Positions 1-64,000 of a stretch of DNA of 64,000 bases are shown in pieces. Position numbers and translations under genes: made by a program. The number at the start of each line of letters is the position of its first letter. Positions within the stretch are counted from its first letter, which is position 1. The stretch comes from Chiloscyllium plagiosum (Eukaryota): positions 6,619,378-6,683,377 of the forward strand of contig NC_057753.1 in NCBI RefSeq assembly GCF_004010195.1, written 5' to 3'. The notes beneath the pieces were generated by a model. The model saw nothing but the letters and a program-made list of their open reading frames with translations. It was not told the origin of the DNA and made no database searches.

Positions 1-51
1 GAGAGTGTGTGTGGGTCGGAGTGTCTGTATGTGTTTATAGTGCAATGGTGG

Positions 52-512
52 TCACCTGTCATGTGACATGAACCGAAGGTCCCGGTTGAGGCCCTCCCTA
101 TGGGTAAAGAACTTAGCTATCAGCCTCAGCTCGGCCAGTTTGCGCTGCTGCCTGTCACGAAGTTCGCCTTGGAGGATAGTCACCCCACGTTCCGAAATCG
201 AATGTCCCGGACCACTGAAGTGTTTCCCAACTGGGAGAGGACACTCCTGTCTGTTGATGGTTGTGCGCTGCCCATTCATCAGTTGTCGTAGCCTTTGCTC
301 GGTTTCCCCAATGTACCATGCCTCCGGGCATCCTTGCCTTCAACGGATAAGATCGACATCGTTGGCTGAGTCACAAGAGCACCTGCCACGAACATGGTCG
401 GAGGTGTTCCCATGTGTAATGTTGGTATCAATGTCCACACTATGACACGTCTTGCAGCGCCTACCGTGACAGGGCTGTATGGAGTTGTCCTGAGAGCCGG
501 GCATCTTGCTAC
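52..512 (-). mobile_element. Penelope-like element remnant, GIY-YIG endonuclease C-terminal region
   Basis: ORFs 340..582 and 52..279 are in the same frame, separated by one TGA (340-342): PCHGRRCKTC...CSCDSANDVDLIR*RQGCPEAWYIGETEQRLRQLMNG...VGKHFSGPGHS...GLNRD. This matches the Cys-rich linker plus GIY-YIG (xxYxIxC...YIGET) of Penelope-like elements. Confidence 0.9.
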
Positions 513-1059
513 GAAAATGAATGTGGGATATGGTATTTGCAGATGGCAAAACGCCAGCCAAACTATTCCTCTTGAGGAACAAGGTTGTACAACTATTTGT
601 TTAGTTGGCTCGAAATGCTATCAGTTATTATTCAATCTAGAGAATGCTCGGATTCAGAACAGATCACTTGTTGAAGATCTGTAATCCGTGACCACAGACT
701 GATGAACACGTTGTTCAATTTTTTATTCGTTTGTGGGACTTCAGCGTCGCTGCCGACCACCATGGATAGCTCACCGCTATTTGCTCTTGATAAAGTCGTC
801 TTGAGCTGCCTCACTTTAGAAATAGATTTGCCTCAACATTGGTACTGAGATTGCAATCAGACATTTAATGCATTGCCTGAGGTAAGATGGCACCTATTTT
901 TAGATAGGCTGACTTCATCTTGATAATGTAATTCTGGATTTCCATATTAAAGAACATAAAACACCATATCCCGTTCAAAAAGATGGAGGGCTTAATATAA
1001 ATTTGTTTCCGAGCTAATCTGTTGTTGTGTGATTTTTAAATAAAGTTGTTTAAAATATC

Positions 1060-1185
1060 ATAACAACTCCATGACACTGTAACACTTGCGCTCTACATTC
1101 TGTGCTGTGCGGTTGTGTTCCACAGCCACCTGATGACGAGGCAGCGCTTTGAATGCTAGTGTTTTTACATAAACTAGTTTGTATG
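1060..1185 (+). mobile_element. Short Penelope-derived repeat with degenerate hammerhead core (family 1)
   Basis: ccac-CTGATGA(1130-1136)-cgaggcagcgcttt-gaat-gctagtg resembles the right arm of the 34540-34748 element. GAAA is mutated. Confidence 0.55.
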
Positions 1186-1632
1186 ATCTTTAACAATGTT
1201 TTACAGGAGAAACACGTAGACTGGTGGTAATATGTATCAATGGGCATGTGGGTTTAGATAGACTGTGGAATGGATTGGGCGATAAGCCCTGATTATAATG
1301 AATGCTGCAGCGGTTTCCAGCGCTCGAATGATATATTCCTGGTCATCCTTGAGTTTTTGCATTTACTATCGCATTCGAACTCCTGTTTTTTGGGTGTGAA
1401 TTCGTCATAGAAATGATCAAAAATGTAACAACTACTGAGTGCTTCCCGCAAGGCGACACAGCCTAGCTGTGATGTCACCAAAAAGCCAATCTGAGAGTTT
1501 GGACCATCAGCCGTTTGATCATCTTGTCATACATGTCGAGAATAAGCCAGATTTTTGTACAGACTTTGTTCCTAGGAATTCAAGTACTCATTAGCAAATT
1601 GGGAGCCAGGAATTCTGGAAGGCAACAACTGT

Positions 1633-2262
1633 GAAACATAGAACAGTACAGGCCCTTCAACCCTCGATGCTGTGCCGGATTTTTGTCTTACTCTCAGATC
1701 AAACTAACCTACACACTCTTCATTGTACTACTACCCATGTGCCTGCCCAAGAGTAGCTCCAATTTTTCTAATACATCAAATTCTACTACCAGAACTGGCA
1801 GTACTTTCCACGTACCCCCTTAAATAACTGTCCGCTATTGATAGCCATTTCTGCCCTTCGGAAAAACTTAATCCCTCATAAATCACTCTATCTATGCCTC
1901 TCATCACCTCGTACAATTTACCAAATCGCCTCTCACGGTTCTTCACTACAAATGTAATAAGTCTTAGCTGCTTCCAACTTTCTTCATTAGACATGCCCTC
2001 CAGTCAGGCAGCATCTAGAGCTTTCACATCCATCCGAAAACTGAAAATAACTGAAAACAATATTCAAAGTGTGGTCTAACCAGGGTTCTGCAGAGGTGCA
2101 GTAAAGTCATGCGGCTCTTAAACTTAATCCCGTTCCTAATGAAAGCCAAAGCTGCATATGCCTTCTTCACAATACTATCAACTTTAATAGTAACTTCGAG
2201 GAATGTATGGACATGGACCCCAATATTCCTCTGTTCCTCTACACTTCCAAGAACCCTGCCTT
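1633..2262 (-). mobile_element. CR1-type LINE 3' fragment
   Basis: Begins with the reverse-complement CR1 3' tail (acatagaacagtacaggcccttc). Minus-strand translation includes LYEVMRGIDRV. Runs into the N gap. Confidence 0.8.
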
Positions 2263-2457
2263 NNNNNNNNNNNNNNNNNNNNNNNNNNNNNNNNNNNNNN
2301 NNNNNNNNNNNNNNNNNNNNNNNNNNNNNNNNNNNNNNNNNNNNNNNNNNNNNNNNNNNNNNNNNNNNNNNNNNNNNNNNNNNNNNNNNNNNNNNNNNNN
2401 NNNNNNNNNNNNNNNNNNNNNNNNNNNNNNNNNNNNNNNNNNNNNNNNNNNNNNNNN
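2263..2457. other. Assembly gap (195 N)
   Basis: Run of N. Confidence 1.
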
Positions 2458-3664
2458 TTTCATTGACTTTTCATACCTTGATACCCGCAGTGTTCAGACG
2501 ATATTATGTCAATAGATACATAAATAACAAATATCTGACAGAGAGTGACTCAAATGCAATTTTCTATGCACCTCTTGGAATGATGGCAAAAAGCTGATCC
2601 AGTATGAAATTTTGAACCCATCTCAATTTAACCCATTGCTAATCCTCCTTAAGATGCTCCTTGAAATCTCCCACTTTGAAAAACAACTTTATTAAAATGA
2701 CAGAATTTTCAATGACTTAACTTTATGATTATATCATTAGTAGTCAACGCATGGGTGTATTTGTGAGTACTGAGAACGGCAAAGCAATTGGCTCAGATTA
2801 ATCAGTTGTACCTGGTCATGCAATTTGTGATATCTAAATTGCTCCTCATCACTTCCAAAATTAATCTCGCTGCTTGTGTTTCGATTCTGCTCTAAGAAAA
2901 TGAACAGTCAGAATATTTTAAATATTTGAATGTTTCCCGTTATCTGCCAAGGTGAATCCTCAACAACGTTTTGCATCCTCAGCTCGGTCAGTAAACAGTA
3001 CAGTCAAGGATTCCTCCAATTTGAATCAGCTTGGGTTTTCTACTTTCCTTCAAGCAATCATGGAAAATTCAAGTAACTGTAAGATATACTTTACCTGCCC
3101 AATTATACTTTTTAAGGCAGTACGAAACTTGCCATTCCGTACACCTGTGTTAGTTGCTCGTATCGCATCTGTGCAGAGAAATTAATTCTTTCGGAAATGA
3201 TCCCAACTTTTTCAGCATCCAGTTTTGGAGTATGTTGGGAATCATGAACAAATATTGCCAGGAATGTGAAAAGATTAAAGTCGTTCTTAATGTTTGTAAC
3301 CTTTCCAAAATGTTCTATCTTTACAGATGTCAACCAAAAACACGGGCTATGTTTCTGTACTTAACTACATTGTGGATTATTGCACATCACTAAGTTCGAG
3401 CTGAAAGTCGATCACTTTGAACTCGTAATCTTTAACTAATTTATGTTATTCCCTATTCCACTTATAACGGTCCCCGACATAAGCATAGAAATGTATATGT
3501 GTGGAAATATATGTAATAAAATTCGTTTATGTAGGGAGAGAGAAAATAAACGCAGGACGGTGTTTCAGATACCCATAGCTTGCACTGAGGTGTTATCTTT
3601 TTTTAATAGTATTTGGCCGCTGTTGAGTACATCCCCAGCTCCTTTTCGCTTGCTTGCTAAACAC

Positions 3665-5530
3665 AGAGCGTCATAATGTAGTACAGGAACGAAAGAAAAA
3701 CCTTCAGTCCAACTACTTCCTCCCGTCCATAATTAGAAACTGACCAGGTCACATCTGCCTGGATTTGGTCCATCTGGCTTCGAATCTTTCCTATTAAAGG
3801 ACATATCCAAACGTAGTTTTAATATTGCAATGGAATCCGCACACATGACCTCCCCCGCGAATTAATTCTGCACACAGACCACCCTCTCGGCAAAGAATGT
3901 CCCCTCTCATGTCTTTGCATATCTCTCATCTCACCTTAAAATTATACCCTCTAGTCTCAACGTACCCTGGTCATGGTTTTATAAACCTGTAAGTTCACCG
4001 TTCAACCTCCAAAGCTTCAGTGAAAATGAATACTCAACCTTTCAAGGTACTCCTGAGAAGTCAAAGGTTCCATCACCCTCAGCATCCTGGTTAAAAAAAA
4101 ACATGCTGATCTATCCAATTTCATTATATAGCATTCCAATAATAGGAACAATTGAGGACTGCAGACTGCAGAAGCTGGAGATCAGAGTCAAACATTGTGG
4201 TGTTGGAAAAGCACAGCCGGTCAGACAGCATGCGATGAGTAAGAGACCCGATGTTTCTCGCAGAAGCACTTCCTCAGGAATGCGTGATGAAGAGCTTATG
4301 CTCCAAACGTTGACTCTCCCCCTCTGCAGATGCTGCCTGCACGGCTGTGGTTTTCTAGCAACAGAATTTATGACTCTTTCCCATAATGGGTTAAAACGGA
4401 ATGGACAACAATGCTCCGTGGGAGACGTCACTAACATTTTTAAATCGAAAGATGACGTTCCAATTCCTCCCCTCCAACGTCTGGACAGTGAAGGCCAGCA
4501 TACTAAATGCATTCTTAACTATCCTATAAATGTGTGACATAAAGTTCAAAGAATTATGTACCTAGTCTCCGAGGTCAGTCTTATCTATAATACCATGTAA
4601 TGTCTTGCTTTAATTGAATATTTCCGGCCTTGTTGTTTTGCAAAATGAATGTTTCATATTCATTCCTGTTGAACTAGGTCTGCCATTGTTCCACGCCTTC
4701 ACCCGTCCTCTAGAAATCACTTTATAATCTCAGAAAACTGTCTTCGCTGATTAATGGCCAGCGTTTTTGCTGTCATCCATAACCTTATTAATGTTTTCTC
4801 TATTCTGTAACAAGATGAGGGCGTCGCCGACTAGGCAACATATATTGTCCATCCCTAATTGATGGCAACAGATCTCTAGTCCGAAAAAAAAAACCATCTA
4901 CCAACCCTCTCTGTATCTTGCTAGCAAACATATTTCATATTCAATTGCCATATTCACCCTGAATCCCATGTGATCAAACTTTATTGATTAGACTAGAATG
5001 TGAATCCTTGTCACAGGCTTTATTGAAGTCCAAGTAAACAACATGAACCAGTTCACTTATCGATGGTTTTGGATGTATCCTCAGAAAACTCAATCACCTG
5101 CTGGAGACATGATTTCCCGCACACAAAATTATGCTGACTCCTCAATCCTTGACTCAGGCAATGCATACACATCCTACATTTTAGTAGCACCGACAAGAAC
5201 TCACACATCATCAAAGGTGGACTCAATATATCTGCAATTCCTCGGTTTCTCCTTGTATCCCTTTATAGGCAATGCCACTCTCCAGTCAACTGGCATCTCT
5301 TTCGTGATATGCATGATGCACATGTGTCTGCAAGGGCCCTGTAAATTCCTACCTAAGTTTCCTAAATGTACTGAGGCATCTGACATCAGGTCAAGAAAAT
5401 GTATCGATATTTATATTTTCTAAGACTACCAACACGTCCTGGTCTGTGGTGTGAACAATTTCAAAACACCAATATTTAGTTCTCTGCATTCTCTCGCCTT
5501 TTTTGATTTCACTACAGTAAAAAAGAAGAG
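3665..5530 (-). mobile_element. Old, degenerate CR1-type LINE (RT to 3' end), interrupted at ~4154-4377
   Basis: CR1-like 3' end near 3690 and decayed RT motifs (e.g. reverse complement of ggctttattgaagtccaagtaaac = VYLDFNKA at ~5016-5040). Confidence 0.65.
4154..4377. mobile_element. Inverted (palindromic) pair of hammerhead-bearing Penelope tails (family 2), degenerate
   Basis: Left arm agagtca...ttcctcaggaa is an imperfect reverse complement of the right arm tgatgaagagcttatgctccaaacgttg...tgactct. Centre ~4280. Confidence 0.65.
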
Positions 5531-5648
5531 GACATAAAGTATTCACTTAATATCACATCTGTCTCGTGGGATTGAACACAAAGGCGACCTCTTCGAACTG
5601 TATTGGGTCCTCCTCTCTCTTTTGCCCTTTTGGTCAGAATCACGATTG

Positions 5649-6390
5649 TCACCTTCCCCGCCACAGCAGGAAGTGCACAACCTGCCCCTGCAGCATCTCC
5701 TCACCTCCATCTAAGACCCCAAAGAATCCTTTCACATCAAACAGAAATTTACCTGTACCTCCACAAATGTCAATTACTGTATCCCTTGCACTTGATGTGG
5801 TCGTCTGTAGACTGCAGAGAGTCGATGTCAACTTGTGGATCGTTTCAGAGAACCTCGCTTCGAAACCCGCACTAACCAACCCCATTGCCCTGTGGTGGAA
5901 CACTTCAACTCTCCCACACACTTCACCAAGGACATGCAAGTTCCTGGGCCTCTTCCATCGGCAAACCTTAGCGATCCAAAGACTGAAGGAAGAACGCCTC
6001 TTCTTCTGCCTTTGAAAAGCGCAACTATACCGGATTAAATGGACTTCAAACGTTTCCTCATTTCCTCTTCCCTCAGTTTATCTCAGTCCAAAGACTCCAA
6101 CTTGATAAAATCTGCTGGATTTTTCAATCGGCTTTCTCATCTATCCATGCCCCCCCCCCCATCTCTGACCTATATCCTTCCCCCACCTTCCTCTACCTAT
6201 TGCCTTCTCAGCTATCTTCCAGCGAACCCCACCCACTTCCATTTCACTCTCAAACGTCCTCCCACAAGCCTCATTCCGGACGACAGTCTGATGACGGAAA
6301 CTCGATTCTCCTGCTCCTCGGTTACTGCTTGACATGGTTTGCTTTTCAGACTCTGATCTAAAGCATCTGCAGTCCTCACATTCTCCTGAT
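5649..6390 (+). mobile_element. Penelope-like element 3' portion (GIY-YIG pseudo-ORF plus 3' tail with decayed hammerhead)
   Basis: Decayed translation RKCTTC...SFHIKQKFTCTSTNVNYCIPCT*CGRL*TAESRCQLVDRFREP...CPVVEHFNSPTH, then a pyrimidine-rich tail ending in the family-2 motif (gaaactcgattctcctgctcctc...gcatctgcagtcctcac). Confidence 0.85.
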
Positions 6391-9165
6391 ACATTGCTTT
6401 GTTTCAGATGTTCAGTGATTTCTGAGCGATCGTAAATGATGTTTATTGCTGTTTCTCCCCAACCACATGCGCCCCATTACATTTATTAAGCGATGTTTGT
6501 CTGAAACGTTATAGGAGAACTGCAGGCATGTTTCCTTTCTTCTCTTGACTAGAACCTCAGTATGTTTACTCATTTATTGTACCCAAATCTTACCAGGCAT
6601 GCATTTCACTTTCACAATGAACATAATTATTCAGAACTGTCGTTGTCGCACTTCTGAAAGACCGTCCTTTGTCAGACGTCCTATTTCGTGTAAATATCAT
6701 ACTTTAATCATCTTTGAAGGTTCTGGTCGCATACTAATTATTCAATTATCTAAGATCTCTTTGCATACTTAGTTCTCAACTTCACTTTGACTACTTGGAT
6801 GCCGAAAGTACATTCTCAACAAGGCGATCATTCCTTTCTTGTTTCGAATTTCAACACATTTGTTTCCGCTCGACTATTTTTTCAGAAATGTCATGTCTAG
6901 TTCCAACAGTACTGTTTTCCTCAATTAAAATTTGAGATCAGATCCCACTCCTCTCCACCCTCCCATTCCATCTTTTCAATAGCATTTTGCACCTTGGAAC
7001 ATTGAACTGCCACACCTGTCCATTCATCACATTTCTGCAATAACCACAACGTCTCAACCCCATCTTTCCCAACATTCGCTGCGTTCATCAGCCTAACATG
7101 CAAAACATCTTTCCTTAAAAAAAGAAGCAGTTTAGTTCTTCGTACTCTGATATTTCATTGTCAGTTTTTTTCGAAGTAACTTGTTATTTTCATAATCAAG
7201 GCTTTCGTAATTCCTGTTCTATTTAAACTGCTGCCTAATCTTGCTCTACCATCTACCCCTCCCCACTAACATTTTACATTCTCACTTAATGGAACTCGCA
7301 AAGAGAGCGAGTGGTTTACAAATTATTGAAATCTGTGATTCACTGATCAAATGTAATACCTTAGCGCAAATGTCATCTTGAATAAAATGGCCTTTTTCAA
7401 ACCTCACGTTTTTTAGTACGGCAAGAAGCCACACTATCTTTCCTTCTCAGCATCAGAATGCTTTGAAAGTATTGTTCGCATTCAGAAGACGTACACTGGT
7501 GACAAACACAAATGTTATTCCTTCGTCAACCCTAACTAGTCAGTATAACAAAATAAAAATCAAGTCTTTAGTTCGGGCAATTGTCGTTGTGAATGCACCT
7601 GTTGCTGCCATCCTGTTAGTAGCAAACCTCCCGTAATTCTCAAAGAAAGTGATCGTGTAAGCATCATCTACAATGACTTTTTAACAAACTTAGTTCTAAG
7701 AATGACAACAATTTCATTCATAAAGCATCATGTTAAAACAGTTGTTTTCCTACATCGGTTCATAACTTTTTTTAAAAAAAACGAAAAACATAGACATTTA
7801 CACGTGCAAGAATGCCCCTGAAATTACTTAATGGTGAGATTAAGAAAACGATGTTTCCAAGCGAAGAAGAAGAAGAAATGGATCTCAGTGAAACGTGAGG
7901 GAAGAATGCAACATAGGGTGCGAGGAAGAATAAAGGAAGAACAGGAGACATAATGTAGCAAATGAAAGGATGATTCAAGGAAGCCAGTACAAAAACTTAC
8001 TCACGAGACAAATGAATATGACCTATGTCGTTTAAAATTGAGAAGTACGGAGAAGCAGTTCGTTCTGAACATGCTATTGATTGAATGACCGATTCATACA
8101 TACATAGGAAAAGACACGACAATTGCTGAAAAAACTGGTTCATGTTATCACGTGTTGAACTCAAAACAAAAATATGTAGGAAATGTTTAAGTAATACTGA
8201 ACTTCGTGAAAAAAAATCTGGAGCAATTTAAAAGCCATTACCCTTGCTAACGAAGGAAATATACAGCAGTGATGAAATCAAATTAGAGACGATTTAATCA
8301 TCTAATAACTAGAATATGTGGCAGTAAATGTTGGAAATTATTTGTCTGGTTCATGTCAAAGATTATATTGTGTGACTTGATATATACATATTAAGACGAA
8401 CCCTTGGTCAGAAATGGCTTGTTTTTCAGGACCGATCGGAATGTCAACTACTCAGGTCAGTCATGATCGAATTGAGTAACGCAGTACGCGCAACGGGGCA
8501 TATGGGTATGTTCCTTCTTCCTATCCATATGATTGGATATGCATAGGCGTGTCTATAAAAAATGCAATGCAGCATAATTGGAAATATGTGGATTACCTGT
8601 GATATGAAAAATTAAAGGTTAAACACGTTCGGATAACTGTAGTATTTGTAGCACTTTACGCATTTCAGTAATGTTTTTAGGCCGATTATTTTGAAGAGTT
8701 GTGGAATGATGTAGGGGTAATCTTTCTTTACAGAATTAGGGAAAAATCGATCTGGAAGTCATTACGGAGAATGGAATGACCTCGGACCTACAGGAAATTG
8801 CTGATTAATGCTGTCTAAGTTGAGGGTTACACAGACCTCTTGCAGTGAGAGACACATGGAGAACTTTACAATATAAATGAAACATGTAACTGGCAGAATC
8901 TAAAGAGGGTGGGAAAGTTTTAATTTCTAGAGAAGATACAGAAAAACAAAATGGCGAGATGGCAAAAGGAAATTACAGATATCATTTTTATTACTGGGGC
9001 AGATCATGTTGGAGTGTGGTGGAGGTTATTGGGCCAGGGGAAAGCACACTAATAGGGATCAATACACATTTTGTCGGAAGTGACTGGAAAAAACCCCAAA
9101 AGTTACAGGATATTCTCTACTGGTTCACATTTTGCCTATTACCTGTTTTTGCATTAAAAATGACG

Positions 9166-10049
9166 TTAGTTTGATTGTTTCTTAATAAACGCAATAAGTA
9201 ATGTCAGAGGATATGTCAATGTAAGTTTTAGCTGTTCTCTGAACTTAGATTGTGTTACCACGTAAATGAACGTGTTTGTGCAGCAGCTTAAATTACGCAG
9301 CATATATGCAAAGTTCTCAAATACATAAGCAGACGGGTCATCTAATAGCTCAGCAACATCAAAAAAATATAAAACGTAGATGAATCACAGAAGTATGAAG
9401 CTGCTGGATATGGTGAAGAGCAAAATGATAGACTTCCTTCTACTCTCAGCTCCAGAGTCTCCCTTGCTGTGACATTTGAGTCGTTTACGGATTCGACTGG
9501 CCACTAAAATACAACTGACTGTCACACCGTTGAGAAACAGAATTAACCCAATTGGTATCAGCGGTGTTAAAATCTTCTCAAATATACGAAATCCAATCCA
9601 TCTCGAGTCAGTGAAATAGATTGGTCTGTTAGAACAGCGCCAAGGTATGTTGTTGATAATCCTCCGTGGTCTAAATCTAAAGTATATTGGAATATTTTTC
9701 AAACACAGAATGATCCCTGTTGTTAGGAGAATCACTGTTGCAGTTTTCTTTGTACAATATTGAGATTTCAACTTTGGGCAACAAATAGCAATAAATCGAT
9801 CAAAAGTGAAAGTGACAGTGAACCAGACAGAACAGTCTGTGGCTGCGCGGAGCAGAACATAGCGAATACTGCACACAGGAGTGATTTCCAGGAAATTTGA
9901 TGAAAAATAATAATCATTGATTCTGTTCAGTACAACCTCAGTGATGATGACGAGGAGATCTGCTGTTGTCATGGCCAACAGGTAGCGAGTTGTGCAGGTT
10001 GATAGCCCACAGCTTTCCTTGGACAGGACTAAAACTGAAACTAAATTCA
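9166..10049 (-). pseudogene. GPR139/GPR142-like class A GPCR, paralogue 1, coding exon 2; premature TGA at 9385-9387
   Basis: Acceptor ctctcttccag (AG at 10051-10050). Encodes VNL...CGLSTCTTRYLLAMTTADLL (TM2), PVCS...WFTVTFTFDRF (TM3), KNIP (TM4), LTP (TM5), LLFTISSSFILL*. The frame continues past the stop: FIYVLYFFDVAELLDDPSAYVFENFAYMLRNLSCCTNTFIYVVTQSKFREQLKLTLTYPLTLLIAFIKKQSN, ending at TAA 9166-9168 and colinear with paralogue 2. Confidence 0.88.
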
Positions 10050-11144
10050 CTGGAAGAGAGGCAAAAACATGTATTTGGTAATAAAGATTGATTTGCTGTT
10101 TCTGATCAGCCATTAAGAACTTTTCGCCAGAGATGTATGCATTTGGCATTATCACAGAGTTTAAAGTAATGGAGAAATTAACTGTGTGACAATGTAAGAT
10201 TGATTCATTATTGCCAACAAGAATTCTCCATTCGTAAGCATTAACCATTTAATATCTACACATGTATATGTTGGTACTATGGCAGTGACAAAATACACTG
10301 AGCAATGAATCCAGTCTGACTGATAACTGCACACTTCCAAGCTTAACATTTTGGGATCTCATCCAATGTCAGGTTAATCCTGTGCAGTATGAGGACAGGT
10401 TTAGTATTTATGCAAGATCCTATGTATGTAATTAACTTTCACTTATTACTTTTTGTCGTATTAGCTGAGCTTCTAGCAGATCGCATTTGGTTTTGATTTA
10501 ACCACTACAAATTGAATCCGAGTCACTAATAGTTTAATCTTTAAAAAATTATATGATGATGGAGTGATTTCAGATTTCATCTCATAGGAAACAGGTTGTG
10601 TTCTATTTTTTGGGTACAAAAATGCAGTGTAAATATCCAATATTGAGTTCTTAAAAGGTAAGATTCCTGTAAATAGAGATATGGAGAATATAATTTCACT
10701 GCCAATTTTCTAAAATCAAAGTTTACCACTTTAGAATTGCCAATGATAAATGTACGGAAAAATGGTTTGAAGTCCCAGAATATTTAGCTTATGGAATTAC
10801 TGGTACATGGAATAATTGAGATCATTAGCTTCAGTGATGTAAGACAAAAAAATGGCGACAATGGCAGGAAATGCCAGTTGCTTTAAATGAGATTTAATAG
10901 ATGGAAGCTTTCATAGATCAGACAGTCAGTTATTACTTCATTGAACGAAAAGTGCTCATGTTTGCCCTTTGATATCTGACTTCAGCATAAATGAGCTACA
11001 TTAGTTGTACTCCCTCACAGTCATCTGTATGTATTGAATGTAATGATATGCTTAAGATTTAGTGATTCCAATTAAAAAAAAGTGATGCTCCCCATTACTA
11101 TGGTTTATCTGTGAGAGATCAGTGATCACTTCTCTCACTCATAC

Positions 11145-11297
11145 ACGAATACAGCGGGGCATGCCGGTAATCCGAAATTAAACCTACTCCAGCATCATCT
11201 GTGGAGAGAAAATAGAATTAAGTGGACATGAAAGATTAACTGTGCCCACAGATGATGCCAGGCTTGCTGTGATTTCCCAGCAATGTGTATGTTTGTT
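11145..11297. repeat. Degenerate short inverted-repeat interspersed element in the paralogue 1 intron
   Basis: gcatcatctgtgg...aattaa versus ttaac...ccacagatgatgc are reverse complements. The 3' part (gcttgctgtgatttcccagca) resembles the family-2 tail. Confidence 0.4.
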
Positions 11298-11693
11298 CTC
11301 ATAATCACATAATACCGGTTCCTCATTAACAATGACAAACATGCTACAATGTGCAATGAGTATACGAATGAAGATGTATGAAAGAAAGGAATAGTTAATA
11401 CAATAGAATTTGAATGCACACTCGATTCATTGCTATTCCGTTAATGTACACACATTTTCAGTAGAACGTTAAACTATCGAATGACAGAAACACAAATATA
11501 CTTTCAGGCAGTAGGAGGCAATTCAGTCCATAATAAATGCACTTGCTCTTCAATTAAAAATGCTTGACGACACTATGTTCAACCATTCTGCTTCCGTGAA
11601 CATACAACGGACTAACTTGTAAGATTATAAGTCTTAGAGAAATGCACGCCTCATGGAAAAAAACAAATAGCTTTACACAGATGAGAAACTTAC

Positions 11694-11760
11694 CAGGAAC
11701 TCCAATGATGGCAAGAATCAGATAGTATACTTTCCTCACCATTTGAATAGGGAGATGCAT
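11694..11760 (-). pseudogene. GPR139-like paralogue 1, coding exon 1 (67 nt, MHLPIQMVRKVYYLILAIIGVP, phase 1)
   Basis: ATG at 11760-11758 after an A-rich context. Strong donor CCTG|GTAAGT. Splices in frame to 10049 to give TM1 (IGVP-VNL). Same length and phase as paralogue 2 exon 1. Confidence 0.88.
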
Positions 11761-13369
11761 TTCTTTTTTCGCGTGACGTATTGTGTCCTTGCCTGTCTGA
11801 ACAATAGTTTGAATTAGGCTCTGAACCATTACATTCCGAATGCGTGATCCTTATGTATTCCAACATTTCTCACGGGAATCGGACGTTATGAAATTATTCA
11901 TAATGTTTTTAACGTACCTTGAACAAACAGCTTGTTGATGTCAAGCTATTTTTCAGAGCAACAGGCATTTTCATTGCTGATGTCATTATACGCCTTCACC
12001 CTGTCCACTCGATAAGACTAGGTATATCTCTCCATCAAGAAGTTGACATTGTAGCTTGCCTTACCGTTTACTGGTGATGATGTATCATGCAGGCTGTTTC
12101 AGGAATGTCTACTCTTCCAACTCACTGACTTCCCACAATTGACTGTGCAACATATTGGCCAGTGTTTATATCGGTTTGAGGCTGCCATTGAGTCATTATT
12201 AATGGAGTATTGAACTCGAAAGTTCCCTATGCTTTTCTCATTTCTTCACAGGTGCTTCCAAGACTTCTGTGTTCACCAGAAATTTCTCTTTTGCCAGAAT
12301 GAAACAGCATATCAGCTTTACACTTGTATATTCTCTCAAGTGTAGTGTATGCATGCCAATCAAAAGGACGCACTTGCATAATGTTCAACAATACACAACT
12401 AAATGATTAATAATGGATACTTCACATGTCCCACGTTAATGTGTTCAACGAGCTAAAGCATTTGAACACATCTACATGCCAAAGCCAATGCATAATAGAG
12501 TGCTTATCTTTGTCCATTGCCGTTAGTTTACCATAATCTGATATGTTTCATTGTTTTCGAAGTTTCTTTTGCCCCATAATGAACAATTGTTTTTTTTTCC
12601 AGTCGTATTCCTGTATTTGATTGGCTGTTTGTTATTGGTTATTAGCCGTTTTTCGTTCTGGTACTGGAAATATTTCACCTTACTTCTTCCTTCTTTTGGC
12701 ACATTATATTTACCAAACGAGCATAAGTAATAATGAGAAAAACAAGTCGTCCACTTGCTCTGCCGTATCCTAAACCGTCCAGCTGGCATGAACAGTTTCG
12801 GATGCTTTCTTCCTTTTGTCTTTGAAAAGCAGAGAATGATTCAAATGTTGAAATGATCAGTTCAGATTTTAACTGCACATCTTTGGTGATAACAAATGTG
12901 GTGGCCCATATATGCATAACTCCTGTCACTAACATCATTCTGTTGAAAATTTCCTATCAGTTTGTTACACAGTTTCCTGAAAAACCAAGGGTATATCACA
13001 AATGTAAGGTTCAAGTTTGATTAGAAATAGTGAGTGACCCAGGAGATAGGTCCGTTTGTACAAAGCCCCGATGGATATGTTGCAGTTACAGATTGATATT
13101 AGTGGCGATTTGCATAGTTTGTCTGATCACGTTACCAGAGGATTCAGCGACAAACACTGTATCATCGCACTGAGAATCAAACATATGAGTTGAATTTACT
13201 CATTTGCAGCGAAAATCTGTCATCACCAAAGAATGTCATTTGTATACAAAGACAAATGTTTCAGATGCAAACTACACACTTTACGCACAACCTCCTTAAG
13301 TCAGTTTGTTCTTTTGTAAATCACGTGGGTACACTGAGGATACAGCAGTTCACTGAAGAAGGAAATCAG

Positions 13370-14705
13370 CTGGATGAAAATGGTGCACGTGATACATTTT
13401 GTTGAGAAGATTCGGTAAATGCAGAGATTCTTCAAGTATATCAAAGAAAAAAGAAACTAGAGAAAGAATAGGAAACCTCAAACTAAAGTGAGCACGTATG
13501 TGTGGAACTGCAGCAGTTGGCCGAGGTTCTGAATGAATTTTTCTCCTCTAAGTTTTCAGTGGAGAAAGACATGAACATTTCCGAATGTGGGAACAATAGT
13601 GACAATTTATTGGGCACAGTTCTTACCACAGTAGAAGAGTTCTTGGATGTATTAGAATGTATGAAGCTGGAAACACCTCCACGTCTAGAACAGTGATATC
13701 CACGAACGCTGCAAGAGGCAGGAGAATAAATTGCGGGGGCCATGGCTGACACTTTTGCATCATTGTTATCCACGGATCAAGTCCCAGAAGACTGGAGATT
13801 AGCAATTATTTTCCTTCATTCCCGAATGTCTGCAAAGAAAAGCCTGGGGGCTGTATACCAGCACACACAAAACGTGTAGTCGGAATTTACTTGTGAAGCT
13901 TCTGAGAGACGAGAGACGTGAGACACACGCGTTTGGAAAGCGAGAGCTTGATTAAGAATAGATAGCCTGGCTTTGTGCATGTGAGATCATGCCACATACA
14001 TTTGTTGATGTTATTTGATCAATTGAAGAGAACGTTTGAAGAAGTCAGAGTGTTAGATACAGTCTACATGGATTTCAGTAAGACCAGTGATCGGGTTCCT
14101 CATCAGAAGCTGTTCTGGAAGGTTGGATTGTGCAGAATCGAGGCAGAGCTCTCAAATTGGATGCACAATCGGCGCCATGTTCGGAATCAGAGTGCAATAA
14201 AAGAAGGAGGCTTGTCGTACTGCAAACCTATGACGAGTGAAGTGCCTCAGTGGTTGACGCTGAGTCCATTGCTGTTCGCTATTTTTATCAAGGATCGTGA
14301 AATTTCAAATGCTGTTTAACATAGATAAGCGTTTGGTCTTGCGCGACGCAAAGTTAAAGCAAGGTAGGAATTGAACAAGGTAGGCGAACTGTTAGGGATT
14401 AAGGAATACACTGAAACAGTGGGATCTTGGTTTTCAGGTACATGTTTCTCTGAAGAGGAATCACAGGTGGATAAGACAGTGAAGACACACTGGCCTTCAT
14501 CAGTCAGAGTATTGAGTATCGAATTGCCAAGTAATCTTGCACTTGTACAGGACGTTAGTGAGGACAGTATTGGAGTATTGTGTTGAGACTTTTTTTCATT
14601 TTGCTTATGGAAGGATGTTATTAAACTGGAAAGAGTTCAAAAGAATTTTATGAGACTGTTGTCAAAACTTAACTGTCTGCGTTACAGGGAGAAGTTCGAC
14701 AAGCA
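13370..14705 (+). mobile_element. CR1-type LINE ORF2 remnant (RT region)
   Basis: Fragments LAEVLNEFFSSKFSVE, VLDTVYMDFSKTSDRVPH, TSEVPQWLTLSPLLFAIFI; many stops and frameshifts. Confidence 0.85.
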
Positions 14706-15039
14706 AACTGAATTCCTTAACTCTATTTCTTACTGAACTTGAGACAATCCTGATAATTAAGACGAGCTCCTACAGACAAAATGTTTCAGTCCACTTTTCT
14801 GCCAATTGTATATGACGATCCTACTGTGCCAGATGTTTTTTCTTTTTTTTTCTGATGATTGTATACGGAAATGCAAAAGTTGTGTTAGGTTCACAGACAT
14901 AACACTAAATGCACAACGCAACAGGTAAGTGATATGCCCCTCCAAAATCTCCTGTCAATTCAGGTAGTGAGGCATGGGTTTAACAGCCGGTCCATCAGAT
15001 GTGCAAGACTCCAGAAATTCATGCATGTTTAAAATTACT

Positions 15040-15740
15040 TTTCTACAGAATATCAGAGGAGTTACCTTGTAAGAACCGTGGGAAACTGGTATGCAGGTGC
15101 AACGCTAAAAAGAAAGGCAAATTGCATTTTGGCAATTAATGCAAAATTATAGTCTGGATAATTCTGTAAAATCACTGCAAATTAACAAGAAATTAGTGAG
15201 GCACTGTCCGGGATATTGCATGCAGTTTTGTTTCTCTCAGTAGAGGGATGCAGTTTTCATGGACGCAGCTCAGTGAGGGTTCTAAGGACTGATTTATAGA
15301 TCATGAGTTTGTCTTATAGAGAGGGATCGTGCAGTTCAACCCATACTCTCTGAAGTTTGGAAGCATGAGTTCTGTATTGAGTCAGGGATATAAGATGCTG
15401 AAGGAAATGGATAAATTAGATGCAGAATGGATTTTACTGATGTTAAGCAACATGGAAGAGAGGTCATAATTTCATAATACAGTTCGGCTCACGTTAAGGA
15501 TAAAGAATAATGCTTCGCACTTTCAAACAGATCAGAGTTAAATTGTTTCATTCAAAGTATCGTAAATATGTGGATTTCATTGTCACAGAATAGAGCGGCT
15601 GCTGCAATATTGAGACAGTTTCTGGCGAAGATAGATTTTTTAATCAACAATAGAGTGAATGGGTGAAAACACTGTCAAGAAGTTGAAATAATCGCTGAGT
15701 GAGAATTTTCTTTTCGAATAAAATGGTGGTACAAAGTCAA
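15040..15740 (+). mobile_element. Highly decayed LINE 3' region (CR1/L2-like)
   Basis: Nucleotide similarity to the 3' part of other LINE copies in the window (e.g. tagtgaggcactgtccgggatattgcatgcagttttg). Confidence 0.5.
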
Positions 15741-16226
15741 TGTGACTTTAGAGCGTGTGGCCAGCATTGTCAAAATGTCCGTAGGCATGTCTGACAAATA
15801 TTACATAATTTTTGTTCGTACAGTTTCCGTTGCTCCACAGAACAACAGAACCTGGTCGTTACACCACTCCCATAATCCACGTCTACTAGATTGTGAGACA
15901 CCATGTTTGTCAGCTCCAAAGCATTCCAAGTGTGTTCTCTCACTTGTTAGCCTTTCTGAGGAACCATTTACCCCACCACAAACTTGGCACCTCGTCCTCC
16001 ACACCCTTTGGCAAGATCTGAGATTTTGGCGGATTTTAGATTCATTACTATCAGTCATTCTGAGCACTGGTTTCACTGAGGTATAGAGCCAGTGAACGGA
16101 GTGGAACGTCCCAGAAGCTCTCTTCCTGAGTCTTTAACTCTCGAACTTTTACAGACGATCCATGAGATGTGATGTTCTCAATTCTCCCTGTTTTTCGGTG
16201 TTTCCCATTGGGTGAATTGTCAGCGT

Positions 16227-16795
16227 TGTGGACCAGGCCAAACTCCCTCAAAATATTTAAAGAAGGCTGCCCAGACCCTAACTTTTTTCTTTTTTAAGGC
16301 GGATATGAGTGGATCTCCCAGGAGCTAACAGCTGGTCAAACCATGCATCTTTCAGCAGAACAGAACTGAAGTAAACATTGCAGTTAAACACAGGGAAAAG
16401 AAAATAAAATTTAACATAACTTAACCATTTGAAAACAAACCGATTCGATGTAACGACTTAACTAAGGAACTGCTCCAATTCCCACAATAATACGTAAACA
16501 CATCCCATTCGCAACAATCGTAAATTGAAATGCAGGTGCTTAAAGGCAGGAAAGATTTCAGACAGAAGACTGCCATAGATATTCATCTAAAGCATAAACG
16601 CTGTTTGCACCTTATTAGCTTCTGTGCCAACTAAAACTAAACTACTTTAGAAAAAAAAACTGAACGGGGAGATAGGGCTACTCCCCTAACATTTTAAAGT
16701 AAACATTTGCAGATATTTCAGCACGTCTGACTTCACCTCTTTTCAAAAATGAGTGAAGGACAAAATAACGTTTTTAATGTAAAAGCATCATCAGA
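16227..16795. mobile_element. Possible solo LTR (~570 bp)
   Basis: Discrete non-LINE block starting TGTGGAC, A-rich, ending near catcatca. Recognised only by general resemblance to LTRs; no TSD identified. Confidence 0.3.
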
Positions 16796-16919
16796 ACAAC
16801 TGAAGTTCCAAACTCCTCTATCGGTTGCTGATTAGATCTCATTGAAACTCATTGGAAAGCAATTAATATTCATTACATACTTAGTTTGGTTCAGTTATTG
16901 TTTCACACTTAGACTCATA

Positions 16920-18200
16920 ATATCCCACAGGATGAAGATAGGCCCTTCAGAGAAAGTGTTCCTTGAGGACCAAATTGTCCATCCACACGAACGCCATGTT
17001 TGGGACGTTGGGCCGTATCATTCCAAACTTTTCCCATCTACGTATTTGACTAAATGCCTTTTAAATGTTGTTAATGGTCAATCCTCTGCTGGCGGCTCAT
17101 TCCATATGCATACCGTCCCCGAAAATATAACGTTGCTCACTCCCCTCAGGTACCCTTCTTGCTTGCCTCTCTAGTTCTAAACTAATGCTCGAAAGTCCTT
17201 GATTCTCACATACTGGGAAAAAAAGACTGAGAGTATTCATACTCGTCGTGCCACTCGTGATCATATACAATTGTATACGCTACACCCCTCAGAATCCTGC
17301 ACTCAAAAGAGGAAAGTTTTAGCTTGTCTATTCTCTCCCTTTAATTCAGAACGTGGAGTACTAGCAACAGACTTGTAATTTTGATCCGCTCTCTTTCCAG
17401 CTTAATAACATTTTCCTACAACAATGGGACGAAAACGCAACGCCATATTTCAAATGCGGATGCACTAATACCCTGTACAACTGAAACATAACTTCCCAAC
17501 TTCAATACCGGATGCTCTGACTGATGTTGGCCAGTGTGCCAAAAGCCTTCTTCATTGCCCTGTCTACCTTTGACTCCAGTTTTAGAGAATTGTGCACCTG
17601 AAAGACGAAGTTGCTTTGTTCCAGTACATTCCTTAAATCCCGACTATTCACTATTGATCTCCTACCTTGGTTTGTCGTTCCAACATGCAACGCCTCACAC
17701 TTGTCTATATTAAACACGATTTGCCATTTTTCGTCCCACGTCCTGAAGAGGTCAACGTTGCGGCAGTCACTGTTAACCTGCGTCAATGTCCAGTGAATCG
17801 CCCATTTTAGTGCTATTTGCAAACATACTGATTATGCCTTTTATATTATTTTACAAATCATTGATGCAGAAAACAAAAGCCAGAGGTACACCACTGCCCA
17901 CATGGATCCAATCTGACAAACGTTTTTTTTTTCACTTCTACCGCCTTTTTCCTGCCAACAAGGCAATTGTATGCCCAATAATTGCAGATCCCCGGATTCC
18001 ATGTGATCTCAGCTTAGTTAACAGCCTACCATTTGGAATCTTATCAAAGGCCTTTTAGAAATCAAAGAGCCTATGTATACCAGCTGCCCTCATTACTATT
18101 CTTGGTCACTTCATCCAATGTTACAATCTGTGTCAAACATATTAATCCGGGAGCGTAGAGAAATGAATTTGCGGCCATTGCTGAGGACTAAATGTTTATC
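16920..18200 (-). mobile_element. CR1-type LINE RT/3' fragment
   Basis: Minus-strand WDEKWQIVFNIDKCEALHVGTTNQGR...VHNSLKLESKVDRAMKKAFGTL. Confidence 0.85.
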
Positions 18201-18202
18201 GT

Positions 18203-18410
18203 CAGTGGCGGGAGATCTGGGGTAATAGAGAAGATAGGAAAGGTTGCGAGCCAGGAATTGGGGTGGGGCTGGAGCTGGGTGTGGGGGTGATGAAGAGCTT
18301 ATGACCGAAACGTCGATTATCATTCTCAGTCGATGGTGCCTGATTGTTGTGCTTTTCCAGCATGACATTATAGACTCTGATTTCCAGGATCTGGAGTCCT
18401 CACTTTCTCC
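18203..18410 (+). mobile_element. Penelope-tail insert with hammerhead core (family 2), preceded by a purine-rich, probably inverted, tail segment
   Basis: gTGATGAagagcttatgaccGAAACGTCgatt (18287-18318) followed by the family-2 tail ending gtcctcactttctcc. Confidence 0.65.
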
Positions 18411-20230
18411 AAGAACCTACCTCAGGCATCTCCCTTAAACCTTCCTTCAATCATCTTAACATTGTAGCCCCTCGTGATAGGCACTTCCACTTTGATAGAA
18501 ATTCTGTGGCTATCCTCTCTATTCATGCCTCTCACAACCTTGTGCACATTTCTATGAAATCACCTTCCATCCTTCTTCGATCCAATGAGAACAGCCCTCG
18601 TCCCCTCAAACTTTCTTTCAGAAGACATTCCTTCCAATTCAGGCAGCATCTTGTTAGATCTCTTCTGCACCCTCTCTCAAGCTTCAACATCCTTCTTATA
18701 CTGAGGCAACCAGAACTCAACACAATATTCCAAGGCTAGTCTAACCACCGCTTTACCGAGGTGCAGCATAACTTGCGGCTCTTAAACTCAACCCCCCTGC
18801 TAATGAAGATCCACACACCACACACCTTCTTCGTCAGCCCAAGCGAGAAGGGCGGCAACTTTGAGGGATCAATAGACATGGACCCCAGGATCTTGCCTTT
18901 ATGCCTGTAATCTGCATTCAAATTCAACTTTACAATATGTTCACACTTTGAACGCCATCTGCCTCTAATACAACCGCTGGCTGTGTATTCCATGCAACAA
19001 CCATCCTCTGTGTAAACAACCTACATAAGACATCCAACACAAACATTCCGCCATTATTTTAAACTTATGCCCCCACGTAATCGATATTACCGCCATAGCG
19101 AAAAAAGGTCTTTGGCTATCCACTCTATATTTCCCTCTAAAGGTATTATACATCTCTATCAAGTCACTTCTCATCCTGAATCGCTCCAATGCGAAAAGTA
19201 TTAGCTCCTTCAATCTTTATTCGTAAGACATCCCGGCAGCATCCTGGTCAATCTCTTCTGAACCCTTTCTGAAGGGTGACCACATCTTTCCTGTAATGAC
19301 ACAATCAGAAGTCAAAACAATAATCCAAGCGTTTACTAAGTAGAAACGTATAGAAGAGCAGCATAAACTCGCGGTCTAAAACTCAACTTAGGACTAATGG
19401 AAGCCAGCATAACATACGCCTTCTGAACAGCCCTATCAACCTGGATGGCAACTTTGAGTGATCTTTGAACTTGGATCCCAGTATAACTCTATTATTCACA
19501 TTGGCAAGAATCCTGCATTTATCCCTGTTTTCTGCAATCACTTTCAACTTTCAAAAGTGAATCACTTCACACTTTCCCAAGTTGAACTCCATCTTATCAT
19601 TGCAGTTCTGAATCTGTCAATATCCCCTTGGAACCAACAAGTGCCCTTCACACTACACATCATTCCACCAAACTTTGTGTCATCGGCAAACTTACTAACT
19701 CACCCTTCCACTTGCTCCTCCACATTATTTGTACAAAAATGACAGAACAGAGGCTCCAGACATAATTCCCGCAGAACACCACTCGTCACCCAACTCCAAA
19801 TATATTAATTTCCACCACCTTCTGTCTTCTATGGGCCAACCAATTCGGTATTCTGACACGTAGGTTTCCATGCATCCTATCATGTCCCTCCAAAGAAATT
19901 CATACCGTTTGATCTGCTCTTTGATATCTTGCCGTTGCTGCCTACTATCCACCTCACTATATATTTTTCTATCAGTCCTTGTAACAGCTGCGAAATTATT
20001 CATCTACCACTTATATTTTATAGTCAAATTACTGATGCTCATATCAAAAGCCAGGGCCCCGTTCCTGAGACTCTGAACGCGTCCCACCAAAAAAAACAGA
20101 CTTCCATTCACAGAAAATTTCCACTGCCATCAACATTGTTTGCTGACTTGCAGGATTTTAAAAAAAGGTAAATCTTGGCATTGGACCTCATGTCTTCTTG
20201 TTCAGTCTTCCACGACGGACATTATCAAAA
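18411..20230 (-). mobile_element. Stacked CR1-type LINE fragments
   Basis: KLERGCRRDLTRCC / GLFSLDRRRMEGDFIEM (18532-18723), ALERFRMRSDLIEMYNTFRGKYRVDSQ (18965-19213), reverse FADDTK at ~19675-19692. Confidence 0.8.
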
Positions 20231-20289
20231 CCATTGCTTAAGTCGATGTGGACGTCAGCAGATCCATCAGAGATGTCACACACAGTTCA

Positions 20290-22790
20290 ATTTTATCTTA
20301 TGTGGATGGGGTTACTGAATGGAGTTACAGGGAAGTCGTCATGTCTCAGGTACAAAAAGAAGGTAGATGGGTTACCATCACTAGATGGAAAGGGCAGTGC
20401 AGGGACTCCTGTGTCCGTTCCCCTCAATAAGTATATCGTTTTGGATATTGTTGAGGGGCACGACTAACCAGGTTAAGTTATGGGGCATAGCTCTCTGGCA
20501 CAAACTTTGTTCATGTTGTTTAGAAGGGAAGGGGAAAGAGGAGAAGAGCATTGGTCTCTGGAGACTCCGTATTCAGGAGACAGAGAAGAGGTTCTGTGGG
20601 AACTACAGAGACTCACGATTGTTGCATTGGCACTCACGTGACTGGGTTCATGATGTCTCTGATCGGGATCTTGATGGGGAGGTGGAACAACCTTAGTCGT
20701 GTTCCAGATAGGCACCAACGTCACGGAAAAGAGAATGAGATGGGGATTTCTGGTTGAAATTCAGGGAGTTAGGGTTGAAGATTAAAGTTAGAAGAAACAA
20801 TGTTTTTATCTCTTGTTTTTTGCCAGTGCCACGTCCTTGCCAGGCAAGGAATAAGTAGAGAAAGGATTTGAACACGTGTCTACAGGGATACTGCATAAGG
20901 CAGAGTTTTGCATTCATGGATAATTGGTGCTCTTTCTGTGGTAGGTAGGAGCTGTACAAACAGGATGATCTTCACCTGAACCAGAGGGGTCTCAATATCC
21001 TGAGGGGAGTGGCGATTTTCTTTAGGTGGACTGAAACTAATTGATCAGGGCGATGGCAACCTAACTTATAGTTCCAGTTTCCATGAGATTGTTAGTATAG
21101 AGATAATAAATACGATTTCAAAGTCTCAAGAGGTCACTGGCAAGCAAGAAGTTGTTTACAAAGTGTCGCTTTCAATGCCAGGAATATCGATACAAAAGTG
21201 GATGATCTTGCAGCGTGGGTTGGTAGCTGGGATTTCGATGTTGCGGTAATTGTGGAAACATGAATAAAGTAGGGATAGTAATGGTTGTGGCACGTTCTGC
21301 GATTTGGATATTTCAGTAACAGAGGAGATGGCAAAAGCAGGGAGGTGTGATATTGTTAAACAATGACAAAATTATGTTTTCAGGAGGGACGATTGAAGAC
21401 TCGTTTGCGGAGATATATGGTGGGTAGAGACTACCTTGGTAATTATAGCCCAGTGAGATCTACTTAGATTGCGAGTAAAGTGATAGAAAACGTAAAAGAG
21501 ATAGATTTTCAATCGAGAGAGGAATAAGTTGATAAGTGATAGTAAACACGGTTTTGTGAAGGATAGGTCGTGCCTGACAAATCATTTTGAGGTCTTTCAG
21601 AAGGTGACCAAGCAGGTGGATGAGAGTAACGCAGTTGTTGTGGGATATCTGGATTTCAGTCAGACGTTTGATAAGCTTCCCCGCGGTAGTCTATTGCACA
21701 AAAAATGGTGTTTGTTATTGAGAGTTTTGCAGCGGTTTGGCTAGATGAAAAAAGACAGAGAGTGGTGATTGATAGGAAATGTTGATCCGGGAGTTCAGGT
21801 GTCAGTGATGTCCCGCAAGGATCTGTGGCCACGCCTGTTTGTCATTTTTTTTAAATGACCTGAATGAGACCTTGGAAGGATGGGTTCGTAAATGTGCGGG
21901 TCACTCTAAGATCGGTAACGGTATGGACAGTGCCGAACGATGTTGTTGGTTACAGAGGGACACAGAGAAGCTGCAGAGCTGGGGTGAGATTAATAAATGG
22001 AGTTTAATGCGGAGAAGTGTGAGGTGATTCATTTTGGATGGTGCGACAGGATTAAAGTGTACTGGGCTAACGCTACGTTTCTTGGTGTGTAGATGAACAA
22101 AATGAACTTGGTGTCCATGTACGTAGATACCTGCAAGTTTCCACCCAGGGGTTCATTGGGCTGTTAAGAAGGATTCGATGTGTTTCCTGTTATTACGAGA
22201 GGAATTTGGTTTTCGGAGCCATGATGTCATGCTGCAGCTGTACAAATACCTGATGTGGCAGCACTTGGAGTATGGCACACAATTCTCGTCACCGCATTTT
22301 AAGGAAGACGTGGAAAATTTGGCAAATGATTCAGCGGAGAGATACTAGGATGTTGCCTGGTATGGAGGGAACGTCTTCCGAGGAAAGGCTGAGGCGCTTG
22401 AGGCTGTTTTCATTGGAGCAAAGAAGGTTCAGAGGTGAATGAAATGAGACATGTATGTTAATCAGAGGGTTAGATAAGGCGGAGAGTGAGAGAGATTTTT
22501 TCCACTCCGATAATAATAGTGAGCACGAGGAGACATAGCTATAAATTGTGGGGTGATAGATATGGCAAACGTCAGAGATTTTTTTCCCGCAGAGACTAGT
22601 GGGAGCATGGAACGAACTACCTAAAACAGTAGTAGATTCGCCACATTTGACGACATTTAAATAGTCATTGGATCGACATATGGATGAAAGTGAAATAGTC
22701 TAGATTAGATGGGCTTCAGACTGGTTTCTCAGGTCAGTGCAACATCGAGGACTGAAGGGCCTGTACTGGACAATAATGTTCTATTTTCTC
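20290..22790 (+). mobile_element. CR1-type LINE with ORF1 (SGNH-esterase-like) remnant, internally deleted ORF2 and 3' tail
   Basis: ORF1 remnants GDSVFR, IGTNV and DDLHLNQ; EN start (FNARNI); RT KHGFVKDRSCLTN...YLDFSQTFDKLP; tail gaagggcctgtactg...aatgttctatttt. Confidence 0.85.
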
Positions 22791-23849
22791 TATCGTCCTT
22801 ACTCTTGTATTGAAACTCTAATAATGAAGGCACATCTCTCAGATATCTTAACGAACTTATCTCCCTGTCCGCCTGCCGTCACGAATCGATGGACCATAAC
22901 TACTCTAATTCCTGGTACTTCTTGGGGTACAGTGTGTGTTCCAAAGATTCAATGTGTGTTCTCTTTCAACGCGGTCATGAAAATGTCAGCAAAGCCTGTA
23001 TTCAAAGGGGGTATGGGCTGAAAGGCCAGTCGGCCTACGTCTACTACTATTCCTTATGGTGTTATGTTCTTGTTTTCTTCTGTTCTTCATCGCAAAATGC
23101 ATCATCTTTGACTTGACAGGAATAAAACTAAATTAACACCCTTCAGCCCGTCTCACACACGAGTATACACGGTCTTGTGTTATGTTTTTCATTTGTCATT
23201 TAACATAGCTACAATGTCCATGTCATCCGTGAATTTGCTGATCATTCCTCTCATTTTTTTTCTGTATTATTAATGTAGGGTTCAGCACTGACTTGTGTGA
23301 TAAACGATTGGACGTCGCCTTACAGTTCCAAAGAACACTTTAACATGACGCTTTACTTTCTGGCATTCAGGTTATTTTGAAACGAATTTGCAACTTGCCC
23401 TCGATCGCATGGGTTCCTGGCTTCAGAATCATTCGGTCACGTGAGATCTGGTCGAGCGTTTTCTCAAAATCTAATAAGACTACACTCACTGTGTATCCTT
23501 ATCTCGTCACGAACTGGATAACCGTAACTCGTATTTGTCAAGCATGAACTCCCCCATCCAATGCCATGCTGACTGTCAACGAAAATCTGTTGACTTTCCA
23601 AATGAAAATTATTTCTATCCATCAGAAATTTTCTGGCAGTTTCCTGATTACTGATTTGAGAATGATTAGCCCATATTTTCTTAATTTATTCCTTCCTCAC
23701 TACAACACTACCTAAGGTCCTATGTTAATTGTACAAACCTTTCACTTGTGTGTTTACCAAAACCTCGAATTTGTCGCGTTTGAACTCCATCTGCCCTTTT
23801 TCAACGTAGGACCCATTTAATCAAAATAGTTAAACATACATTTATTTGG

Positions 23850-24330
23850 GCAATAAACGTATTCTATTTGATAAGCTTTTGAAACTGCAACTTTGTCACG
23901 ACGTATACTCCAATTCTATGCCCAGTCGAGAGAATGAAGGACAAAGACAGCCTGATATATCCTACCCTGTCCTATTTCACTATTGCTTTCTCGCTCATGC
24001 CCTCTTATTCCAAAAAGATTACTCTTGATGTGCTGCACCCCTGGGGAGAGATGTGTTGCAAGTGGAGGGTGTTGGGTTCACTGTGTGACTTGCGCATTTA
24101 ACAGAAACGATGTTTGAGTGACAAAAAGAGGTCTCTGCTCTTCACAATCTTGTACATTTCAAAAGGTTCGCCTCTTACCTTTCTGAAATCCGAAAATATG
24201 TCCCCAATCCATTTCGAATCTCAGCATAGAAGAACCCGGGCACGAAATAGTAAAACTTAATTATCATGTTCATTCGTGAGTGCTAACAACTGTTTCAGGT
24301 CTAACATTTATTGCTACCAGTAATAGTAGT
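23850..24330. repeat. Direct repeat copy A (~480 bp; similar to 28835-29290)
   Basis: Shared colinear blocks cccagtcgagagaa.gaaggacaaagac, ctcttattccaaaa..ttactcttg, cttcacaatcttgtacatttcaa, ccaatccatttc.aatctcagcatag. Confidence 0.75.
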
Positions 24331-24544
24331 AAAGCTGTCCACAGGATGTCCATGTGCTTATCCAAGCAAGTGATCAAGTCCTGAACTTAATATCAAGCTC
24401 ATAATTTCCTCAACATTACCCGCCAATATTTTTGCCATGCCCTCTCTTTGCTCTTCTTCCCTCAATTTCGAAATGCTTTTTCGATCCATTCTTGTCATTA
24501 TCCATATCTGGTTGAAATATTGCTCTACCATACAACGCCATCTT

Positions 24545-27402
24545 GATCAAACAGGTCAATGCATTCATTAAGAACAGGCAAGGCGGTAAAAGAGGGGGAG
24601 GCATGGCCTTGTTAGTCAAGGATACTATAACGGTGGCTGAGAGAAATTTTGATGAGGACTTGTACACAGAGGTAGTGTGGGCTGAAGTTAGAAACAGGAG
24701 AGGAGAGGTCACACGCTTGAAGATTTTTATAGGCCTCTGCAGAGTTCCAGGGAGGTGGAAGAGAGAATTAGCAAAACTATTCTGGGTATGATTGAAAGGA
24801 ACAGGGTTGTCATTATGGGAGACTTTAACTTTCCCAACCTTGACTGGTAATACTGTAACTCTCGTACGTCGGATGGATCAGTTTTTGTCCAACGTGGACA
24901 GGAGGGGTTCCAGAAACATTATGTCAAAGGACCGACAAGAGGGGAGACCTCATTGGACTTGGTGCTTGGTAATGAACCAGGCCAGGTGTTTGATTTAGTT
25001 GCAGGTGTGCACTTTGGAGAGAGTGACCATAATTCAGAAAACTTTAGCTTAGCAATGGAAAGGGATAGGTCCATGCCACAGGTCAAGAGCTATCGATGGG
25101 GTAAGGGCAAATTATAATGCAATTAGACTGGAATCAGGATGCATGGAATGGGTTATTAAAATGCAGGGGATGCAGACAATGGAAATGTGGAGCTGGTCTA
25201 AGGAACAGATATTGCTTGTCCTTGATAGGTGTGTCCCTGTCAGGCAGGGCGGAAGTGATAAGGTAAGGGAACCGTGGCTGACAACAGAAATTGCATCTCT
25301 TGTTACGAAGAAAAAGGACGCTTATATGTTCATGAGGCAAGATGGTTCAGGTGAGGCGATGGAGAGTTACAGATCAGCTAGGAAGGATTTAAAGAGAGCG
25401 TTAAGAAGAGCAAAGAGAGGACACGAGCAGTCTTTAGCAAATAGAATAAAGGAAAACCCTAAAGCTTCCTATCGGCATGTGAGGAATAAAAGGATGATTA
25501 GGGTAGGAATAAGGCCAATCAAAGACAGAAGTGGAAGGTTGAGTGTGGACCCTTTGGAGATCGGAGAGGTGATAAACGAACATTTCTCATCGGTTTTCAC
25601 TCAGGAAAAGGAGAATATTGTAGAGGAGAACAATGAGATACGAGATATTAGATTAGAAAGATCGAGGTAAGTTACGAAAAGGTGTTATCAATTCTAGAAG
25701 GAGTGAAAGTAGACAAATCCCCTGGGCCGGATGGGATTTATCTGAAGATTCTCTGGGAAACTAGGGTGGAAATAGAAGAGCCTTTAGCTTTGATATATTA
25801 GTCGTCATTGTCTACAGGTTTGGTACAAAGATCGAGGTAAGTTACGAAAAGGTGTTATCAAATCTAGAAGGAGTGAAAGTAGACAAGTCCCCTGGGATTT
25901 ATCTGAAGATTCTCTGGGAAACTAGGGTGGAAATAGAAGAGCCTTTAGCTTTGATATATTAGTCGTCATTGTCTACAGGTTTGGTACCAGAGGACTGTAG
26001 GATTGCAAATGTTGTGCCCTTTTTCAAGAAGGGCAGTAGAGATGACCCAGGCAATTTTAGACCAGTGAACCTTACTTCTGTGTTAGGAAAGATTTTGGAA
26101 AGGATTATAAGAGATAAGATTTATAACCATCTAGCTAGCAACAATTCGATTTCAGATAGTCAACATGGTTTCGTTAAGGGCAGGTCATGTCTCACAAACG
26201 TCTTTGAGATTTTTGAGAAGGTGACCAAGCATGTAGATGAGGGTAGGGCAGTTGACGTGGTAATCATGGACTTCAATAAAACCTTTGATAAGGTTCCACA
26301 CGGTAGGTTGTTGGAGAAAATGCAGAGGCATGGAATTGAGGGTGATTTAGCAGTTTGGAGTAAAAGCTGGCTTTCTGAAAGAAGGCAGCGAGTGGTGCTT
26401 GATTGAAAATATTCAGCCTGGAGTCCGGTTACTAGTCATGTGCCATGATGATCTGTTTTGGAACCACTGCTGTCTGTCATTTCTATAACTGACTGAGACG
26501 CAGGAATAGGTGAATGGATTAGTAAATTTGCAGACGATACTAAAGTCGGTGCAGTAGTGGACAGTGTGGAAGAATGTTACAGGTTGCAGGGGAACTTGGA
26601 TAAACTGCAGAATTGGGCTGCGAGGTGACAAATGGAGTTCAATGCAGCTAAATGTGACGTGGTACACTTTGGAAAAATAATAGGAATGAAGAGTACTGGA
26701 GAAATGGAACGATTTCTTGGTAGTCTGGATGCGCACAGACGGATCTTGGACTCCATGCACATAGATCCCTGAAAGTTGCCACACAGCTGGATAGTGCTGC
26801 TTTAGAAGGCATATGGTGTGTTAGAGGGATTGAGTTCCGGAGCCGCAATATCATGCTGTAGCTATACAAATCACTGGTGCGCCTATACTTGGAATATTGT
26901 GTACAGTTCTGGTCCACATTTCGGGAAGGATGTGGAAACATTGGAAAAGGTGCAGAGGAGATTTACCATGATGTTGCCTGGTCTGGAGAGAAGGTCTTAC
27001 GAGGAAAGGCTGAGAGATTTGAACCTGTTCTCATTGGAAAGAAGGTAAGAGGGGATTTGATAGAGACTTACAAGATGATTAGAGTATTAGATAGGGTAGA
27101 CAGTGAAAGTCTTTTTCCAAGGATGATAACGTCAGCTTGTCCGAGGGGGCATAACTACAAATTGAGCAGTGATAGATTTCGGACAGATGTCAAGGCGGGT
27201 TCTTTATTTAGAGAGTGGTAAGGGCGTGGAATATACTATCTACTAATGTAGTCAACTCAGCCACATTAGGCAGATTTAAATAATCCTTAGATAACCATAT
27301 GGATGATGATGGGATAGTGCAGGGGGACGAGCTGAGAATAGTTCACTGATCGGCGCAACGTCGAGGGGCCGAAGGGCCTGTTCTGCGTGTTATTGTTCTA
27401 TG
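24545..27402 (+). mobile_element. Relatively young 5'-truncated CR1-type LINE ORF2 (endonuclease to RT) with intact 3' end
   Basis: KRGGGMALLVK, MGDFN (EN); KSPGPDGI; NFRPVNLTS; QHGFVKGRSCLTN; MDFNKTFDKVPH; FADDTK; tail ccgaagggcctgttctgcgtgttattgttctatg. Several stops and frameshifts. Confidence 0.95.
25657..25987 (+). repeat. Tandem duplication inside CR1 (170 bp + 161 bp)
   Basis: 25657-25826 is repeated at 25827-25987 with a 9 bp deletion and about 2 substitutions. Confidence 0.95.
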
Positions 27403-27409
27403 ATCCAAA

Positions 27410-28185
27410 CGTTGAAAAGGTCAAATGGTTCAATCGAGACAAATTGGAGATATTGCATTTTGGTGCAACACACAACTGAAAGGCTAATGCATTTAAGGTA
27501 GGATCTTATTTGGTGTTGTAGAACAGAGGAATCCAGGGTTCAGGAACATAATTCTTTAAATTTTACATCACATAGAGAGAGAGAGTAGTATAAAAAAGTG
27601 TTTTGCACTCTTTCCTTCATTGCTGAGTCTTCTGAATTCCAGAGTTGGGAAGTTATGATAAAATGGCACAGAACATTGGTGAGAGCTCTTCTGGAATATT
27701 ATGTCCAATTCTGTGAAGAATATTATTAACCTGGAGAGAGTTCAGAATTGATTTGGCAGTATGTTATTGTATAATAAATGTTTACATGAAAAATAAATTT
27801 GGATAGGCTGGGAGTTCTTCACTGGAGCAAAGGAGCTTGAGACGAGACCTGAAGGAAGAAACTGGTTAATGGAGTTTTCTTGTTGTTTCGGATGGAGATT
27901 TCGGAATGAGGGGGCAGATCTTTTTTTGCTGAGGCAGAGATTTTTAAACACAAAAACAAAATTACATTTTTATTACACTGAGAGTGGAAGTTTGGAGTGG
28001 ACTTTCTGAGAAAGTGGTGGGTGTTGGAAAAGATACAACGTTCAAAACGCATTTAAATACGTCAATATATAGGAAAGGTTGTTGGAATATTTCCGAGGAG
28101 AAGACAGCTAGATGTGTTTATGTTCGTCATTGACTGGTTCGACCAAAGAGTCGGTTTTCATGCTGCATGACTCTACGACTATATG
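27410..28185 (+). mobile_element. Older CR1-type LINE 3' fragment
   Basis: Decayed post-RT region ending in a tgactctacgactat tail. Confidence 0.7.
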
Positions 28186-28834
28186 CTATATCTATAGTTC
28201 GGTGAAAATACAGATATTACTGCATTTATTGTTCGTCTCTTAATATCCAGGCTTCCAGGAAATCGTCAAAGGACACGATGCACTTTCCGAGCAGGTTGAA
28301 GAAGAACACTGGGAGACAGCAAAACAGGCTGAGGCGTAAAATGAATGTGATGTCTTCGTTTTTATAAGGGAGAAACTGCCCTGGCCAGGGTGACAAAACA
28401 ATATTCACAGAATTTGTACCAGTCACGAAATTTCCAACATATAGGAACCAACTGTTGATGAAAAAGAAAATGACACATGCATATAATATCACTTGACTTA
28501 TTGTTAGGAATGAGTTACATTTTTTTATATTGATTCTAATTGAGATAGTGTAGTATGACTCTGTAATTTACATTTGTAATCGTTACCACCATTTGCAAAA
28601 GAAATCCATGGTCGTTTGAATAGTAGATATTTTTGCAATTGTCGACTTGGTTTACGACATGCTGCAAAACAAGGGAATTATGTTGGATAACCACTCGTTC
28701 TGTTAAATTATACATCGACTGTTTTAATGGTATGACCAAATTAAGTTCTTGCATAACTATCAAGATCATTTAGCAACGTTTCTGGCTATAGTTGATTGAA
28801 ACTTTTGTTCATTTGTGCATTAAATTACGATTGT

Positions 28835-29290
28835 ATGTATAGTAAACGTGTTCTACTTGGCAAAGTTTTGACGCTGTAGCATTGTCTCTTCGTGTCCTCC
28901 AAGTCGGTACCCAGTCGAGAGAAGGAAGGACAAAGACTGCCAGAGGCCCGATAGCCGGTGCCATTTAAATGTTGCTTTCTCCCTCATCGCCTCTTATTCC
29001 AAAAATATTACTCTTGCTGTGCTCCACGCACGGAGATGTGTTTCAAGTGAAGGGTACTGGGTTCCCTGGGTGGCTTGTGAATTGAGTAGGAACGATCTTC
29101 GTGTGACATGCAGGGGTCTCTGCCCTTCACAATCTTGTACATTTCAATAAATTCACCTCTTTTCTGAAATCCAAAAACATGTCTCCAATCCATTTCAAAT
29201 CTCAGCATAGGAGAATCCGGGTGCCACACAGTACTCGTGGGTTTTAATCATTGTTGGTAGGTCTAGCATTTATTGACCAGAAGTAGTTGT
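28835..29290. repeat. Direct repeat copy B (similar to 23850-24330)
   Basis: Same colinear blocks as copy A, same orientation. Confidence 0.75.
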
Positions 29291-29439
29291 CCCGATGTTG
29301 ATCGGGATTAGCTGCCCTTTTGAACTGTTGCAGTCTGTGTAGCACAAGTACACCATTGAATATTTGCAGGACGGACTTCCAGGATTTTCATCCAGGCACA
29401 GGCACTGAACAGAGACATATCCCAAGCCAGAGTGTTGAG

Positions 29440-31330
29440 TGAAATAGCATAATAAGAGTGAAATTGTGCAAAAGGTGGATATGAGAGTTTTGGCAAACGC
29501 CATTTAGGAGAATCGAAAGATATTCCATAAATACGTGAAGGACATAAAGGGTAACGGGGGTGGGGTGGGGAGAATACGGCCCCTCAAATAAAGCAGGGCA
29601 GCCCATGTGTGGAACTTCAAGAGATGGGAAAGATACTAAATGAGTATTTTGCACCATTGCTTACTGGGGAGAAGGACATGGAAGATATGGAATGTGCACA
29701 AATAAATGTGACATCTTGAAAAGAGTCCATACTACAGATGAGGACGAGCTGAATGTCTTAACGCGCAAAGGTGAACAAATACACGACACGTGATCAAATG
29801 TATTGGAGAAATCTGCGGTATGCTAAGGAAATGATTGCTGGAGCCCTTGCTGAGATATTTGTATCATCGATTTTACCCGATGATGTGCCAGCAGATGAAA
29901 GGATTGCTGACGCGGGGCTACTACTTAGGAAAGTTGGTACAGAAAGCCCAGTGAACTATCGACCGGTGACATTGACATCAGTGGTTGACAAGTTGATGGA
30001 GAAAATCCTGAAGAACAAGATTTACGTGTATTTGTGAAGCTATGAACTGATTAGGGGTAATCAACACGGGCTGGTGATTGGGAAATCATGTCTTACTAAC
30101 GTAATTGAGATCTTTTTTGCAGAATTTTCAAAGAGGGCTGGTTATGGCAGAGCGATGGATGTGATTTATATAGACTTCAATAATTTTCGACAAAGTTTCT
30201 TCCATTACACTGTTTAGCAAAGTTAGATCTCATGGAAAACAGGTAGGACGAGCCATTTGAATACAGAACTGGCTCGACAGTAGAAGACACTGTTTAGTGG
30301 TGGAGGGTTGCTTTACAGATTGGAGGTCTGTGACCAGTCGGGTGACGCAAGGGTTATTGCTGGGTCCACTGATCTTCATTATTTATATTAATTATTTGGA
30401 TATGAACAAATGAGGCATAGTTAGTAAGTTTGCAATTGACACCAACATTGGAGTTGTAATGGACAGCAAATAACGATGCGTTAAAGTACAACGGAATCTT
30501 GATCAGATGGGTCAATGGGCTGACAGGTGACAGATGCAGTTAAATGTTGATAAATGTGAATTGTTGCATTTTTAGAAAGTCAAATCAGAGCAGGACATAC
30601 ACATATAATGGCAAGGCCCTGGGGAGTGTTGCTGAACGAAGAGCCCTAAAATGCAGATTCATAGTTCCTTCAAAGTGGGGTAGCAAGTAGATACAATAGT
30701 GAAGATGGCGTTTGAAACGCTTTAATTTATGGAGCAGAATATTGATTATAGTAATTGGGAGGCAATGTCGCTGCTTTGTAGGACATTGGCCAGTCCACTT
30801 TTAGAACATTGCATGCAATTCCAGTTTCCCTCTTATCAGGAGGATTTCGTGAAACTTGAAAGTGTTCAGAAAAACATTGTGTGGATGTTCCTAGGGTTGG
30901 AGGTTTTGAGATACAGCGAGGGGCTGAATCGGCTGGATTGTTTTCCCTCGAGTGCCGGATGCTGAGTGGTGACCTTACAGAGTTTTATGAGATTATGAGG
31001 GCAAGGATTGGCGAAGTAGACAAGGTGGTTTCCCTCTGGTGGGAGAGTCCTGAACAAGAGAGTGAGAGCAGAAAAAATTATAAAGAAAATAAGAGTCAAC
31101 TTTTTCACCCATAGGGCATTGCACGTATGGAATGTGCTGCCAAAAGAAGTGGTGGATGCTGCTAAAATTACAAAATGTATAAGGCATCTGAATGTGTATA
31201 TTAATAGGAAAGGTTTAAATGGATATGTGACAAGAAAAAGAGATTATGTGATGTTAGGATATCGAGTCGGCATGAACGAGTTGAACAGACAAATCTGTTT
31301 CCATGGTGTACATTTCTGTGACTCTGTCTC
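29440..31330 (+). mobile_element. CR1-type LINE ORF2 remnant to 3' tail
   Basis: PVNYRPVTLTSVVDKLMEKILKN; RTLASPLLEHCMQF; NFFTHRALHVWNVLP; tail ttctgtgactctg. Confidence 0.9.
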
Positions 31331-32450
31331 GAGTTGATTTCTTTCGAACAAAGTGTGGTGTAAATAATTTAGTGGTACGGGCAGAGTGGATAGCAAACAC
31401 TTTGCCCCTCTTATTCATATGGGTCTAGCTCTTATAAGGTAAGTCTAAGATGGCGTGGGAGTTAGACAGTTTCCCACTTATCACGTGCTCATGTGAATGC
31501 CTGAAAACAACGCTAATTCAACACAAGGAATTGAATTCATTAAAAAGATAGCATAATTGTTTAACCAAAAAGCAGGAAATTCGTAGGTTGCCTTTAAGAA
31601 AACTCTTCACAAAGGAAATGGCAGAATTCTTCAGTCACTGTTGGGGAGAACCGTTGAGGCAGAAAACCTCACAATTTTATTATTTAGTTAGATGAGCACT
31701 TTAATTGGGATAATATCCAAGGTTATGTGTTCAGTGCTGGAAAATGGGTTTGGTGTAGATTTATTTTAAGGTTCGGAGTAAATGTCATGAGATGTAGAAG
31801 TATTTCTGTACTCTTGGTTGCTAGCCACCTTTGAGTTGTACAGTTAGGTTTTTGTCATTTCTGTCATTGTTTTGTGAAGATATTATCTAGTGAAAGTTCC
31901 AACTGTTATAGTGGTCAGTATCAGCTTCAGGTGTAGTATTAAGCTGGTCGTTTTGAGATAAAATATTTCAAGTGTGTTTTTTCGCGGAATTAGCAAGTAA
32001 AACGATGGTGCAACATTGTGTAGTCGAACAGTCCACAATGCTCTGTACAAAATTCAACATTGAATGACTGAAATGACGGTAATCACTGAAAGAATACCGA
32101 AACATATGTAGACATTGAAAGCTCGATTGTCTAAAAGATAATGCAAGGTTTTCAGTTTGAACACAATTTGTAATTATCATTTGAGCCACAAAAGATAATG
32201 TTCCTGCAGTCCTTTGGGCATGCCTATCATTCTCATGATGTCATGTCTTAAAAATAAGCTGTTGTTGAAATCTGTTTTTCAAAATGGCATAAAGATTTGT
32301 AAGTATAATCACACTTCCCCTGTGGATAAATCACACAATATAAACTCATGTCTCTGGAACGGCCTCGTCTCCAATTCGGAGGGAATTCTCCAATTCTGAG
32401 AGATCACCCGAAGCAGTAAGAGTGACGTTGATTCTCAAGCAAATAAGAAA

Positions 32451-32517
32451 ATGTATTTTCCCAAGGCAATAATCTTAAAAATATCCTACACTCTGCTTGC
32501 TGTTATTGGTGTTCCTG
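32451..32517 (+). CDS. GPR139/GPR142-like class A GPCR, paralogue 2, coding exon 1 (67 nt, MYFPKAIILKISYTLLAVIGVP, phase 1)
   Basis: aagaaaATG at 32451; donor CCTG|GTAAGA; clear homology to paralogue 1 exon 1; joins in frame to 39965 across a 7447 bp intron. Confidence 0.85.
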
Positions 32518-33493
32518 GTAAGATCTTCAACAAGTGACAGCATAAAAAATACCCTGCTTTAATTCATACTTATTTCCAATCTACGACTACTAACCATTTT
32601 ATTTCCATTAAGTCGACAAATCTTGCTTCCAGGCTGCGGTGCCGTCACGTTCTGAGCTTATAGTGAATAGATTGTGATTTTGGGGGATGCCAAAGTTATA
32701 TGCAAGATTGCCTGTACTACTTAACCTTGCACAATGAGTTTATACTGAGGCTATACTAGTGGAGATCGGCTAAAGACTCGTTTTGGCTTGTCGAGAAAGT
32801 GTCTGTCAAGGCCATTCTGTCGGTGGTAATTCAAATCCGGCAGTCAGTTACATATGTTTTAAAATTTCACACATTTAATGATATTCGTTCATATAAACTA
32901 AGTAGTTTGCAGGTTTTGCTCAGGCAGCGAACTCCAAATATTAGTCGAAATGGGCAATTTGGTTTGAGTAGGTCGTTATGAAATGATCAGTCTGGGGTTA
33001 GCACGGATGGTTTCGAACATCTGTGCTTTTTTTAAAATTCTTTGTCTATGTATATGCATGATATATGTGAGCCCAGATGCCAGGAAGAGCTATTGAGCCA
33101 AGGGTTCCTCCTACGATGTACATGGTTGAAATGATTACATTGTTAATAACATATATGAGTTGTGACAGTTGTGAAGAAAACAACATGCATGATATTCTGC
33201 TGTGGAGTATAACATGATCAGTACTGAGATCCAGAGCAGCTCTACCACATATATTCAAACAACCTTGTTGAAAAGAATGTTGCCTATCTTGACATTTATT
33301 GTTGTTACCCTTTGACGTTCTCCAAAAGATAATGATCTGTCTGAAGTTCTTCTCATGTGTTCATTTGAATTTATTATTCAGTCTTTCCTATCAGTTTCAA
33401 CATGCATCTTTTCTACGACTACTTTTTCCTCCTCTAACTGTTATCATTGTATCTGTTGTTACTTTGATCAAACTGGCATTTTGCAACTGACAA

Positions 33494-33793
33494 GGGCGCC
33501 ACGGTGGCTCAGTTGTTAGCGGTACTCGGAATCGGTTCGATTCCAACCTTGGGCAACTCTACGTGGAGCTTGCACATCTCCCCTATGTCTACGTGGGTTT
33601 ATTCCCTCAAGCCAACGATGTGCAGATAGGTGAAACGGTGATGCAAAATTGCCAATATGCTTCAGGGATCTGCAGTTGTGGCGCATTAGTTAGGGGTAAA
33701 TATAGGATAATAAGGTAGGGGAATGGGTTTGGAAGATTGGTGTGAACTTGTTAGACCGAATAACCTGTTTCAACATTGTAGGGAGAGTATTCT
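33494..33793 (+). mobile_element. tRNA-derived SINE (HE1/V-SINE-like)
   Basis: Head gggcgccacggtggctcagttgttagc (A box), ggttcgattcc (B box), core gtggagcttgcacatctcccc...gtgggttt, CR1-like 3' tail. Confidence 0.8.
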
Positions 33794-34539
33794 AAAACTC
33801 TGGATCTATTCCTGCACTGATTCATTGTGAGATCTGCAGTAGTCTGTCAACTATCTGACCCTAGGGGTTCGGACGTTAGAGAGATGGGGACAGAACTGAA
33901 CGGTTCGCTAAAGAAAGGCAAGTTGGTTAAGATTGACAAATGCATAATTTCAGAAATTTCATAATACATGCTGCGCTAAGGTGTTGAGTCAAGAACGTTT
34001 GGCTGTATTGAATGAAAGTCGTCTATCCTGTTGTGAATTTCATTTGAAATGGTGTGCAACATTGACGAAGAGTTAAGTTGTGTGCTATACCTGGGTCACC
34101 ATGAGAATGATAATTCGTTCATCACACCACACCTAAAGGACATCAATGATCTATCCATGCTGATGTACTATATGGTCTTTGCCTCGTAGACTGGGAAAGT
34201 GGAAATATGTGGGAATGGTTACTCGTATGCATTCAATTTCCGGAAAGTCGTTCGTGCCTAATCCCTGTGCTGATCGCGGTTTACCCGACAGGTGAACATT
34301 TTCAGCTCCTTCTGGCTGGATAAACATAGAAAATTATAGCGCAGTACAGGCCCTTCTGCTTTCAATATTGCGCCGACCTGTGAAACCAATCTGAAGCCAA
34401 TCTAAACTACACTATTGCATCCTCGTCCATATGCCGAACGAATGACTATTTAAATGTTCTTAACGTTGGCGAGACTACAATTGTTACAGGCAGTGCGTTT
34501 CACGTCCTCACTACTCTCTGATGAGTAAACTACTTCTGA

Positions 34540-34748
34540 TTCGGAGATGCCGGTGTTGGACTGGGGTGTACAAAGTTAAAAATCACACAACACCAGGTTA
34601 TACTCCAACAGGTTTAATTGGAAGCACACTAGCTTTCTGAGCGACGCTGCTTCATCACCTGATGAAGAAGCGTCGCTCCGAAAGCTAGTGTGCTTCCAAT
34701 TAAACCTTTTGGAGTATAACCTGGTGTTGTGTGATTTCTAACTTTCTG
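34540..34748. mobile_element. Palindromic Penelope-derived insert (family 1) with 12 bp target-site duplication
   Basis: Arms 34572-34657 and 34660-34745 (86 bp each, 4 mismatches, 2 nt centre). TSD aactacttctga at 34528-34539 and 34749-34760. Confidence 0.92.
34656..34691 (+). ncRNA. Predicted minimal type I hammerhead ribozyme motif
   Basis: CAC-CUGAUGA-a-GaAGC-guc-GCUcC-GAAA-G-CUA^GUG: core intact, stem I CAC/GUG, palindromic AGCU in place of stem III, one mismatch in stem II. Confidence 0.65.
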
Positions 34749-36971
34749 AACTACTTCTGACATCTACCCTATATCTATCACCACTTAATTTAAAGCTTTG
34801 TCCCAACGTGCTAGACATCGCCATCCGAGGAAAAGGGTTCTCACTGTCCAATCTATCTAACCCTCTGATTATCTTACATGTCTCAATTATTTCACCTGTC
34901 AACTTTATTCTCTCTAACGAAACAGCTTCAAGTCCCTCGAACTTTCCTCGTAAGACATTCACTCCATACCAGGAAATATCCTAGTAAATCTCACCTGGGC
35001 CTTTTGCAAAGCTTCCACGTCCTTCCTCTAATTCCTTAACCAAAACTGTATGCAATACTCTAAATATGGCCGCACCGGAGTTTTGCACATGTGCAGCGTG
35101 ACCTCATGGTTTCGAAACTCAATCTCTCTACCAATCAACTCTAACACACCATATGTCTACTGAACAACCCTATCAACCTGGATGGCAACATTCAAGGATC
35201 TGTGTACCTGGACCCCGAGATCTCTCATCAACACTAAAATAATCTTACCATTAGCCCAGTAGTCTGCATTCCTGTTACTTCTTCCAAAGTGAATCACCTT
35301 CCAAAATGGAATTGTCCAATTTTGCTTAGATTGGTCAAGGTCATTGAGGTTCGATTACATTTAGGAACTACTCTACAACACTGCTGCTGGTTAAAGGAAG
35401 GTTGATTAGTTTTTGCTGAGGGATTCAAAGTATGTTGTGGTGAGAATTAGGTAATGTTGCAGGCAGTTGTGTTGTTGACAACTAACATTTGGAAGTATAT
35501 AAATATTTGCAATTAAGGTAACAGTGAGCCGAACATTATCATCGTGCATTAAAAATATCAGGGCAATTGCATCAAAACGTTGGTTTAGGAATATCTGACA
35601 TATTTTTACTTCACATTAGCGGAGAAACACATTTGATGAAACTATTTGATGCAGCAACGTTTGTTTCACCCATTCTGAAATGTTTCAGTTGAAGTAAAAT
35701 GCTCTCAATAGAGTATTGGGCGCCAATATATCAAACGAATTTCATTTGGCGGCTATAATACATTCAAATTTAGCAAGTATGCGATATACCTATATTACCA
35801 GAAAATAACACAATGCAAACATTTTCTAATATATTCTTGTGGAGGCATTTGTTCTTCTTTTGAAGTTCAGAATTTACTTCTCCAGAGGACTCTACTCACC
35901 AATGTGAGGAGATCTTTAATCCTTAACTATGCAGGATTGACGCACTTAAACATCAATTTACTTGGCACTGGATGGTGTAATAGTACTTTCTGATTGGTGA
36001 TATCAACGTATGTGATAACATTTTCAAGGTAAAACTACTTTCAAATATGCACATAAAAATGAAGTTTTGATAGCAACTTATAGACATTTTCACTGATTTA
36101 CTGAAACGTTATGTACTGTGGATCCAGATCTCTGCGAACCAGTTTGAGAGAGGGTATTACTAAGAATGGAATCGGACCGATGGCAATCATGAATACAAGG
36201 GTGGAATTTCTGAATGCAATGGACTCAGGTTGCTAGGAGGAATTGTCATTGTAGACTTGGGTTATTTGCCGTAATTGGACATTTTGGTGCAATATTCATT
36301 CTTTTCTGCGGGTTTCCGGAAAGCTGAATTACAGATCAGACAGGAGAATACTCGTCACGTCAATTGCAAGTATTATTGAGAATTTCCTTCATTGAAAAAC
36401 TAACATTTGATTTGGGTACCAGAATGATGGGAGCAACGGAGTGCTTTGAATTTTTTCCTCGTGTGGTTTTTGAAAAAATGTAGAATGACTAAGTCCAGTA
36501 AACAAGTGGATTTGGGAAAATCACTCAAAATAAAATTATATGAAAGGTCAGTCTCTAACGAGTGGAACGTGTTATTCTAACATAGCTGAGTAACTAATTT
36601 ATTTCAGTCAAATGGTCCATAAATGCAGAATGTTTATTGAAAACCACTGTTTTGACAGTGAATAATATTGCAGTAAGTTGGTTATGTTGGTTTAAATTCA
36701 ATCACCGCAGTCATTAGACATCTCAGCAGAAATTCTTCAGTGACATGTCCAAGGCCCGAGATTCTTCATTTACTTCATCAATGACGTTCTCTCCATTATC
36801 TTTTCCTTGTTGGAGGAGTTTGCAAGTGACATTCCAATGTTGAGCACTATTTTGACTCGTTCGATAATAAAGGGGTCTGCGCGCCTAAACAGTAACACAA
36901 CGTCTAGCTTGGGCTGAAAGTAACCAAGTAACATTTTCATCCCACAAGCTCTAAACAATGACAATCTATCA

Positions 36972-37153
36972 TCAGGGTTCCTGATGAAGGGCTTTTGCCC
37001 TTAACAATCGATTCGCCCACCTATAAGATGAAGGTTTTTTTTTTACCCGAAACGACGATTTTCCTGCTCCTCGAATGTTGCCTGACCTGCTGTGCGTTTC
37101 CAATTACATACTATCAACTCAAATCTCCAGCACCTGCAACCTCACTTTCGCCA
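36972..37153 (+). mobile_element. Family-2 Penelope-tail insert with two tandem hammerhead-like cores and a 15 bp TSD
   Basis: CTGATGAagggcttttgccc at 36981; second gatgaagg...cccGAAACGAC at ~37027-37057. TSD aatgacaatctatca at 36957-36971 and 37154-37168. Confidence 0.85.
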
Positions 37154-37279
37154 AATGACAATCTATCAATCTGCAGTTGGCTTACTGTCAAATTACCAAC
37201 ACGAAATAGCAAATTGAACCAACGTTGACAAGTAAATGGTATGATCTAAACAAACATGTTTTGTGTGAAAAGGAGGATG

Positions 37280-37815
37280 TCAGATAATCTACTAACATTA
37301 ACAAGAAACTCATGCCTCCTTACACAATCAATGTCCGCCAACCGCATTTCTGGAAGACTGCAGCTCCAGCAACACACAAGAAGATTCACGGTGTGCAGGA
37401 CCAACAGTCAAATGTGACAATCAACACATTCAGTGCTTACTCTATTCGCCAACAACTCACATGACCAGCAATGAAAATCAACTGCAAGATAAAAAGTAGT
37501 AATTATTTTTATATCTTTCAATAATATCTCGCAAAAACATGACCACTAATTGGAAGACTAAGGAGAGCAGATGCAGAGAAAGCGAATCACATAGAAGTTC
37601 GCTTTCAAGCTATTTTTCGATGCACTTGTAAACATATCATTATTCCATCACTTCTGTGGGATAAAAGTTCTGTAATTCTTCTCCAAAAAAGCAATACTGT
37701 CTTTCGTGCACGACATGTAATGCAGATGGGCAAAACTGCAGATCCTAAGCACCATAAAATGTGCTTAAATCTGGACAACGAGCTTTGGAAGACACACCAA
37801 AGTTCATACTCAAAG
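37280..37815 (+). mobile_element. Very old LINE 3' fragment
   Basis: Weak resemblance to LINE post-RT/3' UTR sequence; no intact motifs. Confidence 0.35.
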
Positions 37816-39274
37816 AATACATTTTAAACAGTCCATTACTACCACATCTGCATGGCGAATACTTTTGAATCGGATCGGTGTTAAGTGTCCAAGGACGTCT
37901 TCCATACGTCCGAGGGCAAAAAGAGTTTCCAAGGTGAAAGTTGGCTGTTGGTGCTGATGTATTGTTGAATTCAGGGTGTCGGCTGTCCAGGAGGATGGTT
38001 TGTGCCCTGGAATGTTTTGCCAAGTTCAATGAATTTCTTAACACTTGCTGGCTTCAAAATCAGGAGACGGATAGTTTGCTAAGCTTCTGTATGCTGATAC
38101 GTGTCTAAATATTCGTGTTCATTACTCCAGGAATTCAATTCAAGTGAAGGTTATTTTATCGACAAAATGGGTCAATTTTGGTACTCACTTTGTTACAATT
38201 GAACTTATTGTGGGGACATACAATCTCAAGTAATGATCGAAAAAAGGGAACAGCCACCTGTTCTGGGAAGTTGGCAGAGTATGCAGATCCACATTTACTT
38301 TCATTCATTAAAGTGATGTGAGCATCACAGGTTAGGCACCGAATGACCATCTCTAATTGCCTGGAGAGCAATTTATTCACACATAACATTGTGGATGTGT
38401 CGTTCCATGGAGGCCAGACCACGTGAGTATAACAAGTTACTTTCTCGAAAGGACATGAGTGAACGATGCAGACTTTTCCTGAATACTCCATCGTTTCATG
38501 CTCATCATTACTCCTCATGTCCATGCTTCCAATGAATTTATCTTCCATCTTCTGTCATGAGAGATAAGGAACCAGATCCACAGGTCATTGCCCAGATCAC
38601 TGAAGCAAATATTTAGTGATAAGACTCATTGGCAATCTAATTCCTTTATCTTCAGCATTGATCAGAATCCAGAGAAGCAGTAACTAACAAGGAATTACTC
38701 ACTTTTGATGATCTCCACTCAAAGTGCTCGTTAAACTATTTAGACTTATAGCTCCATGGTGTACTCCAAACACAAAACTGAGAGGAAATGTTCATTTTCA
38801 AGGACAGCGACTAGGAGTGGGGCTTGTATTTATGATGCAAGAAAAATAGCAGAAAGTATTACATAATAGCAGAGAATGCATGTGATTTTAAAACTGGAGT
38901 GTCGAAATGACCGATTACGCATGAATTTGGATTATATGTAACTATGAGTGGGGGGTTGTGGGAATCTTGGACATTTGGCAGAGAACATACAAAATATTAA
39001 TGGCCTTCTGATTCAGCAGTCACTAATATGTGATATGGTGGCGAGATTCACTACTAAATACTTCCATCGTTGAAGTTGTCGAGATGCCTAAACTTGTACA
39101 AAGAAAGGGATTCAATGCCCTATCATTTATTTATTCTTATTACAGTAAGGATCCAATGTTGAGAACGATGGATTGATTCAATACGGTGGTCATTTCGTGT
39201 GGTCAATTCTAGAGGCAATTGTTTTTGATGACCCTCCAAAACCAAATTCCAGAATTTTGCATTCAATGAAAAAG

Positions 39275-39583
39275 TTATATCTATAATGTGGAGGAAGGCC
39301 ATCTGGCATAACACGAACACGCCGAGCCAACTATCGTTATCCCACCAAGTCCTTTCCCCCTACATTTCCCCACACAAATGCAACTAACCTACATATCTAT
39401 GATCATTTGGGGGAAATTAGCTTGGCAAATTCACCGACCTGCACATCTTTGAACTGTGGGAGAATATCAACGCAGACATGGGGACAAAGTGCACATCCAC
39501 ACTGACAGTAGCCTATGACTGGAATTGAACGTGTATCCCTAGCGCTGTCATGCAGCAGTGTTAACCACAGAGCCACAGTGCTA
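39275..39583 (-). mobile_element. tRNA-derived SINE (HE1/V-SINE-like), reverse
   Basis: Reverse-complement head taaccacagagccacagtgc, B box ggaattgaac, core acctgcacatctttgaactgtggga. Confidence 0.75.
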
Positions 39584-39964
39584 CAGAACATGCGTTTCCC
39601 AGTCTTTGTTTTACTAATCTCTGGTGTCTTTGTGTGAATGTTGAAGTCTTCTGGTAAATTTCAGTCTGTAACTGTGACTTATAAATTTGATGTTGTCAAA
39701 TGTTGCTGACGCCAATAATACATTGAGTATATAAAGGTGATTCATAGAGCAGTCTGCTGAACATGTTCTTCCCTGTGCCTTTTAAACGTACAAACTGAAT
39801 CGTTTAGAGATATTTGCTCTTCTCATGGACATGCATTAGACATGATTTAACATGAAATAACAACATATGTACCCTAAATTCCAACATGCGATGTCTGGTC
39901 TCATGCACGGTGAATATTTGGTTAATAACATCCGTTCCCTTCTTTTCGTTTTCTTGTCTTACAG

Positions 39965-40851
39965 TTAATCTAGCGGCGATTGAATTCTTGTGTGGAGGCA
40001 AGTGTGGTCTATCTCCATGCACCACTCGCTATTTGGTGGCTATGGCGGCGTCTGATCTGTTGTTCATTATTTCCGAAGTTTTATTTCGTCGTTTTACTTA
40101 TTATTATTATCCCCGGTGTTTCCTGGACATCACTCCTGTTTGCAGTCTTAACTATGCCTTGACCTGCTTGGCAATTGATTGTTCTGTCTGGTTCACTGCT
40201 GCTTTTTCGTTTGATCGATTTGTTGCTATTTGTCTTCTCCCGATGAAACTGAAGTATTGTACTGCAAAAACGGCGAAGAAACTTCTAGCAACAATCTGCA
40301 TTTTATTTTCTTTAAAAAACATTCCCAATTACTTTCGATATAAATGTGCAAAAATGATCAATAATGTTCCATTCTATTGCGTTACCACTCGCAGTTTTAT
40401 TGATGACAGTCGGTGGACAAGTTTTCGATATTTTGAAAACTTTTTAACACCATTTTTTCCTTTCACTTTTATTCTCTTCGTCAATGTTCTAACAGTAAGG
40501 CACATTTTTCAAGTCAATAGAGTGCGTAAGGGATTGACTGGTCATCGAAAAATGGAGACTGACCCAGAGATAGAGGGCAGGAAGAATTCTATGACTTTAC
40601 TCTTTGCCATATCTGCCAGCTTCATACTTCTCTGGTTGATGCATATTTTAAAGGTCTTTCAAGCCACTTATCACTTAGACAGACGTGCTTTTCGTCTCTT
40701 TGAATTATTTGCAATTCTTCTGCGGAACTTAAGTTGCTGCACAAATGCATTTATTTATGTCGTGACACAGAAAACATTCAGAGAGCATTTAAAGTATACC
40801 CTGAAATGTCCATTTATAAAACTAATTCAAAATATTAAGAAATCCAAGTAA
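39965..40851 (+). CDS. GPR139/GPR142-like class A GPCR, paralogue 2, coding exon 2 (intact; spliced protein 317 aa)
   Basis: Long polypyrimidine acceptor ...ttcttgtcttacag|. Open frame with hydrophobic TM segments: VAMAASDLL, PVCS, FSFDRF, KNIP, ECL2 Cys, LTP, FILLW, CCTNAFIY, helix 8 FREHL; TAA at 40849-40851. Confidence 0.93.
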
Positions 40852-42251
40852 CTGAGTGACAACATCGGATGTATCAAATAGTGGAGTGAATAGTGCAGTC
40901 GAGGAAGTGAAAGACAGAAAAAAGAGTGAAAAAACAGTAACTCACCTTTGGACATGGGCACGTAATGGCTCCATCTGCGAACCAAAATGAAAGAGACATA
41001 AGGGGCAAAGTAAGGAACATTACTGTTTCGCATAAGAAGCAATGTGTAGAAAGCAGAACAATAACATATGTGTAAGTGAAAGATAACATTTGCCAGTTCA
41101 AAACAAATCTTTAACAGAACCAATCATTTAGATACAAGCGAATTGAACAGATGAGAAGCGAAATCTGAAGGAAATAATAATTGTTTATCGCAGGTCAGAG
41201 TGAGAAAAAAACGAACGTCTGCCTTTCATTTTTTCCGTTAAATCTGCTGATGCACACAGTTAGACTAACATGAGAGAAGAAAAGTGCCAAAAGGAAATAA
41301 TGCAAGAAAACAGACTGCTTGGAACGTGCCATTTGTTAGAAAATATATTTTCAGCAACAATTAATTTGTTTATTTCCATTCCATTCGTCCTGGTTTGATG
41401 GCTGATATCACCGCATCTCTTTATATATTTTGTTCCACGAACAGGTAATGAGTTGGGGAACGAAAAACAAAGCCCGATCAAGAGGCTCAGTGCCATATTG
41501 TATCCGAAATGTAGGAAGGACTCGGATGTTGAAAGTGTCATCCTTAGTTTCTCCATGAAAAAGTATTGTGGCTGTCCCTAACTCCATCAAGCTAAACAGG
41601 AACTGACATTAGACGAACCATTTTTGTATTGTGCATTCTCATTTTGGGCCTGATGTGCATTGAAAAAGATGTTTGCATCATCATTAGTAATTGTTGTTTC
41701 CAGCAATACGCCTTTAAATCAATTACAACCTCATGTTATAAATGGTGAAACTGTTATTCATTCGAGTGATACCTCTGCAATTTTGTACATCAGTACCATA
41801 AGAGCTGGAAATACCAGATTACGAACGCCAGGCATTTAAGTCATTCAAATTTGTTCCGTGTTCCTGGTTTGCACATCCCAACAAATTCAATTCTGCTATC
41901 ACCTGTGAAAATAATGATTACACAGGTATATTTTCTTACAATTCATTGATTTTATTTTGTCACTTGTGTGTTCAAAAGACTCCAATACCATCTCAGCTTT
42001 CCATTATTTCCATGTACTTGGTTAAATCTTGATTTCAAAACTCTCCATGAAGGTGTTAGATGTGCCAGTGAGTTGCGTGGGTAACCAGCCAATGTGGAGA
42101 CAAAAGAAGTTATGGATATCATTGTATCAAGTGAAACTAAATTATGGATTTTTACAAAAATAGATAAAACCAATGGGAAGTCCAAAGATTCGGGGCAATT
42201 TTGAAAGCAACAAATCTGGTTAAGTATCTGGTCGGGGAAGGAGAGAATATG

Positions 42252-43500
42252 TCATAGAGTCATAGACGCAGCACAGAGAGAGGCCCTCCTGCCCAAACTG
42301 GTATGCCGACCAAAATGTTCATCGACATTATTACCATTTCGTTGCACGTGGCCCACATCCATCTAACAGCTTCGCATCCATGGAATTATCTGAATGTCAT
42401 TTATATGGTATTAATGTAAACGCCTGAAACACTTCCGCTGACACCTCATTCTACTTGCATATCATCATCTGTGTAAACAAGTTACCACTCAGGTTCACTT
42501 GTATTCTTTCCCCTTAAACTGATGACCTCTCGTCCACGATTCCACAACCAATGTCACAGTGAATTCACCCTATCCATGCCTCTCATGATATTATGCATTT
42601 CAACGAGATCCCCTCAGTGCCCTGCGTTCTAAAGAAACGAATATCATGCTTGCCTAACGTAGTGTCCTGACATACACATGAGGAAGGACACCACTTCGAC
42701 TGGGACAACACGTCCATGCTAGGACAAGCCAAACAAAGACGCGCACGAGAATTTCTAGAAACATGGCATCCCAACTGAAACTTGATCAACAAACACAGTG
42801 ATTTGCATCCTATTACCAACAATGAGCAAAATAAGAGGAAATGACATTATCACAGGAAATAATTTCACCACAGGAAATAACATCCCCAAACCAGGGAAAC
42901 ACAAACACATAATTAGAAAGCCGGCCATACCACCATTGCTTCATCCGCAGGCTTACTGATGATGTTACCTAGTAAACTGTTGAAACGTCTGAAAACGAAT
43001 CTTTCAGCTCAGCGAGCAAACCTACATCCAGAACATCAACTTGAGCTATAAACCTTCTCAAGACTGGTTATTAAACTCCATTTGCCATTTTTCAGCAGAC
43101 TTTGGCCCAGCTGATCATGGTCCTGCTGCAATTTCGGAAAACCTTCCTAGCTGTCCACGGCACCTCCGATTTTAGTGTCATCTGCAACATTAATAATCAT
43201 GCCTTGTACATTTTCATCCAAATTATTGATATAAATTACAAATAGCAATGGGCCCAGCACCGAACCCTGAGAGATTTCACTGGTAACAGGTCTCCCATCC
43301 GACCAGCATCGTTCCACTATTACTATCTGCTTCCAAACGAGAAACCATTCATGCATCCAATATGCCTGAGCCCACCACCACAACCCTCGACGGTTTTTTT
43401 TTGAGTTCTAACCTTTCAGAACAGCCTACCATTTACAATATCATCAAAATCCACATAGACACCTCAAAGACCCAGCCCTCGTCGAACGTACTGGTCACTT
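42252..43500 (-). mobile_element. CR1-type LINE fragments flanking a Penelope insert
   Basis: Tail tcatagagtcatag at 42252; minus-strand SQGSVLGPLLFVIYINNLD...VADDTKIGG (43147-43383). Confidence 0.85.
42662..43065 (+). mobile_element. Penelope-like element 3' end with hammerhead-like core (family 3)
   Basis: HTHEEGHHFDWDNTSMLGQAKQRRAREFLETWH...INKH (GIY-YIG C-terminus), followed by CTGATGA(42956-42962)...GAAACGTC(42982-42989). Confidence 0.85.
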
Positions 43501-43509
43501 TATAAAAAG

Positions 43510-46500
43510 AGAACAAAGAATGAAGAAGAACAAAGAAAATTTACAACCCAGGAAGCGGCCATTCAGCCCACCAAGCCTCAACCGATCGAAATGTACTGTC
43601 TAAACCTGTCGGTCAATTCCGATGCATCTGTATTCCTCTGCTTCCCACCTACTCATGCATCTGTCCAGACGCATCTTAAATGAATCTACTATGTGTGTCT
43701 CTACCACCTAATCTCGCAACGAGTCCCAGACGCCCACCATCCTCTATGATAAGTAATTGCCACGTATATCCCCCTTAAAATTTCCACCTCTCAACTTGAA
43801 AGCGTGACCACTCGTTATTGAATCCTTCACCCTCGGAAAAAGCTTGTAGGTATCCACCTTGTGTATACCCTTCATGATTTTGTAAACCTATACCAGGTAC
43901 CACTCAATCTCTTTTTTTCTAATGAAAATAAACTTAACCTACACAACTTCTCTTTATAACTAGCACTTTCCATACCAGGCAACATCCTTGGAAACTATAT
44001 GCCTTCTTGACCACTCTAATCCACCTGTGCAGCAACCTTCAGGGTACAATGGACATACACTCCCTCTGCCCATCAACATTTCCCAAGGCTCTTCAATTTA
44101 TTGTATAATTCACCCGATAATTAGTTTTGCCTAAATGCATCACCTACATTTGTCTGGATTGAAATCCATCTGCCACTTTTCCGCACAACTCTACAGTCTA
44201 TCTATATCCTCCTGTATTCTTTGACAGTCCCTTATGCTTTCTGCTACTCCACCAATCTTGATGTCATCTGCAAACTTGCTGATCATACGAAGATTGCCCT
44301 CTCACATATCACTTATGTATATTACAAACAACAATGGCCCCAAAACTAACCCCTGTGGAACACCATTGGTCCACTTTCTCCATTTCGAGAAACTCCATTC
44401 AACTGCTACTCTATGTGTCCTGTTGTTCAAACAGTTCTTAATCCACCTAGGTATAAAACCCTGCAGACAATGTGACCTCACTGTCTGCATTAGTCTACCA
44501 TAGGATACCTTACAAAATGCCTGACTAAAGTCCATGCAAATGACATCAACAGCCCTTCCTTCATCTATCAATCTGGTCATTTACTCGAAGAACTCTATTA
44601 AGTTGGTAAGGCACGATCTCGCCCGCACAAAATCATGTTGCCTATCACTGAGAAGCACATTATTTTCTCGATATAAGTCGATCTTACCACTCAGTACCCT
44701 CTCCAGCAACTTTCTCACCACCGACGTCAGGCTCACCTGTCTGCAGTTACATGGAATAACCTTACTACACTTATTGTAAAAGGGGACAACAGAGCAACCT
44801 TCCAGTCCTCCGGCACCTCACCTACACTTAAGGACGCCACAACGATATCTGTCAGGGCCCCAGATCTTTCCTCTCTCGCCTCCTTCAGCGACCTTGGATA
44901 CATCCCATCGGGTCCTGGGAATTTGTCCATCTTGATAACCTCTAGCCTACCCAACACATCTTCCCTACGTATCTCAACGTGATCCAGACTAATCGAACTT
45001 CTATCTCTAATCTCAAAATTCACCATGTTCCTCTTCTCGTTAAACACTGATGCAAAGTTGTCATTCAGAATCTCATTCATTCTCTCAGGGTGGACACACA
45101 GCTTTCCTTCATTATCCTTTAGTTTATCAATCCTTTCTCTAGTTACTCGCTTGCTTCCTTTTTAAGAATAAAATGCTTTGGGATTTTCCTTAATTCTGCT
45201 CGCTAAAGCTATTTCACGACCCCTTTTAGCCCGTTTGGTTCCTCATTTAAGACTTGTCCTGCGTTTGCGATATTCCGCCAGGGCCCTTTCTGTTCTTAGC
45301 TGGCTCGACATTATGTACGCTTCCCTTTCCTCTTGGCAAGTCGTACAATTTTTCCTGTCATCCACGGTTAACAAACCTTGCTCTTCCTAACCTTTGTCTT
45401 CGACGGGACATGCCTATCCTGCACTATCTTTAACCTATCTTTGAAAGCCTCCCACATCTCAAATGGGACTTCCCTTCAAATAGCTCTGCCGAATCCACAT
45501 TTCCGAACTGCTGCCTAATTTTGACATAATTGGCCTTGGCCCAGTTTAGTACTCTTCCATAAGGCGAAAGTGAGGACTGCAGATACTGGAAACTAGAGCT
45601 TAAATCAGAGTGGTGCTGGAAAAGAACAGCAGGTCAGGCAGCATTCAAGGAGCAGGAAAATCGGCGTTTCGGGCGAAAGCCCTTCATCAGCCCTTTTCCA
45701 GCACCCCAATACTCTTCCTTTAGGACCACTCTCATCTTTATCTATGACTATTCTAAATCTTATGGAATTGTGGTCACTGTTCCCAAATAAATCCTCCACT
45801 GTAACTTCTACCATCTGGCCTGGCTCGGTCCCCAGTAGCATTTCCACTATGGCCCCTACCCTCTTCGGACTATTGTCATACTGCTCTAGAAAACTCTCCT
45901 GGACGCTTCTTACAAATTCTACTCCATCCAGACCTCTAACGCTAAGTGTAGCCCAGTCAATGTTGTGAAAATTAAAATCTCTCATTACTACTACCCTGTG
46001 CATCTTCATCTTTCCATAATTTGTTTACCTATTTGTTCTTCTACCTCACGCTCACTGTTCGGAGGCCTGTAACACAGCCCCAACAATGTAGCTGCAGCCT
46101 TCTTATTTCTCAGCTCCACCCATAATAACTCACTACCCAAGACCTCCATAGCATCCTTCTTTTGCACAGCCGTGATATCATCCCTGACCAGCATTGCAAC
46201 TCCACACCCACCCCATCCCCACGCCTTTACTTCCCTTCATGTCCTGTCTGAAGCTTCTTCCTCCAGGAACATGTAGTTGCCAATCCTCATGCCCTTCCTT
46301 CCACCAAGTCTCTGTTATTGCAATAACGTCATAATCCGAGACCAATCCAAGCCCTAATTTCATCTGCCTTACATACTGAACTCGTTGCATTAAAGTAGAT
46401 GCATTTCAGGCCACCAGTTCTTTTGTGCTTATCTGTTCTCTGACTATTCTTCCCTTTATTAATGCTATCTTCCTCATTCTTACAGTCTCCAGTCTCCACT

Positions 46501-46740
46501 TCGCTGCCTACTTGTTTTCTCGTCTGGTTTCTAGTCCCCTGCCACATTAGTTTAAAGCCTACCCAAATCAGTAGTAAAAACTCCCTCAAGGACATTGGTT
46601 CTGGTCTGGTTCAGATTAGACCGTCCATTTTGCAATAGTCCCACCTTCCCCAAAACCGGTCCCAATGCCCAACATATCTGAACCCCTCCCTCGTACACCA
46701 CCTCTCAAGCCACGTGTTCATCCTGCCTAGAGTTTTACCT
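43510..46740 (-). mobile_element. Long CR1-type LINE (ORF1 3' end, EN, RT, tail)
   Basis: Tail (gaacaaa)n at 43510; GVPQGLVLGPLLF; MDFSQAFCKVSYG; KFPGPDG; VVMRDFN; DVIAITETW; ORF1 end NTWLERWC...MDGL. Confidence 0.92.
45565..45709 (-). mobile_element. Family-2 hammerhead-bearing insert in CR1 with TSD
   Basis: Minus strand CTGATGAaGGGCtttcGCCCGAAACGCC (45690-45663). Flanked by tactcttcc (45550-45558 and 45710-45718); short inverted cttttccagcacc at its 5' end. Confidence 0.85.
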
Positions 46741-47450
46741 AACGCTAACAAACTTGTAAGGCATGATCTCCAACACACAAAGCCCTGATGATTATTCCTA
46801 TTCAAACACTGTCTTTCCAAATGCATGAATGTTTTATCTTTTAGAAACTTCTCAAGCATCTTATCTGGCAGATAGTAGGCTTATTGGCCTATAGTTCACA
46901 CTATTTCTTTTCAGCATTTCTTGAGTAAAGGCATAACATTTCCTAACTTCCAGTCTTCTGCCACCTCACCCGTGGCCGACGATGATGCAAAAATATCAGC
47001 TAGGTCCCAACAATTTGTTCTCTCGTCTCTTGAAGTGTTCTTGGATATAGCTGGTCCTGACCAGGAGATATATTCACCTTCATGGATTCTAACGCATCCA
47101 AAACCTCCTCGACTCTAATATGGATTGTCCCCACGAAATGACCACAAAGTTCCTCAAGTTCGCAAGTCCCTCATGTCTTAATTCACGGATATTGCAGTGG
47201 ATAAATGATTATTGTGGACCTCCTCCAACTTTTGCACTTCTACACATACTTGGCTAAGTTGGCCCTTGAGGGGGCCTGTGCTCACTCCAGTTACTCCTCT
47301 TCCTTTTATATTCAGAAAAAACTCTTTGGATTCACTGTGATCTTCTTCGACAAGTCTATCTCTTGCACCATTTTCGCCCTCGTTGTTTACTTCTTCAGTA
47401 AATTCCTGTATCCCCTGTGTACTACCAGGGATTCCTTTATCCCAAGTGAC
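46741..47450 (-). mobile_element. Separate CR1-type ORF2 fragment
   Basis: MLEKFLKDKTFMHLERQCLNRNNHQGFVCWRSCLTSL. Confidence 0.75.
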
Positions 47451-47454
47451 AGTT

Positions 47455-48600
47455 CAACGCCAGAAGGATGCATTCAGTAGTAAGGGAAAGTAATTGGTAA
47501 AGCAACTCAAGGCAAGAAGTTTAACAATCCCATTGTTTCATTGTTGGACATTTCTCGTCATCAAATACTGGAAGTGTGACAGGCAGTTTGATATCTGAAT
47601 AAAAGTGGAGGAATGGAGAATGCTGGTGGTGAGGTCGAGCTGGGCATTGTCAGTATAAATTTGAAAACTAATATGAAGATTACAGGAGCAGATGAGAGGA
47701 TTACAACGAGCTGGTATGTGAATGCAATTAAGCTGAGGCATTCAAGTACGCTAAAATTAAAAAGTATATATTCAGTGACTATTATTTCTGCCAAATAAGC
47801 CATACACTTGCCCAAAACATTCAGGATTGATTACGTGCACAGATAATTCCAAATGAGGCACATACCTGACACAGACAGCAGGGAACAAAACAGCTCAGAC
47901 ACACCCTGTTTGTTCAACATAGCTTCGAAATAACCGCTGCAAAATAATTCCACTTCATACATCAGGGGACTTGGTGGAAACGTCGCCTCGAGTTTGAACC
48001 TGTCCAAGGTAATGACGTTTGGGGTTAGTCATAAAGATCAGAATAGGTAAATACTGTAGTCTTTAGTTAAATGTGTGTGTTATTGTTTGCAGTGTTTATG
48101 CATTATATTAATTACGTTTTATAGAGCTGCAAATTTCTCCGCTGTATCTTCATCAATTTTTGTGCTGTTATCTCTGACAGAAGCGCAATTGAGCTTCTGA
48201 ACAATGTCACCTTCTGGTAACATGTAAGTTAGAAACAGGAGAGAGCAGGGATAGACCTTTGAGGGGCAGCAAGTACAAGGATTTTGGAGAGGAAAGGGAG
48301 TGGAGATCGGGTGGGATTTTCGAAGGTCTTTGAGTCCTGAGATTGATTGTTACTTTTTACAGAAAAGGTGAGAAGGGCAAGCTAGAAACGAAAGACAAAG
48401 AGAACAAGTACCAATATCTGTAAGTTGACGAGGGAAGAAATAAGACCAAAAAGAAGGAGGAGATCGACTGCAAGATAGACTTAGAATGTATATAGTCAAA
48501 TGATAATAAAGTAAACGGTCAAGTTCAGTTATGATACGGCTTAACCACAGATAGGAGAACCACCGGAAATAAATAAAATTTTTAGGACTAAATGACAACT
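47455..48600 (-). mobile_element. Possible very old L2-like LINE remnants
   Basis: Minus-strand IYTDNAQL resembles the RT YADDTQL motif; otherwise heavily decayed. Confidence 0.4.
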
Positions 48601-49274
48601 AACTTTCACATCTGTTTTGATAGTAGATGTGGAAGGGGGAAAAATAGGAGAAGTGGCTGATAGGCATGTCCCAATCTGTGTCGCACGGAAACGTGATGTG
48701 TTTCTTTGACTTGCTGTTAAAGGGGCACATGGGCAACGTTCCAGAAAGAAACAAAAGACAGTGTTGCTGATATTTAAATGCGCAATAAGTGTGATTTATC
48801 TGAGATTTACCCAGAATATTAAAACGTACAATGAAAGTCCAGATTATAATCGTACTATGGTAATTATGAGAAAATGAATTCAAACAAATATGTATGTATA
48901 CTAATTGCCATGAAACTATTGCCATTTGTCAGTCAAAACTTAGCTTTTTCCACAGAAGGAAATGAAACTTTCTCACCTGGTCTGGCCTAAATATGATTCT
49001 AGAGTCAGAGCAATGTGGTTGACACTCAACTGCCCTTTCGACCCTGCAACGTCGTTCTTCTTATCATATGGGGACTAGTGCCAAAATCGTGAGAGCTGTC
49101 TCACAAAATATTCAAATTGCAGCCTGACGTCGTAATATTCACGAAATCATTCCTTGCAGTGACCCAGACACAGCCATCAGCATTCCTGAATATGTCCTGT
49201 CACATCAGCAGTACAAAACCTGCAGAGGTGGTGGGACATTGATATGCAGAGCGCAGGAATTGCCCTGCGAGTCA

Positions 49275-52090
49275 GATAGTGTCGAAGCAGAGCGAGATGA
49301 TTTCGAATCTGTTTACGTAGAATTGACGATGCGCAATTGTTAAAAAAATCAATAGTTGTAGTTATATCCAGGCCTGCAAACAGTAGTCAGGAGCTGGGAT
49401 GAAAGATACACCAAGAGATAGAAAACCTGTGTAAGAAGGGCGAGGTTACAGTGATCATGGGCGATTTCAATTTGAAGGTCAATTGGGAAAACCAGGTTGG
49501 TAGTGGTTTGCAAGAAAAGATATTTGTGAAATATCGACGAGATGGTTTTTTGGAGCAGCTTGTGTTGGAGCCCACTTGGGAACAGGAAATACTGGATTTA
49601 GTGTTGCTCAAAGAGGCAGACTTAATGAGACAGGTTCAGGTGAATGGGCCATAATGTGGCAGTGATCATGTGATTAAATTTACTCGGCAATGTGAGAGGC
49701 AGAACTTGCCACCTTCCCCCACCCTCCTCGTTGACCTACCACGTCCGTCCCCACCCCCATTCAGCTATTGTACTCTATGCTACTTTCTACACATCCCCAC
49801 CCTCCTCTCATTTATCTCTCCACCCTGCAGGCACTCTGCCTCTATTCTTGATGAGGGCCTTTGCCTGAAACGTCGATTTTCCTGCTCCTGGATGCAGCCT
49901 GAACTTCTTTGTTTTTCCAGCACCACTCTAATCTCGAGGATGGAATGAGGTGTACGTTATTATAGCTGAATAAAGGTAAATTGAGAGGCATGAGTGCAGA
50001 GCGAAGTAGCATTGCCAGGGGAAGACGCCCAGCAGGAAAAACTTTGGCACACCATTGGCGAGAGTTCTTGGGAGTAATTCAGGAGACACAGCAAAGATTC
50101 ATCATGAGGGAAGTGAAGCATGTTACAGATAGAAGGATGAGGTCATCATGGCTGACCACGGAAGTCAGGGATAGCAAAAAAGCAAAAGGGAAAGCATCTA
50201 ATGTGGCGAAGGGCAGTGGAAAACCAGAGGATTGGGAAGATTTCAAGACCAACATCGGGTAACAAGGAAACAATAAGGAGCAGGAAAATTGAATATTAGG
50301 GTAAGCTAGCCAGTAACAAACAGCAAGACTGTAAGTTTCCGAACATTAAAAAAGTTAAAAGAGAGGCCAAAGTGGAGACTGTTCCCTTGGAAAATGACGC
50401 TGGAGAGATAGTAGTGGGGAACACGGAAACGGCTGAGGAACTCAATAATTAACTCGTTTAATTCTTCATGGTGGAAGACAGGAGTATTATCCTAAAACAA
50501 TCAAGAAAATAAGGGGGCAGAGCTGAGGATGGTGGTCATCACCAAGGAGAAGCCAGAAAACTGAATGGCCGGAAGGTAGCTATTCACCTAAAGTTCAAAG
50601 GAAGACAGCTGAAGAGGTAGTGGAGACGTTAGTGGTGGTCTTTCAGGAATCTGTAGAATCAGGGAGGGTCCCAGAGGACTGTAGAATCTTTAGCTTAAAT
50701 TCCCTGTAAAAAAGGGAGTAAGGGAAAAGACGGAAATTTACAGACCATTTACTCTAACCCCGGTCATGTGTAGGATCCTGAAAACCATCGTGACAGATTC
50801 GATTTCTGAATACTTGAAAGTGTATGGCAAAATAGGGCAAAGTGAGCATAGTTTCCTCAAGGTGACGTCATGCTTGACAAGTTTGGTAGAAGTTTGTGGG
50901 GAAATAACGAGCAGATTGGGCCAAGGAGAGCCAATTGAAGTTATCTCCCTGGACTCTAAAAAGGCCTTCGACCAGGCTGTAACTGAGGAAGATAAGGGCC
51001 CATTATTTTAAAGGCACGTTGTTGGCTGCCTTCCAGAAAGCACAGAGAGGGGATAAAAGCATTTTGCACAGCATGGCAGCTGGTGACATGTGGTGTTCCG
51101 CATGGGTTGTTTGTGGGATCACAAATGTTGACCTTATACATTAACGATCTGGATGAAGCAATTGAGGGCATTCTGGCTAAGTTTGCAGACGATAAAAAGA
51201 TAGGTAGATGCACAGCTCACATTGATGAAACGGTAAAACTGCAGAAGAATTTGGACTGATAAACAGAATCCCCGAAGAAATGGCAGAAGTCATAGAACGT
51301 GGGAAAGTGCAAGGCCATGCAATTTAGTAAAAAGAAAAATGTGTGAAATATTTTCCAAATGGGGAGAAACTTTAGAGATCGGAAATATAAACAGACGTTA
51401 GAGTTATTTTCCAGGATTCTCTCCAGGTTAACTTGCAGATAAAGTCAATAGTTGGGATGACAAATGCAATGATGGCATTTAATTTGAGACCCGTTGAATA
51501 TGAAATCAGCGGTGTACGTCTGAGACTTGGTGAGGCTCTGGTAAGAACAAAATTGGAATTTTGTGCGCAGTTTTGATTGCCATACCTCAGGGACGACTTA
51601 CTGACCCTGGAGAATGATCACAGTCAGTTCATTGGTATGGTTTCAGGAATGAAATGCTCAACACATGAGGAGCGTTTAAAGACACTGGGACTATACTCGA
51701 AGAAGTTTTCAAAGATGAGTGGGTATCTAACTGAAACTTACAGAATATTGAATGGCCTGGACAAATTGGATATTTGAAAGATGTTTCCATGGTAGGAGAG
51801 ACGACGAACCTAAGACAGAACCTTAGCGTAAATGGAGAAGAGATAACGAGGGGCGTCATCAGGCAGTGACTGGTGAATCTATGGAATTCATTTGCAGAGA
51901 AGGCTGTGGTGGCCAGGTGGTGAGTATTCAAGGCTAAGAGAGATTCATTCTTGATTGTTGAGACGACCAAAGTTTACGAATTTAAGTGAGGTAATGGCGT
52001 GGAGAAAATTATCTGCCTTCAATGAATGGTGGAGCAGCCTCGATGGTCTGAATGGCCTAACGTCTGGTCCTGTGTCTTCTGGTGTTATTA
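49275..52090 (+). mobile_element. CR1-type LINE ORF2 (EN to 3' end), decayed
   Basis: IMGDFNLKVNWEN; EQEILDLVL; SLDSKKAFD; FADDKK; tail ctgaatggcctaacgtctggtcctgtgtcttctgg. Confidence 0.9.
49701..49935 (+). mobile_element. Penelope 3' tail insert with degenerate hammerhead (family 2)
   Basis: Pyrimidine-rich segment like 6140-6270, then tTGATGAgggcctttgcctGAAACGTCgattttcctgctcc; interrupts the CR1 EN region. Confidence 0.8.
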
Positions 52091-54188
52091 TCTTCTGGAG
52101 TTATTACCCTTGCCTTTGGTTCCCTTGAAGACTAATGGTTTCCAGCTGTCCATGGGCAAGGAAACCTCCCACTGATTTCCGTGTATAGTCTTCTCTCAGC
52201 TGACGTGTCAGTGCTTCTTCAATTTGTAAAAGACTTGGAGGAAGCACTGAGGAAAACAATCGCGCAATATATACTGTAAGCGGGAGGTTTCTACATCTAC
52301 CACAGAGCAGCTAGGCAGCAGTACTCCTGATTACGTTAGTGGGATCCGAACCGACAGAGCTGCTGGACTGTTTCTGTGGCAGGTGGTGAGGGAATCAAAA
52401 AAGAGGAAAAAAACATACTTGACTTCGTACTTAATAATCTGACAGTTGCAGGCGCATCTGTCTGTAAGAATATCGTTAAGAGTGACCACTTACACAGTAC
52501 TTGGGGAGACAAAAACCGACCTTCACTTTGAGAGTATACTGCATCGTGTTGTTAGGCACTATCGTCATTCATTGTAGGAACATATCGAGCAACTCACGAC
52601 TGGAACTCCATAACTCAAAGTGGAAGATCAGTAATAGAATTGCACTTTGGCGCAATCTGTAGCACCATATATCGTTATGTCCCACAACCAACTATTCCAA
52701 CTGAGCCATGAAATCAGTTCTGGTTCAATTAGAGTACAGGAGGGCATGCTTGGAGCATTACCACGCATACCTAGAAGTGAGGTTTCAATTGCTCAAATTG
52801 CCAATCCGGAATGCATCGCAAGAGATAGAGCTAAATTACCTCACAACCAAAAGATCATAAATAAGGTCTGCAAAGCACAGTCATGACTGTCGATAATCAA
52901 TTGAACCACTCACTGGAAGAGGCAGCTCCACAAATATCCCCACCCTCACTGATGGAAGTGTCCAAGTTATTGACGCGAACATAGAACATAGAACATTGAA
53001 CATAGAACATAGAACAATATAGCACAGAACCGGCCCTTTGCCCACGATGTTGTGCCGAACATTTGTCCTAGCTTAAGCACCAATGATTCTGTCTCTGCCA
53101 CTCCCACAGGCAGCGCATTCCATGCCCCCACCACTCTCTGGGTAAAGAACCTACCCTGACATCCCCCCTATATCTTTCACCCTTCACCTTAAATTTATGT
53201 CCCCTGTAACACTCTGTTGTACCCGGGGAAAAAGTTTCTGACTGTCTACTCTATCTATTCCTCTGATCATCATATAAACCTCTATCAAGTCACCCCTCTT
53301 CCTTCGCTGTTGCAATGAGAAAAGGCCTAACACTCTCAACCTATCCTCGTACGACCTATTCTCCATTCCAGGCAACATCCTGGTAAATCTTCTCTGCACC
53401 CTCTCCAAAGCTCCCACATCTTTCCTAAAGTGAGGCGACCAGAACTGCACACAGTACTCCAAATGTGGCCTAAACAAAGTCCTGTACAGATTCTTATTTG
53501 TCCTTCCAAAGTGGACAACCTCACACTTGACAGGGTTGAACTCCATCTGCCATTTCTCAGCCAAGCTCTGCATCATATCTAAGTTTCTTTGCAGCCGACA
53601 ACAGCCCTCCTCATTATCCAAAGCTCCACCAATCTTCGTATCATCTGCAAAATTACTGACCCACTCTTCGACTCCCTCTTCCAAGGCATTAATAAAAATT
53701 ACAAACAGCAGAGGACCCAGAACTGATGCCTGCGGAATTCCACTTGTAACTGTGCTCCAGGCTGAATAATTACCATCTGCCACCACATTCTCTGACTTCG
53801 ACCGGTTAGCCAGTTTTCTATCCAACTGACCAAGTTTCCCTCTATCCCATGCCTTCTGACTTTCCGCATAAGCCTACCATGCGGAACCTTATCAAATGCC
53901 TTACTAAAATCCATGTACATTACATCCACTGCTCTACCCTCATCCACATGCTTGGTCACCTCCTCAAAGAATTCAATAAGACTTGTAAGGCAAGACCTAC
54001 CCTTCACAAATCCGTGCTGGCTGTCCCTAACTAAGCAGTGTCTTTCCAGATACTCATAAATCCTATCCCTCAGTACCCTTTCCATTACATTACCTACCAC
54101 CGAAGTAAGACTAATTGGCCTGTAATTCCCGCGGTTACCCCTATTCTCTTTTTTGAACAGGGGCACAACATTCACCACTCTCCAGTCC

Positions 54189-54219
54189 NNNNNNNNNNNN
54201 NNNNNNNNNNNNNNNNNNN
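54189..54219. other. Assembly gap (31 N)
   Basis: Run of N inside CR1. Confidence 1.
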
Positions 54220-54680
54220 ACTCAATACACAGTCTTCCACTACTGTCCTTGATTGGACCTACCCTCGTTCTCGTCATTCTCTGGTTTCTCACATACGCAT
54301 AAAATGCCTTTGGGTTATCCTTGATCCTATCCGCCAAAGATTTTTCATGCCCTCTCTTGGCTCTCCTAATCCCTTTCTTCAGGTCCCTTCTGGCTATCCT
54401 GTATCCCTCCACTGCTCTGTCTGAACCCTGTTTCCTCAACCTTATGTAAGCCTCCTTCTTCCTCTTTACAAGACATTCAACCTCCCTCGTCAAGTAAGGT
54501 TCCCTCACACGACCATCTCTTTCCTGCCTGACAGGTACATACATATCAAGGACACGTCGTATCTGTTCCTGGAAAAAGTTCTACATTTACACGACATCCT
54601 TCCCTGACAGCCTATGCTCCCAATTTATGCTCCTTGGATCCTGTCTTACAGTATCGTATTTACCCTTCCCCCATTGTAAA

Positions 54681-54784
54681 TCCCTGACAGGATTCCTGAA
54701 GAAGGGCTTATGCCCGAAACGTCGATTCTCCTGTTCCCTGGATGCTGCATGACCTGCTGCGCTTCTCCAGCAACACATTTTCAG
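54681..54784 (+). mobile_element. 104 bp family-2 hammerhead insert flanked by an 86 bp direct duplication
   Basis: 54595-54680 is repeated at 54785-54870 with 2 mismatches; the insert lies between the copies. Confidence 0.9.
54691..54728 (+). ncRNA. Predicted minimal type I hammerhead ribozyme, best-preserved copy
   Basis: GAUUC-CUGAAGA-a-GGGC-uuau-GCCC-GAAA-C-GUC^GAUUC: full core, perfect stem II, GUC triplet (cleavage predicted after 54723), palindromic ACGU, stem I 4 of 5 pairs. Confidence 0.75.
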
Positions 54785-57009
54785 CATCCTTCCCTGACAG
54801 CCTATGCTCCCAATTTATGCTCCTCAGATCCTGTCTTACAGTATCGTATTTACCCTTCCCCCATTGTAAAACCTACCCTGTTGCACGCACCTATCTCTCT
54901 CCATAACCAAGGTGAAAGTACACAGAACTGTGGTCACCATCACCAAAATGTTCACCCAAAAGGTTAAGACTGAAACATTTTCAACAATCCTCAGCCGGAA
55001 TATCCAAGTGATGATGTCTCTCGACTTTTTCTACTGTTCACCACTTTTGTACATGCCAGTTTTCAGCCAATTTCATTCACTACATGCGATATCAAAGAAT
55101 GGTTGGAGACACTGTATGCGGTAAATGCTATGGAACATGAGAACATTCTGGCAATATTAATGAAGAACTATGCTCCAGAATTGCTATCATCAGGCCAATC
55201 ATTTCCAAGCAAGCTGCAGCACTGGCGTCGACTCGATAGTGTGAATCATTGATCACGTGATGTCCTGGACACAAGATTTAATAGAAGCACCCAACAGTCT
55301 TCTCTCAGTCATCAGTAAAATGGTGGAAGGTGCCAACAACAATATTACAAAGCAGCACCTACTCAGCTGTACCCTTCACAGTGACGCCCAGTTTAATTTC
55401 CATTAAGGCCACTCAGCTCCTGAAATTGTCACAGACTTGACTCAGAATTTGACAAATTACCTAAATTCTAGAGGTAAGCTGAGCGTGACTGAATAGACTT
55501 GCACCAAGATCCCTTATATCCACTTCACTGAAATTAACCGACTCTACCCTCTTCTTAACTCATCGGTTGAAATTCTCATTCATTTCTGTGAAACCTGAAG
55601 ACTTAAGTATCCGAACATACTCCTGGATGACCTCCCAGATTAAAGGTTCCTGCAATCTCAATAATAACTAAACACTGCTGCCCAGGTGTTCACTGCATAC
55701 AAGATTTATTCAACCATTGCTCCTGTGCTCCCTGACCCACAAAGACTCCTATTTATAGACAGTAATGTATTTTTTTTGCTCTTGGTTTCTTTCCTGGTTG
55801 GGATCATCTGCATCCCCTGCACCGCACGACCTTTGAGAACATCCGTTTTCTAATTTGAACAATGTGTTTATTCATTGCTCCAACATTGGTGGTTCTTTCA
55901 ATAGTTGCCAACGCTACACGTTTTGGACTTCCTACCAGAAACCTGTCAGGTCTTTTTTCCACCTTTAAGATGCTCAGGAAAATCTGATGTGGAAATGCGT
56001 TTGGCCATCTGTATTCTCATGTCAACAGTTTCTTGTTAAAATTTTTGTGAAATTAGAAACGTAATAATGTTATAATTTATTGGGTATTTCGACACATAGC
56101 GTCGACTTTTCATGAAAACTGCTGAAGTAATATGTAACTCCTTACCTGACCACATTGTGGAATCCTTTCATCAACTGAACTGCAGCGGTGCAAGAATATT
56201 ACACCTCACGTACCCCACGGGCAAACAAGATTAAGCAACAACTCCTGTATATGTGGACGAAGAATCAGGGTTCATGTTTCAGGAGGAGAAAAATGAATTA
56301 TAGTAAATGAAAATATTGAGAATTTCATCGTCATAAAAACGAGGGAAATGGACTGAGTGGGTAAAGAAAGAATTCCCGACTGCAAAAAAATAACTTGGAA
56401 TATTCCAACTGGTAATAGAGCAGCATATGATTGTTGAATGACAACAGCAGAAAACTGCTTTACGAAATTGTAAACAAGGCGTTTGACACACTTGCCTTCA
56501 TTGATCGTATCATTGAAGATACGTGTCGGACGTCATGATGCAGTTGGAACACTACATACAATTTTGGTTTACCTTCGATAGAAAGAATGCTGTTAACCTT
56601 GAGAGACTGCAGGAAAGATTTGCAAGAAAATTCCTGGGATTCGAGTGTTTGAGAGAAAGAGAAAGGCTGCATTGTCTTTTTTATTAACCTGAAAAGTTAG
56701 ATAGTGAGGAATTTTGAGCCCAGGCACACACACGAGAATATTAGGACAGGTGACTAAAAGCTGGGTCAAAGAGCTAAATTCTACATCGCATCCGGAATGA
56801 TGAAATTGTACTTTGAATTCAGAAGACTGAGGGAGTAGATTGATAAGCGTATCGCTTTGGAAAGGGAAAACATTAAAAACGTGAAAGAAATGGACTGATA
56901 GAATTAGAAGCCCATAGATGGTTGGAGGTCAGTGAGAGCAAACGTCTCGTAAGAAAATCTGGAAAAACCTTGGATGCTGGAAATCAGAAGCAGAAGCAGA
57001 TATTGTTGT

Positions 57010-58070
57010 CGACAAGAGTAAGATTGGGGACTATCAATGACAGTATTGGGAAGTCAAGTGCGTTGACTGAAGAGATAGCGGAGGTGTAAACTGAATATTT
57101 TTCATCAGCATTCACACAGAAATAAGATTATGATATCGAGGACATTCCCAAGATACAGTTTATTTGACTCGACGGGATTGAGGTCCAGAATGAGGAGTTG
57201 TTAGCAATTCTGGAAAGTGTCAAAATAGATAAGGCCCCTGGGGCTAATGGGATTTATCCAAGGATTCCCTGGGAAGCTATGGAGAAGATTGCAGAGACTT
57301 TGATTTCAATGTTTATGCCGTACTTGTCTACAGGATTAGTGCTCGAAGACCGAATGATAGGAAATGCTGTCCCAATGTTCAAGAAGGGGATTTGAGACAA
57401 CCCTGGTAATTATTTCAGTTATGGGTAAGATGTTGGAAAGGGTGAGAAGAGATAGGATGTATAAACATGAAGAAAGGAATTATTTTAATTGGGGATGGTT
57501 TACACTGTTTTATGAAGGGTCGGTCGTGCCTCACAAACCTTACTGAGTTCTTCGAGAAGGTGACCAAATAGGTGGATGAGGGTAAAGCGGTTCATGCGGT
57601 TTATATGGATATGAGTGAAACGTTCGATCAGGTTCCCCACGATGACCTATTGGAGGAATTACGGAGGCTTAGGGTTGAGGGTAATTTAGCGGTTTGGCTC
57701 AGAAATTACCTTGCTGAAAGAAGACAGGGGCTGGTGTCTGATGAGCAGTGTTTGTCCTGGAGTTCAGTTACTCGTGGTGTACCGCAAAAAAATGTTTTGC
57801 GGCCACTGCTGCTTGTCATTTTCATAAATAAAATGGATGCGTGCATAGATGGTTGAGTAAGCAAATTTGTAGATGTTATTAAAGTCTGTGGCGTTGTGGG
57901 CAGTGTGGAAGGATGTTTCAAGTTACAGAAGCACATAGATAAACTGCAGAGCTGAGCAAATGGAGTTTAATGCGTAAAAGTGTGAGGTGATCCACTTTGG
58001 AAGGAGTAACAGCAATACAGAATACATGGTTTATGGTAAGATCTTTGGAAGTGTGGATGAGCAAGGTGAC
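57010..58070 (+). mobile_element. CR1-type LINE RT fragment
   Basis: KIDKAPGANGIYPRI; VYMDMSETFDQVPH; VTRGVPQKNVLRPLL. Confidence 0.88.
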
Positions 58071-59671
58071 ATGGAGGTGGACTGTGGCAGGCTGACTGGG
58101 AGTGTATTGGGGTCATTAAGTCTGGAAGTAAAAGAGACATGGATGAGAGTAACTTACGCAGGTGAACTGAGATGTTTTTGAAGATGAAGTATCAGTGTTT
58201 TTTGTGAAGATGGGGTATATGTGATGGGACGTTCATCTTGGGGATAAATATCTCACGACAGCCGTGACCATTCTGCTTCAGGTTCAGATAGATTTCTGGA
58301 AGATGGTGGAGCCAGCGGTGAGGAAGTGGAGTTCATCTCCAAGTCTGGATTGACAATCAGAATTCCACGATTTTGTGTGGACCATGCCCCTTTTCAGGCA
58401 GGAGAAGACTTGTTAGTAGAGCTGAGTTTTTAATCAACTTTATTGAGAACATGCATGGAGAACGGTATCGGTTGTTAAGCAGACTAAAGTGATAAACTCA
58501 GGCAAAGGTTGACAGTGATTTTCACTGCTCAAACCAATAACTGAACAGTACAACAGTGAAAGCACTTCTTGTATATTTTGCTGCCTCTGTCATCAGCTCT
58601 TTGTCTTTCTTGAGTCTTCATCTCTGATTCTGGTTGCTCTCCATGGCAAAGACCTTTCTAGGATGTTTGATATCTTGGATCTTCTCTGATTAACCTTCTT
58701 CTGCTCCTAGTCATATTTCATATGAGCAAGGCACACCTGACTTAACAATGTGATATTCTGCATATCCATCATAATTTTCCCTTCCTCACACGTCAGGAAT
58801 GCTATATTTACTAGACTCGCTTCACTCACATTCATCAATGCGCTGACACATATTTCAAGAGCTAACTTTAGGTTTTAGCTGCAGGAAGACTTTTCAAATC
58901 CGAATTAAATTTTTCAGGATCTCTGACTCGGTATAGTTCCAATCAAGTTTCTATATTTTCTTCATCTACTGCACTTAAAATGCAAGATTCAAAGGACAAT
59001 CAATGCTAGTTTCGAATGATCAAATTAAATGAGAATGCGTACTGGAGGTAATTCACCATCGCTACCTCCAAGTGAGTACCCAGTATTGTCTTGTGGCGAG
59101 GTCCGGGATGCACTAGAAAACTGTAAAGTGCCTACTTCCTATTTCTTTTTTTTCCCTTCTATTCTTTTTTTTTCATTTTATACTAAATAATCTGGTATAT
59201 TTGTACGTAAGATCGTGCAGCTAAAATAGTCAGTGACTGTGTGGCTGGTTTATATCAGGCAGGAGATAATTGATGCCATTGACTGTGTGGATGACTTGCA
59301 TCAGAATTGAGGAGATTCACATCAGTGACTGTGGGATTGGTTCATAACAGAAATATGGAGTTTAGTGTCAGTGACTGTGGGACTGTGCTTTTTTTAATCA
59401 TTCAAAAGGATATCGGTGTCAGAGAATTTGGGACCATTGCTTATCGGACTGATGTGTATTGGTGTCAAGGATTGCGTGGTTGGTTTGTATCAATTAGGAA
59501 GAGACTGGTTGATGACGTAATTCAGCTGAAATTTACTCAGTCGTCTGAACCAAGTCATTAATACAGATTGTAAATCATTGCTGATTCCACAGCAATTTCG
59601 TAGCAATTCCACTAGGTATAGCTTTACAAACTGAGAATAAACATTTCCTTCTACTATGTACTTATTTGTCG

Positions 59672-59845
59672 TGTGGAGGTGCTGGTGTTAGACTGGGGTA
59701 GACAAAGTTAATTTGGATACTTTGATCTTTTAATCATGTGTCCCATGATCCTGCTTAACAAGGTACCTGCCGAAAGAGCTGCGCTCTGAAAGCAAGTATT
59801 TCCAAATAAACGCTTTAGCATATAAAATTCTCTTCTGTGTATTTA
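59672..59845. mobile_element. Degenerate family-1 Penelope-derived insert
   Basis: ggaggtgctggtgttagactggggtagacaaagtta matches 34543-34578; gagctgcgctctgaaagcaagtatttccaaataaac matches the hammerhead arm. Confidence 0.6.
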
Positions 59846-60411
59846 TTTATCTAACCAGTGAACCCCTAATCCCGTGCTGCATCCTTGAACGTTTGACCGC
59901 CATGTGCTGTGCTGTAAAATGTGCGCAATCGTTTGAATATCAAATTCTATCCTTGTCTAATTTATTAGAGGGAAAGATCGGTCACCTTCTGTATCTTTAC
60001 ACGGATCCCCGACTGGATGACTGGGGTCTTACCCAAATTCGAATACCTCAAATTGTTGAAAAAAATGATAACACATCTCTTCGTAGCAGCAGTTGATTCC
60101 ATTTTTGACTCATTCAGCACATTATACCTACTGAAATATTCAGAGAGCCTATGTGTTCTGATTGTGTTTGAACACACTTCCCTGCCTCTTCCCAAGAAGT
60201 ATTGACTCCCCCGTCCATCAAAGATCAATTGAGTTGAGCATGCTCCATAACGGATTTATCACTGCTCGCTGGGGATGCGAATGCCACAGATAGCACAAGA
60301 CGAAGGGGAAAGGAATACCCTTAACTCAGTCTCAGATAGGAGGGCCTGGTTTTTTAAAGTGAGCTAAACTCACGCCATGTCACCACCCATTATAACCTGA
60401 ACGTTAGAACA

Positions 60412-60933
60412 CTTAGAAAGATGCTGTGAAACTTGAAAGGGTTCCGAAAATATTTCCAAGGATGTTGCCAAAGTTGGAGGACTTGAGCTACAAGGAGAGG
60501 CTGATCAGGCTGGAGCTGTTTGCCCTGGAGTGTCGGAGGCTGAGGGGTGACCTAATAGAGGTTTACAAAATTCTGAGGGGAATGGATAGGATAAATAGAC
60601 AAAGTATTTTCCCCGGGTCAAGGAGTCCAGGATTAGAGGGCATAGGTTTAAGTTAAGAGGGGAAAGATATAAAAGCGACCTACTGGGCAACCTTTTCACG
60701 CAGAGGGTGGCACGTGTATGGAATGAGCTGCCAGAGGATGTGGTGGAGGCTGGTACAATTGCAACATTTAAGAGGCATTTGGATGGGTATATGACGAGGA
60801 AGGGTTTGGACAGATGTGGGCAGGGTCCTGGCAGGTGGGTCTAGATTGGGTTGGGATATCTAGTCGGCATGGACGGTTTGGACCGAAGGGTCTGTTTCCA
60901 TGTTGTGCATCTCTATGACTCTATTACTCTATA
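60412..60933 (+). mobile_element. CR1-type LINE 3' end
   Basis: KLERVPKIFPRMLPKLEDLSYKERL...RLRGDLIEVYKILRGMDR; tail ctctatgactctattactctat. Confidence 0.92.
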
Positions 60934-61419
60934 TAATCCATTATCATTCAGCCTAAAAAGAGGAAGCCTCGATGAATCTCAATGCGAAAGTTTTTTTTGT
61001 GAAATTATTGCAATATTCAGTCCGATAAGTCGAAGTCTGTGATTATCGTCCTCCTAATTTTAAAGCTTCACAACAAATGTTTTTCTAACATGCTCCACCA
61101 TTCAAGCTCACACAAAATCCTGATCACCGATCATTCCTGGAGGTACTCCCCCATGTTGCATGACTGCCTCTAAATGTCTTCATTTCAGCATTCTTAAACC
61201 TACAAACGCATTCCTCAATGATGATATTCTCTCAGTCTCCTTCTCCGTCTTTTTCCAATCTGCTCCCAATTGTTCTCATTTATACTAATTCCCCTTGCAT
61301 TTCTGTATGGCAATCATTTTCACTTCAGCAACAATCCTTGACATGGCACAATCAACATATGTATCTGTAAGTGGATGGGAGCTAACATCTTGCCATGCCT
61401 AGAATGGAATTCCCATTTT

Positions 61420-63270
61420 CCCCATGCTGGGCAGTGATCGAACTCAATGTTGCTGCGCAATGCACTAATGTATTCTGCACAGCTCCAAATGCTGGTAGAA
61501 TGACTGCTCCAAGATAACAGATCAATGCATTGTTGTTCACTGCATGGTTTTACGACACGGAGGTTAGCTCCTCTGTTAATTAAGCAAACACCCAAAAAGT
61601 CTCACTTCGTCTTGCAATATGGTAAAATATATGAGTGACAGAGAGCTCCCTAATTCCACTATTTAAAGAAAATAAAATCTAGTTATGTCTTAACTCCAAA
61701 AGTGAACATTCAACAATCAATATTGAAAACTCTAAAATCCGCCCCGTCCCCCCGCCAATTTGTCCTAACTGTGTGTGAATTGCCTACTACCCTATAACAA
61801 TATGCTGTGCCAATAAGGCACTTATTAAATTACATCAACTTAATTTCGAAACCACACAGCCACTGTCGTTTTCTATGACTTCAGTCTTCTGGCTGCTGAA
61901 TTCCTCGGATCGTATTCTTTATTTTTACTACGAGTTTATTTCATATGTAAATGTACCTTTGATACAGAGGGTTTCCTAATTTCCTGGATCTTTCTCAATG
62001 GCAGTTGCTCTCTACAATTTTCAAAATGCCCACGTTTTTAAACTCACAACTTCAGATCGTTGGTAAAACAATAAACTCAACACGATTGGGTTTTTTAGTG
62101 TCCTGGGGCATAATTTAAACTGTTTTTGTTTTTCGAATTGTTGTCAAACAGCAAACAAAACTCAAGTAACCATTTCATAGGCAAATATTATGTATTTCCA
62201 ACTTTTTAATGCATTCAGTGACTTCCATCTTGTCGTATACACAGGTACTTGGAAGCTCTGTTTAGAATACAATTCAGTCTATCTTAAATGTCCATTAAAC
62301 GCCTTCAACTGTATAACAATAGCTACTAATGCTGAACATTTACCTCGACCAAGTTTATATATTTTTGCACTGCTCTTATCCATGCAGGTCACCATGGTGG
62401 ACAAATATCTCGTCCAGGCAGATAAATCAATACACTGACGTGCTCCGTGCAACTCTCCGTGATTAGCAGATATCTAGTCTGGCTTTCAAGAACATTGCAC
62501 TGCAGTGTGGAGTGGTAACTGAGTCAGGCTTACGGATCAATGTAATGGAGTCATCTGCCCCGCACGCGATGCTAAGCAGATTTGTGGTCTGGGTTAATAG
62601 ATCTAGGTCAGAAGCCACGTGATGAAGTGGCAATGCTCCTAAAGCTTGAAGTTTCAAATTAGCCTGTGAAATATCACCTGCTGTGTCCTGATTTCTAACA
62701 TTGTCTATCCCTGTCCAAATCAGGATCTCAAACTCGTTAACAGACCATTGCACTGTTTTGGTCTGTTCAGCACCCCATGTTGTTTGGATAGCTGATTCAG
62801 ACTTACATCGCTGACCTGGTTTAATTTGCACAGCTCCTCAATCTGGACAGAGAGGTTGTGCGGATATATAGATTAATCCACTAGTGTACTGCATAGACAT
62901 CTCATCAGTGATCATAAATCAATGTGTTACTGTGGTCTGTACAGCTCTCAAGGCTGTGCAATCATCTAGTCCTAGATTATAGAACAAAATACTAGACTGG
63001 TGTGTACTGTTTCCCATGTTGGACAGATATGTTGTCCAGAAGTATAGGTAAATACACCAGTGGGTCTGTACGACACCCCAGGTTTTGTGGCTTAATAGAT
63101 CAATGCACAGATAGGGTCTGAACACATTAAAGTGCAGTACATGACTTTGGTTGAGTTAATAGATCAATCAACTGGTGCAGTGTGAACAGCTCACGGTACG
63201 ACACAGATATCTCGTCTCTGTGTAAGTACTAATGCACTGATGTGGTCTGAACCGCTCCCCAAACTGGATG
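61420..63270. repeat. Highly diverged ~65 bp tandem repeat array, interrupted at ~61600-62380
   Basis: Unit approximately aatgcactgatgtggtctgtacagctccccatgctggacagatatctcgtc...ttaatagatc. Anchors at 61459, 61524, 62429, 62495, 62921, 62987, 63051, 63102, 63166 and 63231, mostly 64-66 bp apart. Confidence 0.6.
61612..62245. mobile_element. Possible solo-LTR-like insertion within the tandem array
   Basis: ~630 bp block unrelated to the 65 bp unit, with possible TG...CA ends; no TSD confirmed. Confidence 0.3.
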
Positions 63271-64000
63271 GAATGTTTGTTGAAGCTTGCAGATCAATTC
63301 ACCAGTATTTTGTGTACAACTCCTCATGCAGGACAGGCATCCAGCTGCTTTTACATGTCAAGGCACTGGAGTTATGTTTACAGAATTCTAAACATTTTGT
63401 TACTAGACAATGAAATCGATGGTGTAGCCTCGAGGAGACTTCATTCACGTTTAAACTTTCTGAACATCTTTCCTTTCACTACTGATAATTGCAGACTGTG
63501 GACAGGAGAAAAACACCCCACACTGAAAAGAAAACCAAAGTAATTGATTCTAATTTGCGATACAAAAGGTTAAACTCAAACAGAATTGAAGCATTTCTGA
63601 ACTCAGCGATACCCGATCAGCATAAATGGTGGCATATCATTTCAGGGAGGAAGAGCGATTATCCAGAGCAAAGGTCGCCTCCAGAAACTGGTTGAACTCT
63701 AACTGCATCATTCAGAGATTTCAAAAATAAAGATATTTTCTGGACGTCATGTGTGCTGGCGTGGACTGGATGCCGACACAGCCACATTAATGGGCAGTGT
63801 GCTAAGAGCCGACTCAGACAAAAACCACCACAGCAGATCACCCACATTCGTAGGAACGGCCGAAAAATGCTGGACTTGGTTAAACATCTACTAAACCCAG
63901 TTGCTCCAGCGGTTTTATGTTTTTAGTCAATTTGGACGAGCATGTAAAATGCTTGGATGTGCATGGAGGTCATTAGTCAAACATTGGGACAACAGTGTTG

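Follow-up and report, generated by a model that had tools for sequence, protein, structure and literature searches.

Short repeats with a hammerhead-like head recur throughout a 64,000-nt stretch of the genome of the shark Chiloscyllium plagiosum (the window), which raises the question of what kind of mobile DNA they are and how their ends arose. The original prediction listed such a head at 11 sites in three families and considered two origins, a retrozyme-like system or extreme 5' truncation of Penelope-like elements (PLEs). All 11 sites (11/11) proved to belong to one of three families: A (stem GGGC/GCCC, with variants), B (GGAGC/GCTCC type) or C (a third type, with one copy in the window). 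The dispersed repeats are almost certainly, for the most part, decayed terminal pieces of PLEs. The features discussed below are as follows.

46..561, minus strand: third GIY-YIG remnant, from a second Neptune-type family; its terminus lies beyond the left window edge
1122..1175, plus strand: degenerate family B arm, core starting at 1130; no significant target duplication
4150..4362, both strands: old inverted pair of family A, head to head; the minus arm (4157-4285, core 4277) carries the tail and the plus arm (4284-4362) has none; no significant target duplication
5718..6002, plus strand: GIY-YIG endonuclease end from a Neptune-type PLE, broken by stops and a frameshift
6003..6390, plus strand: 3' region of the same Neptune-type PLE, with a pyrimidine-rich UTR, a hammerhead of family A in very degenerate form (core at about 6277) and a tail
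18287..18410, plus strand: family A arm with tail, beginning at core position U4; G-rich DNA upstream
34540..34748, both strands: family B head-to-head insert of 209 bp, in which the minus arm has the tail and the plus arm lacks it
36972..37153, plus strand: family A insert of 182 bp with tail and an 8-bp inverted stub
42656..42814, plus strand: broken C-terminal GIY-YIG endonuclease end of Penelope/Poseidon type, with 126 relatives
42815..43066, plus strand: 3' region of a Penelope/Poseidon-type PLE, including the hammerhead of family C (core 42956)
45559..45709, minus strand: family A insert of 151 bp, whose minus arm runs from core C3 (45690) to the tail
49696..49935, plus strand: longer family A copy without tail, with about 150 nt of native upstream UTR; core 49848, C3 mutated
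54682..54784, plus strand: family A insert of 103 bp without tail; core 54696, predicted cut after 54723
59676..59830, both strands: remnant of a family B pair, with a tail piece on the minus strand (59676-59711) and a plus arm from 59765
62615..62724, plus strand: old family B arm with tail; core 62619, nhmmer E = 1.8e-12

The census gave 12 loci in 64 kb, or about 1 per 5.3 kb with degenerate copies counted; the density given earlier was about 1 per 6 kb, and one locus (62615-62724) had been missed. Profiles built from the window (nhmmer) found 8 strong pieces of family A and 5 of family B, and gave no match below an E value of 0.8 in the reversed window. The missed locus was the sole strong match outside the profile inputs (4 and 1 inputs aside; family B, E = 1.8e-12). 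Arm counts (n = 14) refer throughout to arms that hold the hammerhead core. Four core-less pieces fall outside this count: 11246-11283, 59676-59711, 1010-1039 (E = 0.13) and the 17-nt stub at 45693-45709.

Two copies had been placed directly 3' of GIY-YIG remnants, and both links held, one to a Neptune-type and the other to a Poseidon-type element. The terminus is thereby joined to the C-terminal GIY-YIG endonuclease of a reverse transcriptase (RT)-bearing ORF in families A and C; for family B, no ORF link was found inside the window. By tblastn, 5718-6002 matched P0139 (E = 3e-13) and the RT-bearing P0007 (E = 6e-5), and the relatives of 42656-42814 included the RT-bearing P0136 and the GIY-YIG-bearing P0041 and P0086. 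A tblastn search with P0007 detected no PLE RT remnant in the window. A CX2-5CxxC linker before a GIY-YIG domain with CCHH was present in the 46-561 remnant, P0007 and P0139, and was degenerate in 5551-5720. Among the relatives of family C, 30 of 126 had the endonuclease motif and 0 of 126 the linker. By the linker criterion described for Neptune in PMC8557442, family A and the 46-561 remnant are assigned to the Neptune clade, and family C, having GIY-YIG with CCHH and no linker, to the Penelope/Poseidon clade, both on sequence signatures. Pfam recognised none of the 7 broken endonuclease or UTR frames, whereas homology searches did.

As judged from its sequence, the motif is at the family level the minimal hammerhead (min-HHR) published for the pseudo-LTRs (pLTRs) of metazoan PLEs (Cervera and De la Pena 2014, PMC4209133), and both the PLE origin and this identity, as originally proposed, were supported. 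It comprises a CUGANGA and GAAA core, an extra nucleotide, G10.1-C11.1, a palindromic 15.2/16.2 and a UH triplet. In common with the min-HHR as described there are the lack of a real helix III, the palindromic 15.2-16.2, the extra nucleotide at 9/10.1, G10.1-C11.1 and a short helix I, as well as the occurrence of several families per genome, mostly as single dispersed truncated PLEs with some opposite-strand pairs. Stem II is 4-5 bp long in the shark copies versus 7-8 bp in the Schistosoma min-HHR (PMC4209133). A canonical type I motif with loop-loop contacts was not found: the suggested Rfam scan of the window returned no hammerhead at E<=10, and there was no helix III loop. The suggested descriptor search was positive, with 1 strict match (54696) versus 0 in each of 12 shuffles and 4 relaxed matches versus a shuffle mean of 0.5. 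Descriptor matches at 25742 and 25903 lie inside a CR1 tandem duplication and were ruled out as family members. Matches to MIR845_1 and mir-143 at 34614-34703 were below the gathering score and reflect the palindrome. A motif pattern scan of viral contigs gave 0 matches; five matches in metagenome contigs (0 in a first scan) had 54-68% GC, shared only the searched motif and were taken as chance.

Stem II was paired in 50 of 62 cells, versus 14-30 of 62 with the 3' strand slid by 1-3 nt. Two-sided changes occurred at 4284 (G-C to A-U) and 59767, and the stems differ between A and B, few events in all. In the single window copy of family C (42956), stem II was largely broken (3/5 paired, two of them G-U); in the 6277 arm, 1/4 was paired as counted, in an uncertain register. 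Core, palindrome, UH triplet and stem II were all intact in only 1 of the 14 arms, that of 54696; many copies had been described as degenerate earlier. The core diverged as much as the downstream sequence in family A (14/88 versus 101/630; P = 1.0) and in family B (6/55 versus 27/202; P = 0.82), and its decay rate equalled that of neighbouring DNA (16% versus 16%). Therefore, the copies are dead, and selection on individual copies was rejected. The earlier proposal to look for stem II covariation or core conservation was thus borne out for stem II pairing but not for the core, which was not conserved above the rest.

We then considered how the copies are inserted. Four loci (4150-4362, 34540-34748, 45559-45709 and 59676-59830) are head-to-head inverted pairs, a structure missing from the earlier account of noncoding inserts. 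A tail of 30-40 bp was present on one arm only in all four. Their junctions all differ from each other, as expected if they formed at every insertion. At 34540-34748, the junction lies at the core and the arms are 94% alike; at 45559-45709, there is a 17-nt inverted stub derived from the tail-less end. Four inserts had been said to carry their own target duplications. Those of 12 bp at 34540-34748 (34528-34539 / 34749-34760) and 15 bp at 36972-37153 (36957-36971 / 37154-37168) stood above the random control, whose best score of 9 was reached in 3 of 58 trials. The 9-bp duplication at 45559-45709 (45550-45558 / 45710-45718) was exact but at the control ceiling, and the fourth insert, 54682-54784, is flanked by an atypical 87-bp duplication (54595-54681 / 54785-54871) within a CR1 fragment. 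Of 9 other end pairs, none was above the control and one (59670-59836) was at its ceiling; at this locus (59676-59830), an 18-bp duplication is possible at that level. The head-to-head repeat, palindromic junction, one-arm tail of 30-40 bp, 9- to 15-bp duplications and heavy 5' truncation are shared with EN+ PLE insertions as described in PMC3846280, PMC8557442 and PMC8969392. Unlike those, the shark pairs have no ORF or second direct pLTR, and both arms end at the front edge of the hammerhead.

This front edge was also where the 5' ends clustered. At least 9 of the 14 core-bearing arms begin within about 12 nt, at about -9 to +2 of core C3; of the 7 arms that lie in inserts bounded by duplications, 6 do so. 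No arm (n = 14) begins at -10 to -149 or at the predicted cleavage site, and with a uniform distribution over 160-300 nt as the null, such clustering has a probability of 2e-5 to 1e-7. Extreme 5' truncation, as originally suggested, was nearer to the data, but the 5' ends do not form a continuum. The family B boundaries at 1130 and 62619 are soft, and at 18180-18290 there was no convincing alignment to either known upstream UTR. The 3' ends fall into two classes, at about +85 and +125 from the core.

Read alignment of two DNA runs gave the hammerhead edge as the largest 5' loose-end pile among those listed (509 and 418 contigs). Family letters persisted to about -6, beyond which agreement dropped to 0.48-0.49. 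However, alignments would stop at the edge anyway, because a substitution and a 1-nt deletion fall there in the reference, which also carries the upstream DNA of one subfamily. Summed contig depth, which is not a copy number, was 0.45-1.0 million upstream of the core versus 1.0-1.3 million over it; the two are of the same order, and therefore long copies are also abundant. The DNA read alignment is thus compatible with the boundary and not decisive. In an RNA run, the 997 reads (about 2% of a fragmented polyA library, with little power) showed no site where many molecules begin. They also showed no back-joint, and 99% continued into unrelated sequence; polyA selection removes circles. For 34000-43100, no matching RNA data set was listed, which carries no weight either way. 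Few strand-switch joints were seen in the read alignment, and contigs of palindromes would hide such joints.

The best explanation overall, and in our view a fairly probable one, is that the repeats are dead-on-arrival insertions of terminal modules from at least three autonomous PLE families. The inserted unit would be a pLTR end with an optional tail. That the repeats are PLE termini carrying the PLE minimal hammerhead and decaying neutrally is close to certain. It is very likely, by analogy, that both DNA strands were nicked and that reverse transcription began at two internal RNA sites one tail apart, which would account for the two 3' ends and for the one-tailed head-to-head pairs. This was shown in vitro for another PLE, the Anolis carolinensis Poseidon, in which RT starts about 100 nt downstream of the hammerhead, two internal starts lie one tail apart and both strands are primed (Frangieh et al. 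2024, PMC11167929). The hammerhead close upstream and the lack of RNA reads ending at the cut site are likewise shared with that element as reported; unlike it, family A is Neptune type.

Many templates probably began a few nucleotides upstream of the hammerhead core. The simplest source of such a 5' end would be a transcription start in the pLTR, and with the RNA 5' end near the core, the cDNA would run off after 90-130 nt and be joined to the target or to a second cDNA through 2-4 nt of microhomology. An initiator-like hexamer is found at -4 in family A, a motif that we take to be too common to count. Penelope and Chlamys-3 are reported to start transcription within the pLTR (PMC8557442); in D. 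virilis Penelope, what adjoins the hammerhead is an intron and not the start site (PMC4209133). These copies are not made by ribozyme cleavage. The earlier statement that minimal hammerheads cleave better as dimers was too strong, as PMC4209133 reports no cleavage of monomers and only low cleavage of dimers, and in the one PLE studied biochemically, cleavage depended on the protein, while insertion in vitro did not require cleavage (PMC11167929).

Other sources of the boundary within a PLE origin are ATT endonuclease trimming, arrest at a protein-bound hammerhead or a 3' splice site, which together we consider quite unlikely. The anole PLE endonuclease prefers ATT (PMC11167929), a triplet present at -4 to -2 in family A, yet family B has the same boundary without ATT there. 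Copies of A, B and C carry an AG, preceded by a pyrimidine tract, 4-17 nt before the core. This AG resembles the D. virilis intron end (PMC4209133); however, it lies at -17 in the 49848 subfamily, while the like-type short copy 45690 begins at 0. Structural arrest of RT is expected at the 3' foot of a fold, and the boundary is at the opposite, 5' edge. It is very improbable that truncation was random and that the boundary is an artefact of choosing copies by their hammerhead. The window does contain three long copies and four core-less pieces, and long copies seem abundant genome-wide, but the gap from -10 to -149 argues against it, as does the finding that profiles of the downstream part detected few copies beginning inside that part.

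A self-propagating, SINE-like non-autonomous family, in which master copies of 90-130 nt would retain an internal promoter, a protein-binding fold and internal RT start sites and be copied in trans, is unlikely. It would fit the fixed 5' and 3' ends, the target duplications and the very high density; putative non-autonomous PLEs are known in Chlamys (PMC8557442), and a 2026 preprint derives animal retrozymes from pLTRs (10.64898/2026.07.22.740005). However, two unrelated families and several A variants have this boundary in common, each locus has its own junction, no tRNA-derived head was found, and 2-3 diagnostic letters of the short copy 45690 are also present in the long copy 49848, a weak point. 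Retrozyme-like propagation, with hammerhead cleavage of multimers freeing units that circularise and reinsert, is barely credible and is largely refuted for this window. In common with non-LTR retrozymes (PMC7229834, 10.64898/2026.07.22.740005), which have been reported from one chondrichthyan genome, the copies are small (100-210 bp), noncoding and pLTR related, with a type I hammerhead and target duplications of >4 bp. The 36972-37153 insert carries two tandem heads (36981 and 37027, spaced 46 nt), and an energy model allows the 54696 motif to fold as a tandem dimer (-18.5 kcal/mol). Yet this fold lies 6.4 kcal/mol above the best one, head-to-head pairs are predicted to form long hairpins that bury the motif, and that sole tandem pair is degenerate in both heads. 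Retrozymes are described as head-to-tail tandems with canonical motifs and circular expression, whereas the shark copies are solo or head-to-head, minimal and decayed. The reading is unsupported because TRF found no tandem arrays with a complete hammerhead in consecutive units, the cut site is the start or end of no copy, the polyA-selected RNA reads showed no back-joint or end pile-up (weak evidence), and the core is not conserved in the copies.

While the motif and the insertion pattern are already known, the fixed 5' boundary is a detail for which the literature searched gave no match. That literature contained no account of PLE hammerheads in sharks, nor of 5' ends clustering at the hammerhead, although Repbase/Dfam, subscription papers and supplements may contain such families; the min-HHR account in PMC4209133, in its cited part, mentions neither such clustering nor sharks. 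At 1 locus per 5.3 kb with degenerate copies counted, the density in the window far exceeds the 4,000-9,000 descriptor matches given there for coelacanth and Xenopus. Matches to hammerhead descriptors or miRNA models in shark genomes should be read with caution, being mostly decayed PLE ends.

The possible importance lies in the fixed 5' boundary, a potential marker of the 5' end of the RNA that was copied. It touches on questions of PLE replication, namely the origin of the upstream pLTR and of the inverted arm and the role of the hammerhead. With one insert per about 5 kb, a very large set of junctions would be available for counting tests of template start, of twin priming versus fold-back and of the role of cleavage. 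We also suggest, as a doubtful possibility, that the PLE terminus of about 130 nt is a complete mobile unit, with a transcription start just before the hammerhead, a hammerhead fold used to bind protein and not to cut, and two internal RT starts, copied by run-off cDNA often from both target strands simultaneously, and that some units are masters of a minimal non-autonomous family. If so, sharks would carry very many such units, and the junctions of these would form a large natural archive of where PLE transcription starts and how the second strand is joined.

The hammerhead-like head was present at all 11 sites named in the original prediction. A profile search with the window's own copies recovered these sites and also found one further copy of family B (62615-62724, E 1.8e-12). 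Two loci gained a second arm (an arm being a copy of the terminus of a Penelope-like element, PLE), at 4277 and 34658 on the minus strand, and another head was picked up at 37027. Searched as a control, the reversed window gave no match below E 0.8. With the added family B copy, the total was 12 loci, a density of 1 per 5.3 kb compared with the predicted value of about 1 per 6 kb. Under a strict descriptor, 54696 was the sole match, and the 12 dinucleotide shuffles each gave none; with relaxed settings, 4 sites matched against a shuffle mean of 0.5. An Rfam scan of the window returned no hammerhead up to E 10. Two false descriptor matches came from a 161-bp tandem duplication (25657-25987) within an RT-element fragment.

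Fourteen core-bearing arms were scored, the degenerate 37027 head being excluded, and one was intact. Stem II was paired in 50 of 62 cells, compared with 14 to 30 when one strand was slid. Two-sided changes in stem II were found at 4284 and 59767, and the stems differed between family A (GGGC/GCCC type) and family B (GGAGC/GCTCC type). Therefore, the hammerhead fold belongs to the source elements. Departures from the majority letter at the 11 core positions were as frequent as downstream, in family A (14/88 versus 101/630; p=1.0) as well as in family B (6/55 versus 27/202; p=0.82). The core thus diverged like the DNA downstream: inserted copies decay without selection.

The placement of two copies directly 3' of GIY-YIG remnants was confirmed for families A and C. 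The remnant at 5718-6002 matched two proteins, P0139 (E 3e-13) and P0007 (E 6e-5, with an RT), both of which carry the cysteine linker typical of Neptune-type endonucleases, as defined in the available text of PMC8557442; a family A head lies about 275 nt downstream. The remnant at 42656-42814, with a family C head about 140 nt downstream, had 126 relatives, including an 832-aa RT protein whose C-terminal end it matched and some proteins with Pfam GIY-YIG. The endonuclease motif was found in 30 of the 126 and the linker in none, as in Penelope/Poseidon. For family B, no ORF link was found within the window. A further frame is a candidate autonomous partner of this family:

46-561, minus strand, broken GIY-YIG frame of Neptune type, terminus beyond the window edge

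Among 419 candidates, this frame had 11 relatives, 10 of them named from Chiloscyllium, Hemiscyllium or Scyliorhinus (identity 57-84%), which marks the window as DNA of a cartilaginous fish. The window is also rich in RT fragments (Pfam RVT_1), which we take to be of CR1 type, and contains two 7tm_1 genes (Pfam):

9385-10248, minus strand, 7tm_1 receptor gene
about 11557-11760, minus strand, 7tm_1 fragment
39856-40851, plus strand, 7tm_1 receptor gene, related to the first

The predicted shark proteins P0008-P0010 fuse such a receptor with a PLE endonuclease piece, and PLE pieces also occur in P0006 and P0012; these fusions reflect either exonisation or an annotation artefact.

Four inserts had been credited with target duplications of their own. 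Those of 12 and 15 bp stood, the 9-bp one was at the control ceiling, and the fourth proved to be 87 bp long.

Inserts and their duplications
34540-34748, 12-bp target duplication
36972-37153, 15-bp target duplication
45559-45709, 9-bp duplication, at the control ceiling (a score of 9, reached by 3 of 58 random pairs)
54682-54784 (103 bp), 87-bp duplication (54595-54681 and 54785-54871, 85 identical)

The length of the 87-bp duplication points to nicks spaced by about 90 bp. The insert that it flanks opens with 10 nt copied from target positions 54600-54609, as templated filler at the 5' junction. Four loci (4150-4362, 34540-34748, 45559-45709 and 59676-59830) were head-to-head pairs, and in all four the last 30-40 nt, the tail, were present on one arm only. 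Two 3' ends were found in each of two families, at about +85 or +125 from the core reference C3 (position 0) in family A and about +90 or +120 in family B. The junctions were unlike one another at every inverted locus. The segment 34614-34703 of one such insert gave a false MIR845_1 match.

Arm starts relative to C3
4277, about -8
4284, +1
18287, +1
34658, +1
34659, -3
36981, -4
45690, 0
54696, -4 or -5
59767, -2

The 5' ends were clustered, with at least 9 of 14 starts inside one 12-nt interval; if starts were spread uniformly over 160-300 nt, the chance of this would be 2e-5 to 1e-7. Arms were counted by presence of the core, which placed four core-less pieces outside the count: 11246-11283, 59676-59711, 1010-1039 (E 0.13) and the stub 45693-45709. 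Arms 1130 and 62619 matched as far as -6 and diverged beyond it, and arms 6277, 42956 and 49848 reached 150-700 nt further upstream. No arm examined began at the cut site predicted near +28. In families A, B and C, cores 1130, 6277, 42956 and 49848 have, 4-17 nt upstream, an AG that follows a pyrimidine-rich stretch. This arrangement looks like a 3' splice site and resembles the intron end before the hammerhead in D. virilis Penelope. A G-rich segment (18090-18286) abuts the 18287 arm upstream and matches neither of two known upstream UTRs. The base preceding the family homology was G at 18287, 36981, 45690 and 54696 (4 of 4 in a tiny sample), which is what a cap-templated G would look like.

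We compared 4 of the 24 listed sequencing runs with 49660-49960 at 80% likeness: DNA contigs of two organisms (one set each), raw reads from a polyA single-cell library, and a contig set that is probably RNA. The two DNA sets had 9,654 and 8,934 matching contigs, which makes the family abundant in each organism. At 49848 the majority letter was C (98% of depth, run X1), and the family core is therefore complete. The hammerhead edge was the largest listed pile of 5' loose ends in the three contig sets (509, 418 and 62 contigs); in the raw run, 187 reads were loose-ended there, which was not the largest pile. Family letters persisted to about -6; for the contig sets, agreement was near 0.49 beyond that point. 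The pile fits a boundary at the hammerhead edge without proving it, because the reference sequence itself carries a substitution and a deletion there and upstream DNA of other subfamilies also counts as loose. Summed depth was 0.45-1.0 million upstream and 1.0-1.3 million over the motif; these values, which give no copy number, are of the same order and speak against short copies dominating. Of 12.96 million RNA reads, 997 matched and 99% of these continued into unrelated sequence; in this polyA single-cell library, of little power, they showed no start or end pile and no back-joint. By strand, the RNA reads of run X21 were skewed about 3 to 1 from the motif onwards, with no such skew upstream.

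The loci share the published PLE pattern of an inverted 5'-truncated repeat, a palindromic junction, an optional 30-40 bp tail and an 8-10 bp duplication, as described in the available text of PMC3846280, PMC8557442 and PMC8969392. Minimal hammerheads, according to the accessible part of PMC4209133, have an extra nucleotide, G10.1-C11.1 and a palindrome, occur mostly in single copies of truncated PLEs, by the thousands in vertebrates, and cleave not at all as monomers and weakly as dimers. The window is thus a very dense shark example, and hammerhead-bearing PLE termini are already known as a kind. In a literature search of open-access article texts, neither shark PLE hammerheads nor a clustering of 5' ends at the hammerhead came up.

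The proposed retrozyme-like system fails on tandem organisation, motif type and end positions: retrozymes, as the available text of PMC7229834 and 10.64898/2026.07.22.740005 has it, are expressed as circles and consist of tandem repeats whose motifs are canonical, and the latter gives cleavage in 1 of 9 dimers. For the 54696 motif, an energy model allows a dimer fold at -18.5 kcal/mol, the best fold being at -24.9. A self-propagating short family is possible but unlikely.

By analogy with the anole Poseidon protein, which in the accessible text of PMC11167929 cuts and extends both strands and begins reverse transcription at two internal sites delimiting the tail, initiation would be internal, at two sites and on both target strands. 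That text adds that the anole hammerhead, which cuts only with protein, is not required for insertion in vitro, and that RNA reads ending at the cut site were not found. The template 5' end would lie a few nucleotides upstream of the core, most simply through a transcription start within the terminal repeat (pLTR), as reported for Penelope and Chlamys-3 (available text of PMC8557442), and cDNA would run off after 90-130 nt. Joining of two run-off cDNAs through microhomology would produce a head-to-head pair in which a single arm has the tail. Palindromes would also arise by fold-back self-priming, as the available text of PMC3846280 proposes, but this accounts less directly for the tail asymmetry. 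As rivals to a transcription start, trimming by the endonuclease, arrest where protein binds the fold, or an RNA end at a splice site could set the boundary. In the predicted folds of head-to-head inserts, at -147 and -84 kcal/mol, the motif is buried within a long hairpin. If transcribed, they would form 80-90 bp hairpins that could feed editing or small-RNA pathways.

Follow-up and report, generated by a model that had tools for sequence, protein, structure and literature searches.

A 64-kb stretch of Chiloscyllium plagiosum DNA (NC_057753.1), hereafter the window, to whose positions all coordinates refer, carries two class A (rhodopsin-like) GPCR genes, A and B, that belong to an elasmobranch family which has almost certainly evolved by birth and death. 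As an account of the whole, we lean slightly toward the view that A and B are old paralogues of an elasmobranch-expanded, GPR139-related subtype that diversified into a repertoire for external chemical sensing. The literature searched held no description of this shark/ray receptor family, a large family with diversified pockets that is hidden beneath one misleading automatic name. A receptor family with a variable pocket matters because sharks are regarded as poor in chemical sensors. Were it sensory, the account of shark smell would change; were it immune, it would add a new repertoire of innate sensors.

Organization of the receptor pair

The first-pass annotation had described two 7TM paralogues of ~316-317 aa, transcribed divergently from ATGs ~20.7 kb apart. 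Frames of 316 and 317 codons were indeed found on opposite strands, with 20,691 bp between the start codons, but gene A proved to be stopped at codon 244. The features are as follows.

9166..10049, minus strand: second coding exon of gene A, spanning the remainder of TM1 through the C-terminus and interrupted by a stop
9385..9387, minus strand: premature TGA of gene A, in frame at codon 244, the W6.48 position
10050..11693, minus strand: gene A intron, phase 1, 1,644 nt, GT...pyrimidine tract-CAG; the joined frame aligns with the family
11694..11760, minus strand: first coding exon of gene A (67 nt), ATG at 11760, GTAAGT donor after 11694; start codon, 22 N-terminal residues and first half of TM1
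11761..32450, no strand: spacer between the start codons, decayed LINE fragments
12164..12171, minus strand: weak TATA-box candidate for gene A, 404 nt upstream of its ATG
32338..32345, plus strand: weak TATA-box candidate for gene B, 106 nt upstream of its ATG
32451..32517, plus strand: first coding exon of gene B (67 nt), ATG at 32451, GTAAGA donor after 32517
32518..39964, plus strand: gene B intron, phase 1, 7,447 nt, GT...pyrimidine tract-CAG
39965..40851, plus strand: gene B coding exon 2, uninterrupted, 317-aa receptor, PF00001 E 5.2e-20

Both genes have two exons, with a phase-1 GT-AG intron within TM1 followed by one long exon 2, and both display class A GPCR features (PF00001 above cut-off, D2.50, D/ERx at 3.49-3.51, P5.50, N7.49 and Y7.53). 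Exon 1 of gene A sits 1.6 kb upstream of the long exon. It matches the family HMM (E 0.008), while exon 2 matches PF00001 (E 1.5e-12) up to the premature stop, past which the frame runs on to a TAA at 9168-9166. Because of the in-frame TGA, gene A as assembled does not specify a 316-aa protein. The position affected, W6.48, is W in 120/120 homologues of the best-120 alignment, and three DNA runs have C at 9385, i.e. mainly TGG. Since the assembly reads TGA and the runs mainly TGG, gene A is a broken allele, a broken copy or an assembly error.

The proteins are identical at 161 of 315 aligned residues (51%), in line with the "roughly half" estimated earlier, and the motifs CGLSxCTTRYL, DRF, KNIP and CCTNxFIY were all present as claimed, as were Y (gene A) or H (gene B) at position 6.51 and a short N-terminus (N1.50 is residue 24). 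The two diverge most, again as described, in ECL2 and at the top of TM6/ECL3, the least similar 20-residue segments (0.30), with ICL3 next (0.35).

Two further features had been presented as special and proved not to be. The short N-terminus also occurs in a single-copy amphibian gene and in a separate, conserved subtype (subtype II, below), indicating that it is ancestral. As for the head-to-head order, there was no sign of a shared promoter, and A and B are not closest relatives. A bidirectional promoter was rejected, as neither the 1.5-kb upstream regions (best E 0.28) nor the introns resemble each other. The candidate TATA 8-mer of gene A occurs 8 times in the window versus 2.4 expected. 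Recent local duplication giving rise to A and B was likewise rejected (AU p 5e-85, for a grouping chosen after the first tree). Within the spacer, RVT_1 was detected at 25963-26403 (E 4e-17). Across the 64 kb, the family HMM identified exactly two family copies and none above noise elsewhere in the spacer or window (next best E 0.53); a tblastn match at 34092-33961 (E 0.04) was unsupported by this HMM and was discarded as an extra copy. A 26-bp satellite was looked for as well and did not appear between the genes at score 30 or in the window at score 50.

Size, turnover and origin of the family

In a homologue search with gene B, 1487 of 1962 scored candidates matched at E<=0.001. The best 120 matches, which are the closest to gene B rather than a random sample of the family, all carried elasmobranch names and came from 12 species. 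Among them were 56 clusters from Heterodontus francisci, 26 of which lie on one chromosome-scale 74.5-Mb contig and are pairwise 58-99% identical. All 20 of the 50%-cluster representatives above 250 bits that were looked up were elasmobranch. Family members are auto-named 'probable GPR139' in databases. The gene A stretch recovered 706, 646 and 336 contigs from the three DNA runs, most at 90-95% likeness; contig depth was heaped on TM3 codons, and the summed depth was not taken as copy number. The family comprises at least dozens, and probably hundreds, of copies per genome.

In two trees, both built without true GPR139 and GPR142, which the homologue searches did not bring up, the elasmobranch sequences formed one clade (97/88; 98/96) that was sister to sequences from amphibians and sturgeon (100/98; 100/99). 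The amphibian gene was represented by 20 clusters with no species in two of them, and the amphibian/sturgeon sister gene appears to be single-copy. Within the elasmobranch clade, A and B were each closer to relatives in other shark genera than to each other, which implies that their subfamilies have long been maintained. Three GPR139-related subtypes were met: the amphibian and sturgeon gene, subtype II (coelacanth, sharks, ray-finned fish, amphibians and reptiles) and one anchovy protein. Descent of the family from subtype II was rejected (AU p 0.003, for a grouping chosen after the first tree).

Relation to GPR139 and GPR142

L-Trp and L-Phe activate GPR139 and GPR142, two orphan receptors of class A, and the automatic names imply that the shark proteins are their tryptophan/phenylalanine-sensing orthologues. 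Besides these names, the family profile favors such a reading, in that human GPR139 was its best match among solved structures (55.6 bits; next 37.1). Gene B alone, however, matched the GPR139 chain in two short stretches (E 2e-4), ranking below the prolactin-releasing peptide receptor, and each species carries many copies. The residues through which GPR139 contacts its ligands are E3.32, F3.33, H5.43, W6.48, R6.51 and N7.38/39 (PMC5430874, PMC12775434). At these six positions gene B has T, C, N, W, H and I, and gene A has L, R, K, stop, Y and Y. Across the 120 proteins, E3.32, F3.33, H5.43, W6.48, R6.51 and N7.39 were kept in 0, 5, 0, 120, 1 and 1. Since only W6.48 of the six is retained, we conclude that the family is not orthologous to GPR139; orthology to either receptor is largely refuted and very improbable. 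With the other five residues gone, the link to Trp/Phe sensing is also weak.

By sequence, the family is nonetheless within the wider GPR139-related group, with GPR139 as its nearest characterised receptor. GPR139 was also the first solved-structure match of the amphibian, coelacanth and lancelet-like relatives. Like GPR139, the family has a similar start of TM6, lacks the NPxxY proline in TM7 and keeps W6.48. Unlike GPR139, it has lost P6.50 (0/120), it carries the TM3 and ECL2 cysteines (118/120 and 120/120), the former being absent from the aligned GPR139, and it has many copies rather than one. Taken together, the copy number, clustering, trees and lost ligand residues bear out the first-pass annotation in viewing these genes as a clustered family that is specific to its lineage and shaped by birth and death, not as GPR139 orthologues; neither the low copy number, nor the one-to-one orthology, nor the place in another receptor clade that it had set against this view was found.

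PMC6504862 describes unnamed orphan subtypes related to GPR139 in non-mammalian vertebrates, namely GPR210A, GPR210B and a third set, in a text containing neither 'shark' nor 'cartilaginous'. Its Ensembl ids were unmatched to the present proteins, and the subtypes met here are not equated with GPR210A or B. These subtypes share the short N-terminus of the shark family and differ in being slow to change, with fixed pockets and about one gene per species as far as seen.

Variability of the binding pocket

We compared heterogeneity at 31 pocket positions, chosen by generic class A GPCR numbering rather than from a structure, with that at 183 other TM positions. Among the 120 shark/ray proteins, the pocket was about twice as variable (0.58 vs 0.28), while 76 cytoplasmic positions scored 0.19. 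The contrast persisted when the comparison set was the non-pocket positions of the outer half (0.58 vs 0.34, p 2e-5) and inside one species (0.56 vs 0.29, p 7e-6), and A and B themselves differ at 20/30 pocket versus 77/183 other TM positions (p 0.01). It was reversed in both the amphibian gene (20 proteins; pocket 0.03, other TM 0.19) and subtype II (52 proteins; 0.22 and 0.35). These patterns suggest that the family copies have likely diversified in the ligands they bind. A variable pocket with a fixed cytoplasmic face fits immune sensors, or relaxed constraint confined to the pocket, as well.

One alternative holds that the repeat-rich chromosomes of sharks produced most of the expansion incidentally, through segmental duplication, with few copies that matter and pocket variation reflecting relaxed constraint. 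Consistent with this, gene A is broken as assembled, 7 of the 8 coding differences listed between gene A and the DNA runs alter or end the protein, and LINE fragments fill the window; in batoids, tandem duplication tends to increase with genome size, according to 10.1101/2025.06.08.657570. An incidental origin of this kind is nevertheless rather unlikely, given an overall pairwise dN/dS between A and B of 0.27 at dS about 1.4, cytoplasmic loops nearly invariant over 120 proteins, variation concentrated in the pocket instead of spread evenly, and subfamilies kept long enough for A and B to have closer relatives in other genera.

The main rival to the chemosensory reading is an immune or barrier role, in which the receptors would act in leukocytes, skin or gut as sensors of microbial or parasite peptides or irritants, much as MRGPR or formyl peptide receptors. 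Mammalian MRGPR and formyl peptide receptors belong to class A, lie in clusters, have pockets that change fast, and are used in sensory neurons and immune cells. They form an unrelated clade, and neither was among the 60 best solved-structure matches listed. Clusters, apparent turnover, a variable pocket and a fixed cytoplasmic face are the same signatures in either case, and cartilaginous fish are described in PMC8455134 as without MAS1 and related receptors, leaving the role vacant. The nearest solved folds are also peptide receptors: a predicted model of gene B exon 2 (pLDDT 78.7; helical bundle with an ECL2 hairpin) returned peptide-type receptors as its top 50 Foldseek hits at TM 0.54-0.70, although the search was non-discriminating, and GPR139 was absent from those 50. 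A lead favoring sensory reuse of this receptor group instead comes from a comparison by features, in which nematode Srw-bearing clusters and lineage-specific invertebrate clusters ranked among the nearest. According to PMC8514136, the wider group that includes GPR139/142 also takes in invertebrate SPR/MIP, FMRFamide and nematode Srw receptors; these are separate expansions in other phyla. Weighing these points, we regard the immune or barrier role as unlikely, though not remote.

A possible repertoire for external chemical sensing

The external-sensing account, in steps, would run as follows. An ancestral jawed-vertebrate gene would live on in amphibians and sturgeon, apparently in single copy and with a fixed pocket resembling that of GPR139. 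Sharks and rays have many duplicates of this gene, arranged in clusters, with A and B as old paralogues within the expansion and with copies apparently continuing to be lost. Pocket-lining residues have diversified while the cytoplasmic face stayed almost constant, so that each copy most likely binds a different water-soluble ligand and all copies would feed one predicted G-protein pathway. The putative ligands are of the amino-acid, amine or peptide type, because the pocket is polar and charged and the kinship is with peptide receptors. The chances that this repertoire serves external sensing in nose, mouth or skin are about even.

Like the OR, TAAR, ORA/V1R and TAS2R families, the shark family is clustered, with many paralogues, a compact gene, a short N-terminus, a variable pocket and, in gene A, a candidate broken copy. 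Unlike them, it is kin to GPR139 and its sensory role is putative; none of the OR, TAAR, ORA or TAS2R profiles matched, and only PF00001 passed the cut-off. TAARs, too, derive from a brain-type receptor, according to PMC8890504. An olfactory version of the account, which we hold to be possible but doubtful, is that these genes form a fifth olfactory receptor family, specific to sharks and rays, larger than the V2R family, expressed as one or few per nose neuron and derived from an amino-acid-sensing GPR139-like receptor. If true, this would explain good smell despite about 65 known chemoreceptor genes. The single-copy amphibian sister (Xenopus, axolotl) offers a tractable model of the ancestral receptor.

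Expression and context

In one RNA run (single-cell polyA, tissue not given, ~2% read), 10 partial reads matched at 90-95% likeness, none of them gene A's own transcripts; they show at most the presence of a paralogue in the library. A run search with exon 2 of gene B listed no RNA run, which speaks neither for nor against expression. Among catshark genes, the top 50 specific to a brain and olfactory library contained no GPCR (PMC11979771), a weak negative for low-expressed receptors. The same paper also reports catshark V2R genes as expressed in testis and rectal gland. This would suit a family that works not in the external senses but in reproduction or in signalling inside the body, such as testis or sperm functions, pheromone sensing or gut-nutrient sensing, as would the inclusion of sex peptide and MIP receptors in the wider group (PMC8514136). 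Internal ligands are few, however, and receptors for them usually keep their pockets fixed; the amphibian gene and subtype II show such fixed pockets, so that we consider an internal role improbable.

Cartilaginous fish are described as GPCR-poor generally (PMC8455134) and as having few chemoreceptors, the known chemosensory repertoire of the catshark being given as only 65 genes, with gene births rare (PMC6368271). A preprint on the Greenland shark proposes that sharks may use non-traditional olfactory mechanisms.

Two divergent GPR139-like receptor genes

The window consists of vertebrate DNA rich in repeats, including decayed LINE fragments, and is interrupted by short N gaps. It contains two class A GPCR genes, A and B; a third copy of their family was not found within the 64 kb. 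Their structures are as follows.

11760-11694, minus strand: gene A exon 1, 67 nt
Between 11694 and 10049, minus strand: gene A intron, 1,644 nt, phase 1
10049-9166, minus strand: gene A exon 2
32451-32517, plus strand: gene B exon 1, 67 nt
Between 32517 and 39965, plus strand: gene B intron, 7,447 nt, phase 1
39965-40851, plus strand: gene B exon 2

The two ATGs are 20,691 bp apart, and the human GPR139 intron presumably lies at the same place as those of genes A and B. The encoded proteins are identical at 161 of 315 aligned residues (dN 0.39, dS 1.43, ratio 0.27), and the shared motifs, short N-terminus and 6.51 residues reported by the first-pass annotation were correct. Upstream of the gene A ATG, at 11797-11916 on the minus strand, donor-like and acceptor-like sites were noted by eye; these could delimit a small 5'-UTR intron.

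A large elasmobranch family

A search with gene B exon 2 matched 1487 of 1962 scored candidates. The best 120 matches all bore shark or ray names, nearly all annotated 'probable GPR139': Heterodontus 56, Pristiophorus 16, Mustelus 15, Cetorhinus 6, Chiloscyllium 5, Scyliorhinus canicula 5, Stegostoma 4, S. torazame 4, Heptranchias 3, Rhincodon 3, Mobula 2 and Rhinoraja 1. A single 74.5-Mb contig carries 26 of the Heterodontus matches among these 120, and a second contig carries 8. Extrapolating from the best 120 of these 1487 matches, a genome may hold hundreds of copies. Annotation-based counts are unreliable since many database models (proteins P0002, P0003, P0004, P0087 and others) start with an incorrect or fused N-terminus, or repeat part of the C-terminus, probably as a result of skipping the 67-nt first exon and merging neighbouring copies.

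A profile of 45 rows retrieved 132 representatives at E<=1e-30 among 1.84 billion, and 30 of the 150 listed were looked up for species. All 20 looked-up representatives scoring >250 bits came from elasmobranchs and none from a chimaera. The remaining 10 were one protein each from a salamander and a coelacanth, two each from teleosts and lancelets, and four that lacked a species name.

Origin of the family

The salamander protein was the top-scoring non-elasmobranch relative among those looked up. Searching with it returned 25 matches of 1675 candidates, namely 20 amphibian clusters (query included), one sturgeon protein and four elasmobranch proteins. The amphibian clusters are 66-74% identical to the query and no two share a species; this GPR139-related receptor of amphibians and sturgeon is apparently single-copy. 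The search was limited by shared words and recovered only four shark copies, so that the lack of other groups among its matches does not show that they are without the gene. The amphibian gene (P0228, P0273-P0292) occurs in frogs, salamanders, caecilians and sturgeon, carries N in place of D at 2.50, has an almost invariant pocket, and is auto-named GPR139, to which it is only distant kin. A search with the coelacanth protein (145 matches of 1739) defined a separate GPR139-related set, subtype II (P0233, P0308-P0425), which is conserved from sharks to reptiles, with no mammal or bird among 120 listed rows, and includes slow shark members at 60-66%.

In a 60-row tree, 42 elasmobranch family rows formed a clade (97/88) whose sister was amphibians plus sturgeon (100/98), with subtype II apart; a 25-row tree with lancelet outgroups agreed on these groupings (98/96; 100/99). 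Two groupings, named for testing after the first tree, were rejected on the 25-row tree: the family with subtype II (p 0.003), and genes A and B as sisters (p 5e-85).

The closest partner of gene B was a Stegostoma protein (67%), and those of gene A were Mustelus and Scyliorhinus proteins (69-71%). Since each pairs with proteins of other genera, the split between genes A and B is ancient, and their head-to-head order is probably incidental.

Both trees were built without true GPR139 and GPR142; solved-structure searches are what tie the family to these receptors. The family profile placed human GPR139 first, at 55.6 bits vs 37.1 for the next structure, and GPR139 was also top for the salamander, coelacanth and lancelet-like proteins. 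For gene B alone GPR139 was not the top match; a fold search with the gene B model (pLDDT 78.7) led to general peptide receptors, with GPR139 absent from the top 50.

We compared the GPR139 ligand residues named in the accessible parts of PMC5430874 and PMC12775434. The family retains W6.48 (120/120) and nearly no other ligand residue, and it has also lost P6.50 (0/120). The amphibian gene keeps F3.33, W6.48, P6.50 and N7.39 in 20/20, with Lys at 6.51. Subtype II lacks W6.48 (0/52) but keeps R6.51 (52/52). Between 24 and 26 residues precede 1.50 in 18/20 amphibian proteins; common to family, amphibian and subtype II proteins, the short N-terminus is ancestral.

A variable pocket above a conserved cytoplasmic face

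Gene B was numbered from class A anchors, and the pocket was represented by 31 generic positions. Variability is the probability that a given site differs between two sequences. Among 120 shark and ray proteins, the pocket scored 0.58, compared with 0.28 for the remaining TM sites and 0.19 for the cytoplasmic side. Values for pocket vs other TM sites were 0.03 vs 0.19 in 20 amphibian orthologues and 0.22 vs 0.35 in 52 subtype II proteins (the best named matches of the coelacanth search, 68 lower rows being excluded). Restricting the comparison to outer-half non-pocket sites gave 0.58 vs 0.34 for sharks and rays, with the contrast still reversed in both controls, and within Heterodontus alone the pocket stood at 0.56 vs 0.29.

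The family consists of many clustered paralogues with a nearly fixed cytoplasmic face and a variable pocket, under purifying selection overall, while its sister gene is single-copy-like with a fixed, GPR139-like pocket. It is an independent receptor repertoire derived from a GPR139-related orphan, and the earlier reading of a lineage expansion, not GPR139 orthologues, was right. Every copy would bind its own water-soluble ligand, all would signal via one common G protein, and the ancestral ligand may have been amino-acid-like. We give external chemosensation about an even chance of being the family's role and put a role in immunity or at barriers at one in four, leaving the rest to neutral expansion and internal signalling jointly.

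A premature stop in gene A

The first-pass annotation described the receptor pair accurately, except that it overlooked a stop in gene A: codon 244, which corresponds to W6.48, is TGA. Four runs (three DNA, one RNA) were aligned to 8300-12100. All three DNA runs carry C at position 9385, which gives TGG, at depths of 40.6/40.6 in one sample and 162.9/162.9 in another sample of organism A, and of 371.4/510 in organism B. Each of these runs differs from the window. The 40 differences with the best support (321 more exist) include 8 coding sites, of which six are missense, one is the stop and one is silent, and one of the listed coding differences involves Ser where 101/120 homologues have Pro. 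These findings fit gene A being a decaying allele or recent duplicate of which the intact form is common; the stop could instead be an assembly error or chimera. In run X5, single contigs at 9272-9441 and 11837-12059 reach depths of 163 and 121 vs ~37-39 nearby, which may reflect several near-identical gene A copies in that individual.

The RNA run, a single-cell polyA library of unstated tissue (12.96 million records, ~2% read), yielded 10 partial reads on the gene A stretch, with a likeness of 90-95%. Five of these have a loose end in common, which reads by hand as VCNIHAVLLY, a motif that also occurs in 8 of the family proteins collected. A paralogue rather than gene A may therefore be transcribed in that sample; genomic carry-over is a possible source of such reads.

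Published receptor repertoires

We found no published description of the elasmobranch expansion in the literature searched, most subscription papers being outside its scope. The accessible text of PMC6504862 describes GPR210A and B as GPR139/142-related orphans in fishes and coelacanth, without mention of sharks. In the accessible parts of the other sources, 65 catshark chemoreceptor genes are given (PMC6368271), a 'paucity' of GPCRs is reported (PMC8455134, whose supplements, as far as available, contain a single orthogroup labelled GPR142 and lack GPR139), and only the four known olfactory families are covered (PMC11979771). The available text of a Greenland shark preprint (10.1101/2025.02.19.638963) suggests non-traditional olfactory mechanisms, and that of the Squalomix preprint (10.1101/2025.06.08.657570) describes a tandem-cluster scan that mentions SUCNR1 and V2R; the latter's supplementary cluster table may list the family.

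Repeats in the window

Decayed LINE reverse-transcriptase/endonuclease fragments, some with Pfam RVT_1 or Exo_endo_phos_2 matches, lie at the following positions.

25053-27218, plus strand: LINE fragment
44305-46610, minus strand: LINE fragment
53187-54580, minus strand: LINE fragment
57572-57853, plus strand: LINE fragment

A short frame at 55-339 (minus strand), which by eye we take to resemble the GIY-YIG endonuclease of a Penelope-type element, had no match in a Pfam search. A 26-bp satellite was looked for between the two genes and is absent there. Within the first LINE fragment, at 25657-25987, a 161-bp unit occurs in two copies at 93%, which may stem from local duplication or from overlap in the assembly.
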